From Patescibacteria group bacterium (GTDB lineage: Bacteria; Patescibacteriota; Minisyncoccia; UBA6257; 02-FULL-45-10c): a DNA stretch of 52,494 nt. The notes beneath the pieces were generated by a model. The model was not told where the DNA came from and made no database searches. It saw nothing but the letters and a program-made list of their open reading frames with translations. Every line of letters begins with the position of its first letter. The stretch's first letter is position 1. The translations under genes and the position numbers were made by a program. The stretch covers positions 1-52,494 of the forward strand of contig JAHILT010000017.1 in NCBI GenBank assembly GCA_018896875.1, in the 5' to 3' direction. This document shows positions 1-52,494 of the stretch, piece after piece.

Positions 1-119
1 AAATTATTTTTTTGCGACTTATTCATTAATTTTATAGCATTTAAATATTTATATATTATCAGTCTTTGTTATGTGGGGGATTCATTTATTATTTTGATTA
101 TACCATTTTATAAATTTCC

Positions 120-989
120 CTACATTCTTTCCGCTAAACTCTTAAAACCAAGCTCTTCAAAATACTTTTTTAACTCCTCCTTATTAAAACCATCAAATTT
201 AGCGTCGTTTAAAGAAATTCCTAGGGGATAATCTCGTTTTATAGTAGCTAATTTTTTAGACAAAAATGCATTATCTTCTGATTGTACTAATTTTTCTTTC
301 AAAGTTTTACTAGGAATTAATTCAATATTTTCATAAATTCCTTCAATTGTCCTAAACTCTAAAATAAGCCCACTTGCTGTTTTGGAACCAACACCTCTTA
401 CTCCTGGAATATTATCAGAAGAATCACCCATTAAAGCCTTATAATCTACTAATTGCTCAGGAGAAAATCCATAGTCTTGTAAAAATAAAGACTCATTATA
501 AGTTATAGTTTTACTTACTCCTGTCCTCAACATTTCCACTACAACCTTATCTTTATCAATCAGCTGTAAATTATCTTTGTCTCCAGAAAATATAACTATT
601 TTCCCTTCAGCAAAATCGATATCTTGTTTAAATTTTTCAGCCAAAATACCGATAATGTCATCTGCTTCTAATCCAGCCTTCTCCACGACCTTAACTCCGA
701 ACCTATCAAAAACTTCATGAGATTTAATTATTTGCGAAATTAATTCATCTACCGCTGGTTTCCTATGAGCCTTATATTCTTTAAACATTTCCTTTCTAAA
801 GGTTGGCTCTGGGCGATCAAAAGCTGCCACTATATAAGCTGGATTATGATCACGCAAAATCTTAAGAAGCATTGTGCAAAGACCATAAACAGCATTAACA
901 GGCTCTCCCCTTAATGAAGTTAAAGTAGGCAAGGCATGAAAAGACCTATGAATTAAAGAATTTGCGTCTATTAAAAGAAATTTATTCAT
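120..989 (-). CDS. Stand-alone 5'-3' exonuclease / flap endonuclease (PolA N-terminal domain only)
   Basis: LLIDANSLIHRSFHA, FD..PTFR, YKAHR, EADDIIG, SGDKD and H3TH motif ALMGDSSDNIPGVRGVG; ends at 289 aa with no polymerase domain. Confidence 0.93.
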   Translation of the reverse strand: MNKFLLIDANSLIHRSFHALPTLTSLRGEPVNAVYGLCTMLLKILRDHNPAYIVAAFDRPEPTFRKEMFKEYKAHRKPAVDELISQIIKSHEVFDRFGVKVVEKAGLEADDIIGILAEKFKQDIDFAEGKIVIFSGDKDNLQLIDKDKVVVEMLRTGVSKTITYNESLFLQDYGFSPEQLVDYKALMGDSSDNIPGVRGVGSKTASGLILEFRTIEGIYENIELIPSKTLKEKLVQSEDNAFLSKKLATIKRDYPLGISLNDAKFDGFNKEELKKYFEELGFKSLAERM

Positions 990-1438
990 AATATGTTTAT
1001 TATACGCTCTTTTTCATTTTCTCCATGTTTAAAATCAATCCAAACAGTATTTTTTGGCAAAATCTTTTTTATTTTTTCTGGCCATTCAATTAAAACAATA
1101 TTTCTAGATTTGCCAGCTAGCGGATTAATTATTTTTTTAAACCCTAAGTCTACAATTTCTTTTGATTTCTGAATTCTGTATAAATCAAAATGATATACAA
1201 AATAGTCTTTATCTTTAATCTTATATTTGCGATAAATCACGAATGTAGGACTAGGAATATGACTTTTTACACCAAGAGCCTTAATAAATCCTTGAACAAA
1301 AGCCGTCTTGCCAGACCCTAATTCTCCAGAAAGAGCAATCACAATAGTCTTTTGAGAACAAATTGTCTCTTTCAATACTACTTTCGAAAACTCTGTCGCT
1401 AATTTTTGAGTTTGAATTTTTGATTTAGATAAAAACAT
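986..1438 (-). CDS. tsaE: tRNA t6A biosynthesis ATPase TsaE
   Basis: GELGSGKT Walker A, SPTF, HFDLYR and LIEWPE motifs. Confidence 0.95.
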   Translation of the reverse strand: MFLSKSKIQTQKLATEFSKVVLKETICSQKTIVIALSGELGSGKTAFVQGFIKALGVKSHIPSPTFVIYRKYKIKDKDYFVYHFDLYRIQKSKEIVDLGFKKIINPLAGKSRNIVLIEWPEKIKKILPKNTVWIDFKHGENEKERIINIL

Positions 1439-1456
1439 AATCAGAACAAATTATTA

Positions 1457-1939
1457 TTAAAATAAATTCTCGCCTCTTTTCTTTTCTAATTGCAGAATAA
1501 CATAAACCATTGTTAATCCTAAAATAAAAGCTATTAGAAAATCCGTAAAAAACACCATCTTTATAGGTCTTAATACTTCTTGATTTAAAACCCCAACACT
1601 TTCAAAATCCTTCCTATAAGTCTCTATTTTTTGATTCATTATAATTCTTCCTTCTTCGGCCTTCCCATTATAAATTAATTCATCAATTAATTTGCCTTCT
1701 GAATTAAAAAGAAAAATTTCTTCTCCATTGTTATTCAAAATAATCTTTGTTTTTGAATAAAATAAAATTATTTCTTCTTTTGACTTAATTTCACCACTTA
1801 AACTAAAAACTTTATCGGAAGTGTCTTTAATTTTCCATCCTGATAAATTAACAGTGTTGTCTGTATCATTTAAAATTTTAATATATTCGCCTTCTTTGTC
1901 CAATCCGACCGGATTGGGTAAAAATTCTTTAATTATCAT
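1457..1939 (-). CDS. Lamin-tail-domain protein with C-terminal membrane anchor
   Basis: IIKEFLPNP.G.D..GEYI.I.N.....VNLSGWKIKD and LNNNGEEIFL motifs; hydrophobic C-terminal helix. Confidence 0.8.
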   Translation of the reverse strand: MIIKEFLPNPVGLDKEGEYIKILNDTDNTVNLSGWKIKDTSDKVFSLSGEIKSKEEIILFYSKTKIILNNNGEEIFLFNSEGKLIDELIYNGKAEEGRIIMNQKIETYRKDFESVGVLNQEVLRPIKMVFFTDFLIAFILGLTMVYVILQLEKKRGENLF

Positions 1940-3305
1940 TATTTAATTTTTTAATGATTTTATTTTTTTCTAAATTTCCAATTTTAGTTTTCTTAACAAA
2001 AGTTTTCATTTTTTCAATTGTAAAATCATAAGTAGAACAATCAACTGGATACGGTGTAGAATCTTTTCCTCCATGAGCAAAACTATAACGAGCTGGATCT
2101 TCATAAGACGGATTAGCGCCATAAATTACTTCTCCTACTAATGCCAAGGCGCGCATTGTTTTTGGTCCAACTCCTTGTAAAGAAAGTAAATTTTCATAAT
2201 TTTCCGGCTTAGCATCGCATGCTTTCCATAAAATTTTTTCCAAATATTTACTTTTGCTAAAATCTTCTTTAATAGCTGGATGTGTTTTAAATTCTGTATT
2301 TTCTAAATTAAGTAATGTTAACTGATTTTTATTAATTTTAAACTTAGCCATTTGGCTTAAACTAGAGCTATGTTTGCGAAGTAATTGAATATCTTTTATT
2401 AATGTTTTATAACCACCACCAACTAAATCTGTGCTTAACTTTCTAGTCTTATCGCTTTCTTTAGCAACTAAATTTAAAACTGTTTCAGAATTCTCTCCAC
2501 CAACCTGCGAAATTCCCGAATGTGGCTCACACACAAAGTCAAATTCCTTTGACTTTGTCGCAAATTTCGCTGACTTTAAGCTGACTTCACTGACAATATT
2601 ATGTCCGCATTGGTTGTTTTTAGTCTGCGTAGTCCGCATATAGTCTGCGTTAGTCTGTGCCTGGGAGGAATACCAATGATATCTCCTAGCTGTTTGATTT
2701 TCTAAATTCATTCCTTGTTGAACAACTGCCCATGAACCACTAGTTAAAAGTTTGTCATTGCGAGGAGTCTGCGACGTGGCAATCTCATCGAATCTAGATT
2801 GCTTCGCTTTACTCGCAATGACAGATGATTTATTTTTATTTCCAAGCGAGAAAAAGAAAGAATGATGATAAATAGAATAATTGTCTTGTACTAAAGAACT
2901 ATCCACCTTAGCACTCATTTTGGAATTATAAATTAAAGCATTAGTTCTTTTTTCATTAAGACCTAATCTGTTTCCCCAGTTGGTAATTTCACTAGGAACC
3001 TTTAATGAAGTCTTGCCTTTTCCTCCACAAATAAAAATTCCTAACTCACGCTCTCGTCCACGGATAGCTTCTTTAAGAGCAGCCGTGAGAATAGTCGTAA
3101 GCCCAGAAGCATTCCAATCAAAAGCCAAAACTGTTCCTAAGGATTGAAACCAAACAGGATCAGCAATTCTTTTCACAAACTCGTCCGGACCCTCTTCGGC
3201 AATAATCACTTCCATCATTTCCCTACCTAAAAACACCATCCTATCAAAAAGCCATTTAGGACATTTCCCATAGTCAAGCGTGAACGTCGCAATACCTCTG
3301 TGCAT
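1929..3305 (-). CDS. DUF763 family protein carrying two repeat-derived in-frame insertions
   Basis: DPVWFQSLGTVLAFDWNASGLTT, GGKGK, KVDSSLVQD, WAVVQQGM, RRYHW, GVGPKTMRALAL, FAHGGKD. Confidence 0.88.
   Translation of the reverse strand: MHRGIATFTLDYGKCPKWLFDRMVFLGREMMEVIIAEEGPDEFVKRIADPVWFQSLGTVLAFDWNASGLTTILTAALKEAIRGRERELGIFICGGKGKTSLKVPSEITNWGNRLGLNEKRTNALIYNSKMSAKVDSSLVQDNYSIYHHSFFFSLGNKNKSSVIASKAKQSRFDEIATSQTPRNDKLLTSGSWAVVQQGMNLENQTARRYHWYSSQAQTNADYMRTTQTKNNQCGHNIVSEVSLKSAKFATKSKEFDFVCEPHSGISQVGGENSETVLNLVAKESDKTRKLSTDLVGGGYKTLIKDIQLLRKHSSSLSQMAKFKINKNQLTLLNLENTEFKTHPAIKEDFSKSKYLEKILWKACDAKPENYENLLSLQGVGPKTMRALALVGEVIYGANPSYEDPARYSFAHGGKDSTPYPVDCSTYDFTIEKMKTFVKKTKIGNLEKNKIIKKLNNDN
2753..2823. 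repeat. REP/RPE-like palindromic element inside DUF763 CDS
   Basis: 12-bp perfect terminal arms TGTCATTGCGAG / CTCGCAATGACA plus inner GCAATCT / AGATTGC stem. Confidence 0.8.
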
Positions 3306-3347
3306 AAAAATATATTTTTATAGTTAATAAATTATAATCTAAAGTAA

Positions 3348-3444
3348 ACCCCCTCACCTATCAAAGTAAATACTTATTGCCATAAACCAGCTGTTAAATA
3401 AAAAGAATATTACAATTTACTTTATAAATAATAGGTGTGGGGGT
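3348..3444. repeat. Solo CCCACAC-family inverted-repeat element
   Basis: ACCCCCTCACCTAT ... ATAGGTGTGGGGGT with inner AAAGTAAAT/ATTTACTTT arms. Confidence 0.65.
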
Positions 3445-3624
3445 GAATGTTGCTATATCTCGTTGCATAATAGTAGTTAGCCACTAGCGATTAGCGACTA
3501 GTAAATCAATATACTAAAATTCTAACACCACTAAATAAAAATACGAGTTTTTTAGCTTATATTTGTTTTCAATTATACCCTAAAATATTCGCCTTAAGCG
3601 AATATTCATTCGGACGAACAATAT

Positions 3625-3659
3625 ATTCCCAACGCCTCAATTTATGAGGCGTTGGGAAT
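3625..3659. repeat. Perfect 15-bp-arm hairpin
   Basis: ATTCCCAACGCCTCA attta TGAGGCGTTGGGAAT. Confidence 0.7.
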
Positions 3660-3723
3660 TTACGTGTTTTATTTAATCTCACGCGTGAGACCAAAAGTTT
3701 AAAAAAATAGCTCGATAATTTTT

Positions 3724-3810
3724 TTGACAATTTTAATAATTAGTGCTAATATATTAAATATTAAGGCTAAGAACCTTGAAAATTGAATAAAATCTAGAAA
3801 AAGGAGGTGA
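3724..3810 (+). promoter_or_regulatory. sigma70 promoter (extended -10), boxA-like motif and strong SD; module copy 1
   Basis: TTGACA 3724-3729, 17-bp spacer, TGc-TAATAT 3747-3752, GAACCTTGAAAATTGAATA 3771-3789, AAGGAGGTGA 3801-3810. Confidence 0.75.
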
Positions 3811-3814
3811 AAAG

Positions 3815-3946
3815 ATGAAAAACTTAGACATTACTTATTACAATGGTCTTGATGATGACGATGATGATGAAATGACCGAAGACCCATACGATGAAGATTC
3901 GGGTCCAGACAGCTCATCAACAACCGTCGGAAAAGACCCTGGATAA
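3815..3946 (+). CDS. Unannotated 43-aa highly acidic peptide MKNLDITYYNGLDDDDDDEMTEDPYDEDSGPDSSSTTVGKDPG
   Basis: ATG 4 nt after AAGGAGGTGA, own promoter upstream and terminator downstream. Confidence 0.75.
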   Translation: MKNLDITYYNGLDDDDDDEMTEDPYDEDSGPDSSSTTVGKDPG

Positions 3947-3954
3947 TAAGATAA

Positions 3955-4002
3955 CAAAAAAAGCGGAGAAATATTAATTAAATTTTAATTCTCCGCTTTT
4001 TT
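3955..4002. terminator. Bidirectional intrinsic terminator
   Basis: AAAAAAGCGGAGAA ... TTCTCCGCTTTTTT between convergent genes. Confidence 0.75.
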
Positions 4003-4105
4003 ATTTACCTCATGACTTTTTAAAAAAAATTGTCATTATACCAACTTGTGCTACTGGTCGAAAACACATGAATTTATTTCTAATATTATAATATTATTAG
4101 CAAAA

Positions 4106-5332
4106 TTATTCTTTTGGCATTAAAACATTCAAATATAAATTATCTTCATTGAAATATTTATCAATTAGTAATTTAATTTTATCCAAACTTATCGCCTCTA
4201 TTCTCCGTCTAGCCTCTTCATATCCCATCGGCTTTCCTAAATAAACCATATCTTTTGAAGCCTTGATAACAGTGTTAAACGGACTCTCAAATGCAAAGGA
4301 TAAACTGCCGATAGCTCTCTGTTTGGTATGATTAAATCTATTCTTATTTTGTTTGGTTTTTTCTATAATATCTAGAACAATTTTCCTAATTTCATTATAA
4401 TCTTTAAAGCTTGTACTCATAGAAATAGAGAATAATCCTTGATCAATTCCGACATTATAAGAAGAATTAATAGAATAAACTAAATTCCTTTTTACTCGGA
4501 ATTCCTGGAATAATGGCGACGCCATTCCACTAGACAACATATCAGATAAAAAATATAAAGCTATTTTATCTTCTAAGGATGGAGGTTGAATAAAAAAACT
4601 CAATCTAATCTTCATCTGCTTAAAATCTTTTATATTAATAAATTCTTTTTGAATAGGTCTAGAAAATTCATTAGAAATTAAGGAATGCTCAACATTATTT
4701 GTATATTGAAAATGTTGATTAAAAATATTTACAACTTTATCGCAATCAATATTACCAACAACAAAAAAGACATAATTATTTACTCCATAAAATTTTTTAT
4801 GAAAATTAATTAAATCCACTACGCTTAGATTTTGAATACTTTCTTCTGTGCCTAAAACTGAATGAGCCATAGGATGATTGCCAAAAAGATTTTTATAAGA
4901 TAACCTCCAGAAATAACTATCTGGATTATCATTACTTTTGTTAATCTCCTCAAAAATAACCTTTTTTTCAGCAACTAAATCACTTTCTCTAAGTAAGGGT
5001 TTTTCAAGAATTTCATATAACCAATTAACTGATCTTTCTAATTCATAATCTGGAAGTTTATTCCAGAAAAATGTTCTATCCTTACTAGTAGAAGCATTTT
5101 TAAATCCACCAACCTCTTCAATATAGCTTGATAAAGAAAGTGGATTAGGAAAATTTTTAGTTCCTTTAAATGGCATATGCTCTAAGGCGTGAGCAATACC
5201 AAAATTTTTTTCTAATAATTCATCTCTGGAACCAACTCTAATTAACGCTCCACAAACAACTGATTTTAAACTATTCATGGGCATCATATAAAGAGATGCT
5301 CCGTTTTTCATTTTGGTTTCAATAAATTCCAT
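4106..5332 (-). CDS. M16 (pitrilysin/insulinase) family zinc peptidase
   Basis: GSRDE, inverted zinc motif HALEH, NAST, EKKVIFEE, LFQEFR.KRNLVYS. Confidence 0.92.
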   Translation of the reverse strand: MEFIETKMKNGASLYMMPMNSLKSVVCGALIRVGSRDELLEKNFGIAHALEHMPFKGTKNFPNPLSLSSYIEEVGGFKNASTSKDRTFFWNKLPDYELERSVNWLYEILEKPLLRESDLVAEKKVIFEEINKSNDNPDSYFWRLSYKNLFGNHPMAHSVLGTEESIQNLSVVDLINFHKKFYGVNNYVFFVVGNIDCDKVVNIFNQHFQYTNNVEHSLISNEFSRPIQKEFINIKDFKQMKIRLSFFIQPPSLEDKIALYFLSDMLSSGMASPLFQEFRVKRNLVYSINSSYNVGIDQGLFSISMSTSFKDYNEIRKIVLDIIEKTKQNKNRFNHTKQRAIGSLSFAFESPFNTVIKASKDMVYLGKPMGYEEARRRIEAISLDKIKLLIDKYFNEDNLYLNVLMPKE

Positions 5333-5500
5333 AAAAAAATTATAACATAGATTTTGAAAAAAATTATCAAAAAAATAAATAACAAAAATTTAATATATTC
5401 CTAATAGCTCGCATATTGAGCCGTTAAAAATTTATGTATTTTGATGGTTTTCCTTTGGTTTTACGCGTGAGACCAGCGGAGTTTAAATATATTGACTTCG

Positions 5501-5527
5501 TATGAACGACCTCCGAGGTCGTTCATA
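5501..5527. repeat. Perfect palindrome with 13-bp arms
   Basis: TATGAACGACCTC c GAGGTCGTTCATA. Confidence 0.7.
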
Positions 5528-5585
5528 TATGTGCTTGCTCCTGTGTGGCGGAGCAACGAAATTAAAAAAATAGCTCAATACTTTT

Positions 5586-5666
5586 TTGACAATTTAGATA
5601 ATTAATGCTAACATATTAGGTATTAAGGTTGAGAACTTTAAAAATTGAATAAAATCTGAAAGGAGG
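5586..5666 (+). promoter_or_regulatory. sigma70 promoter, boxA-like motif and SD; module copy 2
   Basis: TTGACA 5586-5591, 17 bp, TGc-TAACAT 5609-5614, GAACTTTAAAAATTGAATA 5633-5651, AGGAGG 5661-5666; near-identical to 3701-3810. Confidence 0.75.
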
Positions 5667-5671
5667 AAATT

Positions 5672-6373
5672 ATGAAAAGAATATTTGGGGTTATCGCCGT
5701 GGCGATTATTTTCTGGTCAGTCTTTATTTTATTGGTTAATGCTCAAGAGGTTGTATCCACCGATACCAATAAGGTTGAAATTAAAAACCTTATTACGTCC
5801 ACGGATACTCTTGGAACAGAACAAATTGTCATTTCAAATCCAAAATTCAGTGTTTCGATAGGATTGGGAAATGGCTACAACATAAAAGAAAAGGACTTCG
5901 GAAAGCTTGGTTATGATAATAGCCCTGTTTCTTCAATTAGAGTTGGATATTCTCCTTGGAAATACATAGAGATAGAAGGAGAAAGTTCTAAGGCTAGCAG
6001 TTTTACAGATAATAGAGAAAACGCTAGCTGGATAGTTGAAAATAAATTCAGTATAACCACATTAACTCTGAACCTTAAAATTGGACTGCCGATAAGAATA
6101 GGAAAGGTATCTTTTGAACCTTATATTACTAAAGGAGTCGGCACAGCAAAATCAAAATATGTTCATAGGTTTAAGGGGTGGTACGAAAGAAATGATTCTT
6201 ATTCTTCCTCTAAGAAGTGTTCAAAAATAGGCGGGGGTATTGAAGTTAAGTTATATAAAGACCTCTTTCTATTTTATGAAATTACTCATTGGAAATGGAA
6301 GATAAACGTTGATGAAAAAGATTATTTATTCACTCATTCAGCAACTTTGATTGGGTTGAGTAAAAAATTCTAA
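5672..6373 (+). CDS. Secreted protein resembling an 8-stranded outer-membrane beta-barrel (OmpA-TM/OmpW-like porin family)
   Basis: Signal peptide (VNA-Q); alternating beta patterns RVGY, YIEIEGE, FEPYITKGVG, IGGGIEVKL; C-terminal Phe (GLSKKF). Confidence 0.6.
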   Translation: MKRIFGVIAVAIIFWSVFILLVNAQEVVSTDTNKVEIKNLITSTDTLGTEQIVISNPKFSVSIGLGNGYNIKEKDFGKLGYDNSPVSSIRVGYSPWKYIEIEGESSKASSFTDNRENASWIVENKFSITTLTLNLKIGLPIRIGKVSFEPYITKGVGTAKSKYVHRFKGWYERNDSYSSSKKCSKIGGGIEVKLYKDLFLFYEITHWKWKINVDEKDYLFTHSATLIGLSKKF

Positions 6374-6379
6374 AACAAC

Positions 6380-6412
6380 AAAAAACCCGCGTTTTTTCAA
6401 AAACGCGGGTTT
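6380..6412. terminator. Bidirectional intrinsic terminator
   Basis: AAAACCCGCGTTTTT tc AAAAACGCGGGTTTT. Confidence 0.8.
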
Positions 6413-6430
6413 TCTATTTTAGAATTAAAT

Positions 6431-8008
6431 TTATTTACACTTATGATCCTCACACCCCTTCCATTTACATTCTCCACAAGGCCAATCATTACCACAAGCA
6501 TCAGTTATATCCCCACATTCCCAATTATTATTACTACATTTTTGATCAACCCAAGCTTGATTACAAGTAGATATATTAGGGACGCATATATTGCTAAGAC
6601 ACATAAAACCATCTGTATATGAACAAGAATAAGTACCTTGCGCTGATCGCTCGGGTTTATTCAAACAATTTTCGGCTGTTTGTGTAAATATACCGCATCG
6701 CGTTGCTGGGTCTGGTTTCCAGTCAGGAGTACAAATTCCCTCTATAATTTGAGTAGTGCCACAATTATCTGTCATAACTTGCTTACCATAAATCTGCGAA
6801 GCAGTAACTGTTTCTGGGGCAAACGGTTCCCATTCTCGAGAAACACAACTTACATCAATACTATTTTCAGTTATTTCAGTCCATTTTTCTTCACCATTTT
6901 CCATTTTTGTAATCGCAAAATTATATTTTCCTTTTTCTATATCAATTAAATTACATTGTTGAGGAAGAAGTTCACCATTTTCATCTCTACCATTTATCCA
7001 GCCTTCTTCTGAATCATAACTGTGAATAGTAAAACAATAAATCTTCTCTCCATCTTCTTTCATTAACATTAATTGAGCCCCAATTAAAGAATTAGAACTA
7101 TTAATTTTAGTTATTGAAATAAACCCATTATTTCCAGCCAATGATGGAGCACCTATGGTTAAATCTTCTGCTGTCGGAGGCATGATTCTAAATAAAGGAC
7201 TTTTTGAGCCAGAAAGCATAGTCATTTGACCATCAGGATTAGTAACTCTAATATCCCAATCGCCATATACTGTATCATCAAGAGGGCAAGCGCCTGTAAG
7301 GGTATGTCCATCATTACTAACAATAAAAGTATTTTCTCCATTTTGATTCTCGCAACGAATTTCTCTAATATCCACATCAGGATTATTATTTATCAAATCA
7401 ACTATTGCCTCTTGAATAAAGCCAGCCCCAGTTAGAGTGATAGGATAAAGATTTGTCGCCCCTTTTACAAAAGAATTATAATTTTCTCCTTCAAAACTTA
7501 TCCAACCAACACTTTCACTCCAAGCATAACCAGAAATACTGCCACTACTATGAACTCTTGCACCATATTTAATATCATCTTCAAGATCATCATTAAATAA
7601 ATGTATCCAACTATTATCAATTAAAATTTTCGCCCAACCAGTCAAAGGCATTGCGTTAGTAAATTGCTTATTCCAATCATTTATTCTAGCTTCACATTCA
7701 CCAAAAGGACAATTATCTAAATCAGATTGGTCAAAACTTATCCACCCCATTCTTTCGCTCCAAGCATAACCAGATAAAACACCATCATTATCAGCTACTA
7801 CTTTATAATTAGAAGCTTCGCAATGCTGACTATTCTCACAATTAAAACTAATCCAACCAATATTGTTGTTCCAACCATAGCCAACTAATTCATTGTCTAA
7901 AATCTCGCCTTCCTGACTTCTAGATATATTTGAATAAAAAACAAACGAATAGGAAATTAGTCCCAAGAAAATAATAAAAAATATTATTAAATGTATCCTT
8001 TTGGTCAT
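6431..8008 (-). CDS. Exported cell-surface protein with GYAWS..GWISF repeats and Cys-rich C-terminus
   Basis: N-terminal TM; three G(Y)(A/G)W...GWISF repeats; IPT-like WDIRVTNPDGQ; many C-terminal Cys. Confidence 0.75.
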   Translation of the reverse strand: MTKRIHLIIFFIIFLGLISYSFVFYSNISRSQEGEILDNELVGYGWNNNIGWISFNCENSQHCEASNYKVVADNDGVLSGYAWSERMGWISFDQSDLDNCPFGECEARINDWNKQFTNAMPLTGWAKILIDNSWIHLFNDDLEDDIKYGARVHSSGSISGYAWSESVGWISFEGENYNSFVKGATNLYPITLTGAGFIQEAIVDLINNNPDVDIREIRCENQNGENTFIVSNDGHTLTGACPLDDTVYGDWDIRVTNPDGQMTMLSGSKSPLFRIMPPTAEDLTIGAPSLAGNNGFISITKINSSNSLIGAQLMLMKEDGEKIYCFTIHSYDSEEGWINGRDENGELLPQQCNLIDIEKGKYNFAITKMENGEEKWTEITENSIDVSCVSREWEPFAPETVTASQIYGKQVMTDNCGTTQIIEGICTPDWKPDPATRCGIFTQTAENCLNKPERSAQGTYSCSYTDGFMCLSNICVPNISTCNQAWVDQKCSNNNWECGDITDACGNDWPCGECKWKGCEDHKCK

Positions 8009-8016
8009 TTATTTAA

Positions 8017-8586
8017 TTAATTAAACGGATTTTCTCCTTCTGGCCAAACTTTTTTGGTAACCAAAATTTCTGAAGCAAGGAAAGACGGCTCAGCATAATT
8101 TTCTATAAGCAACGGCACTATTGATAATCTATCCTCAGAAGCCAAGTCATCAATAGTCAAAGATTCGCCAAGACTATTGATAATTTTTGTATCTTTCCCA
8201 ATTATAATATGTCTAATTTCAACAGGTGTTTGAGGAGGTAATTGATTTCCAAGTTTTTCAATAACTTCATTCCCAAACATTAAATAACCAATTACGGTAA
8301 TAGCATGATCTTCTTTATTTTTAGAAATAAAATATCCGTCAAAACTACTAAAATCTTCAGCCGTATAATTCCCAAAAATATTAATTCCCTCCACTACCTT
8401 AGAAGAAGACTCTGAGCTTGAAAGCGCTTTAACTGCCACTATTTTTTGTTCGCTTAAAGCGCTAGTTTTTTCTTCAGATAATTTTAATTTTTGCGAAATT
8501 GCTAAATAACAGAAAGTTAAAATAACCAACCAAACAGCCATAACGCTTACTGATAAAATAAATATTTTTGAATTTTTGTTTTCCAT
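8017..8586 (-). CDS. Membrane-anchored hypothetical protein
   Basis: N-terminal TM helix; operonic spacing with neighbours. Confidence 0.7.
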   Translation of the reverse strand: MENKNSKIFILSVSVMAVWLVILTFCYLAISQKLKLSEEKTSALSEQKIVAVKALSSSESSSKVVEGINIFGNYTAEDFSSFDGYFISKNKEDHAITVIGYLMFGNEVIEKLGNQLPPQTPVEIRHIIIGKDTKIINSLGESLTIDDLASEDRLSIVPLLIENYAEPSFLASEILVTKKVWPEGENPFN

Positions 8587-8606
8587 TTTATTTTTTAATT
8601 TATTTA

Positions 8607-9395
8607 TTAATTACACCAAAAACGCCAATAACCTTTTGTATATATAGCAACATTGTCACTTCCACCATTATAACGAGGAAGAAATCTGCCATATTTTTTC
8701 TGAAGAGCAATGCTTTGTTCGGAATGACCACCACAACTATAATTACCCCCACTAGTTCCCATAACTAACGCGCTATCGTTACTATAATGATTTTCGTACA
8801 AACATAAATAATATTTTGATTTGTTATTATACATCGTGTACACAAGCTCTTCATTAGAGTGATAAACATTATCTTTACATTCATACCCCATATTTGTATG
8901 TACCTTTTCAATACATTTATATCCATATACATAGCCTTGAAAATTCACAAAATTTCCGCCCTTCGTGCACGCAGTTGGAGCATAAACATTTGAATAATGA
9001 TCTATCGTATATTCGTTTGTTCCGCTACAATCATAGTCTTTGCCGGAATCATATCGTGGCGCAGCGCCAGGATAAATATCTGCATTACCATCGTCACAAT
9101 CTCCTTCTCTAGCAGTATATCCATCATTATCTTTATCTACTAATTCAGTAATTGATTTAGAAACAGAAGTGCCCGACTCATTAGTATAATTAACAAGAAA
9201 ATCTTTAGCGCGAATATCACCGTCAATCACTAAACTTCCGTCTTCTCGTAATAAGCCAAAAATACCACTTACGTTACCAGAAGGAGGACTATCAGATGGC
9301 TCAACCCACGCATAAGAAATAACTCCCGCAGTTAATATGCCAACCAAACTCAAGAAGATGATAGTTGATAATTTTTTAAATTTTTCTATTTTCAT
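8607..9395 (-). CDS. Exported protein with putative metal-binding motif (DxDxDGY...GDCDD..A.IYPGA, MopE-like) and Cys-rich C-terminus
   Basis: Signal helix followed by AWVEPSDSPPSGNV; DKDNDGYTAREGDCDDGNADIYPGA..DYDCSG. Confidence 0.72.
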   Translation of the reverse strand: MKIEKFKKLSTIIFLSLVGILTAGVISYAWVEPSDSPPSGNVSGIFGLLREDGSLVIDGDIRAKDFLVNYTNESGTSVSKSITELVDKDNDGYTAREGDCDDGNADIYPGAAPRYDSGKDYDCSGTNEYTIDHYSNVYAPTACTKGGNFVNFQGYVYGYKCIEKVHTNMGYECKDNVYHSNEELVYTMYNNKSKYYLCLYENHYSNDSALVMGTSGGNYSCGGHSEQSIALQKKYGRFLPRYNGGSDNVAIYTKGYWRFWCN

Positions 9396-9521
9396 ATATT
9401 ATTTTTAATTTTTAATATTATTATTTTTTTAATACTATACTTTATATAATATACTCTCTACATAATAAAACAAACGACTAATAATTAATAATTAATAATT
9501 ATATTTTGATTTTAAGAAGAG

Positions 9522-9550
9522 TTGACAAATATATTGTTTTATGCTAACAT
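9522..9550 (+). promoter_or_regulatory. sigma70 promoter with extended -10 and no downstream + strand CDS
   Basis: TTGACA 9522-9527, 17-bp spacer, TGc-TAACAT 9545-9550. Confidence 0.65.
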
Positions 9551-9561
9551 ACTTACATAAT

Positions 9562-9727
9562 AAAAGTGTATCAGTCTGTGGGCGGGAATTCGTTCTATAT
9601 GGACAGTTCGGCTTCGGCGGGGCTCATCCTATAAACAATTCTAATCTTTTTTAAAAAATTAATTTAAAAAAGCCCTACAAACCTTGTCGTTCATTCGACA
9701 TTGCCCACAGACTAATGCACTTTTTTT
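9562..9727 (+). ncRNA. Candidate structured small RNA
   Basis: 22-bp closing stem (9562-9583 with 9703-9724), internal C(UUCG)G and TGTCG/CGACA hairpins, upstream promoter, 3' T tract. Confidence 0.5.
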
Positions 9728-9747
9728 ATTTTATATAATCAACCAGG

Positions 9748-9782
9748 AAATCCACCCTAACCCTCCTTTAAAAGGAGGGAAC
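9748..9782. repeat. Solo copy of the DUF559-flanking repeat
   Basis: AAATCCACCCTAACCCTCCTTTAAAAGGAGGGAA, 33/34 identical to 39745-39778. Confidence 0.85.
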
Positions 9783-9799
9783 GAGAAAAGGGATAAGGA

Positions 9800-9851
9800 C
9801 TGGATTCCCGCCGGAGTTTATCCTGAGCCTTGTCGAAGCGCGGGAATGACA
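9800..9851. repeat. dRS3/REP-like ATTCCCGC...GCGGGAATGAC element with nested insert
   Basis: CTGGATTCCCGCC[GGAGTTTATCCTGAGCCTTGTCGAA]GCGCGGGAATGAC. Confidence 0.65.
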
Positions 9852-9918
9852 GATTCTTTGGTTTGTAAATTATCCTAATTCTTCTCATTGCTAATCACTA
9901 GTGGCTAGTCGCTAATCC

Positions 9919-11586
9919 CTACCCCAACTCTTCTAAGGGTCCAGTAATTTTTTCCAATTCTTCAAGACTTGTTATGCCATTTATAACTTTTAACATTCCA
10001 TCTTCTTGTATAGTCGTCATTCCTTCTTTTTTGGCAAAATCCCTAATCTGAAGTTCTCCTCCTCCTTTTATCAAAACTTCTTCAATATCTTTCGTAATTC
10101 TCAAAAGCTCATAGATACCCACCCTTCCTTTATATCCTGTCCCCCCACATTTTTCACAACCAATCGCTTTATAAATATTGAAATCTTTATAATTATTTTT
10201 ATCTACTCTATCGGGCAAATTAACAATAAATTTTTCAAGAAATTGTTTCATTTCATCCGCAATAACAACTTTTTCTTTACAATCAATACAAAGCCTCTTT
10301 ATTAATCTTTGGGCAATAATAAGATTAGTTGCTGGACCAATACTGGTATTTTTTATACCCAAATCCATCAAACGAGGAATAGCACCAGCGGCATTATTAG
10401 CATGGACGGTAGAAAAAACTAAATGACCAGTAAGAGCCGCTTGTATAGCTATCCCCGATGTTTCTTTATCTCTAATTTCACCTATTAAAATAATATCTGG
10501 GTCTTGTCTCATCATAGATCTTAAGCCATTCGCAAAAGTATAGTCAGCGCCAGGATTAATTTGAGTTTGTTCTATTCCCTCTAAATGATATTCAATAGGA
10601 TCTTCAATGGTAATAATTTTACTTTCTGGAGAATTTTTATGTTTCAAAAAAGCATAAAGTGTTGTTGTTTTACCCGACCCCGTAGGACCTGTATTTAAAA
10701 TCATGCCGTTTGGTCTTTTCAATTCAGTTTTTATTACATTTAAATCATCTTGACGGAAACCTAAGTCTTGCAAAGAAAGATTAATAGCAGAAGAATCTAA
10801 AACCCTCATTACTATAACCTCTCCAAATTCTGAAGGCGCTATAGCTATACGAAGTTCAATTTTTTTTGAACCGCAATCAACAGTAATACGTCCGTCTTGA
10901 GCCTTATCTCCAACATTAATTTTTAAATTAGCTAAAAGTTTTATTCTAGATATTAATCTACGATATATATCACTACCTAAATCTGACATCACATCACGCA
11001 AATCGCCATCAACACGATAACGAAGCCTTGTATTTTTTTCTTCTGGCTCAAAGTGAATATCAGAAGCTCTATTGGCTAAAGCTCCCGCAAAAATTATTTC
11101 CAAAATATCCCCTGTTGGATGATTTCTAAAATCAAAATTTAAAATTTCTTGTTTAATAGCTTCTAAATTTATTAGTTTTTTTTCAAGAGATATTATTCTT
11201 TCTTCATTAATATTAATACTACCAGTCAAAGAAGCAGTTTTCTTACTTACGTATTTATAGAAATCCCACGCCCTATTAAGACTAGCTATGGAAACTATAA
11301 ATGTTTTCACCTCATATCCTTTTGATTTTAATTTTTCTATTTGCTCTTTAGTTTTTGGATTAGACAAATCAAAAACAACTAAAACTACATTATTTCTTTT
11401 TGTTTCAATGGCAGCGATTTGAGCTTCTCTCGCTTCATCTTCAGACACTAAAGACAACGCATCTGTTTCTATTGGTAAAAGTGCTAAGTCTAAATAAGGA
11501 ACATTTAATTTCTCGGCTTTTCTTTTCGCATCACGCTCTTCAGCTTCTTTTCTAATTTTTACTAAAATAGCATCTTGATTTAACAT
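9919..11586 (-). CDS. pilB: Type IV pilus / T2SS assembly ATPase, GspE/PilB family
   Basis: ASDIHFEP, QDGRI, TGPTGSGKTTTLY, TIEDPIEY, RQDPDIILIGEIRD, TGHLVFSTVH, tetracysteine motif. Confidence 0.9.
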   Translation of the reverse strand: MLNQDAILVKIRKEAEERDAKRKAEKLNVPYLDLALLPIETDALSLVSEDEAREAQIAAIETKRNNVVLVVFDLSNPKTKEQIEKLKSKGYEVKTFIVSIASLNRAWDFYKYVSKKTASLTGSININEERIISLEKKLINLEAIKQEILNFDFRNHPTGDILEIIFAGALANRASDIHFEPEEKNTRLRYRVDGDLRDVMSDLGSDIYRRLISRIKLLANLKINVGDKAQDGRITVDCGSKKIELRIAIAPSEFGEVIVMRVLDSSAINLSLQDLGFRQDDLNVIKTELKRPNGMILNTGPTGSGKTTTLYAFLKHKNSPESKIITIEDPIEYHLEGIEQTQINPGADYTFANGLRSMMRQDPDIILIGEIRDKETSGIAIQAALTGHLVFSTVHANNAAGAIPRLMDLGIKNTSIGPATNLIIAQRLIKRLCIDCKEKVVIADEMKQFLEKFIVNLPDRVDKNNYKDFNIYKAIGCEKCGGTGYKGRVGIYELLRITKDIEEVLIKGGGELQIRDFAKKEGMTTIQEDGMLKVINGITSLEELEKITGPLEELG

Positions 11587-11816
11587 GTTTCAAGTTTAAA
11601 ATGAAAATATCAAAATGTAAAATGTAAATAAAAGCGAATATAAGCTAATATTTATAACCTATGAAAAAAAACAGAGTCGCCTCGCGAAGTTAACTATATA
11701 AATTAATACCAAATTACATAATACTAAGTTATAATAATAATTAATAATAATTAAAAATTTTATAATTTTACATTGTCATTTTCCATTTTGATTTTTACAT
11801 TTTACATTATATTGAT

Positions 11817-12392
11817 ATGTCGGGACATAATAAATGGAGTCAAATAAAACATAAAAAAGGAGCTACCGATGCCAAAAAATCTAAGCTTTTCTCTAAGCTT
11901 TTGCATGCTATTTCTATTGCTGCCAAAACCGAACCTAATCCACAATTTAATCCTCGCTTAAGAACAGCTGTTGAGACAGCTAAGGAAAAACTTGTCTCTC
12001 TAGAAAATATAGAAAACGCAATTAATAAAGCCTCTGAACAAAAAAATCTTGAAGAAATGACTATTGAGGCTTATGGACCGGAAGGTGTCGCTATTATTAT
12101 TAAAGCTATTACAGACAACACTAATCGCACTATTTCTGAGATAAAGAAAATTTTAACTGATTATGAAGCAAAATTAGCTAACCCAGGTAGTGTGCTTTGG
12201 GGCTTTTCCGCCGAAGGCCTGCCCGCCTGCCCGGCCAGGGACCAGGGCGGATCCGCCTCTGGCGGAGATACAACTTGGAAATCTAAATTCCCACAAAATA
12301 TTTCTTCTGAATCAAAAAATAAAATAGAACAATTAATTACAGAATTAGAAAATTACGAAGATACTCAAAATGTTTTCACAAATATTAATTAA
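11817..12392 (+). CDS. yebC: YebC/PmpR family protein (short form) with a 20-aa repeat-derived insertion
   Basis: MSGHNKWSQIKHKKG, NPRLR, EAYGPEGVA, TDNTNRT. Confidence 0.92.
   Translation: MSGHNKWSQIKHKKGATDAKKSKLFSKLLHAISIAAKTEPNPQFNPRLRTAVETAKEKLVSLENIENAINKASEQKNLEEMTIEAYGPEGVAIIIKAITDNTNRTISEIKKILTDYEAKLANPGSVLWGFSAEGLPACPARDQGGSASGGDTTWKSKFPQNISSESKNKIEQLITELENYEDTQNVFTNIN
12207..12266 (+). repeat. GC-rich palindromic element inserted in frame in yebC
   Basis: TCCGCC...GGCGGA ends, 60 bp, very high GC in an AT-rich gene; shares core with 15895-15930. Confidence 0.85.
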
Positions 12393-12487
12393 CTAATAGT
12401 TAAGTGCTAACTTTTTTTGGATGACGCCTCTAATACTGTCGTTATTACCATTACCTCATCTTTTGTTAATAATCAACAAATCTAGTC

Positions 12488-12515
12488 TTGACACTTCTGT
12501 TTTTTTTTATATAAT
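12488..12515 (+). promoter_or_regulatory. sigma70 promoter
   Basis: TTGACA-16bp-TATAAT upstream of 12547. Confidence 0.6.
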
Positions 12516-12546
12516 TTTCTTGAATTGAAATTAAATAATATTAAAT

Positions 12547-12798
12547 ATGAAAAAGAAAATTAATAAAATAAAATCGGGATTAAAAAAAGACGAAAATAAA
12601 AAAACCAAACAATGGTTTAATGACGATAAAGAATGGGATAAAGACGAACCAGATGAAGTATTGGGAAAAAATGAACCTATTAATAATGATGATAATAATA
12701 AAAAAGATGATAGTTGGATAGATGAAGAAATTGAATGCTATGATAAAGAAGATAGCATTGATGATTTCTTAGAATATGAAGATAGGGATAATTATTAA
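12547..12798 (+). CDS. Small protein with basic N-terminus and acidic C-terminus
   Basis: 83-aa ORF directly behind a consensus promoter. Confidence 0.6.
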   Translation: MKKKINKIKSGLKKDENKKTKQWFNDDKEWDKDEPDEVLGKNEPINNDDNNKKDDSWIDEEIECYDKEDSIDDFLEYEDRDNY

Positions 12799-12876
12799 TA
12801 ATCTGTATAATGGCTCAAGCATTAAAATCTAAAAAAAATAAAAAATAATTTTTCTAAAATTAGTATAAGTATTATT

Positions 12877-15360
12877 TTGGTAGTTCTTACAATGATTGCT
12901 TCTTTTTTGTTACTTTATATTTCTATTACTAAAAACCTTCCTAATCCAAATCAATTTGAAAATAGAAAAATAATTGAATCAACAAAAATATACGACCGAA
13001 CAGGAGAAGTCCTTCTTTATGAAATACATGGCGATCAAAAAAGGACAATAATTCCTTTTGAAGAAATCCCTCTTTATGTTAAACAAGCGACCATAGCCAT
13101 TGAAGACCAAGATTTTTATAAACACCCAGCTTTTGATTTTAAATCAATTATAAGAGCTTTTATTTCTAATATTTTAGATCGCCAAATCTCTCAAGGAGGA
13201 TCTACCATTACTCAACAATTAGCCAAAAATACTTTTTTAACTCCTGAAAAAACAATAATCAGAAAAATAAAAGAATTAATTATTGCTTCACAATTAGAAA
13301 AAAAATATAGTAAAGACGAAATTTTAAATTTATATCTTAATCAAATTCCTTTTGGAGGAAACACTTATGGCATTGAAGCAGCTAGTAAAATTTTTTTCAA
13401 TAAAAAAACCAAAGAATTAACTTTAGCTGAATCTGCTTTATTAGTTAGTCTTCCTCAGGCTCCTACTTATTATTCTCCTTGGGGAGATAATATTGAAAAA
13501 TTATTTACTAGAAAAGATTATGTTTTAGAACAACTCTATAAATTAGAAAATATAACTAAAGAGCAAATGATTTCAGCTAAAGAGGAAACTATAGAATTTA
13601 TTTCTCAATCTAAAAAAGGAATTAAGGCTCCTCATTTTGTATTAACAGTTCAAAATTATCTAAACAATAAATACGGCGAAAGTTTTATAAAAACAGCGGG
13701 GCTTAGAGTAATAACTACTTTAAATTGGGATATGCAAGAATTAGCAGAAGAAGTTGTTAAAAAAGGAGCTGAAAACAATAGAAATCTCTACCAAGGTTAT
13801 AATTCGGCTTTAGTAGCACAAGATGCTACTAATGGGCAAATATTAGCCCTAGTGGGGTCTAAAGATTATTTTGGAGCGTCTGAGCCAGAAGGATGTGAAC
13901 CAGGCAAAAATTGTAATTTTGAGCCGAATTTTAACGTAGCAACACAAGGATTAAGACAGCCAGGTTCAACTATGAAACCATTTGTCTATGCTACTGCTTT
14001 TCAAAAAGGATATACTCCCAACACAATGGTTTTTGATGTTCCTACCGAATTTGCTTCTAATAACCCAAATTGTCCATTGGAAGTTGATTATGAAAACGAT
14101 AATGAAGAATGTTTTCATCCGCAAAATTTTGAGGATGATTTTAAGGGTCCTTTGGATTTAAGAAATTCTTTAGCCCAATCAATTAACATAACTTCTGTAA
14201 AAACTCTTTATCTTGCGGGATTAAATTCAGTATTGAAAACAGTGGCTGATTTTGGAATAACAACTCTTACAGAAAAAAATCGTTATGGACTATCTTTGGT
14301 ATTAGGAGGAGGAGAAGTTAAATTAATTGATTTAGTTGGTGCTTATTCAGTCTTTGCTCAAGAAGGAATAAAACATCAACAAATTACAATCCTTAAAATA
14401 ACTGATTCTAAGGATAAAATATTAGAAGAATTTTCCGCCTTGGACGAACAAGTTAAAAACGAAAATAATTCCCGAGTAATGGATTCTAAATACACTATTT
14501 TTATAAACGATATCTTAACTGACATAGAAGCAAGATCTGCTCTTTTCTCTAGTAGTCTTCCTCTTACAATATTCAAAGGACACGAAGTTGCTATGAAGAC
14601 AGGAACAACCAATGATTATCGTGATGCTTGGACTATTGGGTATTCTCCAAATTTCGTAGTAGGTGTTTGGGCTGGTAATAATAATAACGAACCAATGCAA
14701 AAACACGGTAGTAGCCTTTTAGCAGCAGTCCCTATTTGGAGCGAATTTATGAGAGGAGCATTAGAAGATATAAGTCCAAAGACTTTTTCTAAACCAGAGC
14801 CTATTCTTACTAAAAAACCTGTATTAAATGGCGATCACGTTATGAATATTAAAATCAACGGAGAAATTTATCCGCAAATGCATAACATACTTTTCTATAC
14901 AGATAAAAATAATCCTCAAGGAGATTATCCAGAGAATCCTCAAAAAGATTCACAATTTGAAAACTGGGAAGAACCAGTATTAAAATGGGCAAGAGAAAAT
15001 ATTCCTGGTTTTAACGATGAATATAATAAACCAGTACCAATAAGCTTTTTAAATCAATCTGATGATTATTTTAGTGGACAAAATGCAAAAATAGAATGGA
15101 ATAGTCCTAAAAACGGAGATTTTATAAAAACAAATAATATTTCAGTAAATGCTGAAATAAATGCTGATTTTGAAATCAATAAAATTGAGTTATATTTCAA
15201 CAACAATCTTATATCGTCATTACAACAAACAATGGGGAAAAAATATACACTTACTCATCAATTTATTCCACAATTAATTGAATCTCAAAACATAATGACA
15301 ATTAAAATTTATGATCCTGTAGAAAACTTTATAGAAAAATCAATTATATTATTCAAATAA
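12877..15360 (+). CDS. Class A penicillin-binding protein (transglycosylase/transpeptidase) with C-terminal Ig-like domain; natural start probably 12810, separated by a 1-nt shift in an A8 tract
   Basis: AIEDQDFYKH, GGSTITQQLAKN, RKIKE, YLNQI, QPGSTMKP, SIN, KTGTT. Confidence 0.93.
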   Translation: MVVLTMIASFLLLYISITKNLPNPNQFENRKIIESTKIYDRTGEVLLYEIHGDQKRTIIPFEEIPLYVKQATIAIEDQDFYKHPAFDFKSIIRAFISNILDRQISQGGSTITQQLAKNTFLTPEKTIIRKIKELIIASQLEKKYSKDEILNLYLNQIPFGGNTYGIEAASKIFFNKKTKELTLAESALLVSLPQAPTYYSPWGDNIEKLFTRKDYVLEQLYKLENITKEQMISAKEETIEFISQSKKGIKAPHFVLTVQNYLNNKYGESFIKTAGLRVITTLNWDMQELAEEVVKKGAENNRNLYQGYNSALVAQDATNGQILALVGSKDYFGASEPEGCEPGKNCNFEPNFNVATQGLRQPGSTMKPFVYATAFQKGYTPNTMVFDVPTEFASNNPNCPLEVDYENDNEECFHPQNFEDDFKGPLDLRNSLAQSINITSVKTLYLAGLNSVLKTVADFGITTLTEKNRYGLSLVLGGGEVKLIDLVGAYSVFAQEGIKHQQITILKITDSKDKILEEFSALDEQVKNENNSRVMDSKYTIFINDILTDIEARSALFSSSLPLTIFKGHEVAMKTGTTNDYRDAWTIGYSPNFVVGVWAGNNNNEPMQKHGSSLLAAVPIWSEFMRGALEDISPKTFSKPEPILTKKPVLNGDHVMNIKINGEIYPQMHNILFYTDKNNPQGDYPENPQKDSQFENWEEPVLKWARENIPGFNDEYNKPVPISFLNQSDDYFSGQNAKIEWNSPKNGDFIKTNNISVNAEINADFEINKIELYFNNNLISSLQQTMGKKYTLTHQFIPQLIESQNIMTIKIYDPVENFIEKSIILFK

Positions 15361-15417
15361 TGAAATAGCAAATAGTCACTAGTAGTTAGTATAAAAACGC
15401 TAATCACTAGTCGCTAA

Positions 15418-16575
15418 CTAACTATTTTTAATTGGCATTAAGATATGAAAATAAGAAAAATCTTTTTGTGATTTAATAATAAATGGACGTTGATCTCCAT
15501 TTAGTCCTAAAAATATTTCTTCTGATTCAAAATTTTTAAGACCTTCTAATAAAAATTTCCAATTAAAAACAATTTCAAATTCATCTCCTTTTGTTTTAAT
15601 TGGGATTAAATAATGATTTTCACCAACAACCTGAGCAGAAGAAAACACTTCCATAACTTTCTTTCCTTTTTTATTTTTTAATTTAATATCATTATCCTTA
15701 CCACTTAAATTACTAACCAATTTAATAGCATTCATAAAGCCCTCTCTTTCAAGAATGCATTCTGTTTTAAAATCCTTAGGAACAATTTGTTCATAATCAG
15801 GATAATTCCCATCAATAAGCCTGGAAATAACTTCAAGATTATCTGTTTTAAATAGAACTTGATTAGAATCAAAATATATATTCATTTCTTCTTTTCCGTC
15901 GGAAACAGATCCGCCCTGGCCGGGCAGGCCTTTATTGGAAAATATTCTAGAAACTTCTTGTATTGTTTTTAGTGGAATAATAGCTTTAAAACCTTTGGAA
16001 AAATTAGATTTAAAATCTTTATCAAATAAAGTTTTTTCAGCTAATCTAAAACTATCAGTAGCAACTAATTTTAAACTAGAAATCTGAAAATCAAATAAAA
16101 TACCGCTTAATTCTGGTCTTATTTCAGAAATTTGAGCACAATTTAATACTTTTAAAATAGCATCATTGAAAGTATTACAATCAATTTTAAGATATTGCTC
16201 TGAATTATCAATTTTTGGAATTATAGGAAATTCTTCTTCTGTTGAACTTTGTATAATAGCTTCATAATTATCAGTCTTCAAAATTAATTTAGTATTTTTA
16301 TCTTCAGATTCTAAATCAACTTTATCACTATCTAGATTATTAATAATTCCATTTAGAATAGAGAAAGGCGTTGTTATTGATCCTTTTTCTATTATTTTCC
16401 CAGAAATAGTTTTAGTTATAGCTAATTCTAAATTAGTAGTTGTTACTTTTATTTTATTATCAAATATTTTTATAAGAACATTTTTAAGAATTGGTAAATT
16501 ATTATTTTCAGAAACCGCTTTGATAACAGCACTCAAACCTTCTTTTAATCTATCTTTTAAAATAATTATCTTCAT
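15418..16575 (-). CDS. dnaN: DNA polymerase III beta sliding clamp with 12-aa repeat-derived insertion
   Basis: LPILKNVLI, TNLE, EEFP, RPELSG, VATDSFRLA, SRLIDGNYPDY, ILMP; adjacent to dnaA. Confidence 0.97.
   Translation of the reverse strand: MKIIILKDRLKEGLSAVIKAVSENNNLPILKNVLIKIFDNKIKVTTTNLELAITKTISGKIIEKGSITTPFSILNGIINNLDSDKVDLESEDKNTKLILKTDNYEAIIQSSTEEEFPIIPKIDNSEQYLKIDCNTFNDAILKVLNCAQISEIRPELSGILFDFQISSLKLVATDSFRLAEKTLFDKDFKSNFSKGFKAIIPLKTIQEVSRIFSNKGLPGQGGSVSDGKEEMNIYFDSNQVLFKTDNLEVISRLIDGNYPDYEQIVPKDFKTECILEREGFMNAIKLVSNLSGKDNDIKLKNKKGKKVMEVFSSAQVVGENHYLIPIKTKGDEFEIVFNWKFLLEGLKNFESEEIFLGLNGDQRPFIIKSQKDFSYFHILMPIKNS
15895..15930 (-). repeat. GC-rich element inserted in frame in dnaN
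   Basis: GGCCTGCCCGGCCAGGGCGGATCTGTTTCCGACGGA (minus strand) = GLPGQGGSVSDG; same family as the yebC insert. Confidence 0.82.
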
Positions 16576-16805
16576 ATATATAATATAATAATAGAACTAG
16601 TAGTTGTTATAGTATTTGATATCTTTGTTAATAAATACTTTTTAAGCCTATTTTCCCTCTCATTAATCTATTCACACTAGTTGTTAATTTAAGTTAAAAA
16701 CCTTGTTAAAAACTATTTTCTAATTATTATTGCTTTGTTTTCTACCTTTTTGATAACAGTTTTTTGGTAATTTATTAATAAGTTTTTAACAGACCTATCA
16801 ACAAT
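16576..16805. other. Probable oriC (dnaA-dnaN intergenic region)
   Basis: AT-rich; degenerate DnaA-box-like 9-mers (TTATTAACA, CTATTCACA, TTTTTAACA x2, CTATCAACA); minus-strand CTA/TAA/CAA trinucleotide run before dnaN resembling DnaA-trios. Confidence 0.6.
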
Positions 16806-18176
16806 TTATTCTTTGTTAATTATTTCTTTTATAGCTAATACTTTTTGATTTAAATTTTGGTTTTTACTTATTTCTTCAGATATTTTATTATAAGCGTAAA
16901 TTGCAGTTGTATGATCTCTTTTTCCTAGTTTTTCACCTATGGATGGATAAGACATGCCTAAAATATCTCGCAAAAGATACATAGCAATTTGTCTAGGTTC
17001 GGCTACGCTGTTTTTTCTACAACGCCCAGTAATATCATTAGTATTAATATGGAAATAATCAATTACGGCCCTAATTACCTGAGAATCACTGACGTTTTTA
17101 GTTGGCTGTTGGATTGTTTTATTAATAATATCTTCAACTTCTTTAGCGCTAAGTTCTGTATTTTTAGTATTTTGAATAAATAGAATCTTATTTAAAACAC
17201 CCTCTAATTCTCTTAGATTTTTTTGAACCTTAGAAGCAATTATATCAATTATATTATCAGACAAATTTAAATTTTTATCTTGAAGTTTGGTTTTTAAAAT
17301 AGCTGTTCTTAATTCGTAGTCTGGATATCCAATATCTACTATCATACCTCCCTCAAATCGTGATCTTAATCTTTCTTCTAGTGTTGGAATAAATCTTGGT
17401 GGTCTGTCAGAAGAAATAATAATTTGTTTATTATTTTCATATAGAGCATTAAATGTATGGAAAAATTCTTCTTCGGTTTTTTCTTTGCCACCAATAAATT
17501 GAATATCATCAATAATTAAAACATCAACAAAACGGTATCGTTCTTTAATGTCTTCCATTCGTTTGTTTCTAATCCCCCAAATTACTTCACTAGTAAATTT
17601 TTCTGAAGAAACATATTTTACTTTTACCTTATCATCATATTCTTTTTTTATTTCACTTCCTAATGCTTGAATAAGATGTGTTTTTCCAAGACCTACTCCT
17701 CCATAAACAAAAAGAGGATTATATTTTTTACCAACATCTTTTATAACAGCTGAAGCGGCAGCATGAGCCAATTCATTAGACGAACCAACAATAAAAGAAT
17801 CAAGAGTGTATCGTGGATTTAAATTAGTCTCTGGGTCAACTCGTAATTCTGCAAATGATTGTTGGAATTTTATATCAGGCTCAATTACTTTTTTCTGTTT
17901 ATTCTTAATATTTTGATTATTAGAAGAGTTTTTGTTCTCTACAATATATTCTATTTTTTTTGTTGAACTATCAAGGTTTCTTAAAACAGAAAGAATAATT
18001 TTATTATATTTATTCTCCACCCACTCTTTAGCAAAGTTATTAGGGAAACTTACGAAAACAACACCATCTTCTTTGTGAGTTAGTTGGCTATTTTTTAGCC
18101 ATGTAAGAAAATTAGGGCGAGATATTTGTAACTCTACTTCACTAAGTGTTGATTGCCAAAGGTGTTCTAAATTCAT
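16806..18176 (-). CDS. dnaA: Chromosomal replication initiator DnaA
   Basis: YNPLFVYGGVGLGKTHL, IDDIQF, EEFFHTFN, RLRSRF, RQIAMYL, RDHTT. Confidence 0.98.
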   Translation of the reverse strand: MNLEHLWQSTLSEVELQISRPNFLTWLKNSQLTHKEDGVVFVSFPNNFAKEWVENKYNKIILSVLRNLDSSTKKIEYIVENKNSSNNQNIKNKQKKVIEPDIKFQQSFAELRVDPETNLNPRYTLDSFIVGSSNELAHAAASAVIKDVGKKYNPLFVYGGVGLGKTHLIQALGSEIKKEYDDKVKVKYVSSEKFTSEVIWGIRNKRMEDIKERYRFVDVLIIDDIQFIGGKEKTEEEFFHTFNALYENNKQIIISSDRPPRFIPTLEERLRSRFEGGMIVDIGYPDYELRTAILKTKLQDKNLNLSDNIIDIIASKVQKNLRELEGVLNKILFIQNTKNTELSAKEVEDIINKTIQQPTKNVSDSQVIRAVIDYFHINTNDITGRCRKNSVAEPRQIAMYLLRDILGMSYPSIGEKLGKRDHTTAIYAYNKISEEISKNQNLNQKVLAIKEIINKE

Positions 18177-18410
18177 TTTTAAAACTTCTTAATTAATTTA
18201 ATTCTATTACTGTGCTGGAAATAGTCAAACAGTAAAAATATAACAATATGTTAGCTTTTTGTGGAGAACTTATTTAACACTGACGTCATATGGATTATTT
18301 ACCACTTGGTTTAATTACATTGTAAGGCTTCTTGTGATGGTTTTCAATAAGAATTCTAAAATTATTAAGACATCTTGTTTTTAGTATTTAAATTTGTTAA
18401 TCTTTTTTGT

Positions 18411-18545
18411 ATGTCAATAACCTATCAACCAGCAAAAAAGAAAAGAGCCAGAACTCACGGCTTTTTAAAACGCTCTAGAACTCCTGGCGGCAGACGCGTG
18501 ATTGCTAATAGAAGAGCAAAAGGAAGAAAAAAGCTCACTGTATAA
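18411..18545 (+). CDS. rpmH: 50S ribosomal protein L34 (missing from the ORF track)
   Basis: [44 protein letters not shown]; divergent from dnaA, upstream of rnpA. Confidence 0.97.
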
Positions 18546-18547
18546 AA

Positions 18548-18618
18548 TAGTGGGCTAGCGACTAGTAGTTAGTGGTTAGTATTTTTTCAAATTTCTAGTG
18601 GCTAGTGGCTAGTTACTA
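18548..18618. repeat. Degenerate CTAGTGG/CTAGCGA heptamer tandem array (also at 3471-3501, 9890-9921, 15370-15424, 41071-41090, 41350-41388)
   Basis: ggctagcgactagtagttagtggttag ... ctagtggctagtggctagttactaa, period 7. Confidence 0.7.
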
Positions 18619-18633
18619 AATTTCTATTCTTTT

Positions 18634-18999
18634 ATGCTTGCAAAGAAATATCGTTTGCCAATTCAATCTGTTTTACGTAAAAACGGCCATAGTTTTAAAA
18701 GTCGTTATTTTTTGTTTAAAGTTTTTTCCCGCCCAATAGAGCTGGACACCACCCAAAAAACAGATTTTAATCGTTTTGGCGTTATAATCAGCAAAAAAGT
18801 TTCTAAGAAAGCTACGGATAGGAATCAATTGAAAAGAATTGTTTTTGATTTTGTTAAGAAATTTATTTTTTCGCAAAGTAAAAATAAAATTGGTAAATTT
18901 GATATTTTAATTATTCTTTCTCCGGGTGTGGCTAAATTAAAAAAAATAGATATAATAAAAGAACTCAACGAATCTTTATCTAAGTGTTTAAAAATTTAA
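18634..18999 (+). CDS. rnpA: Ribonuclease P protein component
   Basis: MLAKKYRL, RFGVIISKKVSKKATDRNQLKR; position after rpmH. Confidence 0.93.
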   Translation: MLAKKYRLPIQSVLRKNGHSFKSRYFLFKVFSRPIELDTTQKTDFNRFGVIISKKVSKKATDRNQLKRIVFDFVKKFIFSQSKNKIGKFDILIILSPGVAKLKKIDIIKELNESLSKCLKI

Positions 19000-19024
19000 A
19001 ATTTAAAATTTAAAATTATTTGTT

Positions 19025-19726
19025 ATGTTTCATACTTATTTATATCTTCCTCTTTTAAATAGTTTAATATTTTTATATGAAAATATTTCTTTTGGAAGCT
19101 TTGGACTAGCCATTATTTTACTCACACTTCTTATTAGATTTATATTATTTCCTCTTTTTTATAAAAGTGCCAAAAGTCAGCTGGTGATGCAAAAGCTTCA
19201 ACCGGTCATACAAAAAATTCAAAAAGACAATAAGGACAATAAAGAAAAACAAGCGCAGGAACTATTAAGTCTCTATAGAAAAAACAACGTTAATCCTTTT
19301 ATTAGTATTTTAATGGTTTTTGTGCAACTTCCTATTCTAATCGCTCTTTATCGTCTTTTTATGTCTGATTTCTCTGCTTTGCCGATAGCAGAGCTATATA
19401 GCTTCGTAAGTCAACCAGAACATATAAATACTATGTTTTTAGGGTTGATAGATCTTAAAAGTCGCAGTATGCTTATGGTTGGATTAGCGGCAGCTGCTCA
19501 ATACTTTCAAGGAAAGCTAACTTTGCCAAAAACAAATAAAAAGAACAAGGACTTGTCTACTATAGAAAGAATGACTAAGCAGATGGTGTTCTTTGGTCCT
19601 ATGTTTACAGTTTTAATTTTATGGCAACTACCCTCAGCGTTAGGATTATATTGGTTAATAACTTCTGTTTTTTCTATAATCCAACAGATTTATATAAATA
19701 AGAAAATTAAAGTAGCAGTTAATTAA
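19025..19726 (+). CDS. yidC: YidC/Oxa1 membrane protein insertase (short form)
   Basis: FGLAIILLTLLIR, KLQP, VNPF, VQLPILIALY, LPSALGLYW. Confidence 0.95.
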   Translation: MFHTYLYLPLLNSLIFLYENISFGSFGLAIILLTLLIRFILFPLFYKSAKSQLVMQKLQPVIQKIQKDNKDNKEKQAQELLSLYRKNNVNPFISILMVFVQLPILIALYRLFMSDFSALPIAELYSFVSQPEHINTMFLGLIDLKSRSMLMVGLAAAAQYFQGKLTLPKTNKKNKDLSTIERMTKQMVFFGPMFTVLILWQLPSALGLYWLITSVFSIIQQIYINKKIKVAVN

Positions 19727-19746
19727 TTGAATTTTTACTATCTGAT

Positions 19747-20190
19747 ATGAGTAATATAGAAAATGTTAAAAATAAAATAGAAGAATTTTTGCAAATAGGC
19801 GGATTTAAAGATTTTTCTATAACAGCTGATACCGAAGGAAAAAGAATATCAATATTTATCCATGATTTAGATATTAGAAATATGTTGCCCGAACTTATTT
19901 CTGATTTTGAAAGAATCGGAAAACTTATTTTAAAAAGACTAGATGTTTTTTCAGAAGAAAATTTAATTTTAGATATAAATAATTATAGAAGAGAAAGAGA
20001 GGATTTGATTTCTGGACTGGCTAAGGCTGCAGCTAGGAAAGTTTTATTAAATAAAGAAGAAGTTAAATTACCAGCTATGAATGCTTACGAAAGAAGAATT
20101 ATTCATGTAGAGTTAGCTACAAGACCTGATATTAAAACAGAAAGCTATGGAGAAGGACGTGATAGATATATTATTGTAAAGCCAATATAA
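19747..20190 (+). CDS. jag: Jag/KhpB-like R3H-domain RNA-binding protein (no Jag_N domain)
   Basis: LDINNYRRERE, LPAMNAYERRIIH, TESYGEGRDR; follows yidC. Confidence 0.85.
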   Translation: MSNIENVKNKIEEFLQIGGFKDFSITADTEGKRISIFIHDLDIRNMLPELISDFERIGKLILKRLDVFSEENLILDINNYRREREDLISGLAKAAARKVLLNKEEVKLPAMNAYERRIIHVELATRPDIKTESYGEGRDRYIIVKPI

Positions 20191-20257
20191 TACTAAGACA
20201 ATTTCCAATACCCAATTACCAATTTCTAAATTAAGAATCAGAAATTAGAAATTTTAC

Positions 20258-21418
20258 TCACTCAAGCTTGAGCGAGTAAAGTTTATTATCATAACGGTTT
20301 ATAAAAAGAAGGGAGTCATCTTTAATTTTCAAATTATAAATATCTAAAGCTACCTCGCTTCCATCAAAAATTTTAGAAATAGTTTCTTCGGAACGATCTA
20401 TCATAAAAATATCGTCAATGAAATACTCAGCTTTTTTATAGTAATCATCAGGCAGAGTGATGCCGTCTCTAATATTTTTTGGCACTCCACAATAAATTTT
20501 TTGGGATTCTATAAGACATTTTTCGGGCATACTTAAAAAAGTAAAATTAGCAGTGGTGTTTCCAAAATTATCAATCAAACTTAGTTTTGGTTTTCTTTCA
20601 AATACACCCATTTTAATACCCGAATCTCCGTTTTTATCCCAATTAATATTTAGTCCGTATTCTCCGTCAATTAAGGTTTTTAATGTTTTTTGTTCTAAGT
20701 TAAAAGAGTAAGCATATCCTCTTGATTCAATTGATGAATCTCCATAAAATAATAATTCGGAATCTTTTATCCAATTCAATCTTAATCCAACTTGACTCAT
20801 TTCTTGTATTTTAGAAGTTTCTTGGCTAGTTAAATCTAGTATATTAAGATTATTTTGGTCTGTATAAGCAATTTTTTTAGAGTCAGGAGAAAAAGAAGCG
20901 GAGATAGTGTCAATCGGAAGAGGCGTCCAATTAGTAGAACTAGCAGAAAAAATACTTAAAGTTGGCATTTGAGGGTAATTAAATTCTGCGACCGCAAAAG
21001 ATCCGTCATTAGAAGCCTTTATATTGTGTAGATTGTTTAATGTTTGCGAAATTACTAATTGTCTAGTGCCATCATTATTTATTCTGACTATTTGTCCATT
21101 TAAATTAGCAAAATAAAGACTATTTTCTTCAGGGTTGGACCAATACTCAAAAACAGGAGAATTTACCAAAATAGAAAGTTTTTGAGCTACAATCTGGGGT
21201 TCCTGACTAATTATATCTGTACCGTCTTCTTCTATAGGTTCAACAAAATCATCATCGTCAATATCAATTATGCTAGTAATTGGTGGTTTTCCATAGTCAA
21301 TAATATTTTTTATTCCCCCTTTACTATCAAGCCATTGCCAAAAATAATAACCTCCTGCGATTAAGAGAATAATAATCAATACAATAGCCATTATTTTCAC
21401 AAATTTTTGATAGTTCAT
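20258..21418 (-). CDS. Membrane-anchored beta-propeller-like protein
   Basis: N-terminal TM; WD40/TolB-like FSPDSKKIAY; last gene of the secretion cluster. Confidence 0.7.
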   Translation of the reverse strand: MNYQKFVKIMAIVLIIILLIAGGYYFWQWLDSKGGIKNIIDYGKPPITSIIDIDDDDFVEPIEEDGTDIISQEPQIVAQKLSILVNSPVFEYWSNPEENSLYFANLNGQIVRINNDGTRQLVISQTLNNLHNIKASNDGSFAVAEFNYPQMPTLSIFSASSTNWTPLPIDTISASFSPDSKKIAYTDQNNLNILDLTSQETSKIQEMSQVGLRLNWIKDSELLFYGDSSIESRGYAYSFNLEQKTLKTLIDGEYGLNINWDKNGDSGIKMGVFERKPKLSLIDNFGNTTANFTFLSMPEKCLIESQKIYCGVPKNIRDGITLPDDYYKKAEYFIDDIFMIDRSEETISKIFDGSEVALDIYNLKIKDDSLLFINRYDNKLYSLKLE

Positions 21419-21424
21419 ATTGAA

Positions 21425-22495
21425 TTATTTTTTAATACATTTTCTGTCTTTTGATAATTCGTATCCTTCGGCACATTCATCGCATTCCATACCTTCTCCG
21501 GTTCCGTAGGTTTTTTTACTTTCGTCTCCTCCTATAGTTACAGATGCGCCGAAACTTCCTCCTGCGCTTGACCACTTAATACAACCTTCAGGTGCTTTAA
21601 GATTAGCTTTGGTATTATTTTGTTCTTCGTCAATATATCTTCCGGTTGGTGCAAGCGTGTCTAAATTAATCACTTCCATTGACGGATTAGCCAGATTAAC
21701 TAAATTAGGATTAATTGTGTAGAGTATTAAATAAGCGCCCATTAATAAGGCTAATCCTAATATAGCTTGCAACATTTGATCTTTAGCGTCGTCTTTGCTG
21801 GCAAAATTTCCAGCTGAAAGTGTATAACGTACAGCTCCGAGGATAAGGAATAATAAAGCTGTTAACCCAGCAATCATTAATCCGAATTGATACAACCTAG
21901 CAATATAACCTGCTGGAGTGTCGGATTTAGGACATTCTCCCAAGCTAGGATTACAAGGAATTTCGACTCTCATTTCATATGGGACTATAGGAGCGGATAA
22001 ATTTGAAAGGTCGGTTGTTGCTTCTAGGTCTTTTGCTCTTACAATTTTTGTTGGTGGGACAATACATCCTAATATTTGATTTGGATTTTTAGGGTCATAA
22101 TATTTCATTTTTGGAAGGTCACAGACAAATTGTCCATCTACAATCTTTCCCCCCTTTTCCAAACAAACCGTAGGCTTAGATGCGTCTCCTAAAGAAAATC
22201 CATATTGTGCTTTGATTACTGTCTGCCACCAAGCATTATCCACTACAAAAGTTTGATAACTACCCGTAGGACATTCAAGCGCTACTATTTTCTCTCCTTC
22301 TTTTGTGTCCCTATCTTCTTGTATTTTTTCTGGTATGTTTTTTGGTATTGTCTTATCATCGGTAGGTAAACCTATTTCTGACGGGAGATTTTGGTCTATC
22401 GCGTCTTGAGCAAAACTCGTTTGAATCAACCCAAAAAACAAACAAAAAATCACTAGTATTAATATAGGATATTTGATTGTTTTTTTATTTTTCAT
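21425..22495 (-). CDS. Extended pilin (TrbC/VirB2-like two-helix pilin domain) with Cys-containing extensions
   Basis: LYQFGLMIAGLTALLFLILGAVRYTLSAGN...DAKDQMLQAILGLALLMGAYLILYTINPNL. Confidence 0.78.
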   Translation of the reverse strand: MKNKKTIKYPILILVIFCLFFGLIQTSFAQDAIDQNLPSEIGLPTDDKTIPKNIPEKIQEDRDTKEGEKIVALECPTGSYQTFVVDNAWWQTVIKAQYGFSLGDASKPTVCLEKGGKIVDGQFVCDLPKMKYYDPKNPNQILGCIVPPTKIVRAKDLEATTDLSNLSAPIVPYEMRVEIPCNPSLGECPKSDTPAGYIARLYQFGLMIAGLTALLFLILGAVRYTLSAGNFASKDDAKDQMLQAILGLALLMGAYLILYTINPNLVNLANPSMEVINLDTLAPTGRYIDEEQNNTKANLKAPEGCIKWSSAGGSFGASVTIGGDESKKTYGTGEGMECDECAEGYELSKDRKCIKK

Positions 22496-22516
22496 TTTAT
22501 TTTTTATTCGTATATA

Positions 22517-23269
22517 TTACCTTATATCCAAACTAATATAATCTTTGGCGAATTGTAATTGGTCGGCTAAATTTTGAACAAAAACCCTAATACTTATACT
22601 AGAACCTTCTTTTACTCCACCTTTTGTATCCATAGCAAGATTTAAAATATCTGATTTATCTGCTTCTCCAATAACATCTAAGCCATTTACGGTCCAATTT
22701 ATTTTTAATTCTCCGAGATTAGATATACCAAAAAAATAAGGCAACACCTGAAAAGTGTTTTCTCCGATATTAATTGTTTTATTTTGATAAGGAGTATTAA
22801 TAACTACTTCGGGACTAGAAGATGGAATAGTAATTATAGCTCCTAAATCAGTATTTTTGTATTTAGAATCTTTATAATTAGGAATTGATATTTCAACAAA
22901 TTGATCTATATTTCTAACAGCCGTAAATTTTATATTTTTTAAACCAATGCCTGATTTTAAGAAATTATCGTTTACATACCATTCTATTTCTTGATTAGAA
23001 ACATCTATAAATTTACCATTATCTAAAACATCAAAACTGATTTCTATATCAGAATTTTTACTAACCAAAATTTTTCCTTTGTAATCAGCTGGCACATAAT
23101 TGATTGCTTTCCAAGAAATTAAAAAATCAAAATCTGGGTTGGTTGGCATAGAAAAATCAGGCAATGCAATCTGTGCTTTAGTTTTAACAGATGGTCCCAT
23201 AATCAAACCAATCAATGAAAGACAAACAAAAAGCAATGAATATTTTTTTATGAAGTTGAATATTTTCAT
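22517..23269 (-). CDS. Exported hypothetical protein (Ig-like)
   Basis: Signal peptide; WKA..YVP..YKGK and W.VN beta motifs. Confidence 0.7.
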   Translation of the reverse strand: MKIFNFIKKYSLLFVCLSLIGLIMGPSVKTKAQIALPDFSMPTNPDFDFLISWKAINYVPADYKGKILVSKNSDIEISFDVLDNGKFIDVSNQEIEWYVNDNFLKSGIGLKNIKFTAVRNIDQFVEISIPNYKDSKYKNTDLGAIITIPSSSPEVVINTPYQNKTINIGENTFQVLPYFFGISNLGELKINWTVNGLDVIGEADKSDILNLAMDTKGGVKEGSSISIRVFVQNLADQLQFAKDYISLDIR

Positions 23270-23287
23270 TTATCTTTTAATTATAAC

Positions 23288-23680
23288 TTATTTTTTACTA
23301 ACAGGCTTAGTTATTTTTCTTGCTTTTTTAATTTTTTCAACAACTTTTCCTATTTTAGTTCCCCCTGAACGATCAAGGAATATTATAGTAAACCAAAGGA
23401 ATGTGGACGGGACCAACGAGCCTATGTATGGAATTACTTTTATTCCGTTGACTGCTAAATTAGTAAGCCATACCTCGGGACCCATTTTTTTTATGACAAC
23501 AAAATAAAATTGACTTATAGACGTTCTTGTAAGATCCATTATTCCGAAGTCGTCTAGGGCGAAAAAAAACAAAATAAGATCAATTGCATCGGAGATTAAG
23601 TAAAACGGAGTGATAAAAACTATTTCAGTTATTGAAATTTTTGGCTCGGAAATTTCTATTGTTTGTTTTTGATCAATCAT
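23288..23680 (-). CDS. Small membrane protein, translationally coupled to VirB4
   Basis: ATGA overlap with the VirB4 stop; hydrophobic segments, IPYIGSL motif. Confidence 0.7.
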   Translation of the reverse strand: MIDQKQTIEISEPKISITEIVFITPFYLISDAIDLILFFFALDDFGIMDLTRTSISQFYFVVIKKMGPEVWLTNLAVNGIKVIPYIGSLVPSTFLWFTIIFLDRSGGTKIGKVVEKIKKARKITKPVSKK

Positions 23681-25401
23681 ACATTACTCTCTCGTTGTTT
23701 TAAAATTTGCTCTGGTTTGGTTGTTATTATTTTGTCTTCTAAATATGAAGCGATAACTTTTATAGCTACATGATTTAGTCCGGCAAAGAATAATCCTTCT
23801 CCTATCGCTGCGTCAAGAAGTAAGCTTTTTTCGCCCTCAGTTAAATTAAATGATTTAGTAACCATATCTATTGTTGCGGGAGATTGTTTCAATAAGAGTT
23901 GGAGAGAAGAATTAGTTACAATTGGTCGTCCATAAGGCGATTTCAAAAAGTCTTCTACGTCCTGGGTAATAGTAGTTAATCCTAAATAATATTTTCTGCA
24001 TCTTTTTGCTAAACCAAAAAGGAATGATGATCCGTCATCGTATTTCATTAATATCCATGCCTCATCTATTATTAATATTCTTTTTTTTAATTCTGCGCGG
24101 ACAAGATCCCATATAAAATTCAAAATAATATACATTGCTATTGGTCTAAGCTCTTCTTCTAAGTCGCGGATAGAGAATACGATTAAACGATTTTTAACGT
24201 CTATATTTGTCCGTTGATTAGTGAATCCAGCATAACTGCCACTAGTGTATTTATACAATCTTTGCGCCAGAATTTTTCCTCCTTCCATATTTTCCAATAT
24301 TTTTTGCAAATCTTCTAAGAGAGGAGGAGTAGATTTAGAAAAATCTTTGCCAGTAGCGATGTCGTGGGACGCATATGTTTCAGTAATTGATCTGTCTAAA
24401 ATAGAATCTTCTTCTGGCGTTAATTTTCCCATCATAAGTTTTAATAAGCCAGCCAAGTTAACTATATGAGATCTTAATGTATCATCAGGATCTTCGTCTT
24501 TAGGAACAACTGGAAGATCAAAAGGGTTGATATGATTTTCTGATGCTAAAGAAACTTTAAAATAACTACCACCAACAGAAGATGCTAATGCTTCATATTC
24601 ATTTTCTGGATCTATAATTAAAACATCTACTCCCATCATCAATAATCTTAAGGCTTCTAATTTTACGGCATATGATTTACCACTACCAGCCTTAGCGAAA
24701 ACAACCATATTAGCGTTTTCTAAAGAGAAACGATCAAAAATAATTAATGTATTATTACTTTGATTTATACCGTAAAGTATTCCTTCTTCGGAAGTTAAAT
24801 CTGCTGAAGTGAATGGAAAAAATGAAGAAAGAGGTCCTGAATTAAGAGGCGCGTGAACAGCAAGTTTATCTTCCCCTAAAGGAATTGAAGAATTAAATCC
24901 TTCTATTTGCTGGAATAAAGAAGGTTTTACATAAACTAGTCTACTTTCTAAAAGATTTACTATTTTATTTTCTAATTTATTTAGATTTTCTAGATTATCC
25001 GCGTAAATGGTTATATAAACACCAACATTGAAAAGTCGTTCTGTCGCTTGTTGAAGAGAATCCCTTAGGCTTTCAACATCTTGAAAGGCGGTTTCTAAAA
25101 GAGGATCTCGCACGACTCCCTTGCCTTGTTTTTCGTATATTTGTGATTCAACTTGAGCAGCTTTTTTTCTTAATTTTTTTAAAGCTAGATTAGTTTCAAC
25201 AGGATGAACAAAAATAGAAACATCAATTAAATCAGGCATATTAATGACAGAAGAAAACCAACCAGTAGAAAGATAACGAGGATAAGAAAAAATAAATAGT
25301 GTTTTGACTAATTTGTCTCCAAGTTTCAAAAAATTAGAATTAACTTCTAACGCCGCAGGAGCGATTAAATCTATGATGTTTTTATTGTCGTTATTTTCCA
25401 T
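23677..25401 (-). CDS. virB4: VirB4/TraC-like type IV secretion ATPase
   Basis: NANMVVFAKAGSGKS Walker A, IIDPENEY, INPFD, IIDEAW Walker B, RKY...TITQDVEDF. Confidence 0.9.
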   Translation of the reverse strand: MENNDNKNIIDLIAPAALEVNSNFLKLGDKLVKTLFIFSYPRYLSTGWFSSVINMPDLIDVSIFVHPVETNLALKKLRKKAAQVESQIYEKQGKGVVRDPLLETAFQDVESLRDSLQQATERLFNVGVYITIYADNLENLNKLENKIVNLLESRLVYVKPSLFQQIEGFNSSIPLGEDKLAVHAPLNSGPLSSFFPFTSADLTSEEGILYGINQSNNTLIIFDRFSLENANMVVFAKAGSGKSYAVKLEALRLLMMGVDVLIIDPENEYEALASSVGGSYFKVSLASENHINPFDLPVVPKDEDPDDTLRSHIVNLAGLLKLMMGKLTPEEDSILDRSITETYASHDIATGKDFSKSTPPLLEDLQKILENMEGGKILAQRLYKYTSGSYAGFTNQRTNIDVKNRLIVFSIRDLEEELRPIAMYIILNFIWDLVRAELKKRILIIDEAWILMKYDDGSSFLFGLAKRCRKYYLGLTTITQDVEDFLKSPYGRPIVTNSSLQLLLKQSPATIDMVTKSFNLTEGEKSLLLDAAIGEGLFFAGLNHVAIKVIASYLEDKIITTKPEQILKQRESNV

Positions 25402-25425
25402 AATTAGTTTTTAATTTAACTTTAT

Positions 25426-26079
25426 TTAGCTCTTCTTTTCTATAGTGCTTGGATTATAAAGATTACGGAACAAATCAGAAAGCTCCTCGTCATTCAAAGG
25501 AATAGTTCTAAGCCCAACCTGATTGAGCCCGTCTATTACTTCGTTAATTCTTAAATCTAATTGTTCTAAATATTCTTCTTCTGTTTTCTTTTTGGATTCT
25601 ATTTCTGGTTTTTTAGTTCCAAACAAACCAAGCACCGCTTTTTTTAGTCCAGAGCCCGCCTTAGAAATAGATACAGGATCGAATGGTACTACAACAAAAA
25701 AATTTTTTGACATAATAGCATTTTGAGCCACGAACGCTTTTATAAATTCTCTATATTCAAAAATTTGATTTTTTAAAAGCTCATTAGTTTCTTGGCTTTC
25801 GCGTTTTTCTACTTTATCAAGATAGTTTTTGATATTTAATTTTCTAGAATGTATAAAAAATTGGAGTGTGAAATCTGATGAATTTAAAAATCGTTGAAAA
25901 GCGTACGTAATCATTTCTTGCTCTTCATTAGATTTTAAATCAAAATTTATCCCTGAAACTATTAAAATTTTTCTATAAGAGCCATTTTTCAATTTAATTA
26001 CTCCATTGTTAATAGACTCAATGTTTATAAATTGTTGAGTTGATAAAGATGCTGGCGATGATTGTGGTGTATTAGGCAT
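25426..26079 (-). CDS. VirB4/TraC N-terminal-like accessory protein
   Basis: STQQF, SGINFDLKSNEEQ, FFVVVP; lies between PrgI and VirB4. Confidence 0.72.
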   Translation of the reverse strand: MPNTPQSSPASLSTQQFINIESINNGVIKLKNGSYRKILIVSGINFDLKSNEEQEMITYAFQRFLNSSDFTLQFFIHSRKLNIKNYLDKVEKRESQETNELLKNQIFEYREFIKAFVAQNAIMSKNFFVVVPFDPVSISKAGSGLKKAVLGLFGTKKPEIESKKKTEEEYLEQLDLRINEVIDGLNQVGLRTIPLNDEELSDLFRNLYNPSTIEKKS

Positions 26080-26137
26080 AAAGTAATTATAAAATATTAA
26101 ATAGAAAAGTTCTAATTAGATTAATTTTATTAGTTGA

Positions 26138-26650
26138 TTATTTATAATCAATTCTTCTAGCTATTTCTTTTTCTCCTGTGATTTTTCTGAAAACTTCATA
26201 TTGTTCTTGATGAGATTTGGATTGGTTGAAAATAGCTGGATGTGTGGTTTTTTCGCGTTTTGGGATAGGCGTTTTTGAGGTAAGAAGACGTTGCCAGATG
26301 TCTCCTAATGGTTTTTTAGACTCAGTGGATTTTTCAATTTCTTTGCCCTTTTGAATTTCAGATGATTTGATTTTTGTTTTTTTCCAAAGGTAAAATTTTG
26401 GTTGCCAAAAATAATTAATACTAGACGCAACTATTTTGGGCAATGGTATTCCATTGATTTTGGCTATAGCCAAAGAAATTGTTATTGTATTTATTGGTAT
26501 CGTTAAAAATACCCAAAGCCAGAGATTTAGGAAAAAGAATAAGAAAAATGTTAAACCTGCACCCATAGCAATATATACAAATTGCTTCAAGGTAAATGGT
26601 CCTATAATTTTATCTTCTGTTTCTATGAATTGAGGAACTTGAAATTGCAT
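26138..26650 (-). CDS. PrgI family (VirB3-like) membrane protein
   Basis: MQFQVPQFIETEDKIIGPFTLKQF followed by two TM helices. Confidence 0.88.
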   Translation of the reverse strand: MQFQVPQFIETEDKIIGPFTLKQFVYIAMGAGLTFFLFFFLNLWLWVFLTIPINTITISLAIAKINGIPLPKIVASSINYFWQPKFYLWKKTKIKSSEIQKGKEIEKSTESKKPLGDIWQRLLTSKTPIPKREKTTHPAIFNQSKSHQEQYEVFRKITGEKEIARRIDYK

Positions 26651-26660
26651 AAATTGTAAA

Positions 26661-28010
26661 TTAATCAGTTGATTTAGATCTTAGGTCAACAGTATTTCCA
26701 GACACTTTTGTAAAGGTGGTCAAATTAATAACATCCCCCTTCTTTGATTCTTGTTTTTTTGGAATCCCAGCATTATTAAGATTGGTTTTGTGTCCTATAT
26801 AATGAACTATTTTTTCGGGCTCTTTTTGGGATAAATTAGTCTTGTTTTCTATAAGCTCGGAAATGGGTTTTTGCCAAATAGCTTGATCTGACCCTCCTTC
26901 GCAAGGCTTCGGGCGGGCAAGCGAAGTAGTTGGTTTTTTAATATTTATTTTTTCTTGCTGGCTTGTTTTGAGTAATGGTTGAATGGATTGAGGAGGGGTT
27001 GGTAATGTTATTTTTTTTGGTTGAGGTGTAGGTTTGTTAATTGGAGATATAGGAATATTGGGTTTAGGAGTGATTGTAATTGGTTTTTGTTCAATTTTTG
27101 GTTTTGGTGATGAGGTCGTCATAAAACTTTTAATTTTATCGAAAATATTTGGCACAGTTTGATTGTTTTTCGCTTCTTTCTTGTCGCTAGTTATTTGCTT
27201 GTTTTCAGAGTTATTAATCGTTAGCGGCATCCCAAATTTAGCACTTTTTGGTAATTCTGTTTCTAAATGGACTGACACTGGTTTTGGAGGAGAGGTCTTT
27301 TTAATGAAAGAAGGGTCTACTTTTAAATTTAGAGAGGAGTCTTTTCTGAAGGTATTATCAGAGGGTTTAGACGTTGTAGTTTTCAGAAATTGGTCTTTGG
27401 TTTGAATAATAAATGGAGCAGGGGCGTTTTCTTGCTGCGAATAATTTACTGCTTCGCCTTTTTGGGTGGCTTCTTTCTCTATTTGCCCCGTGAAATTGCG
27501 ATTCTGCCGCACTATTTCACTGGGATCATTCCCGCGGCGAGAATCTAGGCCATCCTTTTTATCGTTGGTTATAGAGACTGGTTCTGGCTTAATAATAATA
27601 GGTTCTTCGCCTACAGGAGAATCAAGTTTATCAGACTTCTGCGTTTTTTCTTGCTCTTCTAAAGATGGAGGATTGTAGTTTTTCTCTAAATCAGTCTTCA
27701 AGGGATTCAAAAGTTTTTGTTTAAGTTCTATTTCGATAAAATTAGCTTTTTGAAGATCAATATCAAAAAAAGTATGCAACTCAGAGGCGACTTCTTCTGG
27801 TTTTAAATAGCCTAAAAAAACTTCCATTACAAGCAAATTGACTTTTTTTATTTGTTCTTCGTCTAGTTTGTAATCTTGTGCAATAGAAAGTACGAGCTTA
27901 GCGTTTTTATCAGCCAAAAGCTCTTTTTTAAGATTATTAGGAAGCTTCTCAAATCTTTTTTGCACTTCTAGTTTATCAGCTTCATATTTATTTTGATCGT
28001 TATTTGGCAT
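26661..28010 (-). CDS. Hypothetical protein: helical N-terminal domain and Pro/Lys-rich disordered tail with repeat-derived inserts
   Basis: RFEKLP..LK, EVFLGYL N-terminal domain; low-complexity tail ending NTVDLR. Confidence 0.7.
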   Translation of the reverse strand: MPNNDQNKYEADKLEVQKRFEKLPNNLKKELLADKNAKLVLSIAQDYKLDEEQIKKVNLLVMEVFLGYLKPEEVASELHTFFDIDLQKANFIEIELKQKLLNPLKTDLEKNYNPPSLEEQEKTQKSDKLDSPVGEEPIIIKPEPVSITNDKKDGLDSRRGNDPSEIVRQNRNFTGQIEKEATQKGEAVNYSQQENAPAPFIIQTKDQFLKTTTSKPSDNTFRKDSSLNLKVDPSFIKKTSPPKPVSVHLETELPKSAKFGMPLTINNSENKQITSDKKEAKNNQTVPNIFDKIKSFMTTSSPKPKIEQKPITITPKPNIPISPINKPTPQPKKITLPTPPQSIQPLLKTSQQEKINIKKPTTSLARPKPCEGGSDQAIWQKPISELIENKTNLSQKEPEKIVHYIGHKTNLNNAGIPKKQESKKGDVINLTTFTKVSGNTVDLRSKSTD

Positions 28011-28057
28011 TTAGAGATTACTTAATTTCGAAATTTAATGTAAATTTATTTTTGTTT

Positions 28058-29623
28058 TTATTCAGATTTTTCTGGCTTTGACTCTTCCGCTTTTTTTTCA
28101 ACTTTTTCTAATCTTTCTTTAAGCTCTTCTACTTCTTCGTTCGGACCTTGTTTCTCTTTTTCTATATTTTCGCTAACTCCTTTTATTTTACCCTTTGTTC
28201 TTTCGGCGTCTGTCTCAAGAGATTTTATTTTATTTTGATCAGGATTATTTGCTGTTTTTTCTTTAAAGATAGCTGAATTTATTGTTTCTAGGTTTTTATT
28301 AAGATCTCCTAGTCCCTTTGTCATTAAATCGATATTTTTTATTGTTCTTTCTTCCTTCTTTTTCTTTTTTTCTTCTTTTTTTATTCCAATGTCAACTCTT
28401 CTAGCTTTATAGCCTTTTACTCCTACTAGCATTTCATCCATACCCGCGCCTACTATGCTTTTAATACTAGATGTTCCTCCTGTTTCATATACTTTTTTAG
28501 CTCCTTCTCCAATTACCTTCGCTTCTTTTCTATATGTTTGATATTTTTGGTTTAATTTTTGCAACCAAGGACGTTTGCTTTCGGTTATTCCTTCTCCTGC
28601 TTTACCAGCGACATATTTGCCAGTCCTAAGTGCTCCGCTACCAAGTTTTAGAGGCAATGTTTTTCCGAGAAAATTTACTGCTCCCCTAGCTGATGCTAAT
28701 CCTCCTTTTGCTCCCGCAATAGACATAAATTCAGCCGCCATTAATCCTCCTAGAAGAAGCGCGACCATCATAATCATTGATCCTGCATCACTAGCTATAT
28801 TACTCATTGCTCCGGCACCACCATCAATCGCGGCGCTTTTAAGTCCTAATGGTTCGTATAAATCCGCGGATTTTAACGCTAAATAAATAAAAAATGCGGC
28901 AGCTGGACCGAAAAATGTTTGTTTTAAAAATGCACTTACCCACTTGCTCCATAATCCGCTACCAAATGTCCACATTAGTATCGCCCCCGGCATTAAAACA
29001 AGCAAAATGCCTATTGTGATGTATCGTCTAAGATACATTATAGCTAAGGTAAACATCGTAATAGCTGAAACAGCCGTCATTATATTTATAAATATTAAAT
29101 TATTTACAAATGCCACTGTTCCTCCCCCAAAGGTTTTTAGACTTTCTGAAAATTCTGCTACGGGCGGCTTAAGGAAACTTCCAGGAGAAAGACTTCCAGC
29201 TATGGCTTGAGAAATACCCCCGCTTCCTGTCGTAGTGTAAGCGCTATGAAGAAAAAAGTTCATAAAAATACCAGCAATATCAAGAGCCATTCCAGCTATT
29301 AAAATACTGAAGTTTATGAGAAGGGCGGCGATAATCAATTTTGGCAAAGTTTTTTTTGCTTGAAAACTTTCATTTCTTAGTATTGTGCCGAAAGCAATAA
29401 TTATTATTAACAAAACAAAACCAAGATTAGCTATATCTCTGGTAATTTCCCAGCCGATTTCAACGACTGGATTATCAATAATTTTAGAATTCAAAACTAA
29501 AACCCAATTTAGCATTAATCCAGCCAAAAAAAGCAATTTAGAAAAACAGTATCCTATCAAATAAAGGACTACACTGACTGTCCACGTTGCGACTTGAATA
29601 GCGCTATTAGCAATTATACCCAT
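28058..29623 (-). CDS. VirB6/TrbL-like polytopic membrane protein
   Basis: GWEITRDIANLGF, LPKLIIAALLINFS, multiple TMs, Gly/Ala-rich then charged tail. Confidence 0.75.
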   Translation of the reverse strand: MGIIANSAIQVATWTVSVVLYLIGYCFSKLLFLAGLMLNWVLVLNSKIIDNPVVEIGWEITRDIANLGFVLLIIIIAFGTILRNESFQAKKTLPKLIIAALLINFSILIAGMALDIAGIFMNFFLHSAYTTTGSGGISQAIAGSLSPGSFLKPPVAEFSESLKTFGGGTVAFVNNLIFINIMTAVSAITMFTLAIMYLRRYITIGILLVLMPGAILMWTFGSGLWSKWVSAFLKQTFFGPAAAFFIYLALKSADLYEPLGLKSAAIDGGAGAMSNIASDAGSMIMMVALLLGGLMAAEFMSIAGAKGGLASARGAVNFLGKTLPLKLGSGALRTGKYVAGKAGEGITESKRPWLQKLNQKYQTYRKEAKVIGEGAKKVYETGGTSSIKSIVGAGMDEMLVGVKGYKARRVDIGIKKEEKKKKKEERTIKNIDLMTKGLGDLNKNLETINSAIFKEKTANNPDQNKIKSLETDAERTKGKIKGVSENIEKEKQGPNEEVEELKERLEKVEKKAEESKPEKSE

Positions 29624-29647
29624 TTAATGCAAATTTTTAATTTGTTT

Positions 29648-31255
29648 TTAGTCATTTGTTTCTTCGTCTGTTGGGCAAGAAAGTTCTCCAGAATTTAAAA
29701 GCTCAAATACATCTTTATAGCCACCAAGCGTGGAATCAAGCAATAAAAGTTCGTCAGAATAGTTTTGAACATCCGTTAATCCTACTTGCGCTTCGTTAAG
29801 CGCTTCGTTGGCGGATTCTAAATCTAATACGCCACTAGATTCCAAATGACTATAATTCATAAACATTGTTTCTTGGTTGTCTTCATCTAAATTATCAAAA
29901 CTTGCTTTTACACTCTCTAAATCTAAGATATTATCATCCAAGCTTATTACAGTAGGCGCTAAGTCGTTATTAATGACATCGCTGATTGTTTCTAATTTAT
30001 CTCCGAGATTCCCTGGATTCAGAGCCGTTGATTGTTCAGGGGTGAGTCCACTATCGGCGCTACATCCTTCAAGAGTCGCTAGCTCATTATATAATACACT
30101 CAAAATACCAATAGATTGATTAATGATATTAACTGTGTTGGTTTTTACAGTTAATACTGAATTAATAGTATCCAAATACATAGCCTTAGTATTATCTAGA
30201 GTGATTTGATTAATTAGGCTAAATCTATCTTTCTGCCATTTAGTCCACCCAAGTGCGTTGTCAGGAATATCTTCTTCTGATGTTCCTAACCATCCCACAA
30301 GTCCGTCATTTGCTAATACGCCTAATCTAAATAACGCGGCGTCGGCAAGCGCACCGAGATAAAGAGCCATGTCGTTAGAGGTCAAAACAGCATCAGTTTT
30401 ACGTTCCACCGCTTTTGTTGTTGCTCCGGCCAAAACTTGTCCTGGGGTAAGCACCTCGCAAACAGGTTTTCCTGTTTCTGGGTCTGGTTTGCAAACAGTT
30501 TGAGATTTAAATCCTAAATTAACAGTAGCTTCTAAATTTTTTTGTTCTAAAATTGATTTAGTTCCTCTTTCTAATTCGTCTCGCATCGCCAAAGAAGATC
30601 CGAAAAAATTATTTTGCGGTTCCCATAAAGCGTTATAAGTAACCCATTTTCCTATATTTTTTTTATCAAAATTTTCAATAGCGTCTTCTACATTATCAAC
30701 AACTTCGCTCAAGGTACATTCAATTTCTTTGGAAAATTTTTGTGGCTCCGAACCAAAGCCAATGGCCATATTCACTTGAAACGGAGTACAAAACGCAGGC
30801 ATAGATTCTTGAATAACTGTTCCCGCCCAATCATCAGCCGCTTTTTCTAGAAAACCGCCAAAATCGGTGATAAACGGAGGACTGCCACCCTTTCCTCCAG
30901 TTTTAATCCATTCAATGGTTTGATCCATTATTCTATCTAATATCATTTTTTTAAGTTTTTGCCCAGCTGTTTCTATAAGAGCTTTTTTTATGGCTATCCA
31001 AAGATCTTTGTACCATTTAGCTTGATCTTGAATCTTTTTGCCTTTATCATCAACGAGTAATCCTGATGGTGTTACTGCTAGTGCTCCTGTGCCAGTTAAC
31101 ATACTAGGATCTAAATAATCAACAATAGATCCTCCTTCTATGTCTAAAATTCCAGCCATAACCCTTTCTGTTTTCAAAGAAAAAACAGACGGATTAAATA
31201 TTAATCCACATAAGATACTTCCTATTATAATTTTTTTGTAAAAGTTTATGTTCAT
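29648..31255 (-). CDS. Exported helical protein of the secretion cluster
   Basis: Signal peptide; WI..G..G.PPFITD, CTP, CTL, PQNN, TPG motifs. Confidence 0.7.
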   Translation of the reverse strand: MNINFYKKIIIGSILCGLIFNPSVFSLKTERVMAGILDIEGGSIVDYLDPSMLTGTGALAVTPSGLLVDDKGKKIQDQAKWYKDLWIAIKKALIETAGQKLKKMILDRIMDQTIEWIKTGGKGGSPPFITDFGGFLEKAADDWAGTVIQESMPAFCTPFQVNMAIGFGSEPQKFSKEIECTLSEVVDNVEDAIENFDKKNIGKWVTYNALWEPQNNFFGSSLAMRDELERGTKSILEQKNLEATVNLGFKSQTVCKPDPETGKPVCEVLTPGQVLAGATTKAVERKTDAVLTSNDMALYLGALADAALFRLGVLANDGLVGWLGTSEEDIPDNALGWTKWQKDRFSLINQITLDNTKAMYLDTINSVLTVKTNTVNIINQSIGILSVLYNELATLEGCSADSGLTPEQSTALNPGNLGDKLETISDVINNDLAPTVISLDDNILDLESVKASFDNLDEDNQETMFMNYSHLESSGVLDLESANEALNEAQVGLTDVQNYSDELLLLDSTLGGYKDVFELLNSGELSCPTDEETND

Positions 31256-31337
31256 CTGTTTATTTTTATTTCATTATTTGGCATAAGATAATCATAACAA
31301 ATTACTAAATTAATTTTAAATAAGTTACGAGAATATA

Positions 31338-31771
31338 GATTTAAGATTTAAGATTTAGGATTTAGGAATGATTTAGATTTAGAAATGAGTCCTTGTAATA
31401 ATTTGTGCGTACAATTAGCTTGTTCGGCTATTTGTTGTAAATCAGTTTGTTTTAAATATCCGATGTCTTTAGCGATTAATAATTGATTTTTTAATTCAAT
31501 TAAAGATCCTTGAGAAATATAATAAAATTGTATTTTTTCTTTATAACCCTGCCTTCCAAACCCCTCGGCGATATTACTAGTGATTGAAATAGCTGCTCGA
31601 CGCATTTGATTGGTTAATGAATATAATTCATCTTTTGGGAATTTTTTGGTTAATTTATATATCATTATTATTAATTTATGTCCTTCTTGCCATACCTTTA
31701 AGTCGGTAAACGATTTTATTTTAGTTTTTCTTTGTTCGAAATCCATATTCTTAAATCTTAAATCATAAATC
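31338..31771. repeat. Inverted GATTTA(A/G) heptamer arrays flanking the four-helix-bundle gene
   Basis: 4 copies at 31338-31365; 3 reverse-complement copies ((T/A)TAAATC) at 31751-31771. Confidence 0.8.
31348..31746 (-). CDS. Four helix bundle protein (23S rRNA-IVP / bAvd-like family)
   Basis: SFTDLKVWQ, FPKDELYSLTNQMRRAAISITSNIAEG, GSLIELKNQL. Confidence 0.93.
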   Translation of the reverse strand: MDFEQRKTKIKSFTDLKVWQEGHKLIIMIYKLTKKFPKDELYSLTNQMRRAAISITSNIAEGFGRQGYKEKIQFYYISQGSLIELKNQLLIAKDIGYLKQTDLQQIAEQANCTHKLLQGLISKSKSFLNPKS

Positions 31772-31780
31772 TTTTATCAT

Positions 31781-32539
31781 CTAATCTAGATGAGTTTCTA
31801 TAAAATCTTTTATTTCTATACTAAGTATAACAAATTCTTCATTTGTTTTTAACAGCTCGTTAGCAGCAAGTATAGCTGATACGGGATCTTCTCCAGCATT
31901 AGCGCCTTTTTCAAATATATTTTTTTTAATACTTAATAATTCAATTTCTTTTTTATGAATATTTAAGGCTAGTCTAGGTATTGTGATGTTGTATAAAGCA
32001 TCTATTGCATACTTGTACGCTTCTTTGATTTTTACAAAATCATAAATATCTAAGCTTTCCGGATTACTCATCATAGAAGCGGGCATTTTTTTACTAGCAG
32101 TGATTAAAATATTATTGAAAGAATTAAAATATTCTAGAAGAGCTTCTTTGTTATTATCTTCGGAAATTTTTAAAGAAGAATTGTCTATTTTGGGTCTAAG
32201 GCTTGCTGGATTAAAGTTTTTTTGGGCTTCTACAATTAAATCTTCAACCATTTTTTCCGGCGCTGGAGCGTTAATCATAGTTTCTCCGTCAATATTCTTG
32301 AGCCCTTCTAAATTTTTTTCAGCAATACCAGCGCTAATTTTTTCGGTCAAAGCATCGGTTAAATTTTTATTATTACTTGTTCCTATAAGTTCAATTTCTA
32401 CAGGATTATTCTCAATAACATTTTCAGTATTGCTTATTTTTGCTGGAGCTGGTGAATTAGAATTAGAGACAATTAAATAAGCTCCAGTCAGTCCGAGCCC
32501 TAAAATTAGAGTAGTTATTATGATTTTAAACACACTCAT
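31781..32539 (-). CDS. Membrane-anchored hypothetical protein
   Basis: N-terminal TM; NLT, IP...LNIH and DPV.A motifs. Confidence 0.7.
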   Translation of the reverse strand: MSVFKIIITTLILGLGLTGAYLIVSNSNSPAPAKISNTENVIENNPVEIELIGTSNNKNLTDALTEKISAGIAEKNLEGLKNIDGETMINAPAPEKMVEDLIVEAQKNFNPASLRPKIDNSSLKISEDNNKEALLEYFNSFNNILITASKKMPASMMSNPESLDIYDFVKIKEAYKYAIDALYNITIPRLALNIHKKEIELLSIKKNIFEKGANAGEDPVSAILAANELLKTNEEFVILSIEIKDFIETHLD

Positions 32540-32638
32540 TACTTATTATTATACAATAAACAATCAAGGATTTAAAATTAAAAATTAGGATATTCTGCCA
32601 TTTTTTCCCTGAAGTCAAATCGTCATTCTTATTCCCTC

Positions 32639-33439
32639 CTAAAGGAGGGGGATAATTTTGGCCAATTCTAGAATATTATTTATAGTCAAATTCTGTGGTC
32701 TACAATTTTCTGGAATATTAAGAGATCTTAATATATTAATTAAATCTTCTTTTGAAAATTCTGTGCCATTTTTTAAATTATTAAGAAGCGTTTTTCTTGG
32801 TTGTTTAAAAATAATATGAATAAGTTTATAATAGTTTTTTGTTTCTAATTCATTAGTAGCTAATGTTTTAGTGACTAGTTTTATAATCGCAGAGTCTACT
32901 TTCGGCGCAGGACTAAAATCTTCGGATTTAAGTTTAAAAATTATTTCTGGATTAGCCCAAAATTGTGTAGCAGCGGACAAAAGATTTGTTTTGTTATGTT
33001 GGGCACAAATTCTTTCTGCAACTTCTTTTTGAATCATCAATACCGTTAAACTTGGCTTGTTTTTTAATTCGCTTAATATTCTTAACAATTTCCCAGTAAT
33101 ATAATAAGGAATATTGCCTACAATCTTGTAATTAGAATTAGGAATAATGAATTGTGAATTATGAATGAGATTGGGCAATATTCTCAATATATCTCCTTGA
33201 ATAATCTTAATATTTTTGTCTAACGTAAACTTTTGTTGAAGAAGTTGGGCGAGTCGAGCATCTTTTTCAATCGCAATTATTCTTAATTCGTGATTCTTAT
33301 TTCTTAATTCATTAGTTAGTTCTCCATGTCCTGAACCAATTTCAATAATAGTTTCGTTTGGCTTGATATCTAAAGTCGCAATAATTTTAGTAATTGCTGA
33401 TTTATTTTTAAGAAAATGTTGTCCAAGACGTTTGTTCAT
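32639..33439 (-). CDS. rsmA: 16S rRNA dimethyladenosine transferase KsgA/RsmA
   Basis: LGQHFL, IEIGSG.G.LT, IEKD, VGNIPYYIT, MIQKEVAER, F.PAPKVDS, RK.L.NNL. Confidence 0.96.
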   Translation of the reverse strand: MNKRLGQHFLKNKSAITKIIATLDIKPNETIIEIGSGHGELTNELRNKNHELRIIAIEKDARLAQLLQQKFTLDKNIKIIQGDILRILPNLIHNSQFIIPNSNYKIVGNIPYYITGKLLRILSELKNKPSLTVLMIQKEVAERICAQHNKTNLLSAATQFWANPEIIFKLKSEDFSPAPKVDSAIIKLVTKTLATNELETKNYYKLIHIIFKQPRKTLLNNLKNGTEFSKEDLINILRSLNIPENCRPQNLTINNILELAKIIPLL

Positions 33440-33473
33440 AAATATAGGTTGTAATTTTAATTTAAATTATTAA

Positions 33474-35267
33474 TTATTCTATATACATATATTCATCATC
33501 CCAATCTGATTGTATTTTGCCATAGCTTGTAATTTTTGAAAAATCAATTAACTCCTTTGGTATTTCCCCTAGAAATCTTGAAGGAATATTGTAAAAACTA
33601 ATAAATAATTTTTTTTTGGCGCGAGTCATTGCCACGTACATAAGCCTTCTTTCTTCTTCTATCTCTTCTGGATAAAAAATAGATTGTTCGTGCGGTAAAA
33701 GTTTTTCATTACAACCAACTATAAAAACATTATCAAACTCCAATCCCTTAGAAGCATGGATAGTCATTAATTTTACAGCTTTTGTTAAAAGTTTTGGTTT
33801 ACCGTCAGAAGCCGACATTAAGCTTACTTTTTCTAAAAATTCATAAGGATCTTTATGCTGAGAAGCAAAATTAATTAATTCTTTTATATTCTCCATTCTT
33901 TCGGATGGATTTTTAAAGCTTTTGGTTAGGTAATTTGTATAATCTATTTTTTTAAAAAAATAATTTATAATTTGAACCAAAGTTAATTCTTTGGCTAATT
34001 TTGGAAGTTCTTGAATTATTATTTTACTTTTAATTTTTCCAAAACTTTTATTAATTCTTTCAATACTGGCGTCATCTTTTGGATTAAAAGCGTAGCGTAA
34101 TCCAGCAATTAAGTCTTTAATTTCTTTTCGGGCATAAAATTTAAGTCCACCGTAAATTTCATAAGGTATTTTATTTTGAATAAGTGTCTGTTCTAGCGCT
34201 CGAGATTGCGCGTTGGTTCTGTATAAGACAGCAACTTCTCCAATTTTTTCTTTATTGCGAATAAGTTTTACTATATTTGCGCATATTCCCCGTGCCTCTT
34301 CTTCGGAATTTTGATAAGTAGTTATTTTTATAAGATCGCCTTCTTTATTATTGGTCCATAATTTTTTTGGCTTTTGTAGTTTATTGTATGCGATAAGATT
34401 AGAAGACGCCGAAACGATAACTGAAGTTGAGCGGTAGTTTTGTTCTAATTTTATTATTTTTGCCCTTGGCCAATCTTTTTCAAAATTTAAAAAATTTCTA
34501 AAGTCTGACCCCCTGAATTTATATATACTTTGCGCATCATCTCCAATAGCGAAAACATTTTGATATTTTCCAGCGAGCAGTTTTATTAATTGATATTGAG
34601 CAGTGTTAATATCTTGATATTCATCTATTAATATATATTCATATTGATCTTGATATTTATTTAAAACGCCCGATTTTTCTTTAAAAATTTTAACGACTTT
34701 AGTGATAAGATCATCAAAATCAAAAGAATTACTTTTTTGTAAATTATTTTCATATTCTTTATAAATTTCTAATGACTTGATTTCATAATTGTCTTTTGGG
34801 CTTAAATTGTCTACATCTATTAATTTACTTTTAATTGAAGATATTTTTTTCAAAATAACTAAAGGATTAAATTTTTCCTTAGAAAGATTTTTATTTTTAA
34901 GAATTTTTTTAATTAAACTCAAAGAATCTTTATCGTCAAAAATGGTGAAATTTTTTTCGCGCTTGAAATAGGTGATTTCAGTTTTTAATATTTTTGCTCC
35001 GAAAGAATGAAAAGTACCGACAAACAACTTATTTTCAAGGGTTTGTGATTCGTATGAATCAAAAACCCGCCTTCGCATTTCATTAGCTGCTTTGTTCGTA
35101 AAAGTTATGGCAATTATTTTTTCTGGAGACACGTCTGACTTTAATAATCGTATCAATCTATTTACTAATGTTTTGGTTTTGCCAGATCCGGCACCAGCCA
35201 CGATTAATAATGGACCATTTTTATGTTTTGTAGCTTCTTGTTGTTTTTCATTGAGTCCGTTTTCCAT
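33474..35267 (-). CDS. UvrD/PcrA superfamily 1 DNA helicase (start moved to MENGLNEKQ)
   Basis: AGAGSGKT, ITFTNKAA, DEYQD, GDDAQSIY.FRG, LEQNYRS, LYRTN, TIHASKGLEF, EERRL.YVAMTRA. Confidence 0.95.
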   Translation of the reverse strand: MENGLNEKQQEATKHKNGPLLIVAGAGSGKTKTLVNRLIRLLKSDVSPEKIIAITFTNKAANEMRRRVFDSYESQTLENKLFVGTFHSFGAKILKTEITYFKREKNFTIFDDKDSLSLIKKILKNKNLSKEKFNPLVILKKISSIKSKLIDVDNLSPKDNYEIKSLEIYKEYENNLQKSNSFDFDDLITKVVKIFKEKSGVLNKYQDQYEYILIDEYQDINTAQYQLIKLLAGKYQNVFAIGDDAQSIYKFRGSDFRNFLNFEKDWPRAKIIKLEQNYRSTSVIVSASSNLIAYNKLQKPKKLWTNNKEGDLIKITTYQNSEEEARGICANIVKLIRNKEKIGEVAVLYRTNAQSRALEQTLIQNKIPYEIYGGLKFYARKEIKDLIAGLRYAFNPKDDASIERINKSFGKIKSKIIIQELPKLAKELTLVQIINYFFKKIDYTNYLTKSFKNPSERMENIKELINFASQHKDPYEFLEKVSLMSASDGKPKLLTKAVKLMTIHASKGLEFDNVFIVGCNEKLLPHEQSIFYPEEIEEERRLMYVAMTRAKKKLFISFYNIPSRFLGEIPKELIDFSKITSYGKIQSDWDDEYMYIE

Positions 35268-35301
35268 GTATGATATTATAACCGTATTAAAACTAAATTG
35301 A

Positions 35302-35598
35302 ATCCCACACATAACTTACACTGATTATGTATTGCGTTTATTTATTACAATCGTTAAAAAACAAAAGTTTATATGTGGGTTGTACATCTGATTTAAAAAA
35401 AAGATTATTAATACATAATCAAGGAAAGTCATATCATACTAAAAAATATATGCCATGGAAATTAATATATTGTGAAGCTTATATCTCAAAAAAAGATGCT
35501 TATAGTCGCGAGCAATCGTTAAAGTTATGCGCTCAAGGATTACGTCGCCTTAAAGAAAGGCTTAATAATTCGTTGGTTGTGTAAGTTATGTGTGGGAT
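35302..35598. mobile_element. 297-bp cassette: GIY-YIG gene bounded by perfect 20-bp inverted repeats
   Basis: ATCCCACACATAACTTACAC (35302-35321) / GTGTAAGTTATGTGTGGGAT (35579-35598). Confidence 0.7.
35327..35584 (+). CDS. Small GIY-YIG nuclease (UPF0213-like)
   Basis: VYLLQS...LYVGCTSDLKKRL..HN.G, PWKLIY.E, A..RE..LK. Confidence 0.9.
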   Translation: MYCVYLLQSLKNKSLYVGCTSDLKKRLLIHNQGKSYHTKKYMPWKLIYCEAYISKKDAYSREQSLKLCAQGLRRLKERLNNSLVV

Positions 35599-36628
35599 GA
35601 AAAATTTTTTATATTGGTTGCAAGAGCATAGAATGACCGTAATCCCGGTTATTTTAGTCATTGTTATTTCAATTTTTAACATAAAGCTTCTTGCTTACTT
35701 AGAAAGACCATGGGGTGTTTTTAGCGCTAATGATTTTGCTTTTGCTGAGAGTCCTTATGAGAATAAAGAAAGTTTTAATGAATTAGATAGCGCTACAAAT
35801 AGTTTAGCATCAACATATAGTATTGATTATTTTAATACAGAAGAACAAATTAATTTTATTGTGATAGATAGCGGCTATCTTCTTAATAAAAATAATCCTT
35901 TAAGCGATATTTTGCCGTCACGAGATGGACTCCTTATATATAAAGTACAAAAAGGAGATAATCTAGCGAAAATTGCGACTAATTTTGGCATTTCTTTAAA
36001 TACTATTTTGTGGGCCAACAGAGATCTCAATTCTAATCTTCTTAAGATTGGGCAAGAAGTAGTAATATTGCCAGTATCAGGAGTTCTACATAATATACTG
36101 TTAGGAGATACGATAGAGTCTATATCCGAAAAATATTCAGTAAGTGTTAATAAAATTGTCGCGTATAATATTGGTTTGTCTCCGTCTAAATTAGAGTCAA
36201 GACAAACTATTATAGTTCCTTACGCCAAGCCATTACAAAGCTCGTCTATGGCTCAAAAATTACCTAATTATCCTGGCTATTTTGCTATCCCAACAACTGG
36301 ATGGAATTGGGGAATACTTCATAATTATAATGCGGTAGATATTGCCAATGCTTGTGGCACTTCTGTTTATGCCTCAGCTGAAGGCCTAGTGATTGAAGAG
36401 CTTCCTTCTGGTTGGAACGGAGGGTTTGGAAGATATATTTTAATTGAGCATCCAAATAATACTAAAACTAGATATGCGCATATGCAAAAAAATACAGTTT
36501 CTGTTGGTGATTATGTTTTACAAGGAGATTTGGTTGGTTATATAGGAAATACTGGACTCACTCATGGCCCTACTGGTTGTCATCTTCATTTTGAAATAAT
36601 TGGGGCTAAGAACCCCTTCGCTAAATAG
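35597..36628 (+). CDS. LysM + M23 peptidase domain protein (start uncertain)
   Basis: Two LysM repeats (YKVQKGDNL..IA; GDTIESIS); M23 motifs H..VDIA, YAH, GNTG, HLHFE. Confidence 0.9.
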   Translation: MKNFLYWLQEHRMTVIPVILVIVISIFNIKLLAYLERPWGVFSANDFAFAESPYENKESFNELDSATNSLASTYSIDYFNTEEQINFIVIDSGYLLNKNNPLSDILPSRDGLLIYKVQKGDNLAKIATNFGISLNTILWANRDLNSNLLKIGQEVVILPVSGVLHNILLGDTIESISEKYSVSVNKIVAYNIGLSPSKLESRQTIIVPYAKPLQSSSMAQKLPNYPGYFAIPTTGWNWGILHNYNAVDIANACGTSVYASAEGLVIEELPSGWNGGFGRYILIEHPNNTKTRYAHMQKNTVSVGDYVLQGDLVGYIGNTGLTHGPTGCHLHFEIIGAKNPFAK

Positions 36629-36653
36629 TTTATTGACGTGATTTTTAAAATAA

Positions 36654-36683
36654 ACCCCCACACTTATATATAAGTGTGGGGGT
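36654..36683. repeat. Perfect 30-bp CCCACAC-family palindrome; may also act as terminator
   Basis: ACCCCCACACTTATATATAAGTGTGGGGGT between convergent genes. Confidence 0.8.
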
Positions 36684-36700
36684 GGGTTGGAAGGAAAACA

Positions 36701-37357
36701 TTAGGCGTTGTTATCTAATACCTCATTTACAACGTCTCCTAATGTGAATCCTTTTTCGGGCATCTTTTTCCCTAGGCGAGCAATAACTTTTTCAAAAAGA
36801 GCTTCAATAATTTCTGCTTGCTTTTTTTGAAGTCCGTTCCCTTTCTTTAGTTTTGCTATCAGATGTTGGACGCCGAGTATTCCTTCGTCGTCTGTAACAG
36901 GAAGTCCTAGTCCGTAAGGAGATATAATATGTATAGGTCCAGGAAGTTCTTCTCTGTTTTTGTATCCAAGAAGTTTCCATCCATAAACATATTCATCTGC
37001 GCTTTCTTTAAGGCTACGTCCTAGCCCTAAGAAGCCCCTTATCTCTTCACCAAGATAATAGAATATCTGTGGTCCTGCTTTGTATCTGATGTAAGCAAGT
37101 TGGACAGACTGAGCCCATTCACGCCGATATTTACTAGGAATTTCTTTGAGCGCGTCAACAAATTGTTTGCGCTTTTCTTCGGCTTGTTTACCTAGCTCTT
37201 TTTCTGTCGGCTGTTTTTTGGCTTTTGCCCATTTGAAAGCTCTGTGCGCTTTCATAGCATTAATAGCTAATATAATAAGTTTTTTGAACTTATCAAGGAT
37301 AGCTATTTTTTCAAGTATCACTCGTTCTGCTCGCATTTCTTCAATTTTCTTATTCAT
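36701..37357 (-). CDS. Hypothetical helical protein (start moved to MNKKIEE after GGAGG SD)
   Basis: Long ORF; SD GGAGG and TTGACT-17bp-CATATT upstream. Confidence 0.65.
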   Translation of the reverse strand: MNKKIEEMRAERVILEKIAILDKFKKLIILAINAMKAHRAFKWAKAKKQPTEKELGKQAEEKRKQFVDALKEIPSKYRREWAQSVQLAYIRYKAGPQIFYYLGEEIRGFLGLGRSLKESADEYVYGWKLLGYKNREELPGPIHIISPYGLGLPVTDDEGILGVQHLIAKLKKGNGLQKKQAEIIEALFEKVIARLGKKMPEKGFTLGDVVNEVLDNNA

Positions 37358-37519
37358 TTGTCTACCCTCCAATATTAAGTTTTTTTGAAGTTTTAACTTC
37401 AGTGTTCTGTTGAATAATATGTCATAAAATATTATAAAAGTCAATAAGAGGATAAAATTAGATTGACTGTGTTAGTTATTTTATATTAAACTAATGATAA
37501 TTAATTAATTTTTATTATT

Positions 37520-37780
37520 ATGATAGAAGAAAAAGATTTACTTAAATTAAAAACAGACTTAGAAAAACGTCAAAAAGAATTGGAAGAAAAAATTGAAAAA
37601 TTAAGCAAGCCTGTTGAGTTCGGAGATGATACTGAAGGAAGTTCTTCTGATGAGGAGTCTGATGAAACAGAAGAATTTGGCAATAATCTTGCTGTGGCTG
37701 AAATTCTTAAAAAGGAATTAGTGGATATTAAGAGCGCGTTGGAAAGAATTGAGAAAGGAGAATATGGCGAACATCTCTAA
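37520..37780 (+). CDS. DksA/TraR-like coiled-coil protein lacking the C4 zinc finger
   Basis: Acidic tip DEESDETEE and L.DI.SAL.RI..G.YG; stops immediately after YG. Confidence 0.7.
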   Translation: MIEEKDLLKLKTDLEKRQKELEEKIEKLSKPVEFGDDTEGSSSDEESDETEEFGNNLAVAEILKKELVDIKSALERIEKGEYGEHL

Positions 37781-39302
37781 AGTTTTTTCTGCATCTATTG
37801 AAGGTGTAGAGGCAAGCTTGATAGAAGTGGAGACCGATATTAATATCGGTCTTCGTAATTTTAGTATAGTAGGACTGGCTGATAAGTCTCTTTCTGAAGC
37901 TAAGGAGCGTGTTGATTCGGCTATTAAAAATAGTGGAATTAAGCCTCCTTCAAAAGAAAATAAAAAAATTATTGTTAATCTTGCTCCGGCTGATATTAAA
38001 AAAACTGGCTCACAATATGATTTGTCTATAACTGTTGGCTATTTACTTGCAAGTGAGCAAATAAAAAAATTTGAATCAAAAAATAAAATATTTGTTGGTG
38101 AATTAGCATTGGACGGATCCTTGCGAAGCGTTCGTGGCATTTTGAATATTGTGCGTATGTCCAAAGAAAAAGGATTTCAAGAAATATTTATGCCCACAAG
38201 CAATGCGGTTGAAGCAGCAATAATCGATGGAATTAAAGTGTTTGGATTTAATAATTTAAATGAAATAATTGCCCATTTAGAAGGTAGAGATATTAAAAAT
38301 TGCCAACCTAAAACATTAATTGAGCCAATTACTTTTTCTGAATATCAGACAGTAGATATATCTGATATCAAAGGGCAAGAAAATGCTAAGCGAGCCTTAA
38401 CAATAACTGCTGCTGGAGGACATAATATTTTAATGCAAGGCAGTCCTGGTGCGGGAAAAACGATGCTTGCTCAAGCATTAATTTCTATTCTTCCTCCTCC
38501 CTCTCTTCAAGAAATTATTGAGATAACGCAAATATATAGTGCTGCGGTTCTTTTAGGCAAAAAATCTTTTATTAATTGGAGACCTTTTCGATCTCCTCAT
38601 CAGACTGCTTCTCCAGCCTCAATTATAGGAGGAGGACAGAATCCTCGTCCAGGAGAAATTAGTTTAGCACACAGAGGAATTCTTTTTTTAGATGAATTAC
38701 CAGAATTTAGGCGTGATATTTTAGAAGCATTAAGACAGCCAATAGAAAGTGGTAAAGCGTTTATTTCTCGCGCTAAAAACAATCTAGTTTTTCCAGCTAA
38801 ATTTGTTTTAGTTGCTGCAATGAATCCTTGTCCTTGTGGATATTATGGAGATACCGAAAAAGAATGTCGTTGTAGTGCTTTTGAAGTTTTTAGATACCAA
38901 AAGAAAATTTCAGGCCCTCTTTTAGATAGAATTGATTTACAATTGGATGTGCCGAGAGTGAAATTAGATGAATTAAAAAAGAAAAATAGTAATAATAAAT
39001 TAACAGATGAGATAAGAAGCAAAATAATTAAAGCTCGTGAAATTCAAAAAGAGCGGTTCAAAGATTTTGGGATTTTAACTAATTCGGAAATGAGCTCTAA
39101 GCTTTGCGAAGAAATGATTAAATTAGATAACGAAGCTGATAATTTCCTAAAAAATATCTTTGAAAAATCTTTAGTCTCTGCTAGAGGTTATTATAGGATT
39201 TTAAAAACTGCTCGCACTATTGCAGATTTAGAAGAATCCAAAGATGTTAATGTTTCGCATTTAGCCGAAGCTTTTCAATATCGTTTAAAAGAAAAAAAAT
39301 AG
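37764..39302 (+). CDS. comM: YifB/ComM Mg-chelatase-like AAA+ ATPase (start moved to MANISK after AAGGAG)
   Basis: IVGLAD, VNLAPAD, GELALDG, GSPGAGKT, PFRSPH, PGEISLAHRGILFLDE, AAMNPCPCG, SGPLLDRID. Confidence 0.93.
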   Translation: MANISKVFSASIEGVEASLIEVETDINIGLRNFSIVGLADKSLSEAKERVDSAIKNSGIKPPSKENKKIIVNLAPADIKKTGSQYDLSITVGYLLASEQIKKFESKNKIFVGELALDGSLRSVRGILNIVRMSKEKGFQEIFMPTSNAVEAAIIDGIKVFGFNNLNEIIAHLEGRDIKNCQPKTLIEPITFSEYQTVDISDIKGQENAKRALTITAAGGHNILMQGSPGAGKTMLAQALISILPPPSLQEIIEITQIYSAAVLLGKKSFINWRPFRSPHQTASPASIIGGGQNPRPGEISLAHRGILFLDELPEFRRDILEALRQPIESGKAFISRAKNNLVFPAKFVLVAAMNPCPCGYYGDTEKECRCSAFEVFRYQKKISGPLLDRIDLQLDVPRVKLDELKKKNSNNKLTDEIRSKIIKAREIQKERFKDFGILTNSEMSSKLCEEMIKLDNEADNFLKNIFEKSLVSARGYYRILKTARTIADLEESKDVNVSHLAEAFQYRLKEKK

Positions 39303-39354
39303 TTTTTATTTTTTCAATTTCCAATTTACGAATATACAAACAATGTGTGACTTA

Positions 39355-39779
39355 GTTCCCCTCCTTTAGGAGGGGTTAGGGGAGATTTAAAATAATGCAT
39401 CTTTCATATAATAAAAATCTTAAAAAATTAAGTCGTCAGTTGCGTGCTAATTTTACTGACGCTGAAAAATTACTTTGGTCAAAAATAAGAAAAAAACAAA
39501 TAAAAAATTATCAATTTTTTAGACAAAAGCCAATTGGAAATTATATAGTTGATTTTTATTGCGATAAAGCAAGGTTAGTAATTGAAATTGATGGTGGGCA
39601 ACATTATGAAGATAAAAATATGAGAGATGATAAAATTAGAGAAGTTTTTTTAGAAAAATAAGGATTAAAAATAATGAGATTTACAAATTTAGATGTTTTG
39701 AAAAATACATACAATGTAGTAGAAAAAATTTACAATGAAATTTAAAATCCACCCTAGCCCTCCTTTAAAAGGAGGGAAT
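39355..39779. mobile_element. DUF559 cassette bounded by inverted CCCTCCT-hairpin repeats
   Basis: Left 39355-39388 reverse-complements to AAATCTCCCCTAACCCCTCCTAAAGGAGGGGAAC, similar to right 39745-39779 AAATCCACCCTAGCCCTCCTTTAAAAGGAGGGAAT. Confidence 0.65.
39395..39745 (+). pseudogene. DUF559 / Vsr-like endonuclease with in-frame TAA at 39659-39661
   Basis: LR...TDAE..LW, F.RQ.PIG.YIVDF, LVIEIDG..H; the frame continues GLKIMRFTN..V after the stop. Confidence 0.85.
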
Positions 39780-39829
39780 AAGAATAGATAAAATTTTTCT
39801 AAAATTAATTAGAAATTAGAAATTTTCTG

Positions 39830-41059
39830 TTATTCAGTATTTCCTTCAGGATTCATGTCTTCTGTTTTTTCTGGAGAATCTGCTATCCCTCCTTCTTGGA
39901 CTTCTTCTGGTCTAGATTGAGATCTTACATCTATTTTCCATCCAGTAAGTTTGGCAGCTAAACGAACATTTTGTCCTCCTTTTCCAATCGCTAAACTTAA
40001 TTGATCTTCAGGAACGAATGCCTTAGCTTCCCTACGTTCTAAAACTTCAACAGAATTTATTTTGGCAGGAGAAAGAGAATTAGCGATAAATTCTTCTGGA
40101 CTATCAGACCATTCAATAATATCAATTTTTTCTTGTCCTAATTCATTACTTACCGACATTACTCTAGTTCCGCGTTGTCCTACGCAAGAACCAACAGGAT
40201 CAATTCCTTCGGCGTTAGAAACAACAGCTATTTTAGTACGGTTCCCTGGCTCTCTGGCTATAGCTTTTATTTCAACTGTTCCGTCGCTAACCTCTGGAAC
40301 TTCTATTTGAAATAATTTTTTTATAAATTCAGGATGAGACCTAGAAAGTATTATACCTGGAATTCTTGATTCTTCTTGAACTGCCAATAAATAAAATCTC
40401 ATTCTATTCCCTGGTTTGTAATGTTCTCCAGGGATAGTTTCGTTGGAAAACATTATCCCGACAGCTCTTCCAAGATCCACAAAAGTATTTCCTCGTTCAA
40501 ATCTTTGAATAACGCCACTTATAATTTCTCCTACTTTGTCTTGGTATTCTTTAATTATAGATCCCCTTTCTGCTTCTCTTAATTTTTGAAGTACAACTTG
40601 TTTAGCAGTTTGAGCAGCTATTCTTCCAAAGTCATCATGAATTTCTAATGGAAATTCTAATTCTTCTTCTAGTTTTATTTTTTTGTTTATTTTCTTAGCA
40701 TCTTCAATAAGAATATGACGATCTGGATTATAGCGAGGAATCTTTTCTTCGTCATCATCTATGGTCTCTTTTGAAGGCAAAATTTCTTTTTTCTTAGACT
40801 CATGGTCGGAATCACTCAACTCAAATTCTTCTATAATCTTTACAGTATTTTCGTCTTCTACAGTTTTAATTTGCCAAAATTTTAACGTACCTGTTTTTAA
40901 ATCAAATTTGCATTTTATAATTTCGCTTCTTTTGCCAAATTCTTTTTTGTAAGCCGCGGCAATAGAACTTTCAATTGCAGTTAAAATTTGTTCAGAATCA
41001 AGTCCTTTTTCTTCTGCTATTTGATCAACAGCTTTTTTAATTTCTTTTAAGTTAAACAT
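39830..41059 (-). CDS. nusA: Transcription termination factor NusA
   Basis: FGRIAAQTAKQV, LSRS, AREPG.RTKIAV, EKIDII, LSLAIGKGGQNVRLAAKLTGWKID. Confidence 0.97.
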   Translation of the reverse strand: MFNLKEIKKAVDQIAEEKGLDSEQILTAIESSIAAAYKKEFGKRSEIIKCKFDLKTGTLKFWQIKTVEDENTVKIIEEFELSDSDHESKKKEILPSKETIDDDEEKIPRYNPDRHILIEDAKKINKKIKLEEELEFPLEIHDDFGRIAAQTAKQVVLQKLREAERGSIIKEYQDKVGEIISGVIQRFERGNTFVDLGRAVGIMFSNETIPGEHYKPGNRMRFYLLAVQEESRIPGIILSRSHPEFIKKLFQIEVPEVSDGTVEIKAIAREPGNRTKIAVVSNAEGIDPVGSCVGQRGTRVMSVSNELGQEKIDIIEWSDSPEEFIANSLSPAKINSVEVLERREAKAFVPEDQLSLAIGKGGQNVRLAAKLTGWKIDVRSQSRPEEVQEGGIADSPEKTEDMNPEGNTE

Positions 41060-41187
41060 AGTAACAGTAATTAGCCACTAGCCACTAGTTATTGCGAGTG
41101 GAGTGCGGCATTTTTATAATTTAATAACTCGACTTAGCTAATTGTATTTAATATTTTTTTTACGACTTTATTAGTTATACACTAATT

Positions 41188-41260
41188 TTGAAATGACTCC
41201 GCATTGCGGAGCCATTTCAATCATTAACGTCATTATACGAATAGACTCACTAATTGTCAA
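41188..41260 (-). promoter_or_regulatory. nusA promoter and 5' leader hairpin
   Basis: Perfect TTGACA-17bp-TATAAT (41260-41232), then hairpin TTGAAATGGCTCCGC aat GCGGAGTCATTTCAA (41220-41188). Confidence 0.75.
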
Positions 41261-41270
41261 ATTTTTTCTA

Positions 41271-41319
41271 ACCCACTCCTCAATCCTCCCTCTTCTGGAA
41301 GGGGGAGGAAGGTGGGGGG
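41271..41319. repeat. Degenerate CCCTC-hairpin repeat, DUF559-flank-like
   Basis: ACCCAC..TCCTCCCTCTT ctgg AAGGGGGAGGA..GTGGGGGT. Confidence 0.5.
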
Positions 41320-41389
41320 TTATTTTCTTTCTCCTTTCCTTTCTTCTTGCTAATACCTAGTGGCTAGTACCTAATCCCTAGTGTCTATT

Positions 41390-44300
41390 TCATTCTTCTA
41401 CTATCACTTCAGCTTCAAATGATTTAGAAACACTTGAATTATTACAAGTAAGAATATATGTAGTGGTTTGATCTGGAGAAACTCGTATTGAACCATAAGT
41501 ATTAATTTCTTCGTTAACGCCTGGTTCCAAAGAACACCATTCCGCATATTCACATTTCCAGGAAAGTTCAGAATCAGTAATAAAGGCAGATTGTTTATCA
41601 ATAGTTGGAGGCAAGGCAGTGAAAGAACAAGTAGGAGCTTCAACAACTCTTAATGCAATTGATTTTATTGTTGTTCCTAATTCTCCAACACAAGTTAAAG
41701 TATAATTGAAATTCTTTTTTACAGAGCTAACAAATCTTTGAATTCCTTCAAGCTCTTTTTCTCCACCCCAAGATCCCGATGCTTCGCAAGAATCAGCGTT
41801 AGCAACGCTCCATATTAGATTGTATTCAGCTGGCGCTCCTATAATTTGTTCCGAGGCATCATTTCCATCTATTTTAAAGTTAATAATTGGGGCTGTATCT
41901 GGAGGAGGAGGTCCTTCAACAGTTATATCTACATAAGATATATTGGAAAATTTCTTATCGTTTTGCAGTAATCTAAAAATACCGTATCTATAAGTTCCAG
42001 GTTCATTATTAAATGTAAAGTTTCCCAAACGAACATTGCATTCTTTGGCGTTTTCTGGACTTTTAACCATTCCTTTAAATTCTGCGGGATTTCTTGCTAA
42101 GTCTATATTGTATAAACAATAACCACTATTAGTTAAAAGAGAACTCCATCCTTCTGTAGCATCTCTACTAGTTTTTCCGTCATTGTTTATGTCTTGATTG
42201 ACTTTCACATAAAGATCAGTTGGTTCGCCGCGAGCCACAGTAATATCTTGAGAATAAGTTATTTGGTCCGTGCTAATAGAAGCCTCAGCGACAGGCATTT
42301 GCTCTTCTGATAATTTATCTTTTCTTCCTAATAAATTATCAATCAATCCGCTTCTACTATCTCCTCCTGTTCCTCCTACAACATTTACAACAACCGTATC
42401 AGATCCTGATCCAGGGCAGTAAAGAGAATAAGTATACTTGCCATTTTTCTTTAAAGTTATATCTTCGGAACCAGCTTTAAGTTTAACCTTAAGCCAAGAG
42501 CCAGTGGCTAAACAATATTTGTCTAAATTCCAAGAGAGCGTAAATTTAGACTGGCTTTCAATCGTAATAGGCCCATCAACGCCATTGACTTTAAGATCTA
42601 TAGTGTCTTTTTCTGGTAAAACCTCTTGTTCTCTAAATGGTTTAGGAGGTGGCGGAGGGGGCTCAGGTTCTTCCCATTCAGGAAGTTCAATACTGGCGCT
42701 TTTAATTTCTATTCTTACAGTTTTTGTTTTAGACGCGCCATTAAAACCTATCGCTGTTAAGGTATATGTAGTGCTTATGGCAGGGCGAACATTTGCGGTT
42801 CCGCTTAGCGAATTGCCGACATTATGATCAATAGAAACTTTTTCAGCATCAGCAACTTCCCACGTTAAAGTAGCGAATTCGTCTTTTTCAATTTCTGTTT
42901 TGTCTGTGCTGAATTCAACTTCTGGAAGTGGCATATCTTCAACATTTCCTACTAAAATGTTGAGTTTTCGCATAGCTTCTTCAGGCCCACCTTCGCTTTC
43001 TGGAAATTCACTATTATTCACTCTAAGCACGAAAGTGTATGTTCCTGTCCTAAGGGAGCTAGTGTTTATTTTTAACGGATTGTCTCTGTTGTTTTTAATA
43101 TCCGAAGAGCTTAATAACTTTTCATCTCCAATTCCTTTTTTGAGATAAACAGATATATCAAGGGGGCCGCTATATTTATTATATTCAACTTTAACGTCCC
43201 ATTCTAATTCAAAAGTTTTTCCAATAGGTATCTGCCATTCAGTAGTTGAATCTACAGGCATAGGTATTAAATCTTTATTGTCTTCTACAATTTCAAAATC
43301 ATTTATTTCAGGATTTGGAAGAACGTCTCTAAGATCTTTCACTGAAATTTTAATTGGTTCGAAAGTTGCTTCTTCAAGCCCGTTGTCGCTTGCAGGAAAT
43401 TCATCATTATTTACTTTAATTGTGAAAGTGTATATTCCTGTTTCAAAAGAACTAGTATCTATTAGTAATGGTTCGTTTTCATTATTTTTGATTTTTGAAG
43501 AAGCTACAAACTTGCTTTTTTCAATTCCTGTTTGGCTAAAAATATCTATTGAAAGAGGACTGCCGTTTTCGTCTCCATATTCGTCATTTTCAACATCCCA
43601 TTTTAATTCAAAAGTTTTTCCCTTAATTATTTGCCATTTAGACTTTGAATTAGGTATCGCGCTGATATCTGTCAAGTCTTCATTTCCTTCTGTAATAATT
43701 TTAAAGTCTTTTATTTCTGGATCTGGAGGAATGTCCCCGACGAATACTTTTATTTCTTTTTCTTCTTTACCGCGTTCAGGAGAATTTTTTCCATCTAGTA
43801 CTCCATAGCATGAAAACGTGTATATATATATTCCTCTCTTGACATTTTCAAAAGGAAAATCGTCTGATTTCGGAGTAATTTCTCCTGTTCTTACGTTAAT
43901 TCCAACTTCGCCAACTTCTATTTTTCTTTCAAACGAATTAGATGGGCTGGTTGCATTGTCTCCTGATAAATCACAACGCGCGGATGGATTAGAAAGACCC
44001 CACTTTAATATAAGTTTATTATAGGCGTCAATTTCAAATCTATCATTTTCAGAATTTAGCGTTGCATTTGTTGATAAAGACATTGAATTTTCATCAGATC
44101 TGAGTCCACACCCGTCAAATTTCAATGGCGGATAATTGCTTGGATAAAAAGTGCCGTAGACATCACGTGGTGGTGTGTGATAATTAATGTAACACCAAAT
44201 TGTTATAGAATTAGCGCTTTTTGATGTATTTATTTCTCCAGGCAAACAGGATCTTATAATTTCCGTTTTTATTTTGTCGTAAATTCGGGGTATTGAAAAA

Positions 44301-44767
44301 TAGACTGGAAGATTGACAGCTTTTATTTGATGGTGTGTGGTACCAAAACTTTCATAATCATTTTTCTTGCATTCAGCAGGACTATGCGCTGCGCCAGGAT
44401 TGCGCAATAAAGATGCCAAATAGTTTCCATCAGCTATTGTGCTCCAGTTGGGTATTGTGCTATCAATTGCCTTCCATAATTCTTCAAGATTAGAAGCAAG
44501 AGCATAGGGTATTTTTATAGTGTCTAAACTTAGTCTTATTTGTGTAATTTTGTTCCAGTTAGGAAAATCCGATTGATTAAAAATACAATACTTATTTTCT
44601 TCTAAATCATTAAGTTGCGCGAAACTTCCGTTTTCTTTAAAGGCAGCACAATGTATTATATTACCATCTTCATCTATTGCATTTTCGTAGCCTGCAAGGC
44701 TATCTTGGGCAAATAAAAAAACAAATCCAAAAGTTATCAATAATAAAAATTTAATTTTGTTATTCAT
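41390..44767 (-). CDS. Large exported surface protein with tandem Ig-like repeats
   Basis: Signal peptide; two ~130-aa near-duplicate repeats (PEI.DF.I ... WQI..GKTFEL.WDV ... TG.YTF..VNN.EFP.S); TL.W...C...TYTL.C modules; poly-Pro linkers. Confidence 0.8.
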   Translation of the reverse strand: MNNKIKFLLLITFGFVFLFAQDSLAGYENAIDEDGNIIHCAAFKENGSFAQLNDLEENKYCIFNQSDFPNWNKITQIRLSLDTIKIPYALASNLEELWKAIDSTIPNWSTIADGNYLASLLRNPGAAHSPAECKKNDYESFGTTHHQIKAVNLPVYFSIPRIYDKIKTEIIRSCLPGEINTSKSANSITIWCYINYHTPPRDVYGTFYPSNYPPLKFDGCGLRSDENSMSLSTNATLNSENDRFEIDAYNKLILKWGLSNPSARCDLSGDNATSPSNSFERKIEVGEVGINVRTGEITPKSDDFPFENVKRGIYIYTFSCYGVLDGKNSPERGKEEKEIKVFVGDIPPDPEIKDFKIITEGNEDLTDISAIPNSKSKWQIIKGKTFELKWDVENDEYGDENGSPLSIDIFSQTGIEKSKFVASSKIKNNENEPLLIDTSSFETGIYTFTIKVNNDEFPASDNGLEEATFEPIKISVKDLRDVLPNPEINDFEIVEDNKDLIPMPVDSTTEWQIPIGKTFELEWDVKVEYNKYSGPLDISVYLKKGIGDEKLLSSSDIKNNRDNPLKINTSSLRTGTYTFVLRVNNSEFPESEGGPEEAMRKLNILVGNVEDMPLPEVEFSTDKTEIEKDEFATLTWEVADAEKVSIDHNVGNSLSGTANVRPAISTTYTLTAIGFNGASKTKTVRIEIKSASIELPEWEEPEPPPPPPKPFREQEVLPEKDTIDLKVNGVDGPITIESQSKFTLSWNLDKYCLATGSWLKVKLKAGSEDITLKKNGKYTYSLYCPGSGSDTVVVNVVGGTGGDSRSGLIDNLLGRKDKLSEEQMPVAEASISTDQITYSQDITVARGEPTDLYVKVNQDINNDGKTSRDATEGWSSLLTNSGYCLYNIDLARNPAEFKGMVKSPENAKECNVRLGNFTFNNEPGTYRYGIFRLLQNDKKFSNISYVDITVEGPPPPDTAPIINFKIDGNDASEQIIGAPAEYNLIWSVANADSCEASGSWGGEKELEGIQRFVSSVKKNFNYTLTCVGELGTTIKSIALRVVEAPTCSFTALPPTIDKQSAFITDSELSWKCEYAEWCSLEPGVNEEINTYGSIRVSPDQTTTYILTCNNSSVSKSFEAEVIVEE

Positions 44768-45013
44768 TTTTTAAAAATTTAATTCGGAAACAAATTATTT
44801 TTTTATCTTTAAAGTAATATCCGAATTTTTATTATTTAATGTATTTATAGATTATCATTTTTTTGAATGTGATACCAACCATAAAAATATAAATTTCTAA
44901 AGAAGGCTTATCTTTTCTCTTTTTCTCTTTTCCTCAATTCTTCTTTCTCTATTTTTGTTTTTCTATTCTTATTTTTGCATTTATATCTATATATATAAAT
45001 TTAGATAATCATT

Positions 45014-45743
45014 TCCATAGTCTCACGCGTGAGACTATGGACTTTTTTAAAAATCACCCATTTTTTAATTATTTTACTTTTTAAGTAATTATATTCTTTA
45101 GTCTCACGCGTGAGACTAAAGAACCTTTAAGGTTTTTAACTGTCTACTTTATTGTTTTTTTAATTACCTTTTTATCAAGTTTTCGATTATCCAGTTTTTA
45201 CTTTTTACTAAGTAGCTATCCTATCCCCATGGTCTCACGTGTGAGACCATGGGGATAATGTAAATTCTAAAGCTATAAAATATTTAAAATATTTTCTGCG
45301 CCTTTATATTTTCGCTGATAAACTCTTATTTTTTTATGTTTTGTTAGAGTTGAATATTTTCTTTTTCTGTTGGGATTTTTACTATATCTTCTACCTTCTA
45401 AGATATCTTTTGTCTTACTTATTGTATTCGCCGAAACATTTAGAATTTTTTTAATATCACAATATTTTTTATTTTGATTTAATAGTTTCATTGTCGCTAT
45501 TCTTCGAAAAATAATACATTTTTCATAATCAGTTAAAAACTTATCAAAGAACTTATTTAAACTATCAATAGAATTAATATTTTTGAATTCTCTTAATAAT
45601 TCATTAATAATTTCTTTCTCAATAAACTTATCTAGTTTTTTATTAATTGAAGACTTCATATTAAATTGATTGCTATTTTTTATATCAATAATAATTATAT
45701 CACAATAAACCTTACTTAGTCTCACGCGTGAGACTAAGTAAGG
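45014..45743. repeat. Four long palindromes sharing core GTCTCACGCGTGAGAC around the TrpR-like gene
   Basis: 45014-45041, 45094-45123, 45222-45257 (one central mismatch), 45710-45743; related copies at 3677-3690 and 5456-5475. Confidence 0.9.
45273..45659 (-). CDS. TrpR-like (YerC/YecD family) helix-turn-helix protein (start moved to MKSSINKK)
   Basis: FLT.YE...I.RR.A...LL....Y..I...LNVS..TISK matches the TrpR/YerC pattern; TGaTATAAT upstream. Confidence 0.75.
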   Translation of the reverse strand: MKSSINKKLDKFIEKEIINELLREFKNINSIDSLNKFFDKFLTDYEKCIIFRRIATMKLLNQNKKYCDIKKILNVSANTISKTKDILEGRRYSKNPNRKRKYSTLTKHKKIRVYQRKYKGAENILNIL

Positions 45744-45901
45744 CGTTCAATGACTAAATTTTTAATAACTGATTATTATTTCATTTCTCTCTGCTTGTCT
45801 GTGTGCGTGGTCGAGAATCTAGTTTTTCTGTTTATCGTTAGAAAATTAGTAATTTATCGTTTAGGGTTTGTTTGGGCCAATTAGAAATTATTAATTAGAA
45901 A

Positions 45902-46101
45902 CCCCGCACCAGAAACTTCGCCGGGCAGTGAGAATTCAATTGCCCCCGCTTAGCGGGGGCAGTAATTGAAATAAATCACTATCTGGAAATAAAAATAGTT
46001 AAGTAATATAAAAAAGTTATATAATTATTGATTGAATTTCTACTGACCCGGTTCGTTTCGGTGCGGGACTAGTCCAGCACTGAGCCCTGCTCTAGTGCTG
46101 G
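45902..46101. repeat. Nested inverted-repeat element plus adjacent hairpin
   Basis: CCCGCACC.GAAAC / GTTTCGGTGCGGG outer arms; CCGGGCAGT..AATTCAAT / ATTGAATT..ACTGACCCGG; inner TGCCCCCGCT t AGCGGGGGCA; CCAGCACT/AGTGCTGG. Confidence 0.7.
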
Positions 46102-46112
46102 GTTGTTTTAGT

Positions 46113-46547
46113 CTATATATTCTCATAATGTCTTATTTCGGAATTTTTGAATAGTTCTTTAAGATTAAGATCTTTGGGATTTTGAAGGTAAATTTCTATA
46201 GCAATTAAATCTATTTGCCATCCTTTTTCTTCATCTATTAATTCTGGATGAGAATTTGCATAAAGAAGCACAGTTCGTTTTACTTTTTTAAATTTAGCTG
46301 GATTAAGATTGTTTTCTGGTGAAAAACAATCTGTGAAACATTTTTCGTTTTGTTTCACAGAAGTGTGAAACATTTTTAATGCTTTAACTTCCACAAATAC
46401 TAGAGTTTTATCCTTTTTTCTACATATAACATCTATCTCTCCCCATGGATATCGAACATTTCTTTCAATTATCTTATATTTTTTATCCACTAAGTACTGG
46501 CAAGCGATATCTTCTCCTATTTGACCTATTCTAATATGGTTTGGCAT
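46113..46547 (-). CDS. yraN: YraN (UPF0102) family PD-(D/E)xK nuclease-like protein with repeat-derived insert
   Basis: G..GEDIA..YL....Y.I.ERN....GEID, LVFVEVK, IDLIAI, HYENI. Confidence 0.88.
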   Translation of the reverse strand: MPNHIRIGQIGEDIACQYLVDKKYKIIERNVRYPWGEIDVICRKKDKTLVFVEVKALKMFHTSVKQNEKCFTDCFSPENNLNPAKFKKVKRTVLLYANSHPELIDEEKGWQIDLIAIEIYLQNPKDLNLKELFKNSEIRHYENI

Positions 46548-47011
46548 AATTTTTTAATTTTAAATAATTATTTTACAAATAAGTTTAACATAAATTTATA
46601 GTGTGAGACATGTTTAATGTTTCACGAATTACATTAATTACATTTTACGTATAAGACTATACACAATGTTTGTCGTGAAACATATCGATATGTTTTTTGT
46701 ATGTTTTAAGTTATTTATGGGCAACATGGATTGTTTCACGAATTACATTAGATACATTTTATATATGAATTATTTATAATGTTTGTCGTGAAACATATTC
46801 GTGCGTCTATATAATAGAATAATACAATTTTTCCATGAATTAGATTATTAATAATTGAGTATAACTTGATGTTTCACGTTTTACATAATAATTATTTTAA
46901 GCATAAACTTGTAACCGATGTTTCACAAATTGTTTCACATTCGGCAATTTGTTTGTTATTAGCTTGCCGAATTAATTAAAAAGCGTGGAACATTTTTGTT
47001 CCACGCTTTTT
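46331..47011. repeat. Cluster of TGTTTCAC/GTGAAACA (parS half-site-like) repeats
   Basis: Ten half-sites between 46332 and 46939; duplicated ~65-bp unit (46618-46685, 46732-46798); two TGTTTGTCGTGAAACA (14/16 to the parS consensus). Confidence 0.8.
46978..47011 (-). terminator. Intrinsic terminator (bidirectional form)
   Basis: AAAAAGCGTGGAACA tttt TGTTCCACGCTTTTT. Confidence 0.75.
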
Positions 47012-47050
47012 AAGGGTTAGTTGATTAGAAAAGGTTAGGGGTAGTCTAGA

Positions 47051-47329
47051 TTAATTTTCTTCTTTCTCTATTTCTGATCTGATATATTCCATGGCTTCTT
47101 GTTCATTTTCTTTATATAATTCTATCAATTCGTTTTGTCGGTTTACAAACAAATCTCTAAATTTAGAAGCATATTTTTTTATCCAATCCTTTCTTATATC
47201 TTCTAATGATAATGATTTGTCCTGGTTTGCCATTAGGGAATGATATTCAATAACGCTTCTTTCAATTATTATAGCGTGTTCTTCCGGAGATAATTCTTTT
47301 TTTGGTTTTTTAAATTCTGGCGTTTTCAT
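47051..47329 (-). CDS. Small hypothetical protein
   Basis: 92-aa ORF between tRNA-Val and a terminator; W..KYA..FR helix motif. Confidence 0.6.
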   Translation of the reverse strand: MKTPEFKKPKKELSPEEHAIIIERSVIEYHSLMANQDKSLSLEDIRKDWIKKYASKFRDLFVNRQNELIELYKENEQEAMEYIRSEIEKEEN

Positions 47330-47383
47330 TTTTTTATTGTTTGCTATTAATTATAACTCTTCTTTTATTATTAGTTGTTTGTT

Positions 47384-47458
47384 TGGTGCGCGCTGAGGGA
47401 ATCGAACCCCCGACCTACTCGGTGTAAACGAGTCGCTCTGCCACTAAGCTAAGCGCGC
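47384..47458 (-). tRNA. tRNA-Val(TAC), CCA encoded
   Basis: GCGCGCT acceptor stem, ACTCG-TTTACAC-CGAGT anticodon arm, GGTTCGATTCC T-arm. Confidence 0.96.
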
Positions 47459-47506
47459 TAAAAATTTACTTTATAATAGCAATATTATTTTTTAATATCA
47501 ATATAA

Positions 47507-47538
47507 AAATCCCACACTCATTTTTGAGTGTGGGATTT
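47507..47538. repeat. CCCACAC-family hairpin overlapping a stop codon
   Basis: AAATCCCACACTCA tttt TGAGTGTGGGATTT. Confidence 0.75.
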
Positions 47539-47961
47539 AATTTTGCGAAGACACCATCCTTTTCTTGCTTTGAATATTATCCAAATTTCTGCATTGGAAA
47601 AATAAATTTGGAGAATTTTAATATCTTTATCCACAATAGAATATCCGTTAACCGAAGGATTGCTAATCGCCCATTTTCTATTTTTTGTGAGAAGGGCAGT
47701 GTATTCAATAAAAGTTTTTCTATTATGAGAAACAGAATAGCGCCAATTAATTATTAAGGGATTTTTTTGCTTGAAAAAGGTAGTTGTTATACAAAGTCCT
47801 AATCCAATCTTTTTGTTTTTAATCTCTCTATAGAACTTTATCTTGGTAACTGGTAGTAAAAAAGCTCCAATATAATCATATTTAATCTTTTTCCTGGCTT
47901 CCAATTCTATCCATTTGTTTTTGTCATTAAAATCCGGTATTTGATTGTATTCTATTTTCAT
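47518..47961 (-). CDS. Hypothetical protein
   Basis: AGAGGAGG SD upstream; hairpin at the stop. Confidence 0.55.
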   Translation of the reverse strand: MKIEYNQIPDFNDKNKWIELEARKKIKYDYIGAFLLPVTKIKFYREIKNKKIGLGLCITTTFFKQKNPLIINWRYSVSHNRKTFIEYTALLTKNRKWAISNPSVNGYSIVDKDIKILQIYFSNAEIWIIFKARKGWCLRKIKSHTQK

Positions 47962-48063
47962 TTTTGGATACCTCCTCTTATTTTATTTTCAAATAACACT
48001 AATTTCATATTAGTCTTATAAATGGACTGTGTCTAGACAAGATTAGTAAATTGTTGGGAATCA

Positions 48064-48334
48064 GGACTCTATTTTCATAATAATCTCTAACGCGATACTT
48101 GTAAATTTCATTTAGAACAAGGAGCGAGGAAGGAAATCGCAGTTTTACTGCCTTTCCGACAAGCGACGATGTTATGAATAAAATTTACAGTATCCCGAAG
48201 GGTTGCGGTCTAAGATTGAAAATTTCTGCGTTATGCTTCCTCGTTGTGGTATAAACCACCAAACTCGTCAGCAAGCCTTGAAATTTTCAACTTATCCTAG
48301 CAACGCGTTGAGAGCTATTATGAAAATAGAGTCC
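48064..48334. mobile_element. 271-bp MITE-like, highly structured element
   Basis: 19-bp perfect TIR GGACTCTATTTTCATAATA extending imperfectly to ~31 bp; two long internal stems; second partial copy at 52421-52494. Confidence 0.75.
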
Positions 48335-48446
48335 ATATGTGAGTAAGTTGTGGAGATAATTAATTAATAGATTTGACTTTTTGAAAATTAAGTTGTAATA
48401 TATAGAGAATTGTTCATAAGTTCATTGAAAATTTTGCGTAAGGAGA

Positions 48447-49109
48447 GTGTTTATGGGAATAGATAAAAATCCTGGACACGGCCTTCCTGGAGGAGGCGGT
48501 GGCCTTATAAATGGTATTTCTACCTCTGTTAAAGTATTAATTTTTTCTGAAAGAGGACTTTTAATAGTAAGCGAGAAGGTTTTTGAAAAGAATAGTAAAT
48601 CTGAAAGATATAAAGAATCAATGAGCTACGAAGAAGCAGTTGGTCGGATTACAAAAAGAGCAAGTTCCAATAAAATTGAGTCAAAGATACTGGGGAATTT
48701 TTTTTATAAATTCAATGCCAGTATTAAAAATTGTAAAATCTTATTGACTGCTATAAGAGAGACAGTTGAAGAAACTGGATTATTAATCAATCCACGGATA
48801 TTAAAATTTTTTCCTGTTGACAGGAGAAACAAACACCAATCAATAATTTGTCTAGGAGAAATAGTTGCGGGAAAAATGAAAAAGGAATCCGAAGAAACTT
48901 TTAATTCTTGGATACCATTAGAAGACCTACCTTATGCATCAAATGATCTTCGAGCTGAAAATTTTCCATTGGCTGCGTCAATGTATGCTAGCCATAAGAA
49001 AAAATTTTTGCGCGATGGATTAGAAATTCTTTTAAAAGAAAATTATAAGTTTCCTTTTCCAGAGGAAGAGGTAATAAATTTTCTTAAAGAAAAAACCCCC
49101 TCGTTATGA
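48447..49109 (+). CDS. NUDIX-fold hydrolase-like protein
   Basis: Partial Nudix box TAIRETVEETGL; AAGGAG SD, upstream TTGACT promoter and boxA-like GTTCATTGAAAA. Confidence 0.65.
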   Translation: MFMGIDKNPGHGLPGGGGGLINGISTSVKVLIFSERGLLIVSEKVFEKNSKSERYKESMSYEEAVGRITKRASSNKIESKILGNFFYKFNASIKNCKILLTAIRETVEETGLLINPRILKFFPVDRRNKHQSIICLGEIVAGKMKKESEETFNSWIPLEDLPYASNDLRAENFPLAASMYASHKKKFLRDGLEILLKENYKFPFPEEEVINFLKEKTPSL

Positions 49110-49119
49110 GGGGGTTTTT
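49091..49119. terminator. Bidirectional intrinsic terminator
   Basis: AAAAACCCCCTC gttat GAGGGGGTTTTT. Confidence 0.8.
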
Positions 49120-49127
49120 ATATTGAG

Positions 49128-49200
49128 TGGGTCAGGAAGGAATCGAACCTTCGATCGCCGAGGTATAAGCTCGGTGCTTTAGCCGCTAAGCTACTGACCC
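49128..49200 (-). tRNA. tRNA-Ile(TAT), CCA not encoded
   Basis: GGGTCAG acceptor stem, CCGAG-CTTATAC-CTCGG anticodon arm, GAAGG-TTCGATT-CCTTC T-arm, discriminator A. Confidence 0.93.
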
Positions 49201-49209
49201 AAATATTTA

Positions 49210-51048
49210 TTAAACTTCAATGGGTTTTATCTTATAGTCTTTTAGCAATTTATAAAAGTCTTCTTGTTCTAATGTTTCTTTTTCTATTAGTGTTTTAGCT
49301 ATTTTTTCTAATATTTTTTGGTGCAATTTAAGTATCCTCTGTGAGGCTTTATAGGCACGGTTTATAAGACTTCTTACTTCTTTGTCTATTTCTACTGCTA
49401 CTTCTTCAGAATAATTTTTTGTAGTAGATATTTCTCTTCCTAAAAACACAAGCTCTTGAGATTCTCCAAAAGTCATTGGTCCTAGTTTTTCGCTCATTCC
49501 GAATTGTGTGACAAGAGCCCTTGCTAATTTAGTGGCTTCTCTTAAATCATTAGATGCTCCCGTGCTTACTTCTCCAAAAATACTCTTTTCAGCCGCATAT
49601 CCTCCCATTAAGGTAGCTAAATCACTTAAGAATTGACTTTTAGTTTTAAGATGAGTTTCTTCTATTGGAAGCTTCATTGTGTAGCCTCCAGCACGGCCAC
49701 GACTAATAATTGAAATTTTATGAACAGGATCTGATCCTTTGATGCTAGCTGTTACTAAGGCGTGTCCAGCTTCATGATAAGCAGTTATTTCCTTCTCTTT
49801 TAATGAAATAACTCGACCCCTACGTTCTGGTCCAAGTAAAACTTTTTCAACTGATTCAAATAAATCGTCTTGTGAAATTGTTTTTCTGTTATTTCTAGCG
49901 GCTAAAATAGCAGCCTCATTCATAAGGTTGGCTAAATCTGCTCCAGAGAAACCAGGTGTTCTTACGGCTACCTTACGTAGATTAACATTCTTCTCAATGA
50001 TTTTATCAGCACCATGAATTTGTAGGATAGCTTCACGATCATTAATGTCGGGGAGATCTAGAACTACCTGCCTATCAAATCTACCCGGTCTTAATAAAGC
50101 ACGATCTAAAACATCTGGTCTGTTAGTTGCAGCAATAACTATAATTCTTGCTTCTTTTTCAAAACCATCCATTTCTACTAAAATTTGATTTAATGTTTGC
50201 TCTCTTTCATCGTGACCTCCCCCTATTCCTGTTCCTCTTTCTCGTCCGACTGCGTCTATCTCGTCTATAAATAAAATTGAAGGAGCAGATTTTTTAGCCG
50301 TATCAAAGATATTTCTTATTCTAGATGCTCCCACTCCAACAAACATTTCCACAAATTCAGATGCTGATATATAAAAGAAGGGTACACCACTTTCTCCAGC
50401 TACTGCGCGTGCCAATAATGTTTTTCCTGTACCAGGTGATCCCATCAACAATACTCCACGAGGAATTTTCGCTCCTATCGCTAAATATTTTTTAGGATTT
50501 TTCAAAAAATCAACAATCTCTACTAATTCTTGCTTCGCCTCTTTGAGCCCAGCCACATCTTTAAAAGTAACGCGATTTTTTAATGAATTAAAAAGTTTGA
50601 GATTGGATTTTCCGAAAGATAGAGCCTGATTAACTCCGCCCTTAGCTTGCTTAAGAATAAACAAAAAAATGGCGATAATTATAATTAATGGCAACAATGT
50701 CGGGATTATTATGCCCATCCAAAATTTAAATCCAGACCTATCTTTGATTTCTATATCTACGTTATCTAGGATACTAGATTCTATTCCGTAGTTTTTTAAA
50801 GTTTGACTAAGTCCTGCTTCTGCTTCTTTTTTAGCTATCGCTTTTTTATCATCTTTAAGATCAATAGAAAGATCGTCCCCCCGAACAGTTATTTTGGTTA
50901 TTTCTCCGCTGTTTATTTTTGATACTATTTGGTTGATAGATAATGTTTCGGCTTTCTCTGTATTTTCAAATAACAATGAAAAAACAAGCATAAAAACAAA
51001 CATTGTAATAATTGCCCAAAAAATATTTTTATAAATTAGTTTTTGCAT
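49210..51048 (-). CDS. ftsH: ATP-dependent zinc metalloprotease FtsH (start moved to MQKLIYK)
   Basis: Two TMs, [43 protein letters not shown]. Confidence 0.97.
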
Positions 51049-51086
51049 AGCTATGATACTAATTAGATATACTAATATATGAAGCA

Positions 51087-51172
51087 ACGAATTTATTAAC
51101 GAATTGTTTAATCATGCGAATATATTGCAAATTTAATTCGTAGCCATTCGTCAATTTATTCGTTATTTCGTA
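51087..51172. repeat. Inverted ACGAAT / ATTCGT short-repeat arrays
   Basis: acgaatttattaacgaatt..gcgaat versus attcgtagccattcgtcaatttattcgttatttcgta. Confidence 0.6.
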
Positions 51173-51238
51173 TATTTAATATCACGTTATTTCTTAACCC
51201 TAGTAAATGCTCTTTGAGCAATTTTGCTTCCAGCAAAA

Positions 51239-52336
51239 TTATTTAACAGGGCGAAGTTTCAAAATAATTCTTTTTTCTTCTGGTTTTACTGAGTCAATTC
51301 GGAAAACATAACTCTTTTCTAATTCTAACCTATTTTTCATTTCTTCAACATTGCCATTAAATTCTGAAATGTGGATAATTCCTTGTATTTCTGGATCAAG
51401 TGCTACGAAAGCTCCAAAAGGATTAAATTTAGTAATAGTGCCATTAATTTCTTGGTCGGCTTTGTATTTTTCTTTCACTTTGTCCCATGGATTTGGCTGA
51501 AGGGACTTTAAGGATAGATTGACACGTCCGTCTTTAATTTCAACTATTTTAACTTTAACATTATCATCTATTTTTACGATTTCTTTTGGATTTTCAATTA
51601 ATTTATGACTAAGTTCAGAAATATGAACAAGTCCTTCAATTTGTGGGTTATCGGTAAAACGAATAAACGCTCCAAAACTAGCTACCCCAGAAATAATTCC
51701 GTCAATAATATCACCTACATTGTATTTAGAAAGCGAGTCGTTTATATCTTGTCTGCTGATTTCTTTTTCAGAAACAATAAGTTTATTGTTTCTTGGGTTA
51801 AGATCAATTACTTTGACAGCAAGCTCTTGTTCTACAAATTTTTTCAATTCTTCTAATATTTTTTCTTTAGAACCATTATTTACGCGTGGATAATGTTCTG
51901 TGGAAAGTTGTGAAACAGGTAGAAACGCTTTTATTCCTTCTATTTCGGCGATAAGTCCTCCAGAGTTAGCCGCGATTATTTTTATTTTTATCTCTTCTCC
52001 TTTCTCTTCAAATTCTTTGAGTTTTTGCCATATCTTTTGTCGTCCAGCTTCTGAAAGTGAGAGCTCTACGTAGCCATCCTCATTTTCTATTAAAACAACT
52101 TTTGCAGAAACAGGGTCGTTTTCTTTTAAATTTTTAAAGATTTCTTTAGCATTAAATATCTCTTGACGGTAAATTATTCCTGTGCCGAATTTTCCTAAAT
52201 CAAAAAAAGCCGCTTTAGGCGTTCTTTTAAGAAGTCTGGCTTCAACCACTTCTCCTTCTTTAAGTCCGAAAATTAAATTCGGAGAATTTTTAAGAAGACA
52301 ATCAATAATTGTGTCCGCTTTTTTAATATCTGTCAT
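51239..52336 (-). CDS. rpsA: 30S ribosomal protein S1 (four S1 domains)
   Basis: AFLPVSQLS, FGAF, EGLVHISELS, LSLK.LQPNPW. Confidence 0.9.
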   Translation of the reverse strand: MTDIKKADTIIDCLLKNSPNLIFGLKEGEVVEARLLKRTPKAAFFDLGKFGTGIIYRQEIFNAKEIFKNLKENDPVSAKVVLIENEDGYVELSLSEAGRQKIWQKLKEFEEKGEEIKIKIIAANSGGLIAEIEGIKAFLPVSQLSTEHYPRVNNGSKEKILEELKKFVEQELAVKVIDLNPRNNKLIVSEKEISRQDINDSLSKYNVGDIIDGIISGVASFGAFIRFTDNPQIEGLVHISELSHKLIENPKEIVKIDDNVKVKIVEIKDGRVNLSLKSLQPNPWDKVKEKYKADQEINGTITKFNPFGAFVALDPEIQGIIHISEFNGNVEEMKNRLELEKSYVFRIDSVKPEEKRIILKLRPVK

Positions 52337-52420
52337 ATTTATTTTTTTAGAATTTAATGCTTAATTTATATTAATAGTAAGTCTACAGTTAATAAAATCA
52401 GCGTTTTAATTATAATATAA

Positions 52421-52494
52421 GAATCTATATTTGTGATAATTCCTAAACGCGTTACTAGAATAAGTTGAAAATTCCAAGGCTTGCTGACGAGCTA
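52421..52494. mobile_element. Second, inverted copy of the 48064-48334 element, cut by the window end
   Basis: AACGCGTTACTAGAATAAGTTGAAAATTCCAAGGCTTGCTGACGAG matches the reverse complement of 48264-48309 with 3 mismatches. Confidence 0.8.

What the first reader, a model, noticed from the sequence alone, without database searches (positions are those of the whole stretch)
31338..47011. Five small nuclease/DNA-binding genes, each wrapped in its own repeat family: candidate class of minimal 'gene + cognate repeat' selfish modules
Seen: the four-helix-bundle gene (inverted heptamer arrays), GIY-YIG (20-bp TIR, CCCACAC family), DUF559 (inverted CCCTCCT hairpins), TrpR/YerC-like (GTCTCACGCGTGAGAC palindromes) and YraN (TGTTTCAC repeats) each sit inside a distinct repeat cloud. 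Four of these repeat types recur as gene-less copies elsewhere in the window; the TGTTTCAC family stays local but invades its own gene. No transposase or integrase is present. Known analogy: RAYT/REP(IN) systems, where one gene is flanked by the repeats it spreads. Inference: these unrelated small proteins play a RAYT-like role, acting on or mobilising their flanking repeats.
Basis: partly seen in the sequence, partly recalled or inferred. Interest (0 to 1): 0.85.

Follow-up and report, generated by a model that had tools for sequence, protein, structure and literature searches.

The report
Tiny genes wrapped in own repeats
Four of the five small genes are miniature mobile-looking cassettes bracketed by their own inverted repeats, one of them sitting exactly on the start codons of essential host genes, while the fifth gene's repeats are ordinary chromosome-partition (parS) sites.

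Summary
All five genes and their repeats are at the stated coordinates, and each repeat is far above chance. Four are real "gene + own inverted repeat" cassettes. All four are missing from the same sites in same-genus genomes.

- **GIY-YIG:** 4 copies share homology only from repeat end to repeat end. Gene-flanking repeats occur in 51 of 71 metagenome loci against 15 of 705 background genes. The right end supplies the ATG of a host gene in 16 of 20 junctions. In this genome 20 of 23 right ends do so, most on ~135-nt gene-less copies, at rpoC, ssb, gatB and clpP.
- **DUF559:** a C-run hairpin lies on both sides in 36 of 67 loci from many phyla (controls 1 and 2). This genome has 31 such hairpins and relatives 0-3. 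Both copies carry an in-frame TAA.
- **Four-helix-bundle gene:** resembles 23S rRNA intervening-sequence elements.
- **TrpR-like gene:** carries its own palindrome on both sides in 9 of 15 loci.
- **YraN:** a vertically inherited core gene. TGTTTCAC is a half parS site.

That the proteins move the repeats is inferred, not shown.

The parts
31336..31383 (-). Distal inverted ~7-nt array (TTAAATC/CTAAATC units) of the four-helix-bundle cassette. It overlaps the last codons and the stop of the gene.
   Evidence: Read. TRF census. It pairs with 31749-31773 in both the MFE and the centroid fold.
31348..31746 (-). Four-helix-bundle gene (PF05635 / TIGR02436, 132 aa).
   Evidence: Absent between the p252 and p535 orthologues in G004 and G002.
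31749..31773 (-). Proximal array (GATTTAA units) abutting the ATG of the four-helix-bundle gene.
35298..35324 (+). Short upstream frame (TTG AAT CCC ACA CAT AAC TTA CAC TGA). It starts in the left flank (TTGA; ATGA in most other copies) and stops 2 nt before the GIY-YIG ATG.
   Evidence: The same frame, MNP(T/P)HN..*, is seen in L250, L234 and L243. It is fused in frame to GIY-YIG in L225, L232 and L240.
35302..35321 (+). Left terminal inverted repeat ATCCCACACATAACTTACAC of the GIY-YIG element.
   Evidence: Other contigs' flanks join here in public contigs (table 7).
35327..35584 (+). GIY-YIG nuclease gene, catalytic domain only (85 aa).
   Evidence: Four copies at 81-93% aa identity in this genome.
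35579..35598 (+). Right terminal inverted repeat. Its last two bases plus G35599 form the ATG of the downstream M23 peptidase gene (35597-36628). An in-frame ATG also lies at 35588.
   Evidence: M23/LysM domains.
39358..39388 (+). Left DUF559 unit: hairpin CCCCTCCTTTAGGAGGGG plus tail TTAGGGGAGATTT, ending 6 nt before the ATG.
   Evidence: It is the left boundary of homology with the second copy, C48. The same unit type is seen across phyla.
39395..39745 (+). DUF559 (Vsr-like PD-(D/E)xK) frame with an in-frame TAA at 39659-39661.
   Evidence: The same TAA is present in the C48 copy. It aligns with Leu in a homologue.
39745..39784 (-). Right DUF559 unit (AAAATCCACCCTAG + hairpin CCCTCCTTTAAAAGGAGGG + AATAAGAA), inverted relative to the left unit.
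45014..45257 (.). Three perfect palindromes downstream of the TrpR-like gene, with core GTCTCAC(G/A)(C/T)GTGAGAC, at 45014-45041, 45094-45123 and 45222-45257. The outer arms differ in sequence but are complementary.
45273..45659 (-). TrpR/YerC-like helix-turn-helix gene (128 aa counted from the first ATG).
   Evidence: Absent between yraN and p1125 in G004. Orthologues sit in other contexts.
45710..45743 (.). 34-nt perfect palindrome about 50 nt upstream of the TrpR-like ATG.
46113..46547 (-). yraN (UPF0102), a vertically inherited core gene that is NOT part of a selfish module. It contains three half-parS words at 46333-46372.
46609..47011 (.). parS-like cluster. Two 16-mers with 2 mismatches to TGTTTCACGTGAAACA lie at 46667 and 46780, and one with 3 mismatches at 46870. 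There are further half sites, and a terminator hairpin built of GTTCCAC half sites at 46978-47011.
   Evidence: The syntenic clusters in G004, G009, G012 and G007 are shown.
36655..36682 (.). Solo CCCCCACAC..GTGTGGGGG hairpin between convergent genes.
47509..47536 (.). Solo ATCCCACAC..GTGTGGGAT hairpin at the 3' end of p147. A hairpin with the same outer arms sits at the orthologous place in G004.
9748..9790 (-). Solo B-type CCCTCCT unit.
32626..32655 (.). Solo CCCTCCT hairpin at the ksgA 3' end.
3674..3693 (.). Solo copy of the GTCTCAC palindrome with 1 mismatch.

Best explanation
The stretch is a conserved housekeeping backbone (FtsH-Nudix-p147-p92-YraN-p1125-NusA-ComM-p86-p247-M23-UvrD-KsgA-p252-p535). 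Four unrelated single-gene cassettes have been inserted into it. Each consists of one small nuclease or DNA-binding gene bracketed by inverted repeats specific to that gene lineage.

(1) GIY-YIG element, ~300 bp.
- It is a transposon-like family with autonomous copies (the 85-aa nuclease gene) and ~135-nt gene-less copies. Both forms share the outer 13 nt of the terminal repeat.
- Both forms lie exactly at host start codons: host SD-ATGA | element | (AT)GA-host ORF.
- Inferred consequences: the host's own initiation signals translate the nuclease, through a short stop-restart frame or an in-frame fusion. The element's right end restores the host ATG, so even essential genes tolerate the insertion.
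- Shown: the architecture, the copy boundaries, the target rule and the empty sites.
- Inferred: that the GIY-YIG protein cuts or moves the ends, and how the host ORF is still translated.

(2) DUF559 element.
- A Vsr-like nuclease gene sits between two inverted ~40-nt units, each a C-run/G-run hairpin plus TTAGGGnGATT. This unit type is kept across phyla.
- The same units occur as many solo copies and as gene-less doublets, an arrangement like REP/REPIN with RAYT.
- In this genome both gene copies carry a stop codon, so the family is probably no longer autonomous here.

(3) Four-helix-bundle gene.
- It sits between inverted heptamer arrays that can pair into a stem enclosing the ORF.
- This is the architecture of 23S rRNA intervening sequences, here outside rRNA.

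(4) TrpR-like gene.
- It carries its own perfect palindrome ~50-100 nt upstream and 1-4 times downstream.
- The most likely reading is a mobile, self-regulated cassette whose protein binds these sites.

(5) yraN is not such a module. Its TGTTTCAC words are ParB-binding parS and half-parS sites of a conserved centromere-like cluster.
For: BACKBONE AND INSERTIONS
- Gene order is conserved in G004, G003 and G002, with NusA at 74-79% aa identity.
- All four cassettes are absent at the syntenic spots.

GIY-YIG
- There are 4 copies. Homology stops at the terminal repeats and the flanks are unrelated.
- Gene-flanking inverted-repeat score >=13: 9 of 20 and 4 of 13 loci from relatives, and 51 of 71 metagenome loci. 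The background is 15 of 705 gene proxies in this genome, and those 15 include these modules.
- Repeat sequence tracks protein clade, with compensatory changes in both arms.
- The fold closes the element with the repeat stem, z -5.09, with 0 of 100 shuffles as good.
- In the closest clade the right end forms the ATG of a long host ORF in 16 of 20 distinct junctions. The left flank ends in ATGA in 11 of 20.
- 7 of 10 such host ORFs match Pfam families from profile position 1-3, including L36, ClpP and RadC.
- In this genome 20 of 23 GTTATGTG[TG]GGGATG sites start a host ORF, against a baseline of 1203 of 6588 ATGs. 19 of the 23 have a left arm 61-294 nt upstream.
- 11 of these sites align as a ~135-nt element with a 20-nt terminal repeat and an ATGA flank.
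- 9 of 10 of their host ORFs hit Pfam families: RpoC, SSB, GatB, YchF, ClpP, a Mur ligase and others.
- The rpmJ start in this genome (ATGAAAGT) looks like the empty form of a filled site in L234.

DUF559
- The second copy shares homology starting at the hairpin.
- 31 hairpin units fall into two ~40-nt families, with one gene-less A+B doublet.
- The gene is found in 2 of 31 related genomes. Hairpin counts are 31 here, 1 and 3 in two relatives, and 0 in the other 28.
- Across 80 loci from many phyla, 36 of 76 evaluable have a flanking repeat score >=13.
- A C-run hairpin lies upstream in 51, downstream in 48 and on both sides in 36 of 67 loci. Control windows 660-800 nt away give 1 and 2.
- Five other DUF559-bearing genomes hold 6, 13, 95, 29 and 94 such hairpins, against 0-1 for the reversed pattern. 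They have 1-8 DUF559 genes.
- One of them has at least 7 near-identical gene-less doublets with the same inner ends as its DUF559 gene.

FOUR-HELIX BUNDLE
- 18 of 30 loci from relatives score >=13. The printed flanks show inverted short tandem arrays abutting ATG and stop, with different units per copy.
- The Coxiella IVS paper describes an S23p ORF bordered by inverted repeats that form a 28-bp stem cut by RNase III, and cites a mobile-element hypothesis (passages read).

TrpR-LIKE
- 9 of 15 loci have the same gene-specific palindrome upstream and downstream. 11 of 15 have it at least twice.
- Orthologues at 49-55% identity lie in four different contexts.

YraN / parS.
Against: - No activity of any of these proteins on any repeat was tested, so mobility is inferred from comparisons only.
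- Related genomes are not independent samples, and several metagenome loci are near-duplicates. The junction counts were de-duplicated. The 51 of 71 count was not.
- GIY-YIG: only 13 of 33 loci in relatives have a strong repeat. Outside the closest clade, only 7 of 24 repeat-bounded loci have a host ORF at the right end and 5 of 24 an ATG before the left arm.
- GIY-YIG: 3 of 23 right-end sites in this genome do not start a long ORF.
- GIY-YIG: short CCCACAC hairpins do not follow the gene. G002 and G018 carry the gene with this repeat but have 0 hairpins, while G004 has 3.
- This genome has DDE-type genes on other contigs, so mobilisation in trans is not excluded.
- DUF559: both copies here have the same in-frame TAA yet are duplicated.
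- DUF559: units are oriented with transcription in 18 cases against 5, which fits an RNA-level role.
- DUF559: the doublets in G035 carry an extra outer inverted repeat that could belong to another transposon.
- Four-helix bundle: 116 intergenic period-7 arrays exist for only 3 such genes. Arrays also flank housekeeping genes.
- Four-helix bundle: array density does not follow presence of the gene.
- Four-helix bundle: fold energy is not exceptional, z -1.59, with 8 of 100 shuffles as good.
- TrpR-like: an upstream palindrome is what an ordinary autoregulated repressor would have. The protein is below the NCBIfam cut-off.
Confidence: 0.7

Rival explanations
1. The repeats are RNA- or host-level structures, and the small genes are passengers moved by ordinary recombination. 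On this reading the repeats act as terminators, RNase III stems that cut the cassette out of host transcripts, or translation-control hairpins. The proteins do not act on the repeats.
For: - CCCTCCT units are 26 of 31 intergenic and co-oriented with transcription in 18 cases against 5.
- The CCCACAC hairpin after p147 sits at the same place in G004, with compensatory inner-stem changes.
- Solo GTCTCAC palindromes lie between convergent genes.
- IVS stems are RNase III substrates (passages).
- The terminal repeats fold into stems that enclose the ORFs.
- Heptamer arrays are independent of the four-helix-bundle gene.
Against: - This reading does not explain why gene-less GIY-type elements share the same ends and the same ATGA start-codon position at 20 of 23 sites.
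- It does not explain why DUF559 keeps one unit type on both sides across phyla while control windows lack it.
- It does not explain why hairpin expansion coincides with the gene: 31 here against 0-3 in relatives.
- The two readings are not exclusive.
Confidence: 0.2
2. The TrpR-like gene is simply an autoregulated repressor. Its palindromes are operators, a small regulon, and nothing about it is selfish.
For: - Perfect 16-20-bp palindromes lie at a constant ~50-100 nt upstream of the gene in 9-11 of 15 loci, and their sequence changes with the protein.
- The domain is a TrpR-type HTH.
- Three sites lie upstream of the neighbouring 1125-aa gene.
Against: - The gene is absent at the syntenic site in G004, and orthologues sit in different contexts in four genomes.
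- The solo copies in this genome lie between convergent genes or in 3' regions, not in promoters.
- Every site is a longer perfect palindrome with its own outer arms, which an operator does not need.
Confidence: 0.4
3. The GIY-YIG and DUF559 elements and their gene-less copies are mobilised in trans by a conventional transposase encoded elsewhere. The small nuclease is cargo or has another role, for example repair or defence.
For: - rve and DDE_Tnp_1 hits exist on other contigs.
- The G035 doublets have an extra outer inverted repeat.
- Both DUF559 copies are interrupted by a stop.
Against: - Repeat families track the GIY-YIG protein clade over 51 of 71 and 13 of 33 loci in many genomes.
- The DUF559 unit type travels with the gene across phyla.
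- No Y1/RAYT, TnpB or serine recombinase was found in this 97%-complete genome.
- No repeat of 1 kb or more that looks like an IS was seen in the self-comparison.
Confidence: 0.15
4. The repeat-gene associations arise by chance in an AT-rich genome full of hairpins.
For: The genome has many hairpin and heptamer families: 193 GC-rich perfect hairpins and 154 period-7 arrays.
Against: - The shuffle tests give 0 of 100 shuffles reaching the observed counts.
- Background rates are low: 15 of 705 genes and 1-2 of 67 control windows.
- The same architecture recurs in independent genomes.
Confidence: 0.01

Closest known systems
23S rRNA intervening sequences carrying an S23p/PF05635 ORF (Coxiella, Leptospira)
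   Same: A small four-helix-bundle ORF is bordered by complementary ends that form a long stem around it. Distribution is sporadic, and the elements have long been suspected to be mobile (passages).
   Different: Here the element lies between protein genes, not in 23S rRNA helix 25 or 45. The arms are degenerate tandem ~7-nt arrays, with a different unit for nearly every copy. RNase III cutting was not tested.
REP/REPIN elements with their RAYT (Y1) transposase
   Same: One gene is flanked by two inverted copies of a short GC-rich hairpin. Many solo copies and gene-less doublets occur in the same genome, and copy number rises where the gene is present.
   Different: The gene is a DUF559 (Vsr-like PD-(D/E)xK) nuclease, not a Y1 transposase. 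No Y1 gene was found in this genome. The units show no GTAG or CGTC tag; that feature is known to me only from the title of PMC3733652 in a search listing. The gene copies here are interrupted.
Free-standing GIY-YIG homing endonuclease genes of phages (Seg, I-TevI type)
   Same: A GIY-YIG nuclease gene is present or absent at otherwise syntenic sites. It is inserted between or next to host genes and relies on host expression signals.
   Different: The protein is 85 aa with the catalytic domain only and no DNA-binding extension. It resembles the standalone Slx1-like forms described in PMC1564403 (passages). It is bounded by terminal inverted repeats, has many different target genes in one genome, and has non-autonomous derivatives.
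TIR transposons with MITE derivatives; IS200/IS605 insertion next to a fixed tetranucleotide (recalled)
   Same: Autonomous and short gene-less copies share their ends. A fixed 4-nt word (ATGA) lies at the left junction and is repeated at the right.
   Different: There is no known transposase family in the element. The target is functionally defined as the start codon of a gene. Whether ATGA is a target-site duplication or part of the element is unresolved.
ParABS centromere sites (parS, half-parS)
   Same: The word TGTTTCAC is half of TGTTNCACGTGAAACA. Perfect sites lie at the syntenic place in G004, and ParB is encoded in this genome.
   Different: In this genome the full palindromes are degenerate (2-3 mismatches), and many sites are separated half sites. 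Three half sites lie inside yraN.

Membership tests
23S rRNA IVS / S23p element | ORF of family PF05635 (four-helix bundle) | tested here: met
   E 7e-39, 132.8 bits. TIGR02436 124 bits.
23S rRNA IVS / S23p element | Complementary termini forming a stem that encloses the ORF | tested here: met
   Inverted arrays abut the ATG and the stop. The terminal stem is present in both MFE and centroid. 18 of 30 related loci score >=13.
23S rRNA IVS / S23p element | Located inside the 23S rRNA gene (helix 25 or 45) | tested here: not met
   It lies between two protein genes, p252 and p535. Rfam found no rRNA in the window.
23S rRNA IVS / S23p element | Excised from the transcript by RNase III | not testable with these tools
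   No RNA run holds the stretch.
REP/REPIN-RAYT system | Y1 (IS200-like) RAYT transposase gene | tested here: not met
   PF01797 gives 0 matches in the 97%-complete genome. The flanked gene is DUF559.
REP/REPIN-RAYT system | Gene flanked by inverted copies of the dispersed hairpin | tested here: met
   36 of 67 loci across phyla have the hairpin on both sides, against 1-2 of 67 controls.
REP/REPIN-RAYT system | Many dispersed solo copies and inverted doublets | tested here: met
   31 units plus one doublet in this genome. 6-95 units in five other genomes. At least 7 doublets in G035.
GIY-YIG homing endonuclease gene | GIY-YIG catalytic domain | tested here: met
   PF01541, E 6.6e-16.
GIY-YIG homing endonuclease gene | Added sequence-specific DNA-binding domain | tested here: not met
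   The protein is 85 aa and the domain covers residues 1-66. The group I intron endonuclease model scores 20.3 bits against a cut-off of 56.
GIY-YIG homing endonuclease gene | Cuts the allele that lacks it | not testable with these tools
   Empty sites exist in G004, G003 and G002, and at rpmJ in this genome.
TIR transposon with MITEs | Terminal inverted repeats shared by long and short copies | tested here: met
TIR transposon with MITEs | Target-site duplication | tested here: inconclusive
   ATGA lies on the left in 11 of 20 junctions and is regenerated on the right through the last AT of the repeat. This cannot be told apart from an element-borne ATGA.
TIR transposon with MITEs | Known transposase encoded in the element | tested here: not met
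   The only ORF is the GIY-YIG gene.
ParABS parS cluster | 16-bp palindrome TGTTNCACGTGAAACA | tested here: inconclusive
   This genome has two sites with 2 mismatches, one with 3 mismatches, and half sites. The syntenic G004 region has 4 perfect and 4 two-mismatch sites. Consensus taken from PMC7022226.
ParABS parS cluster | ParB encoded in the genome | tested here: met
   PF02195 scores 100.4 bits at C19:42763.
ParABS parS cluster | Origin-proximal position | tested here: inconclusive
   There is no GC-skew switch within the 52-kb contig. The genome is in 89 contigs.
TrpR / YerC-YecD family | Match above the curated cut-off | tested here: inconclusive
   Pfam 32.7 bits against 27 is met. NCBIfam TIGR02531 23.6 bits against 42.2 is not met.
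YraN / UPF0102 | Family match and conserved chromosomal context | tested here: met
   66.5 bits. Syntenic in G004, G009, G012 and G007.

The most novel reading that the evidence does not exclude
Two previously unrecognised kinds of minimal prokaryotic mobile element are present here.

(a) GIY-YIG start-codon element.
- An ~300-bp element has as its only gene an 85-aa GIY-YIG nuclease. That would be the smallest self-mobilising nuclease known to me.
- It inserts precisely at the ATG(A) of host genes, including rpoC, ssb, gatB, clpP and rpmJ.
- It uses the host's ribosome-binding site for its own translation and hands a regenerated ATG back to the host gene.
- The 20-bp terminal stem brings the two ATGA copies together, so that translation re-starts or passes across the element.
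- It has spawned ~135-nt non-autonomous copies at about 2-3% of the genes of a 0.79-Mb genome.

(b) DUF559 hairpin repeats.
- Vsr-like DUF559 nucleases would be the mobilising enzymes of a REP/REPIN-like hairpin repeat family found in many bacterial phyla.
- That would be a second origin of REP-type repeats, independent of RAYT.
Probability: 0.4. Interest if true: 0.95.

Novelty: new variant of a known kind. Interest (0 to 1): 0.85.

Why it matters
**If the small nucleases do move their own repeats**
- They add new enzyme families (standalone GIY-YIG, and DUF559/Vsr-like) to the short list of proteins that mobilise prokaryotic DNA.
- They give a cause for hairpin repeat families that are otherwise unexplained, in many phyla.

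**The start-codon rule of the GIY-YIG element is testable at once**
- It raises a sharp question about translation: how are rpoC, ssb or rpmJ still expressed with 135-300 nt of foreign, stem-forming sequence placed between their ribosome-binding site and their ATG?
- Such an element is also a natural device for placing a gene in line with a host gene without killing it.

**For genome annotation**
- ~20 start codons in this genome lie inside a repeat.
- The "YraN repeats" mark the likely centromere-like region of the chromosome.

Tried and rejected
REJECTED OR UNHELPFUL IDEAS

1. GIY-YIG gene inserted into the loop of a pre-existing hairpin. Rejected: the empty UvrD|M23 site in G004 has no hairpin.

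2. TGTTTCAC words as DnaA boxes of an origin. Dropped: there is no skew switch in the contig, and the 16-mer in G004 is exactly parS.

3. Four-helix-bundle protein as the maker of heptamer arrays. Not supported.
   - Period-7 arrays per 100 kb in genomes where the gene was not found: 18.8, 6.7, 1.7 and 0.
   - In genomes that have the gene: 2.5, 8.3, 17.6 and 19.8.
   - Samples were 20-80 kb per relative.

4. Short CCCACAC hairpin counts as a proxy for GIY activity. The link is weak.

5. Rfam found nothing except tRNAs, both at gathering threshold on the window and at E <= 1 on 44700-48500.

6. The hairpin detector undercounted, as the printed rows show. It was replaced.

7. Public runs.
   - No RNA holder is listed.
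   - Contigs of four DNA runs laid on 34800-36100 show no joint skipping the element.
   - Contigs break at the left repeat, with loose ends that match the other copies' flanks.
   - One contig of another study (X6) bridges the left junction unchanged.
   - So no empty allele was seen. Contigs cannot show rare variants.

8. Literature. Within the held library I found no paper describing:
   - repeat-bounded small GIY-YIG genes or start-codon insertion (passages of PMC1564403 and PMC13285730);
   - DUF559 with flanking repeats (25 papers mention DUF559, listing only, plus passages of PMC3424549);
   - heptamer arrays with four-helix-bundle genes.
   Subscription journals and supplementary files were not seen and may bear on novelty.

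9. Tools not used or not available.
   - Structure prediction, complex prediction and the large protein searches were not used.
   - Taxonomy of the organism was not determined.

10. DDE families other than rve and DDE_Tnp_1 were not searched.

Full report
**What is there**

The window is a whole 52,494-bp contig (C2) of a 789,834-bp, 31.6% GC genome in 89 contigs.
- a four-helix-bundle gene (PF05635) at 31348-31746(-);
- a GIY-YIG gene at 35327-35584(+);
- a DUF559 gene at 39395-39661(+);
- a TrpR-like gene at 45273-45659(-);
- YraN/UPF0102 at 46113-46547(-).

The palindrome occurs 5 times against 0.00 expected, TGTTTCAC 11 against 1.13, CCCTCCT 11 against 2.56, and CCCACAC 7 against 0.70. 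No shuffle out of 100 reached the observed count in any of these tests.

**The backbone and the insertions**

I located NusA in relatives, fetched about 20 kb around it and mapped the window's proteins onto those regions.

The order FtsH-Nudix-p147-p92-YraN-p1125-NusA-ComM-p86-p247-M23-UvrD-KsgA-p252-p535 is kept in the same-genus genomes G004, G003 and G002 as far as their contigs reach.

The four small genes are not at those places:
- p252 and p535 abut in G002 and lie 160 bp apart in G004.
- UvrD and M23 are separated by short spacers without a GIY-YIG gene.
- ComM and NusA are 86 bp apart in G002, and hold other inserts in G003 and G004.
- yraN abuts p1125 in G004.

yraN itself stays in place in G004, G009, G012 and G007.

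**GIY-YIG element: copies and terminal repeats**

- The genome has four copies at 81-93% aa identity. Their DNA similarity runs exactly from ATCCCACACATAACTTACAC to its inverse and stops there. One diverged copy has matching changes in both arms.
- As RNA the element closes with this stem, z -5.09.
- Small GIY-YIG genes occur in 30 of 31 related genomes, with 1-10 matches each.
- With one fixed scoring, a gene-flanking inverted repeat of score >=13 is found in 9 of 20 and 4 of 13 evaluable loci from relatives. It is found in 51 of 71 evaluable metagenome loci.
- The background is 15 of 705 gene proxies in this genome, and the top of that list is these same modules.
- Repeat sequence follows protein similarity. 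Positions 6 and 18-20 show compensatory pair changes.

**GIY-YIG element: the start-codon rule**

- In the closest clade there are 20 distinct junction pairs. In 16 of them the last AT of the right repeat plus the next G is the ATG of a long host ORF.
- The left flank ends in ATGA in 11, in TTGA in 2, and in a one-letter variant in 3. It is preceded by Shine-Dalgarno-like purines.
- 7 of 10 such host ORFs match Pfam families from profile position 1-3: ribosomal protein L36 over 1-38 of 38, ClpP, RadC, nucleotidyl transferases and an epimerase.
- From the host-derived ATG a short frame (MNPTHNLH-stop) ends 2-8 nt before the GIY-YIG ATG, or is fused in frame to it. After the GIY-YIG stop come ATG TGT GGG ATG and the host ORF.

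**GIY-YIG element: gene-less copies in this genome**

- 23 sites carry GTTATGTG[TG]GGGATG, and 20 of them start a host ORF. The baseline is 1203 of 6588 ATGs opening 60 codons or more.
- 19 of the 23 have a left arm 61-294 nt upstream, mostly at ~124 nt.
- 11 of them align as a ~135-nt gene-less element with a 20-nt terminal repeat. The outer 13 nt are those of the gene-bearing element, and the flank is ATGA.
- These are the small dispersed repeat families seen in the self-comparison.
- 9 of 10 host ORFs tested hit Pfam: RNA polymerase beta-prime, SSB, GatB, YchF, ClpP, a Mur ligase and others.
- This genome's rpmJ start (..ATGAAAGT..) looks like the empty form of a filled rpmJ site in a metagenome contig.
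- Outside this clade the rule is weaker: 7 of 24 loci have a host ORF at the right end, and 5 of 24 an ATG before the left arm.

**DUF559 element**

- The gene lies between two ~40-nt units in inverted orientation. Each is a hairpin plus a TTAGGGnGATT tail.
- A second copy on C48 is 97-99% identical from the left hairpin onward, with a different flank. It shares the in-frame TAA.
- The genome has 31 such hairpins in two families. 26 are intergenic, and 18 against 5 are co-oriented with transcription. One gene-less A+B doublet lies at C26:26754-26824.
- Among 31 related genomes the gene is found in this one, and weakly in one other. The hairpin occurs 31 times here, 1 and 3 times in two relatives, and 0 times in the other 28.
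- Homologues at 46-67% identity in 80 loci from many phyla have the same kind of unit next to the start and, inverted, next to the stop.
  - Flanking repeat score >=13 in 36 of 76 loci.
  - C-run hairpin upstream in 51, downstream in 48 and on both sides in 36 of 67 loci. Control windows give 1 and 2 of 67.
- Five of those genomes hold 6, 13, 95, 29 and 94 hairpins, against 0-1 for the reversed pattern. They have 1, 8, 7, 2 and 2 DUF559 matches.
- One has at least 7 near-identical doublets in which a 12-nt spacer replaces the gene. Those doublets also carry an extra outer repeat.

**Four-helix-bundle cassette**

- Inverted arrays of ~7-nt units abut the ATG and overlap the stop.
- The family is present in 21 of 31 related genomes.
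- 18 of 30 loci pass the strict score. The printed flanks show such arrays at nearly all of them, with a different unit for nearly every copy.
- This is the design of 23S rRNA intervening sequences, which carry an S23p ORF inside a stem cut by RNase III (passages), but here it lies outside rRNA.
- Heptamer arrays are not specific to this gene. There are 154 period-7 arrays of 3 or more units, 116 of them intergenic.
- Arrays also flank FtsK and other housekeeping genes, and their density does not follow presence of the gene.

**TrpR-like cassette**

- Four perfect palindromes of 28-36 nt share a 16-nt core and have individual outer arms.
- In 15 related loci, 9 have their own palindrome both ~50-100 nt upstream and downstream. 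11 have it at least twice, and 2 have none. The core differs from gene to gene.
- Orthologues lie in different contexts in G004, G005, G013 and G018.
- Solo copies in this genome lie between convergent genes or in 3' regions, with one more in the window at 3676.
- Binding of the protein to these sites is likely but untested. An ordinary autoregulated repressor remains a strong rival.

**YraN**

- The TGTTTCAC words are half of TGTTNCACGTGAAACA, the chromosomal parS consensus. ParB also binds GTTTCAC and GTTCCAC half sites (passages of PMC7022226).
- The syntenic region of G004 has 4 perfect and 4 two-mismatch sites.
- G009, G012 and G007 have clusters too, with a drifted word in G007.
- This genome has degenerate sites and half sites and encodes ParB.

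**Transposases**

- No Y1/RAYT, TnpB or serine recombinase was found in the genome.
- Two tyrosine recombinases, three rve hits (one above cut-off) and one DDE_Tnp_1 hit lie on other contigs.

**Verdict**

- Shown: the architecture, the boundaries, the empty sites, the gene-less derivatives, the target rule and the cross-phylum recurrence.
- Inferred: that the encoded proteins cut or move their repeats, and how host genes remain expressed.

Noticed in passing
window 48048-48338: A ~290-bp element with long terminal inverted repeats (about 32 nt) and no clear ORF lies between p147 and the Nudix gene. Four more copies at 78-85% identity are at C19:18980, C23:1081, C26:20651 and C26:51943. It has no Rfam match and looks like a MITE or a structured RNA.
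   Followed up: partly
L021 (G004:C3) about 4470-4500, inside yraN: G004's yraN has a 30-nt in-frame insertion that is a CCCACAC hairpin (TCCCACACTTATACATAAGTGTGGGAT). It adds 10 residues and is flanked by a TTCA direct repeat. This is an in-frame palindromic insertion into a coding region.
   Followed up: partly
window 45760-46110: A GC-rich stretch between the TrpR-like gene and yraN has nested long-range complementarity (CCCGCACC..GGTGCGGG, CCGGGTCAGT..ACTGCCCGG) and a GCCCCCGC..GCGGGGGC hairpin. It has no Rfam match at E <= 1 and may be a structured RNA brought in with the insertion.
   Followed up: partly
whole genome; window examples 3478-3501, 9890-9914, 11765-11808, 39807-39824: Tandem arrays of 7-nt units are the commonest short tandem repeat between genes: 116 intergenic arrays of 3 or more units, against 25, 35, 28 and 10 for periods 5, 6, 8 and 9. 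73 of the 116 carry a stop triplet on both strands. Arrays sit just after the NusA stop in three genomes, with different units.
   Followed up: partly
NusA-ComM spacer: window 39303-39829; L023 7511-8809; L021 9081-11439: The same convergent spacer holds different inserts in different species. It holds DUF559 here, about 1.3 kb of other genes in G003, a 2.3-kb membrane-protein gene plus a long hairpin in G004, and nothing (86 bp) in G002. Likewise, the G004 site of the TrpR-like gene corresponds to the G000:C17 gap that holds a four-helix-bundle gene.
   Followed up: partly
G000:C18:33-298, C19:7759-8055, C29:8150-8427, C84:5020-5238: Another ~280-bp multi-copy element (4 copies, 92-99% identity) carries an 80-codon frame (MF.RINKKNF..) and has flanking inverted repeats. 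Its family is unknown.
   Followed up: no
G000:C24:7888-8400: A distant GIY-YIG gene is flanked by 108-bp direct repeats (99% identity) that contain what looks like the 5' part of a tRNA. A full tRNA-like sequence follows. Another distant copy (C26:42809, with a TAG inside) follows a tRNA 3' end and a tyrosine recombinase gene.
   Followed up: no
window 3349-3446: A ~98-nt element is bounded by ACCCCCTCACCTAT..ATAGGTGTGGGGGT. These ends resemble the repeat of a GIY-YIG copy in G004 (L020). It lies 44 nt upstream of the start of the gene at 1929-3305(-).
   Followed up: no
L225 (metagenome contig), right end of the GIY-YIG element: A 48-nt gene-less mini copy (left and right repeat ends only) sits in tandem after the full element. 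It is again bracketed by ATGA..ATGA.
   Followed up: no

Follow-up and report, generated by a model that had tools for sequence, protein, structure and literature searches.

The window (the whole stretch of 52,494 nucleotides that was analysed) contains a gene for a TrpR/YerC-family regulator surrounded by four palindromes, P1 to P4, which share a core sequence, and a large gene for a 1125-aa protein beyond three of them. Two further copies of the core are located far from this locus. The features are listed below in the order of their coordinates.

3677-3690: remote 14-bp copy of the core, armless, about 35 nt 5' of a TTGACA/TAATAT promoter of a 43-aa acidic ORF
5457-5474: degenerate copy of the core, armless, with 2 mismatches in one half, 5' of a promoter of similar type and a gene for a 233-aa OMP beta-barrel protein
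41390-44767, minus strand: gene for a 1125-aa protein with a signal-peptide-like N-terminus; candidate target downstream of the array
45014-45041: P1, perfect palindrome of 28 bp, arm TCCATA, 247 nt 5' of the start of the 1125-aa gene
45094-45123: P2, perfect palindrome of 30 bp, arm TTCTTTA
45222-45257: P3, palindrome of 36 bp, arm TATCCCCATG, beginning 15 nt past the regulator stop codon
45273-45659, minus strand: TrpR/YerC-family regulator gene; 128 aa, long type, basic C-terminal tail (GR.Y..NPNRKRKYS...KYKGA)
45694-45702, minus strand: extended -10 TGATATAAT, putative regulator promoter judging by its sequence
45710-45743: P4, perfect palindrome of 34 bp, arm CCTTACTTA, putative auto-operator on the regulator -35 region

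The core common to P1, P2, P3 and P4 is GTCTCACGCGTGAGAC. The original prediction had described four palindromes of 28, 30, 36 and 34 bp built around it, with a central C>T change in one copy and with outer arms that all differ and yet are perfectly self-complementary. A direct reading of the sequence bears out each of these points. The changed base is found in P3, where a C is replaced by T at 45240 and the centre of the core becomes CGTG. The arms are each self-complementary, no two are alike, and the symmetry ends abruptly at both edges of each palindrome. The layout is also as described, with P3, P2 and P1 lying between the HTH gene and the 1125-aa gene. The placement of P4 over the -35 region of the HTH gene is plausible given the extended -10 at 45702-45694; on the minus strand, P4 stops 10 nt short of the TATAAT within this element.

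The pieces of Logan contigs that cover the palindromes in four DNA runs from three studies are identical to this stretch, and a single contig runs from 45009 to 45741; no RNA run is listed as carrying the stretch. Hence, the palindromes are not an artefact of one assembly. No population variants at the palindromes were seen in the contigs of the four runs, which drop rare variants. In an Rfam scan, no family reached its gathering score on the palindromes, and the sub-threshold look-alikes of miRNA precursors were dismissed as they merely reflect long hairpins. The Logan contigs of these runs break at palindromes.

The assignment of the gene product as a TrpR/YerC-like HTH protein is well founded. 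It scores 33.3 bits against PF01371, for which the cut-off is 27 (33.5 bits in a six-frame search of the genome, where it was the sole PF01371 gene found), and a profile of six orthologues matches the solved TrpR-like proteins 3g1c (E 1.9e-7), 3kor (4.8e-7) and 3frw (3.1e-6). The homodimer model of the regulator has an ipSAE of 0.44 versus 0.00 for the best of three controls, which may reflect likeness to the solved TrpR dimers; among proteins of solved structure, 20 of 30 pairs and 1 of 23 single chains attain a mark of 0.44. The modelled interface comprises residues 7-58, at least 75% of the contacts agree between runs, and the partner pLDDT is at least 62. As for the 1125-aa protein, all its Pfam matches (Por_Secre_tail, PKD-like) are sub-threshold.

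Copies of the core in the genome and cores of related regulators

With up to two mismatches allowed, the 14-nt core occurs six times in the window, whereas 0.03 copies are expected and none of 100 shuffles reaches six. In the 789,834-bp genome, the core is found at 10 places, all of them intergenic. The copies on contigs C13 and C24 represent one locus at overlapping contig ends, so the genome contains about nine sites. Four of these fall within 730 bp around the regulator gene, and the other five or so adjoin genes of surface or secreted proteins; OMP beta-barrel, pilin-like Fib_succ_major and secreted-protein genes as well as tsaD are found beside core sites. Seven sites define a 20-bp consensus, T[A/G]GTCTCACGCGTGAGAC[C/T]A, with a 7-6-7 layout. 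The arms extend beyond it by 4 nt in P1, 5 nt in P2, 8 nt in P3 and 7 nt in P4, and by 3, 10 and 0 nt at the sites on C13, C66 (a 40-bp palindrome) and C75, respectively. As a complementary pair arises by chance with a frequency of about 0.26-0.28 per position, the arm runs at the core copies are not fortuitous. A lack of extended arms at other genomic copies, which the original prediction had named as speaking against it, is seen at three of the five other loci (C75, 3677 and 5457), but not at those on C13 and C66.

The regulator and its sites are reminiscent of HisR, the TrpR-family histidine repressor (B. subtilis YerC and its orthologues), with which it shares its Pfam family. Of the solved structures, the closest is 3g1c, named E. 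eligens HisR in Ashniev et al. 2022 (PMC9413887). In the passages of that paper on operators, those of HisR and TrpR are palindromic with a 20-bp 7-6-7 layout, the HisR consensus is lineage-specific, and HisR is usually present in one copy per genome; all of this resembles the system described here. However, neither the HisR consensus cacTTTAnnnnnnTAAAgtg nor the proteobacterial TGTA type given in these passages is matched. The half-site here is TAGTCTC, that is, GTCTC where HisR has TTTA. The regulator is 128 aa long and carries a basic C-terminal tail, whereas HisR and TrpR have fewer than 100 aa. HisR sites lie on his genes, whereas the sites here bracket the regulator gene and adjoin surface-protein genes, and no his genes were found among the neighbours of the sites in this genome. 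The variable perfect arms of the sites are a further difference from HisR. Similar to E. coli TrpR, the regulator would be a dimeric HTH repressor (the dimer being predicted here) with a palindromic operator over its own promoter, but E. coli trpR is not known to have a second operator past its stop codon, where the predicted site P3 lies in this genome. To our knowledge, E. coli TrpR operators are not set within perfect palindromes of 28-44 bp.

Across the order, 81 PF01371 loci were found, of which 61 encode long-type proteins (at least 123 aa) and 20 encode short-type, HisR-like ones. Perfect palindromes with the same core are present both upstream and downstream of 38 of the 61 long-type genes, whereas none of the 20 short-type genes is bracketed in this way; a HisR-type site adjoins a short-type gene in relative L186. 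Analogous arrays with clade-specific cores at homologues in other CPR, which had been suggested as a check, thus exist. Orthologues at about 50% identity have their own flanking cores (such as GGTCTCC-CTAA-GGAGACC, TGGTCTCTTATAAGAGACCA and GGTTCTAATATTAGAACC), and several orthologue cores have a GGTYTC-N6-GARACC frame in common. The half-site GGTCTC resembles a restriction-type word, but half-sites in other lineages are unrelated and this reading was discarded. The core of this genome, with up to one mismatch, was found in none of 60 relatives. An exact 16-mer scan of metagenomes revealed no close strain among the 80 loci listed of 120 stretches, and the listed matches are single, mostly on GC-rich unrelated contigs, and at chance level.

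The bracketing of regulator genes could also mean that the palindromes are copies of a small element, either mobile (REP/MITE-like) or used in recombination (recombinase sites), with the regulator gene as a passenger or as a cassette bounded by these copies. The 38 long-type loci are bracketed regardless of the neighbouring genes, and the central 6 bp are invariant within a genome. P1 and the C75 site have their left arm in common. The 40-bp palindrome on C66, the flank of which also appears on a loose contig end (X4) at 45094, contains all 30 bp of P2 as its inner part. However, the arm that P2 has in common with the C66 site exceeds the consensus by only 5 nt, and with all pairs of sites considered, we estimate a probability of about 0.07 for such a match to arise by chance. 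Dispersed intergenic palindromes that are conserved in part are also known as REP/BIME elements, which go with RAYT transposases, but what is conserved here is the centre and not the entire hairpin. The sites accompany an HTH regulator gene, their copy number is just about nine, no Y1 (RAYT) transposase (PF01797) was found in the genome, and the flanks are without target duplications. Furthermore, the cores co-vary with the regulator lineage, and the ACGCGT centre is combined with different half-sites in five lineages (G000, L033, L034, L035 and L194), which fits protein read-out better than copying. We give the mobile element very little credence.

Perfect arms of variable length

In the 97 sites of the 38 bracketed loci, the arm beyond the core shared within a locus is 3.21 nt long on average and measures at least 3 nt in 54 sites. 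In a swap control, the mean is 0.96 nt and at least 3 nt is reached in 17 of 178 cases. Past the first mismatch, pairing is at the chance level (mean 0.27, maximum 3, 97 sites), which means that no arm is interrupted, and not one G.U pair or mismatch is present inside the arms (311 positions). Arms of 0-1 nt are found in 36 of the 97 sites. The palindromes have total lengths of 18-44 bp, with 46 of the 97 being no longer than 24 bp. Arm length is independent of the upstream or downstream position and varies inside one locus. The arms of orthologous sites are unlike each other (ACCAG... in L196 versus TATT... in L039; L185 also differs from L210). A reading of the arms as a tandem second half-site for another dimer was rejected, since nothing resembling a half-site recurs at a constant offset in P1-P4.

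Two inferences had been drawn from the arms originally: either cruciform formation is selected for, or flanking DNA is turned into a palindrome by some copying mechanism at the time when a site arises. The former would mean that the regulator, or some supercoiling-dependent control, needs four-way junctions and hence perfect symmetry. The symmetry is indeed perfect and uninterrupted, the centre included, the surroundings are AT-rich, and single-stranded DNA hairpins of the sites have energies of -10.8 to -17.3 kcal/mol versus -3.4 kcal/mol for the core alone. However, the length varies within a locus, many sites span only 18-24 bp, and many, promoter-proximal ones among them, do without arms. 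GC-rich centres and short palindromes extrude poorly as cruciforms, and the centre here is CGCG. In addition, each hairpin of a cruciform would contain one half-site, which is at odds with a dimer operator. Selection for cruciforms is thus quite improbable, and the arms can be explained without it.

The explanation towards which we lean is that P1-P4 are operators of the regulator that they surround and that their arms stem from template switching in replication. A dimer of the 128-aa protein would read the 20-bp palindrome with its halves T[A/G]GTCTC and GAGAC[C/T]A on either side of ACGCGT, and the variable arms would fall outside the recognition sequence. P4 would mediate autorepression from the -35 region of the regulator gene, P3 would be positioned after its stop codon, P2 and P1 would occupy the spacer ahead of the large secreted-protein gene, and the five or so sites elsewhere would make up a small regulon. 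A perfect operator palindrome in nascent DNA could fold back into a hairpin, and intra-strand template switching could then copy one flank onto the other and erase interior mismatches. Template switching at such hairpins would provide every site with its own perfect extension, to be turned over between species. Neutral copying of flanks should result in a flank-like composition, whereas the arms are 55% GC, with 67% pyrimidine in the 5' arm, and the next 10 nt of the flank are 31% GC. Hence, some further bias would be needed, or else selection favouring stems that are stable and rich in GC. Of the two original inferences, copying of flanking DNA is the better supported one, except that it would act continuously and not at the creation of a site. 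The proposed form of this mechanism is template switching in replication, which is known to lengthen inverted repeats and to correct them.

Template switching turns imperfect inverted repeats perfect according to Lavi et al. 2018 (PMC5941160) and Klaric et al. 2020 (PMC7202029), and for yeast promoters, Rozenfeld et al. 2026 (PMC13100816) describe an expansion of such repeats at the sites of transcription factors. The arms described here resemble these quasipalindromes in their perfection, growth and homogenisation and in their location at predicted binding sites of a dimeric factor; perfect uninterrupted arms that differ at orthologous sites are the expected mark of the process. Pairs of the transition type are found at the arm boundary in 42 of 96 sites versus about 29 expected, which fits arms that erode only from outside. 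In contrast to the precedents, an entire family of operators throughout a bacterial order would be affected again and again, and the composition of the arms is skewed towards GC and pyrimidines.

Alternatively, the arms might be selected because the sites double as RNA or single-stranded DNA hairpins (insulators, U-tract-independent terminators or 3'/5' stabilisers), which we regard as possible, if unlikely. Stem-loops derived from the operators would then flank the regulator mRNA, and a site would be a DNA operator and an RNA structure at once. The GC enrichment of the arms is consistent with such a role, as is the presence of RNase III in the genome. The most stable site of a locus reaches about -20 to -28 kcal/mol in 15 of 26 loci, with core energies ranging from -1 to -20 kcal/mol, but the split between core and arm depends on the chosen definition, so the apparent clustering of total stabilities carries little weight. 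Arm length does not correlate with the stability of the core hairpin (26 loci, Spearman rho 0.13, p 0.53). In L193 and L207, which belong to the same genus, a 28-bp palindrome is identical, arms included, within otherwise diverged intergenic DNA; this looks like constraint, with just 5 arm positions involved. The downstream site of a bracketed gene lies 1-100 nt past the stop codon in most loci. Just outside the arm, a pair compatible with G.U in the sense RNA is found in 30 of 96 sites versus 14.8 expected (p ~1e-4), and one compatible in the antisense RNA in only 12 versus 14.3 expected. However, an excess of G.T on the sense strand could equally result from C>T changes in the non-template strand. 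The complete lack of interior G.U pairs and mismatches, with pairing that never resumes, is unlike selected RNA helices. Furthermore, the asymmetric core of L161 has a loop in both orientations, more than a third of the sites have practically no arms, and the long arm is now on the upstream, now on the downstream site.

A comparison with the bidirectional intrinsic terminators of the same genome also bears on this alternative. They are long perfect palindromes as well, and their 5' arm is likewise rich in C and their 3' arm in G, but runs of A are found on their 5' side and runs of T on their 3' side, whereas the 5' operator arms contain more T than A and the 3' flanks of the sites are not enriched in T (at least 5 T in 8 nt at 12 of 96 sites, at least 5 A at 11 of 96). 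In a loose scan for a GC-rich hairpin followed by a U-tract, just P4 on the minus strand and P1 on the plus strand passed. Insertion of the core into older terminator hairpins was considered and rejected, as the remainder without the core would be an AT-rich zero-loop palindrome without A- or T-runs, which does not resemble the terminators of this genome.

Operators with template-switch arms and a role in RNA could also be combined. Self-extending and self-correcting operator hairpins, eroding from the outside in by strand-biased C>T changes, might have been co-opted both as DNA operators and as sense RNA hairpins that insulate or stabilise the regulator transcript. This is rather doubtful. 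If true, it would explain the gene-bracketing layout, the GC-rich arms, the sense G.U excess at the arm ends and the basic C-terminal tail confined to long-type proteins. An operator and a transcript boundary would then be contained in one sequence.

A literature keyword search found no paper on such arm-extended regulator palindromes, and hardly anything is known about gene regulation in Patescibacteria (CPR). The locus presents a concrete and testable candidate regulator-operator pair in an ultra-small groundwater bacterium, with an operator that differs from species to species and a candidate regulon of surface and secreted proteins, which form the interface of episymbiont-like cells towards their hosts. 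The arms may also serve as a natural system for how template switching reshapes bacterial regulatory DNA, which has to date been argued from E. coli reporters, proteobacterial repeat statistics and yeast promoters.

Long hairpins and repair genes genome-wide

Long perfect hairpins are found at a density of 5.4 per 100 kb in this genome versus 0.8 in a 250-kb E. coli sample. Perfect hairpins outnumber those with one mismatch in both, by 43:10 here (at least 14 pairs) and by 10:2 in the E. coli sample (at least 12 pairs), which is a further likeness to template-switch repeats. MutS and the ExoVII large subunit were not found in the 97%-complete genome. An excess of perfect hairpins peculiar to a repair-poor genome was nevertheless rejected, since the density alone differs; with a similar ratio in E. 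coli, the absent repair genes are not needed to explain the perfection. SbcD, which is expected to attack long hairpins, is present. The same genome contains other palindrome cores that also have variable perfect arms, for instance GGAAGTC-N-GACTTCC, with half-lengths of 7 to 21. One member of this latter family, a 43-bp palindrome, abuts the 40-bp palindrome with the regulator core on C66.

Palindrome array and regulator gene

Direct reading of the sequence bore out the original prediction of four palindromes (P1-P4) around a helix-turn-helix regulator gene, with a common core and different, perfectly self-complementary arms outside it. P4 lies upstream of the gene, and the other three lie between the gene and that of a 1125-aa surface protein:

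45014-45041: P1, 28 bp, arm TCCATA
45094-45123: P2, 30 bp, arm TTCTTTA
45222-45257: P3, 36 bp, arm TATCCCCATG
45273-45659, minus strand: regulator ORF, 128 aa from ATG, between P3 and P4
45710-45743: P4, 34 bp, arm CCTTACTTA

All four contain GTCTCACGCGTGAGAC, with a C to T change at 45240 that gives P3 the centre CGTG, and in each the symmetry is perfect up to the end of the arm and at chance level immediately beyond. Four DNA runs, drawn from 3 studies, gave Logan contigs that include the stretch; the pieces covering the palindromes showed no differences, and a single contig covered 45009-45741. Directly 5' of P1 is a pyrimidine-rich low-complexity tract (44880-45010, plus strand), where 44938-45008 was passed over as a repeat in the contig comparison and the contigs break.

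With up to 2 mismatches, the 14-nt core occurs 6 times in the window (0.03 expected), including armless copies at 3677-3690 and 5457-5474, the latter degenerate. Genome-wide (789,834 bp, 31.6% GC) it was found at 10 places, the copies on contigs C13 and C24 being a single locus at overlapping contig ends. The good copies gave a 20-bp consensus, T[A/G]GTCTCACGCGTGAGAC[C/T]A, outside which their arms measure 4, 5, 8, 7, 3, 10 and 0 nt.

By its sequence, the regulator belongs to the TrpR family: it scored 33.3 bits against Pfam Trp_repressor (cut-off 27), and no second such gene was found in the genome. A profile of six orthologues matched the solved TrpR-like proteins 3g1c, 3kor and 3frw with E-values of 2e-7 to 3e-6. 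The homodimer model reached an ipSAE of 0.44 (best control 0.00), a pass possibly due to resemblance to known TrpR dimer structures; among proteins of known structure, 20 of 30 solved as pairs attained this score, as did 1 of 23 solved as single chains. At least 75% of the model contacts agreed between runs, and the pLDDT was at least 62.

Along the minus strand, TATAAT with TG ahead (TGATATAAT, 45702-45694) comes 10 nt past P4, which would place P4 over the -35 region of the putative regulator promoter, where autorepressors classically bind. From the -10 element it is 34 nt to the ATG, and P3 starts 15 nt past the stop codon. Ashniev et al. (PMC9413887) describe 20-bp operators of HisR (YerC) and TrpR with a 7-6-7 structure and a lineage-specific consensus, and P1-P4 have this structure in common with them. 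The palindromes are best described as an array of candidate operators for a TrpR-family autoregulator of CPR type, predicted to work like HisR and TrpR: as a dimer, on a 20-bp palindrome, at its own promoter. The regulator differs from HisR in regulon, consensus and length.

Candidate regulon sites elsewhere in the genome and window
Contig C13: 35 nt past an aminoacyl-tRNA synthetase gene, ahead of tsaD
Contig C66: 120 nt past a pilin-like gene with N_methyl and Fib_succ_major domains
Contig C75: between paralogous secreted proteins of 160 and 165 aa
Window, 3677-3690 and 5457-5474: upstream of two similar TTGACA promoters, those of a 43-aa acidic ORF and an OMP beta-barrel gene

Since none of the candidate regulon sites in this genome adjoins a histidine gene, the regulator is not HisR in function. 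The 43-aa ORF (3816-3947, downstream of the armless core at 3677) is very acidic, with an Asp run, and comes with a promoter and a terminator of its own as well as a strong Shine-Dalgarno sequence.

Related loci and their cores

A search of 60 related genomes, of which five belong to the same genus, did not turn up the core at up to 1 mismatch. Of 31 genomes (this one counted), 16 contained regulator homologues. Analogous arrays with clade-specific cores, which the original prediction had proposed to look for in other CPR, do exist: each orthologue of about 50% identity is flanked by a palindrome array with its own core.

Cores of the orthologue arrays
GGTCTCC-CTAA-GGAGACC: 7-9 copies, arms CCT, CCAT, CTT, CCCCC, CAT, CCCT
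CACTCTCAT-NN-ATGAGAGTG
TGC[G/T]CCTATTAATAGG[C/A]GCA
TGGTCTCTTATAAGAGACCA
GGTTCTAATATTAGAACC
GGTCTCATTAATGAGACC
GGTTTCATTAATGAAACC

A GGTYTC-N6-GARACC frame fits several of these. The centre ACGCGT recurs in five lineages with differing half-sites, which suggests that the putative reading of the palindrome by the protein extends to its centre.

We surveyed 81 PF01371 loci of the order, leaving out the duplicate L201 and the shorter copies of twice-fetched regions. A gene was counted as bracketed if perfect palindromes with the same inner 6-mer, one half being at least 9 nt, lay within 200 nt upstream of its start and within 200 nt past its stop. This held for 38 of the 61 long-type genes (at least 123 aa) and, by the same strict test, for 0 of the 20 short HisR-like genes; starts were placed at the first ATG, and some gene lengths may be overestimated. 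The tail-bearing subfamily is of modest size (81 clusters at 50% identity and E ≤1e-10; 1400 at E ≤1e-3).

A keyword search of the literature, supplements aside, did not find the gene-bracketing layout and the arms in the published TrpR-family description. The observation is confirmed and is not a new class of element. The locus is of interest as a regulator-operator pair open to testing and as a natural example of operators being reshaped by mutation.

Properties and origin of the arms

At 97 sites from 38 loci, perfect extension outside the locus-shared core averaged 3.21 nt and reached at least 3 nt in 54. When the left flank of one site was paired with the right flank of another of the same family, the mean was 0.96 nt, with at least 3 nt in 17 of 178 pairings. 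Pairing past the first mismatch was negligible (mean 0.27 nt, maximum 3). Hence, the arms are genuine: a site has either a perfect arm or none, and the 97 sites included no decayed arm. The arm is 0-1 nt long at 36 sites, and arms are not needed at every site. The longer arm belongs to the upstream site at some loci and to the downstream site at others, and at orthologous sites the arms differ yet stay perfect (locus L196 versus L039; L185 versus L210). A T-rich 3' flank occurs at 12 of 96 sites, so the sites are not canonical terminators.

The pattern is one of a constant, putatively protein-read centre with site-specific, always perfect extensions, species turnover and no positional logic, in which unrelated cores behave alike. 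Because it matches the reported action of template switching at quasipalindromes, the most likely explanation is template-switch growth of the arms with some stability bias. Such switching is reported to turn imperfect repeats into perfect ones (PMC7202029, PMC5941160), to homogenise and expand arms, including those of dimeric transcription factor sites (PMC13100816), and to yield perfect stems from a single event (PMC8794818). Growth would be nucleated on perfectly symmetric operators during replication. Of the two readings offered in the original prediction, the copying of flanking DNA into a palindrome survives in this form. The other, selection for cruciform formation, is not needed and seems unlikely, as it sits badly with a set of sites of which many are short or have no arms. 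As single-stranded DNA, P1-P4 fold with -10.8 to -17.3 kcal/mol (core alone -3.4); arm length was not predicted by core hairpin stability (rho 0.13, p 0.53, n=26).

A purely neutral version of template-switch growth does not fit the GC-rich arms (55% GC versus 31% in the next 10 nt) or one same-genus pair (loci L193 and L207), in which a 28-bp palindrome, arms included, is kept within diverged DNA. The 5' arm composition is C 0.39, T 0.29, G 0.16 and A 0.16.

On the regulator sense strand, the first pair outside the arm was T:G or G:T at 30 of 96 sites (14.8 expected) and A:C or C:A at 12 (14.3 expected). The G:T excess could represent a terminal G.U pair in the sense RNA, or erosion of the arm from the outside only, by C>T changes of the non-template strand with interior mismatches being corrected. 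As interior G.T pairs are completely absent, a DNA-level process is favoured.

Other palindromes in the genome

The genome contains 184 perfect hairpins (stem at least 10, loop up to 8; 15 in a shuffle), 36 of them zero-loop palindromes (3 in the shuffle). Other cores likewise combine a constant centre with variable perfect arms, among them ATCCGCCAGCTGGCGGAT and a second family, GGAAGTC-N-GACTTCC (TAAGGAAGTC-N-GACTTCCTTA), with 8 sites and half-lengths of 2-21. The sites of the latter follow surface-protein genes and flank a 98-aa coiled-coil ORF on both sides.

Second-family sites, by contig
C19: 3509-3539
C19: 3925-3945
C66: 1720-1762
C43: 1909-1944
C45: 3346
C23: 15644
C75: 4365

On C66, a 43-bp palindrome of this family ends exactly at the start of a 40-bp palindrome of the P1-P4 family. 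A further such core is that of two 31-bp palindromes, CCCAGCGAATAT-N-ATATTCGCTGGG (C23:11480-11510 and 11922-11952), which bracket a 101-aa ORF and differ by a compensated outer change (TGACCC...GGGTCA versus TAACCC...GGGTTA). The 26-bp palindrome AGCCCTGCCTGCCGGCAGGCAGGGCT (C13:3075-3100, C13:7392-7417, C26:28641-28666, also C23:17730) recurs together with about 12 nt of conserved flank per side and resembles a small, dispersed repeat.

Perfect and one-mismatch hairpins of at least 14 pairs stand at 43:10. The ratio is the same in a 250-kb sample of E. coli K-12 (10:2, at least 12 pairs), in agreement with Lavi et al. (PMC5941160), so the perfect-hairpin excess is not a mark of a repair-poor genome. 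Long perfect hairpins number 5.4 per 100 kb versus 0.8 in the E. coli sample. No MutS (PF00488), ExoVII large subunit (PF02601) or Y1 transposase (PF01797) turned up in this genome, which is 97% complete; it does have SbcD and RNase III. The overlapping C13 and C24 ends have a few differences in tsaD, which points to strain heterogeneity (contamination estimate 5.1%).

Between P4 and a UPF0102/YraN-like gene lies a GC-rich, hairpin-rich intergenic stretch (45760-46110) that includes TGCCCCCGCT-t-AGCGGGGGCA at 45941-45961 and has no Rfam or tRNA match. Other metagenome contigs carry its segment 46055-46104 with 4-5 differences, and 45919-46054 is skipped by one contig of sequencing run X3. The stretch could represent a mini-insertion or a small RNA that has so far escaped recognition.
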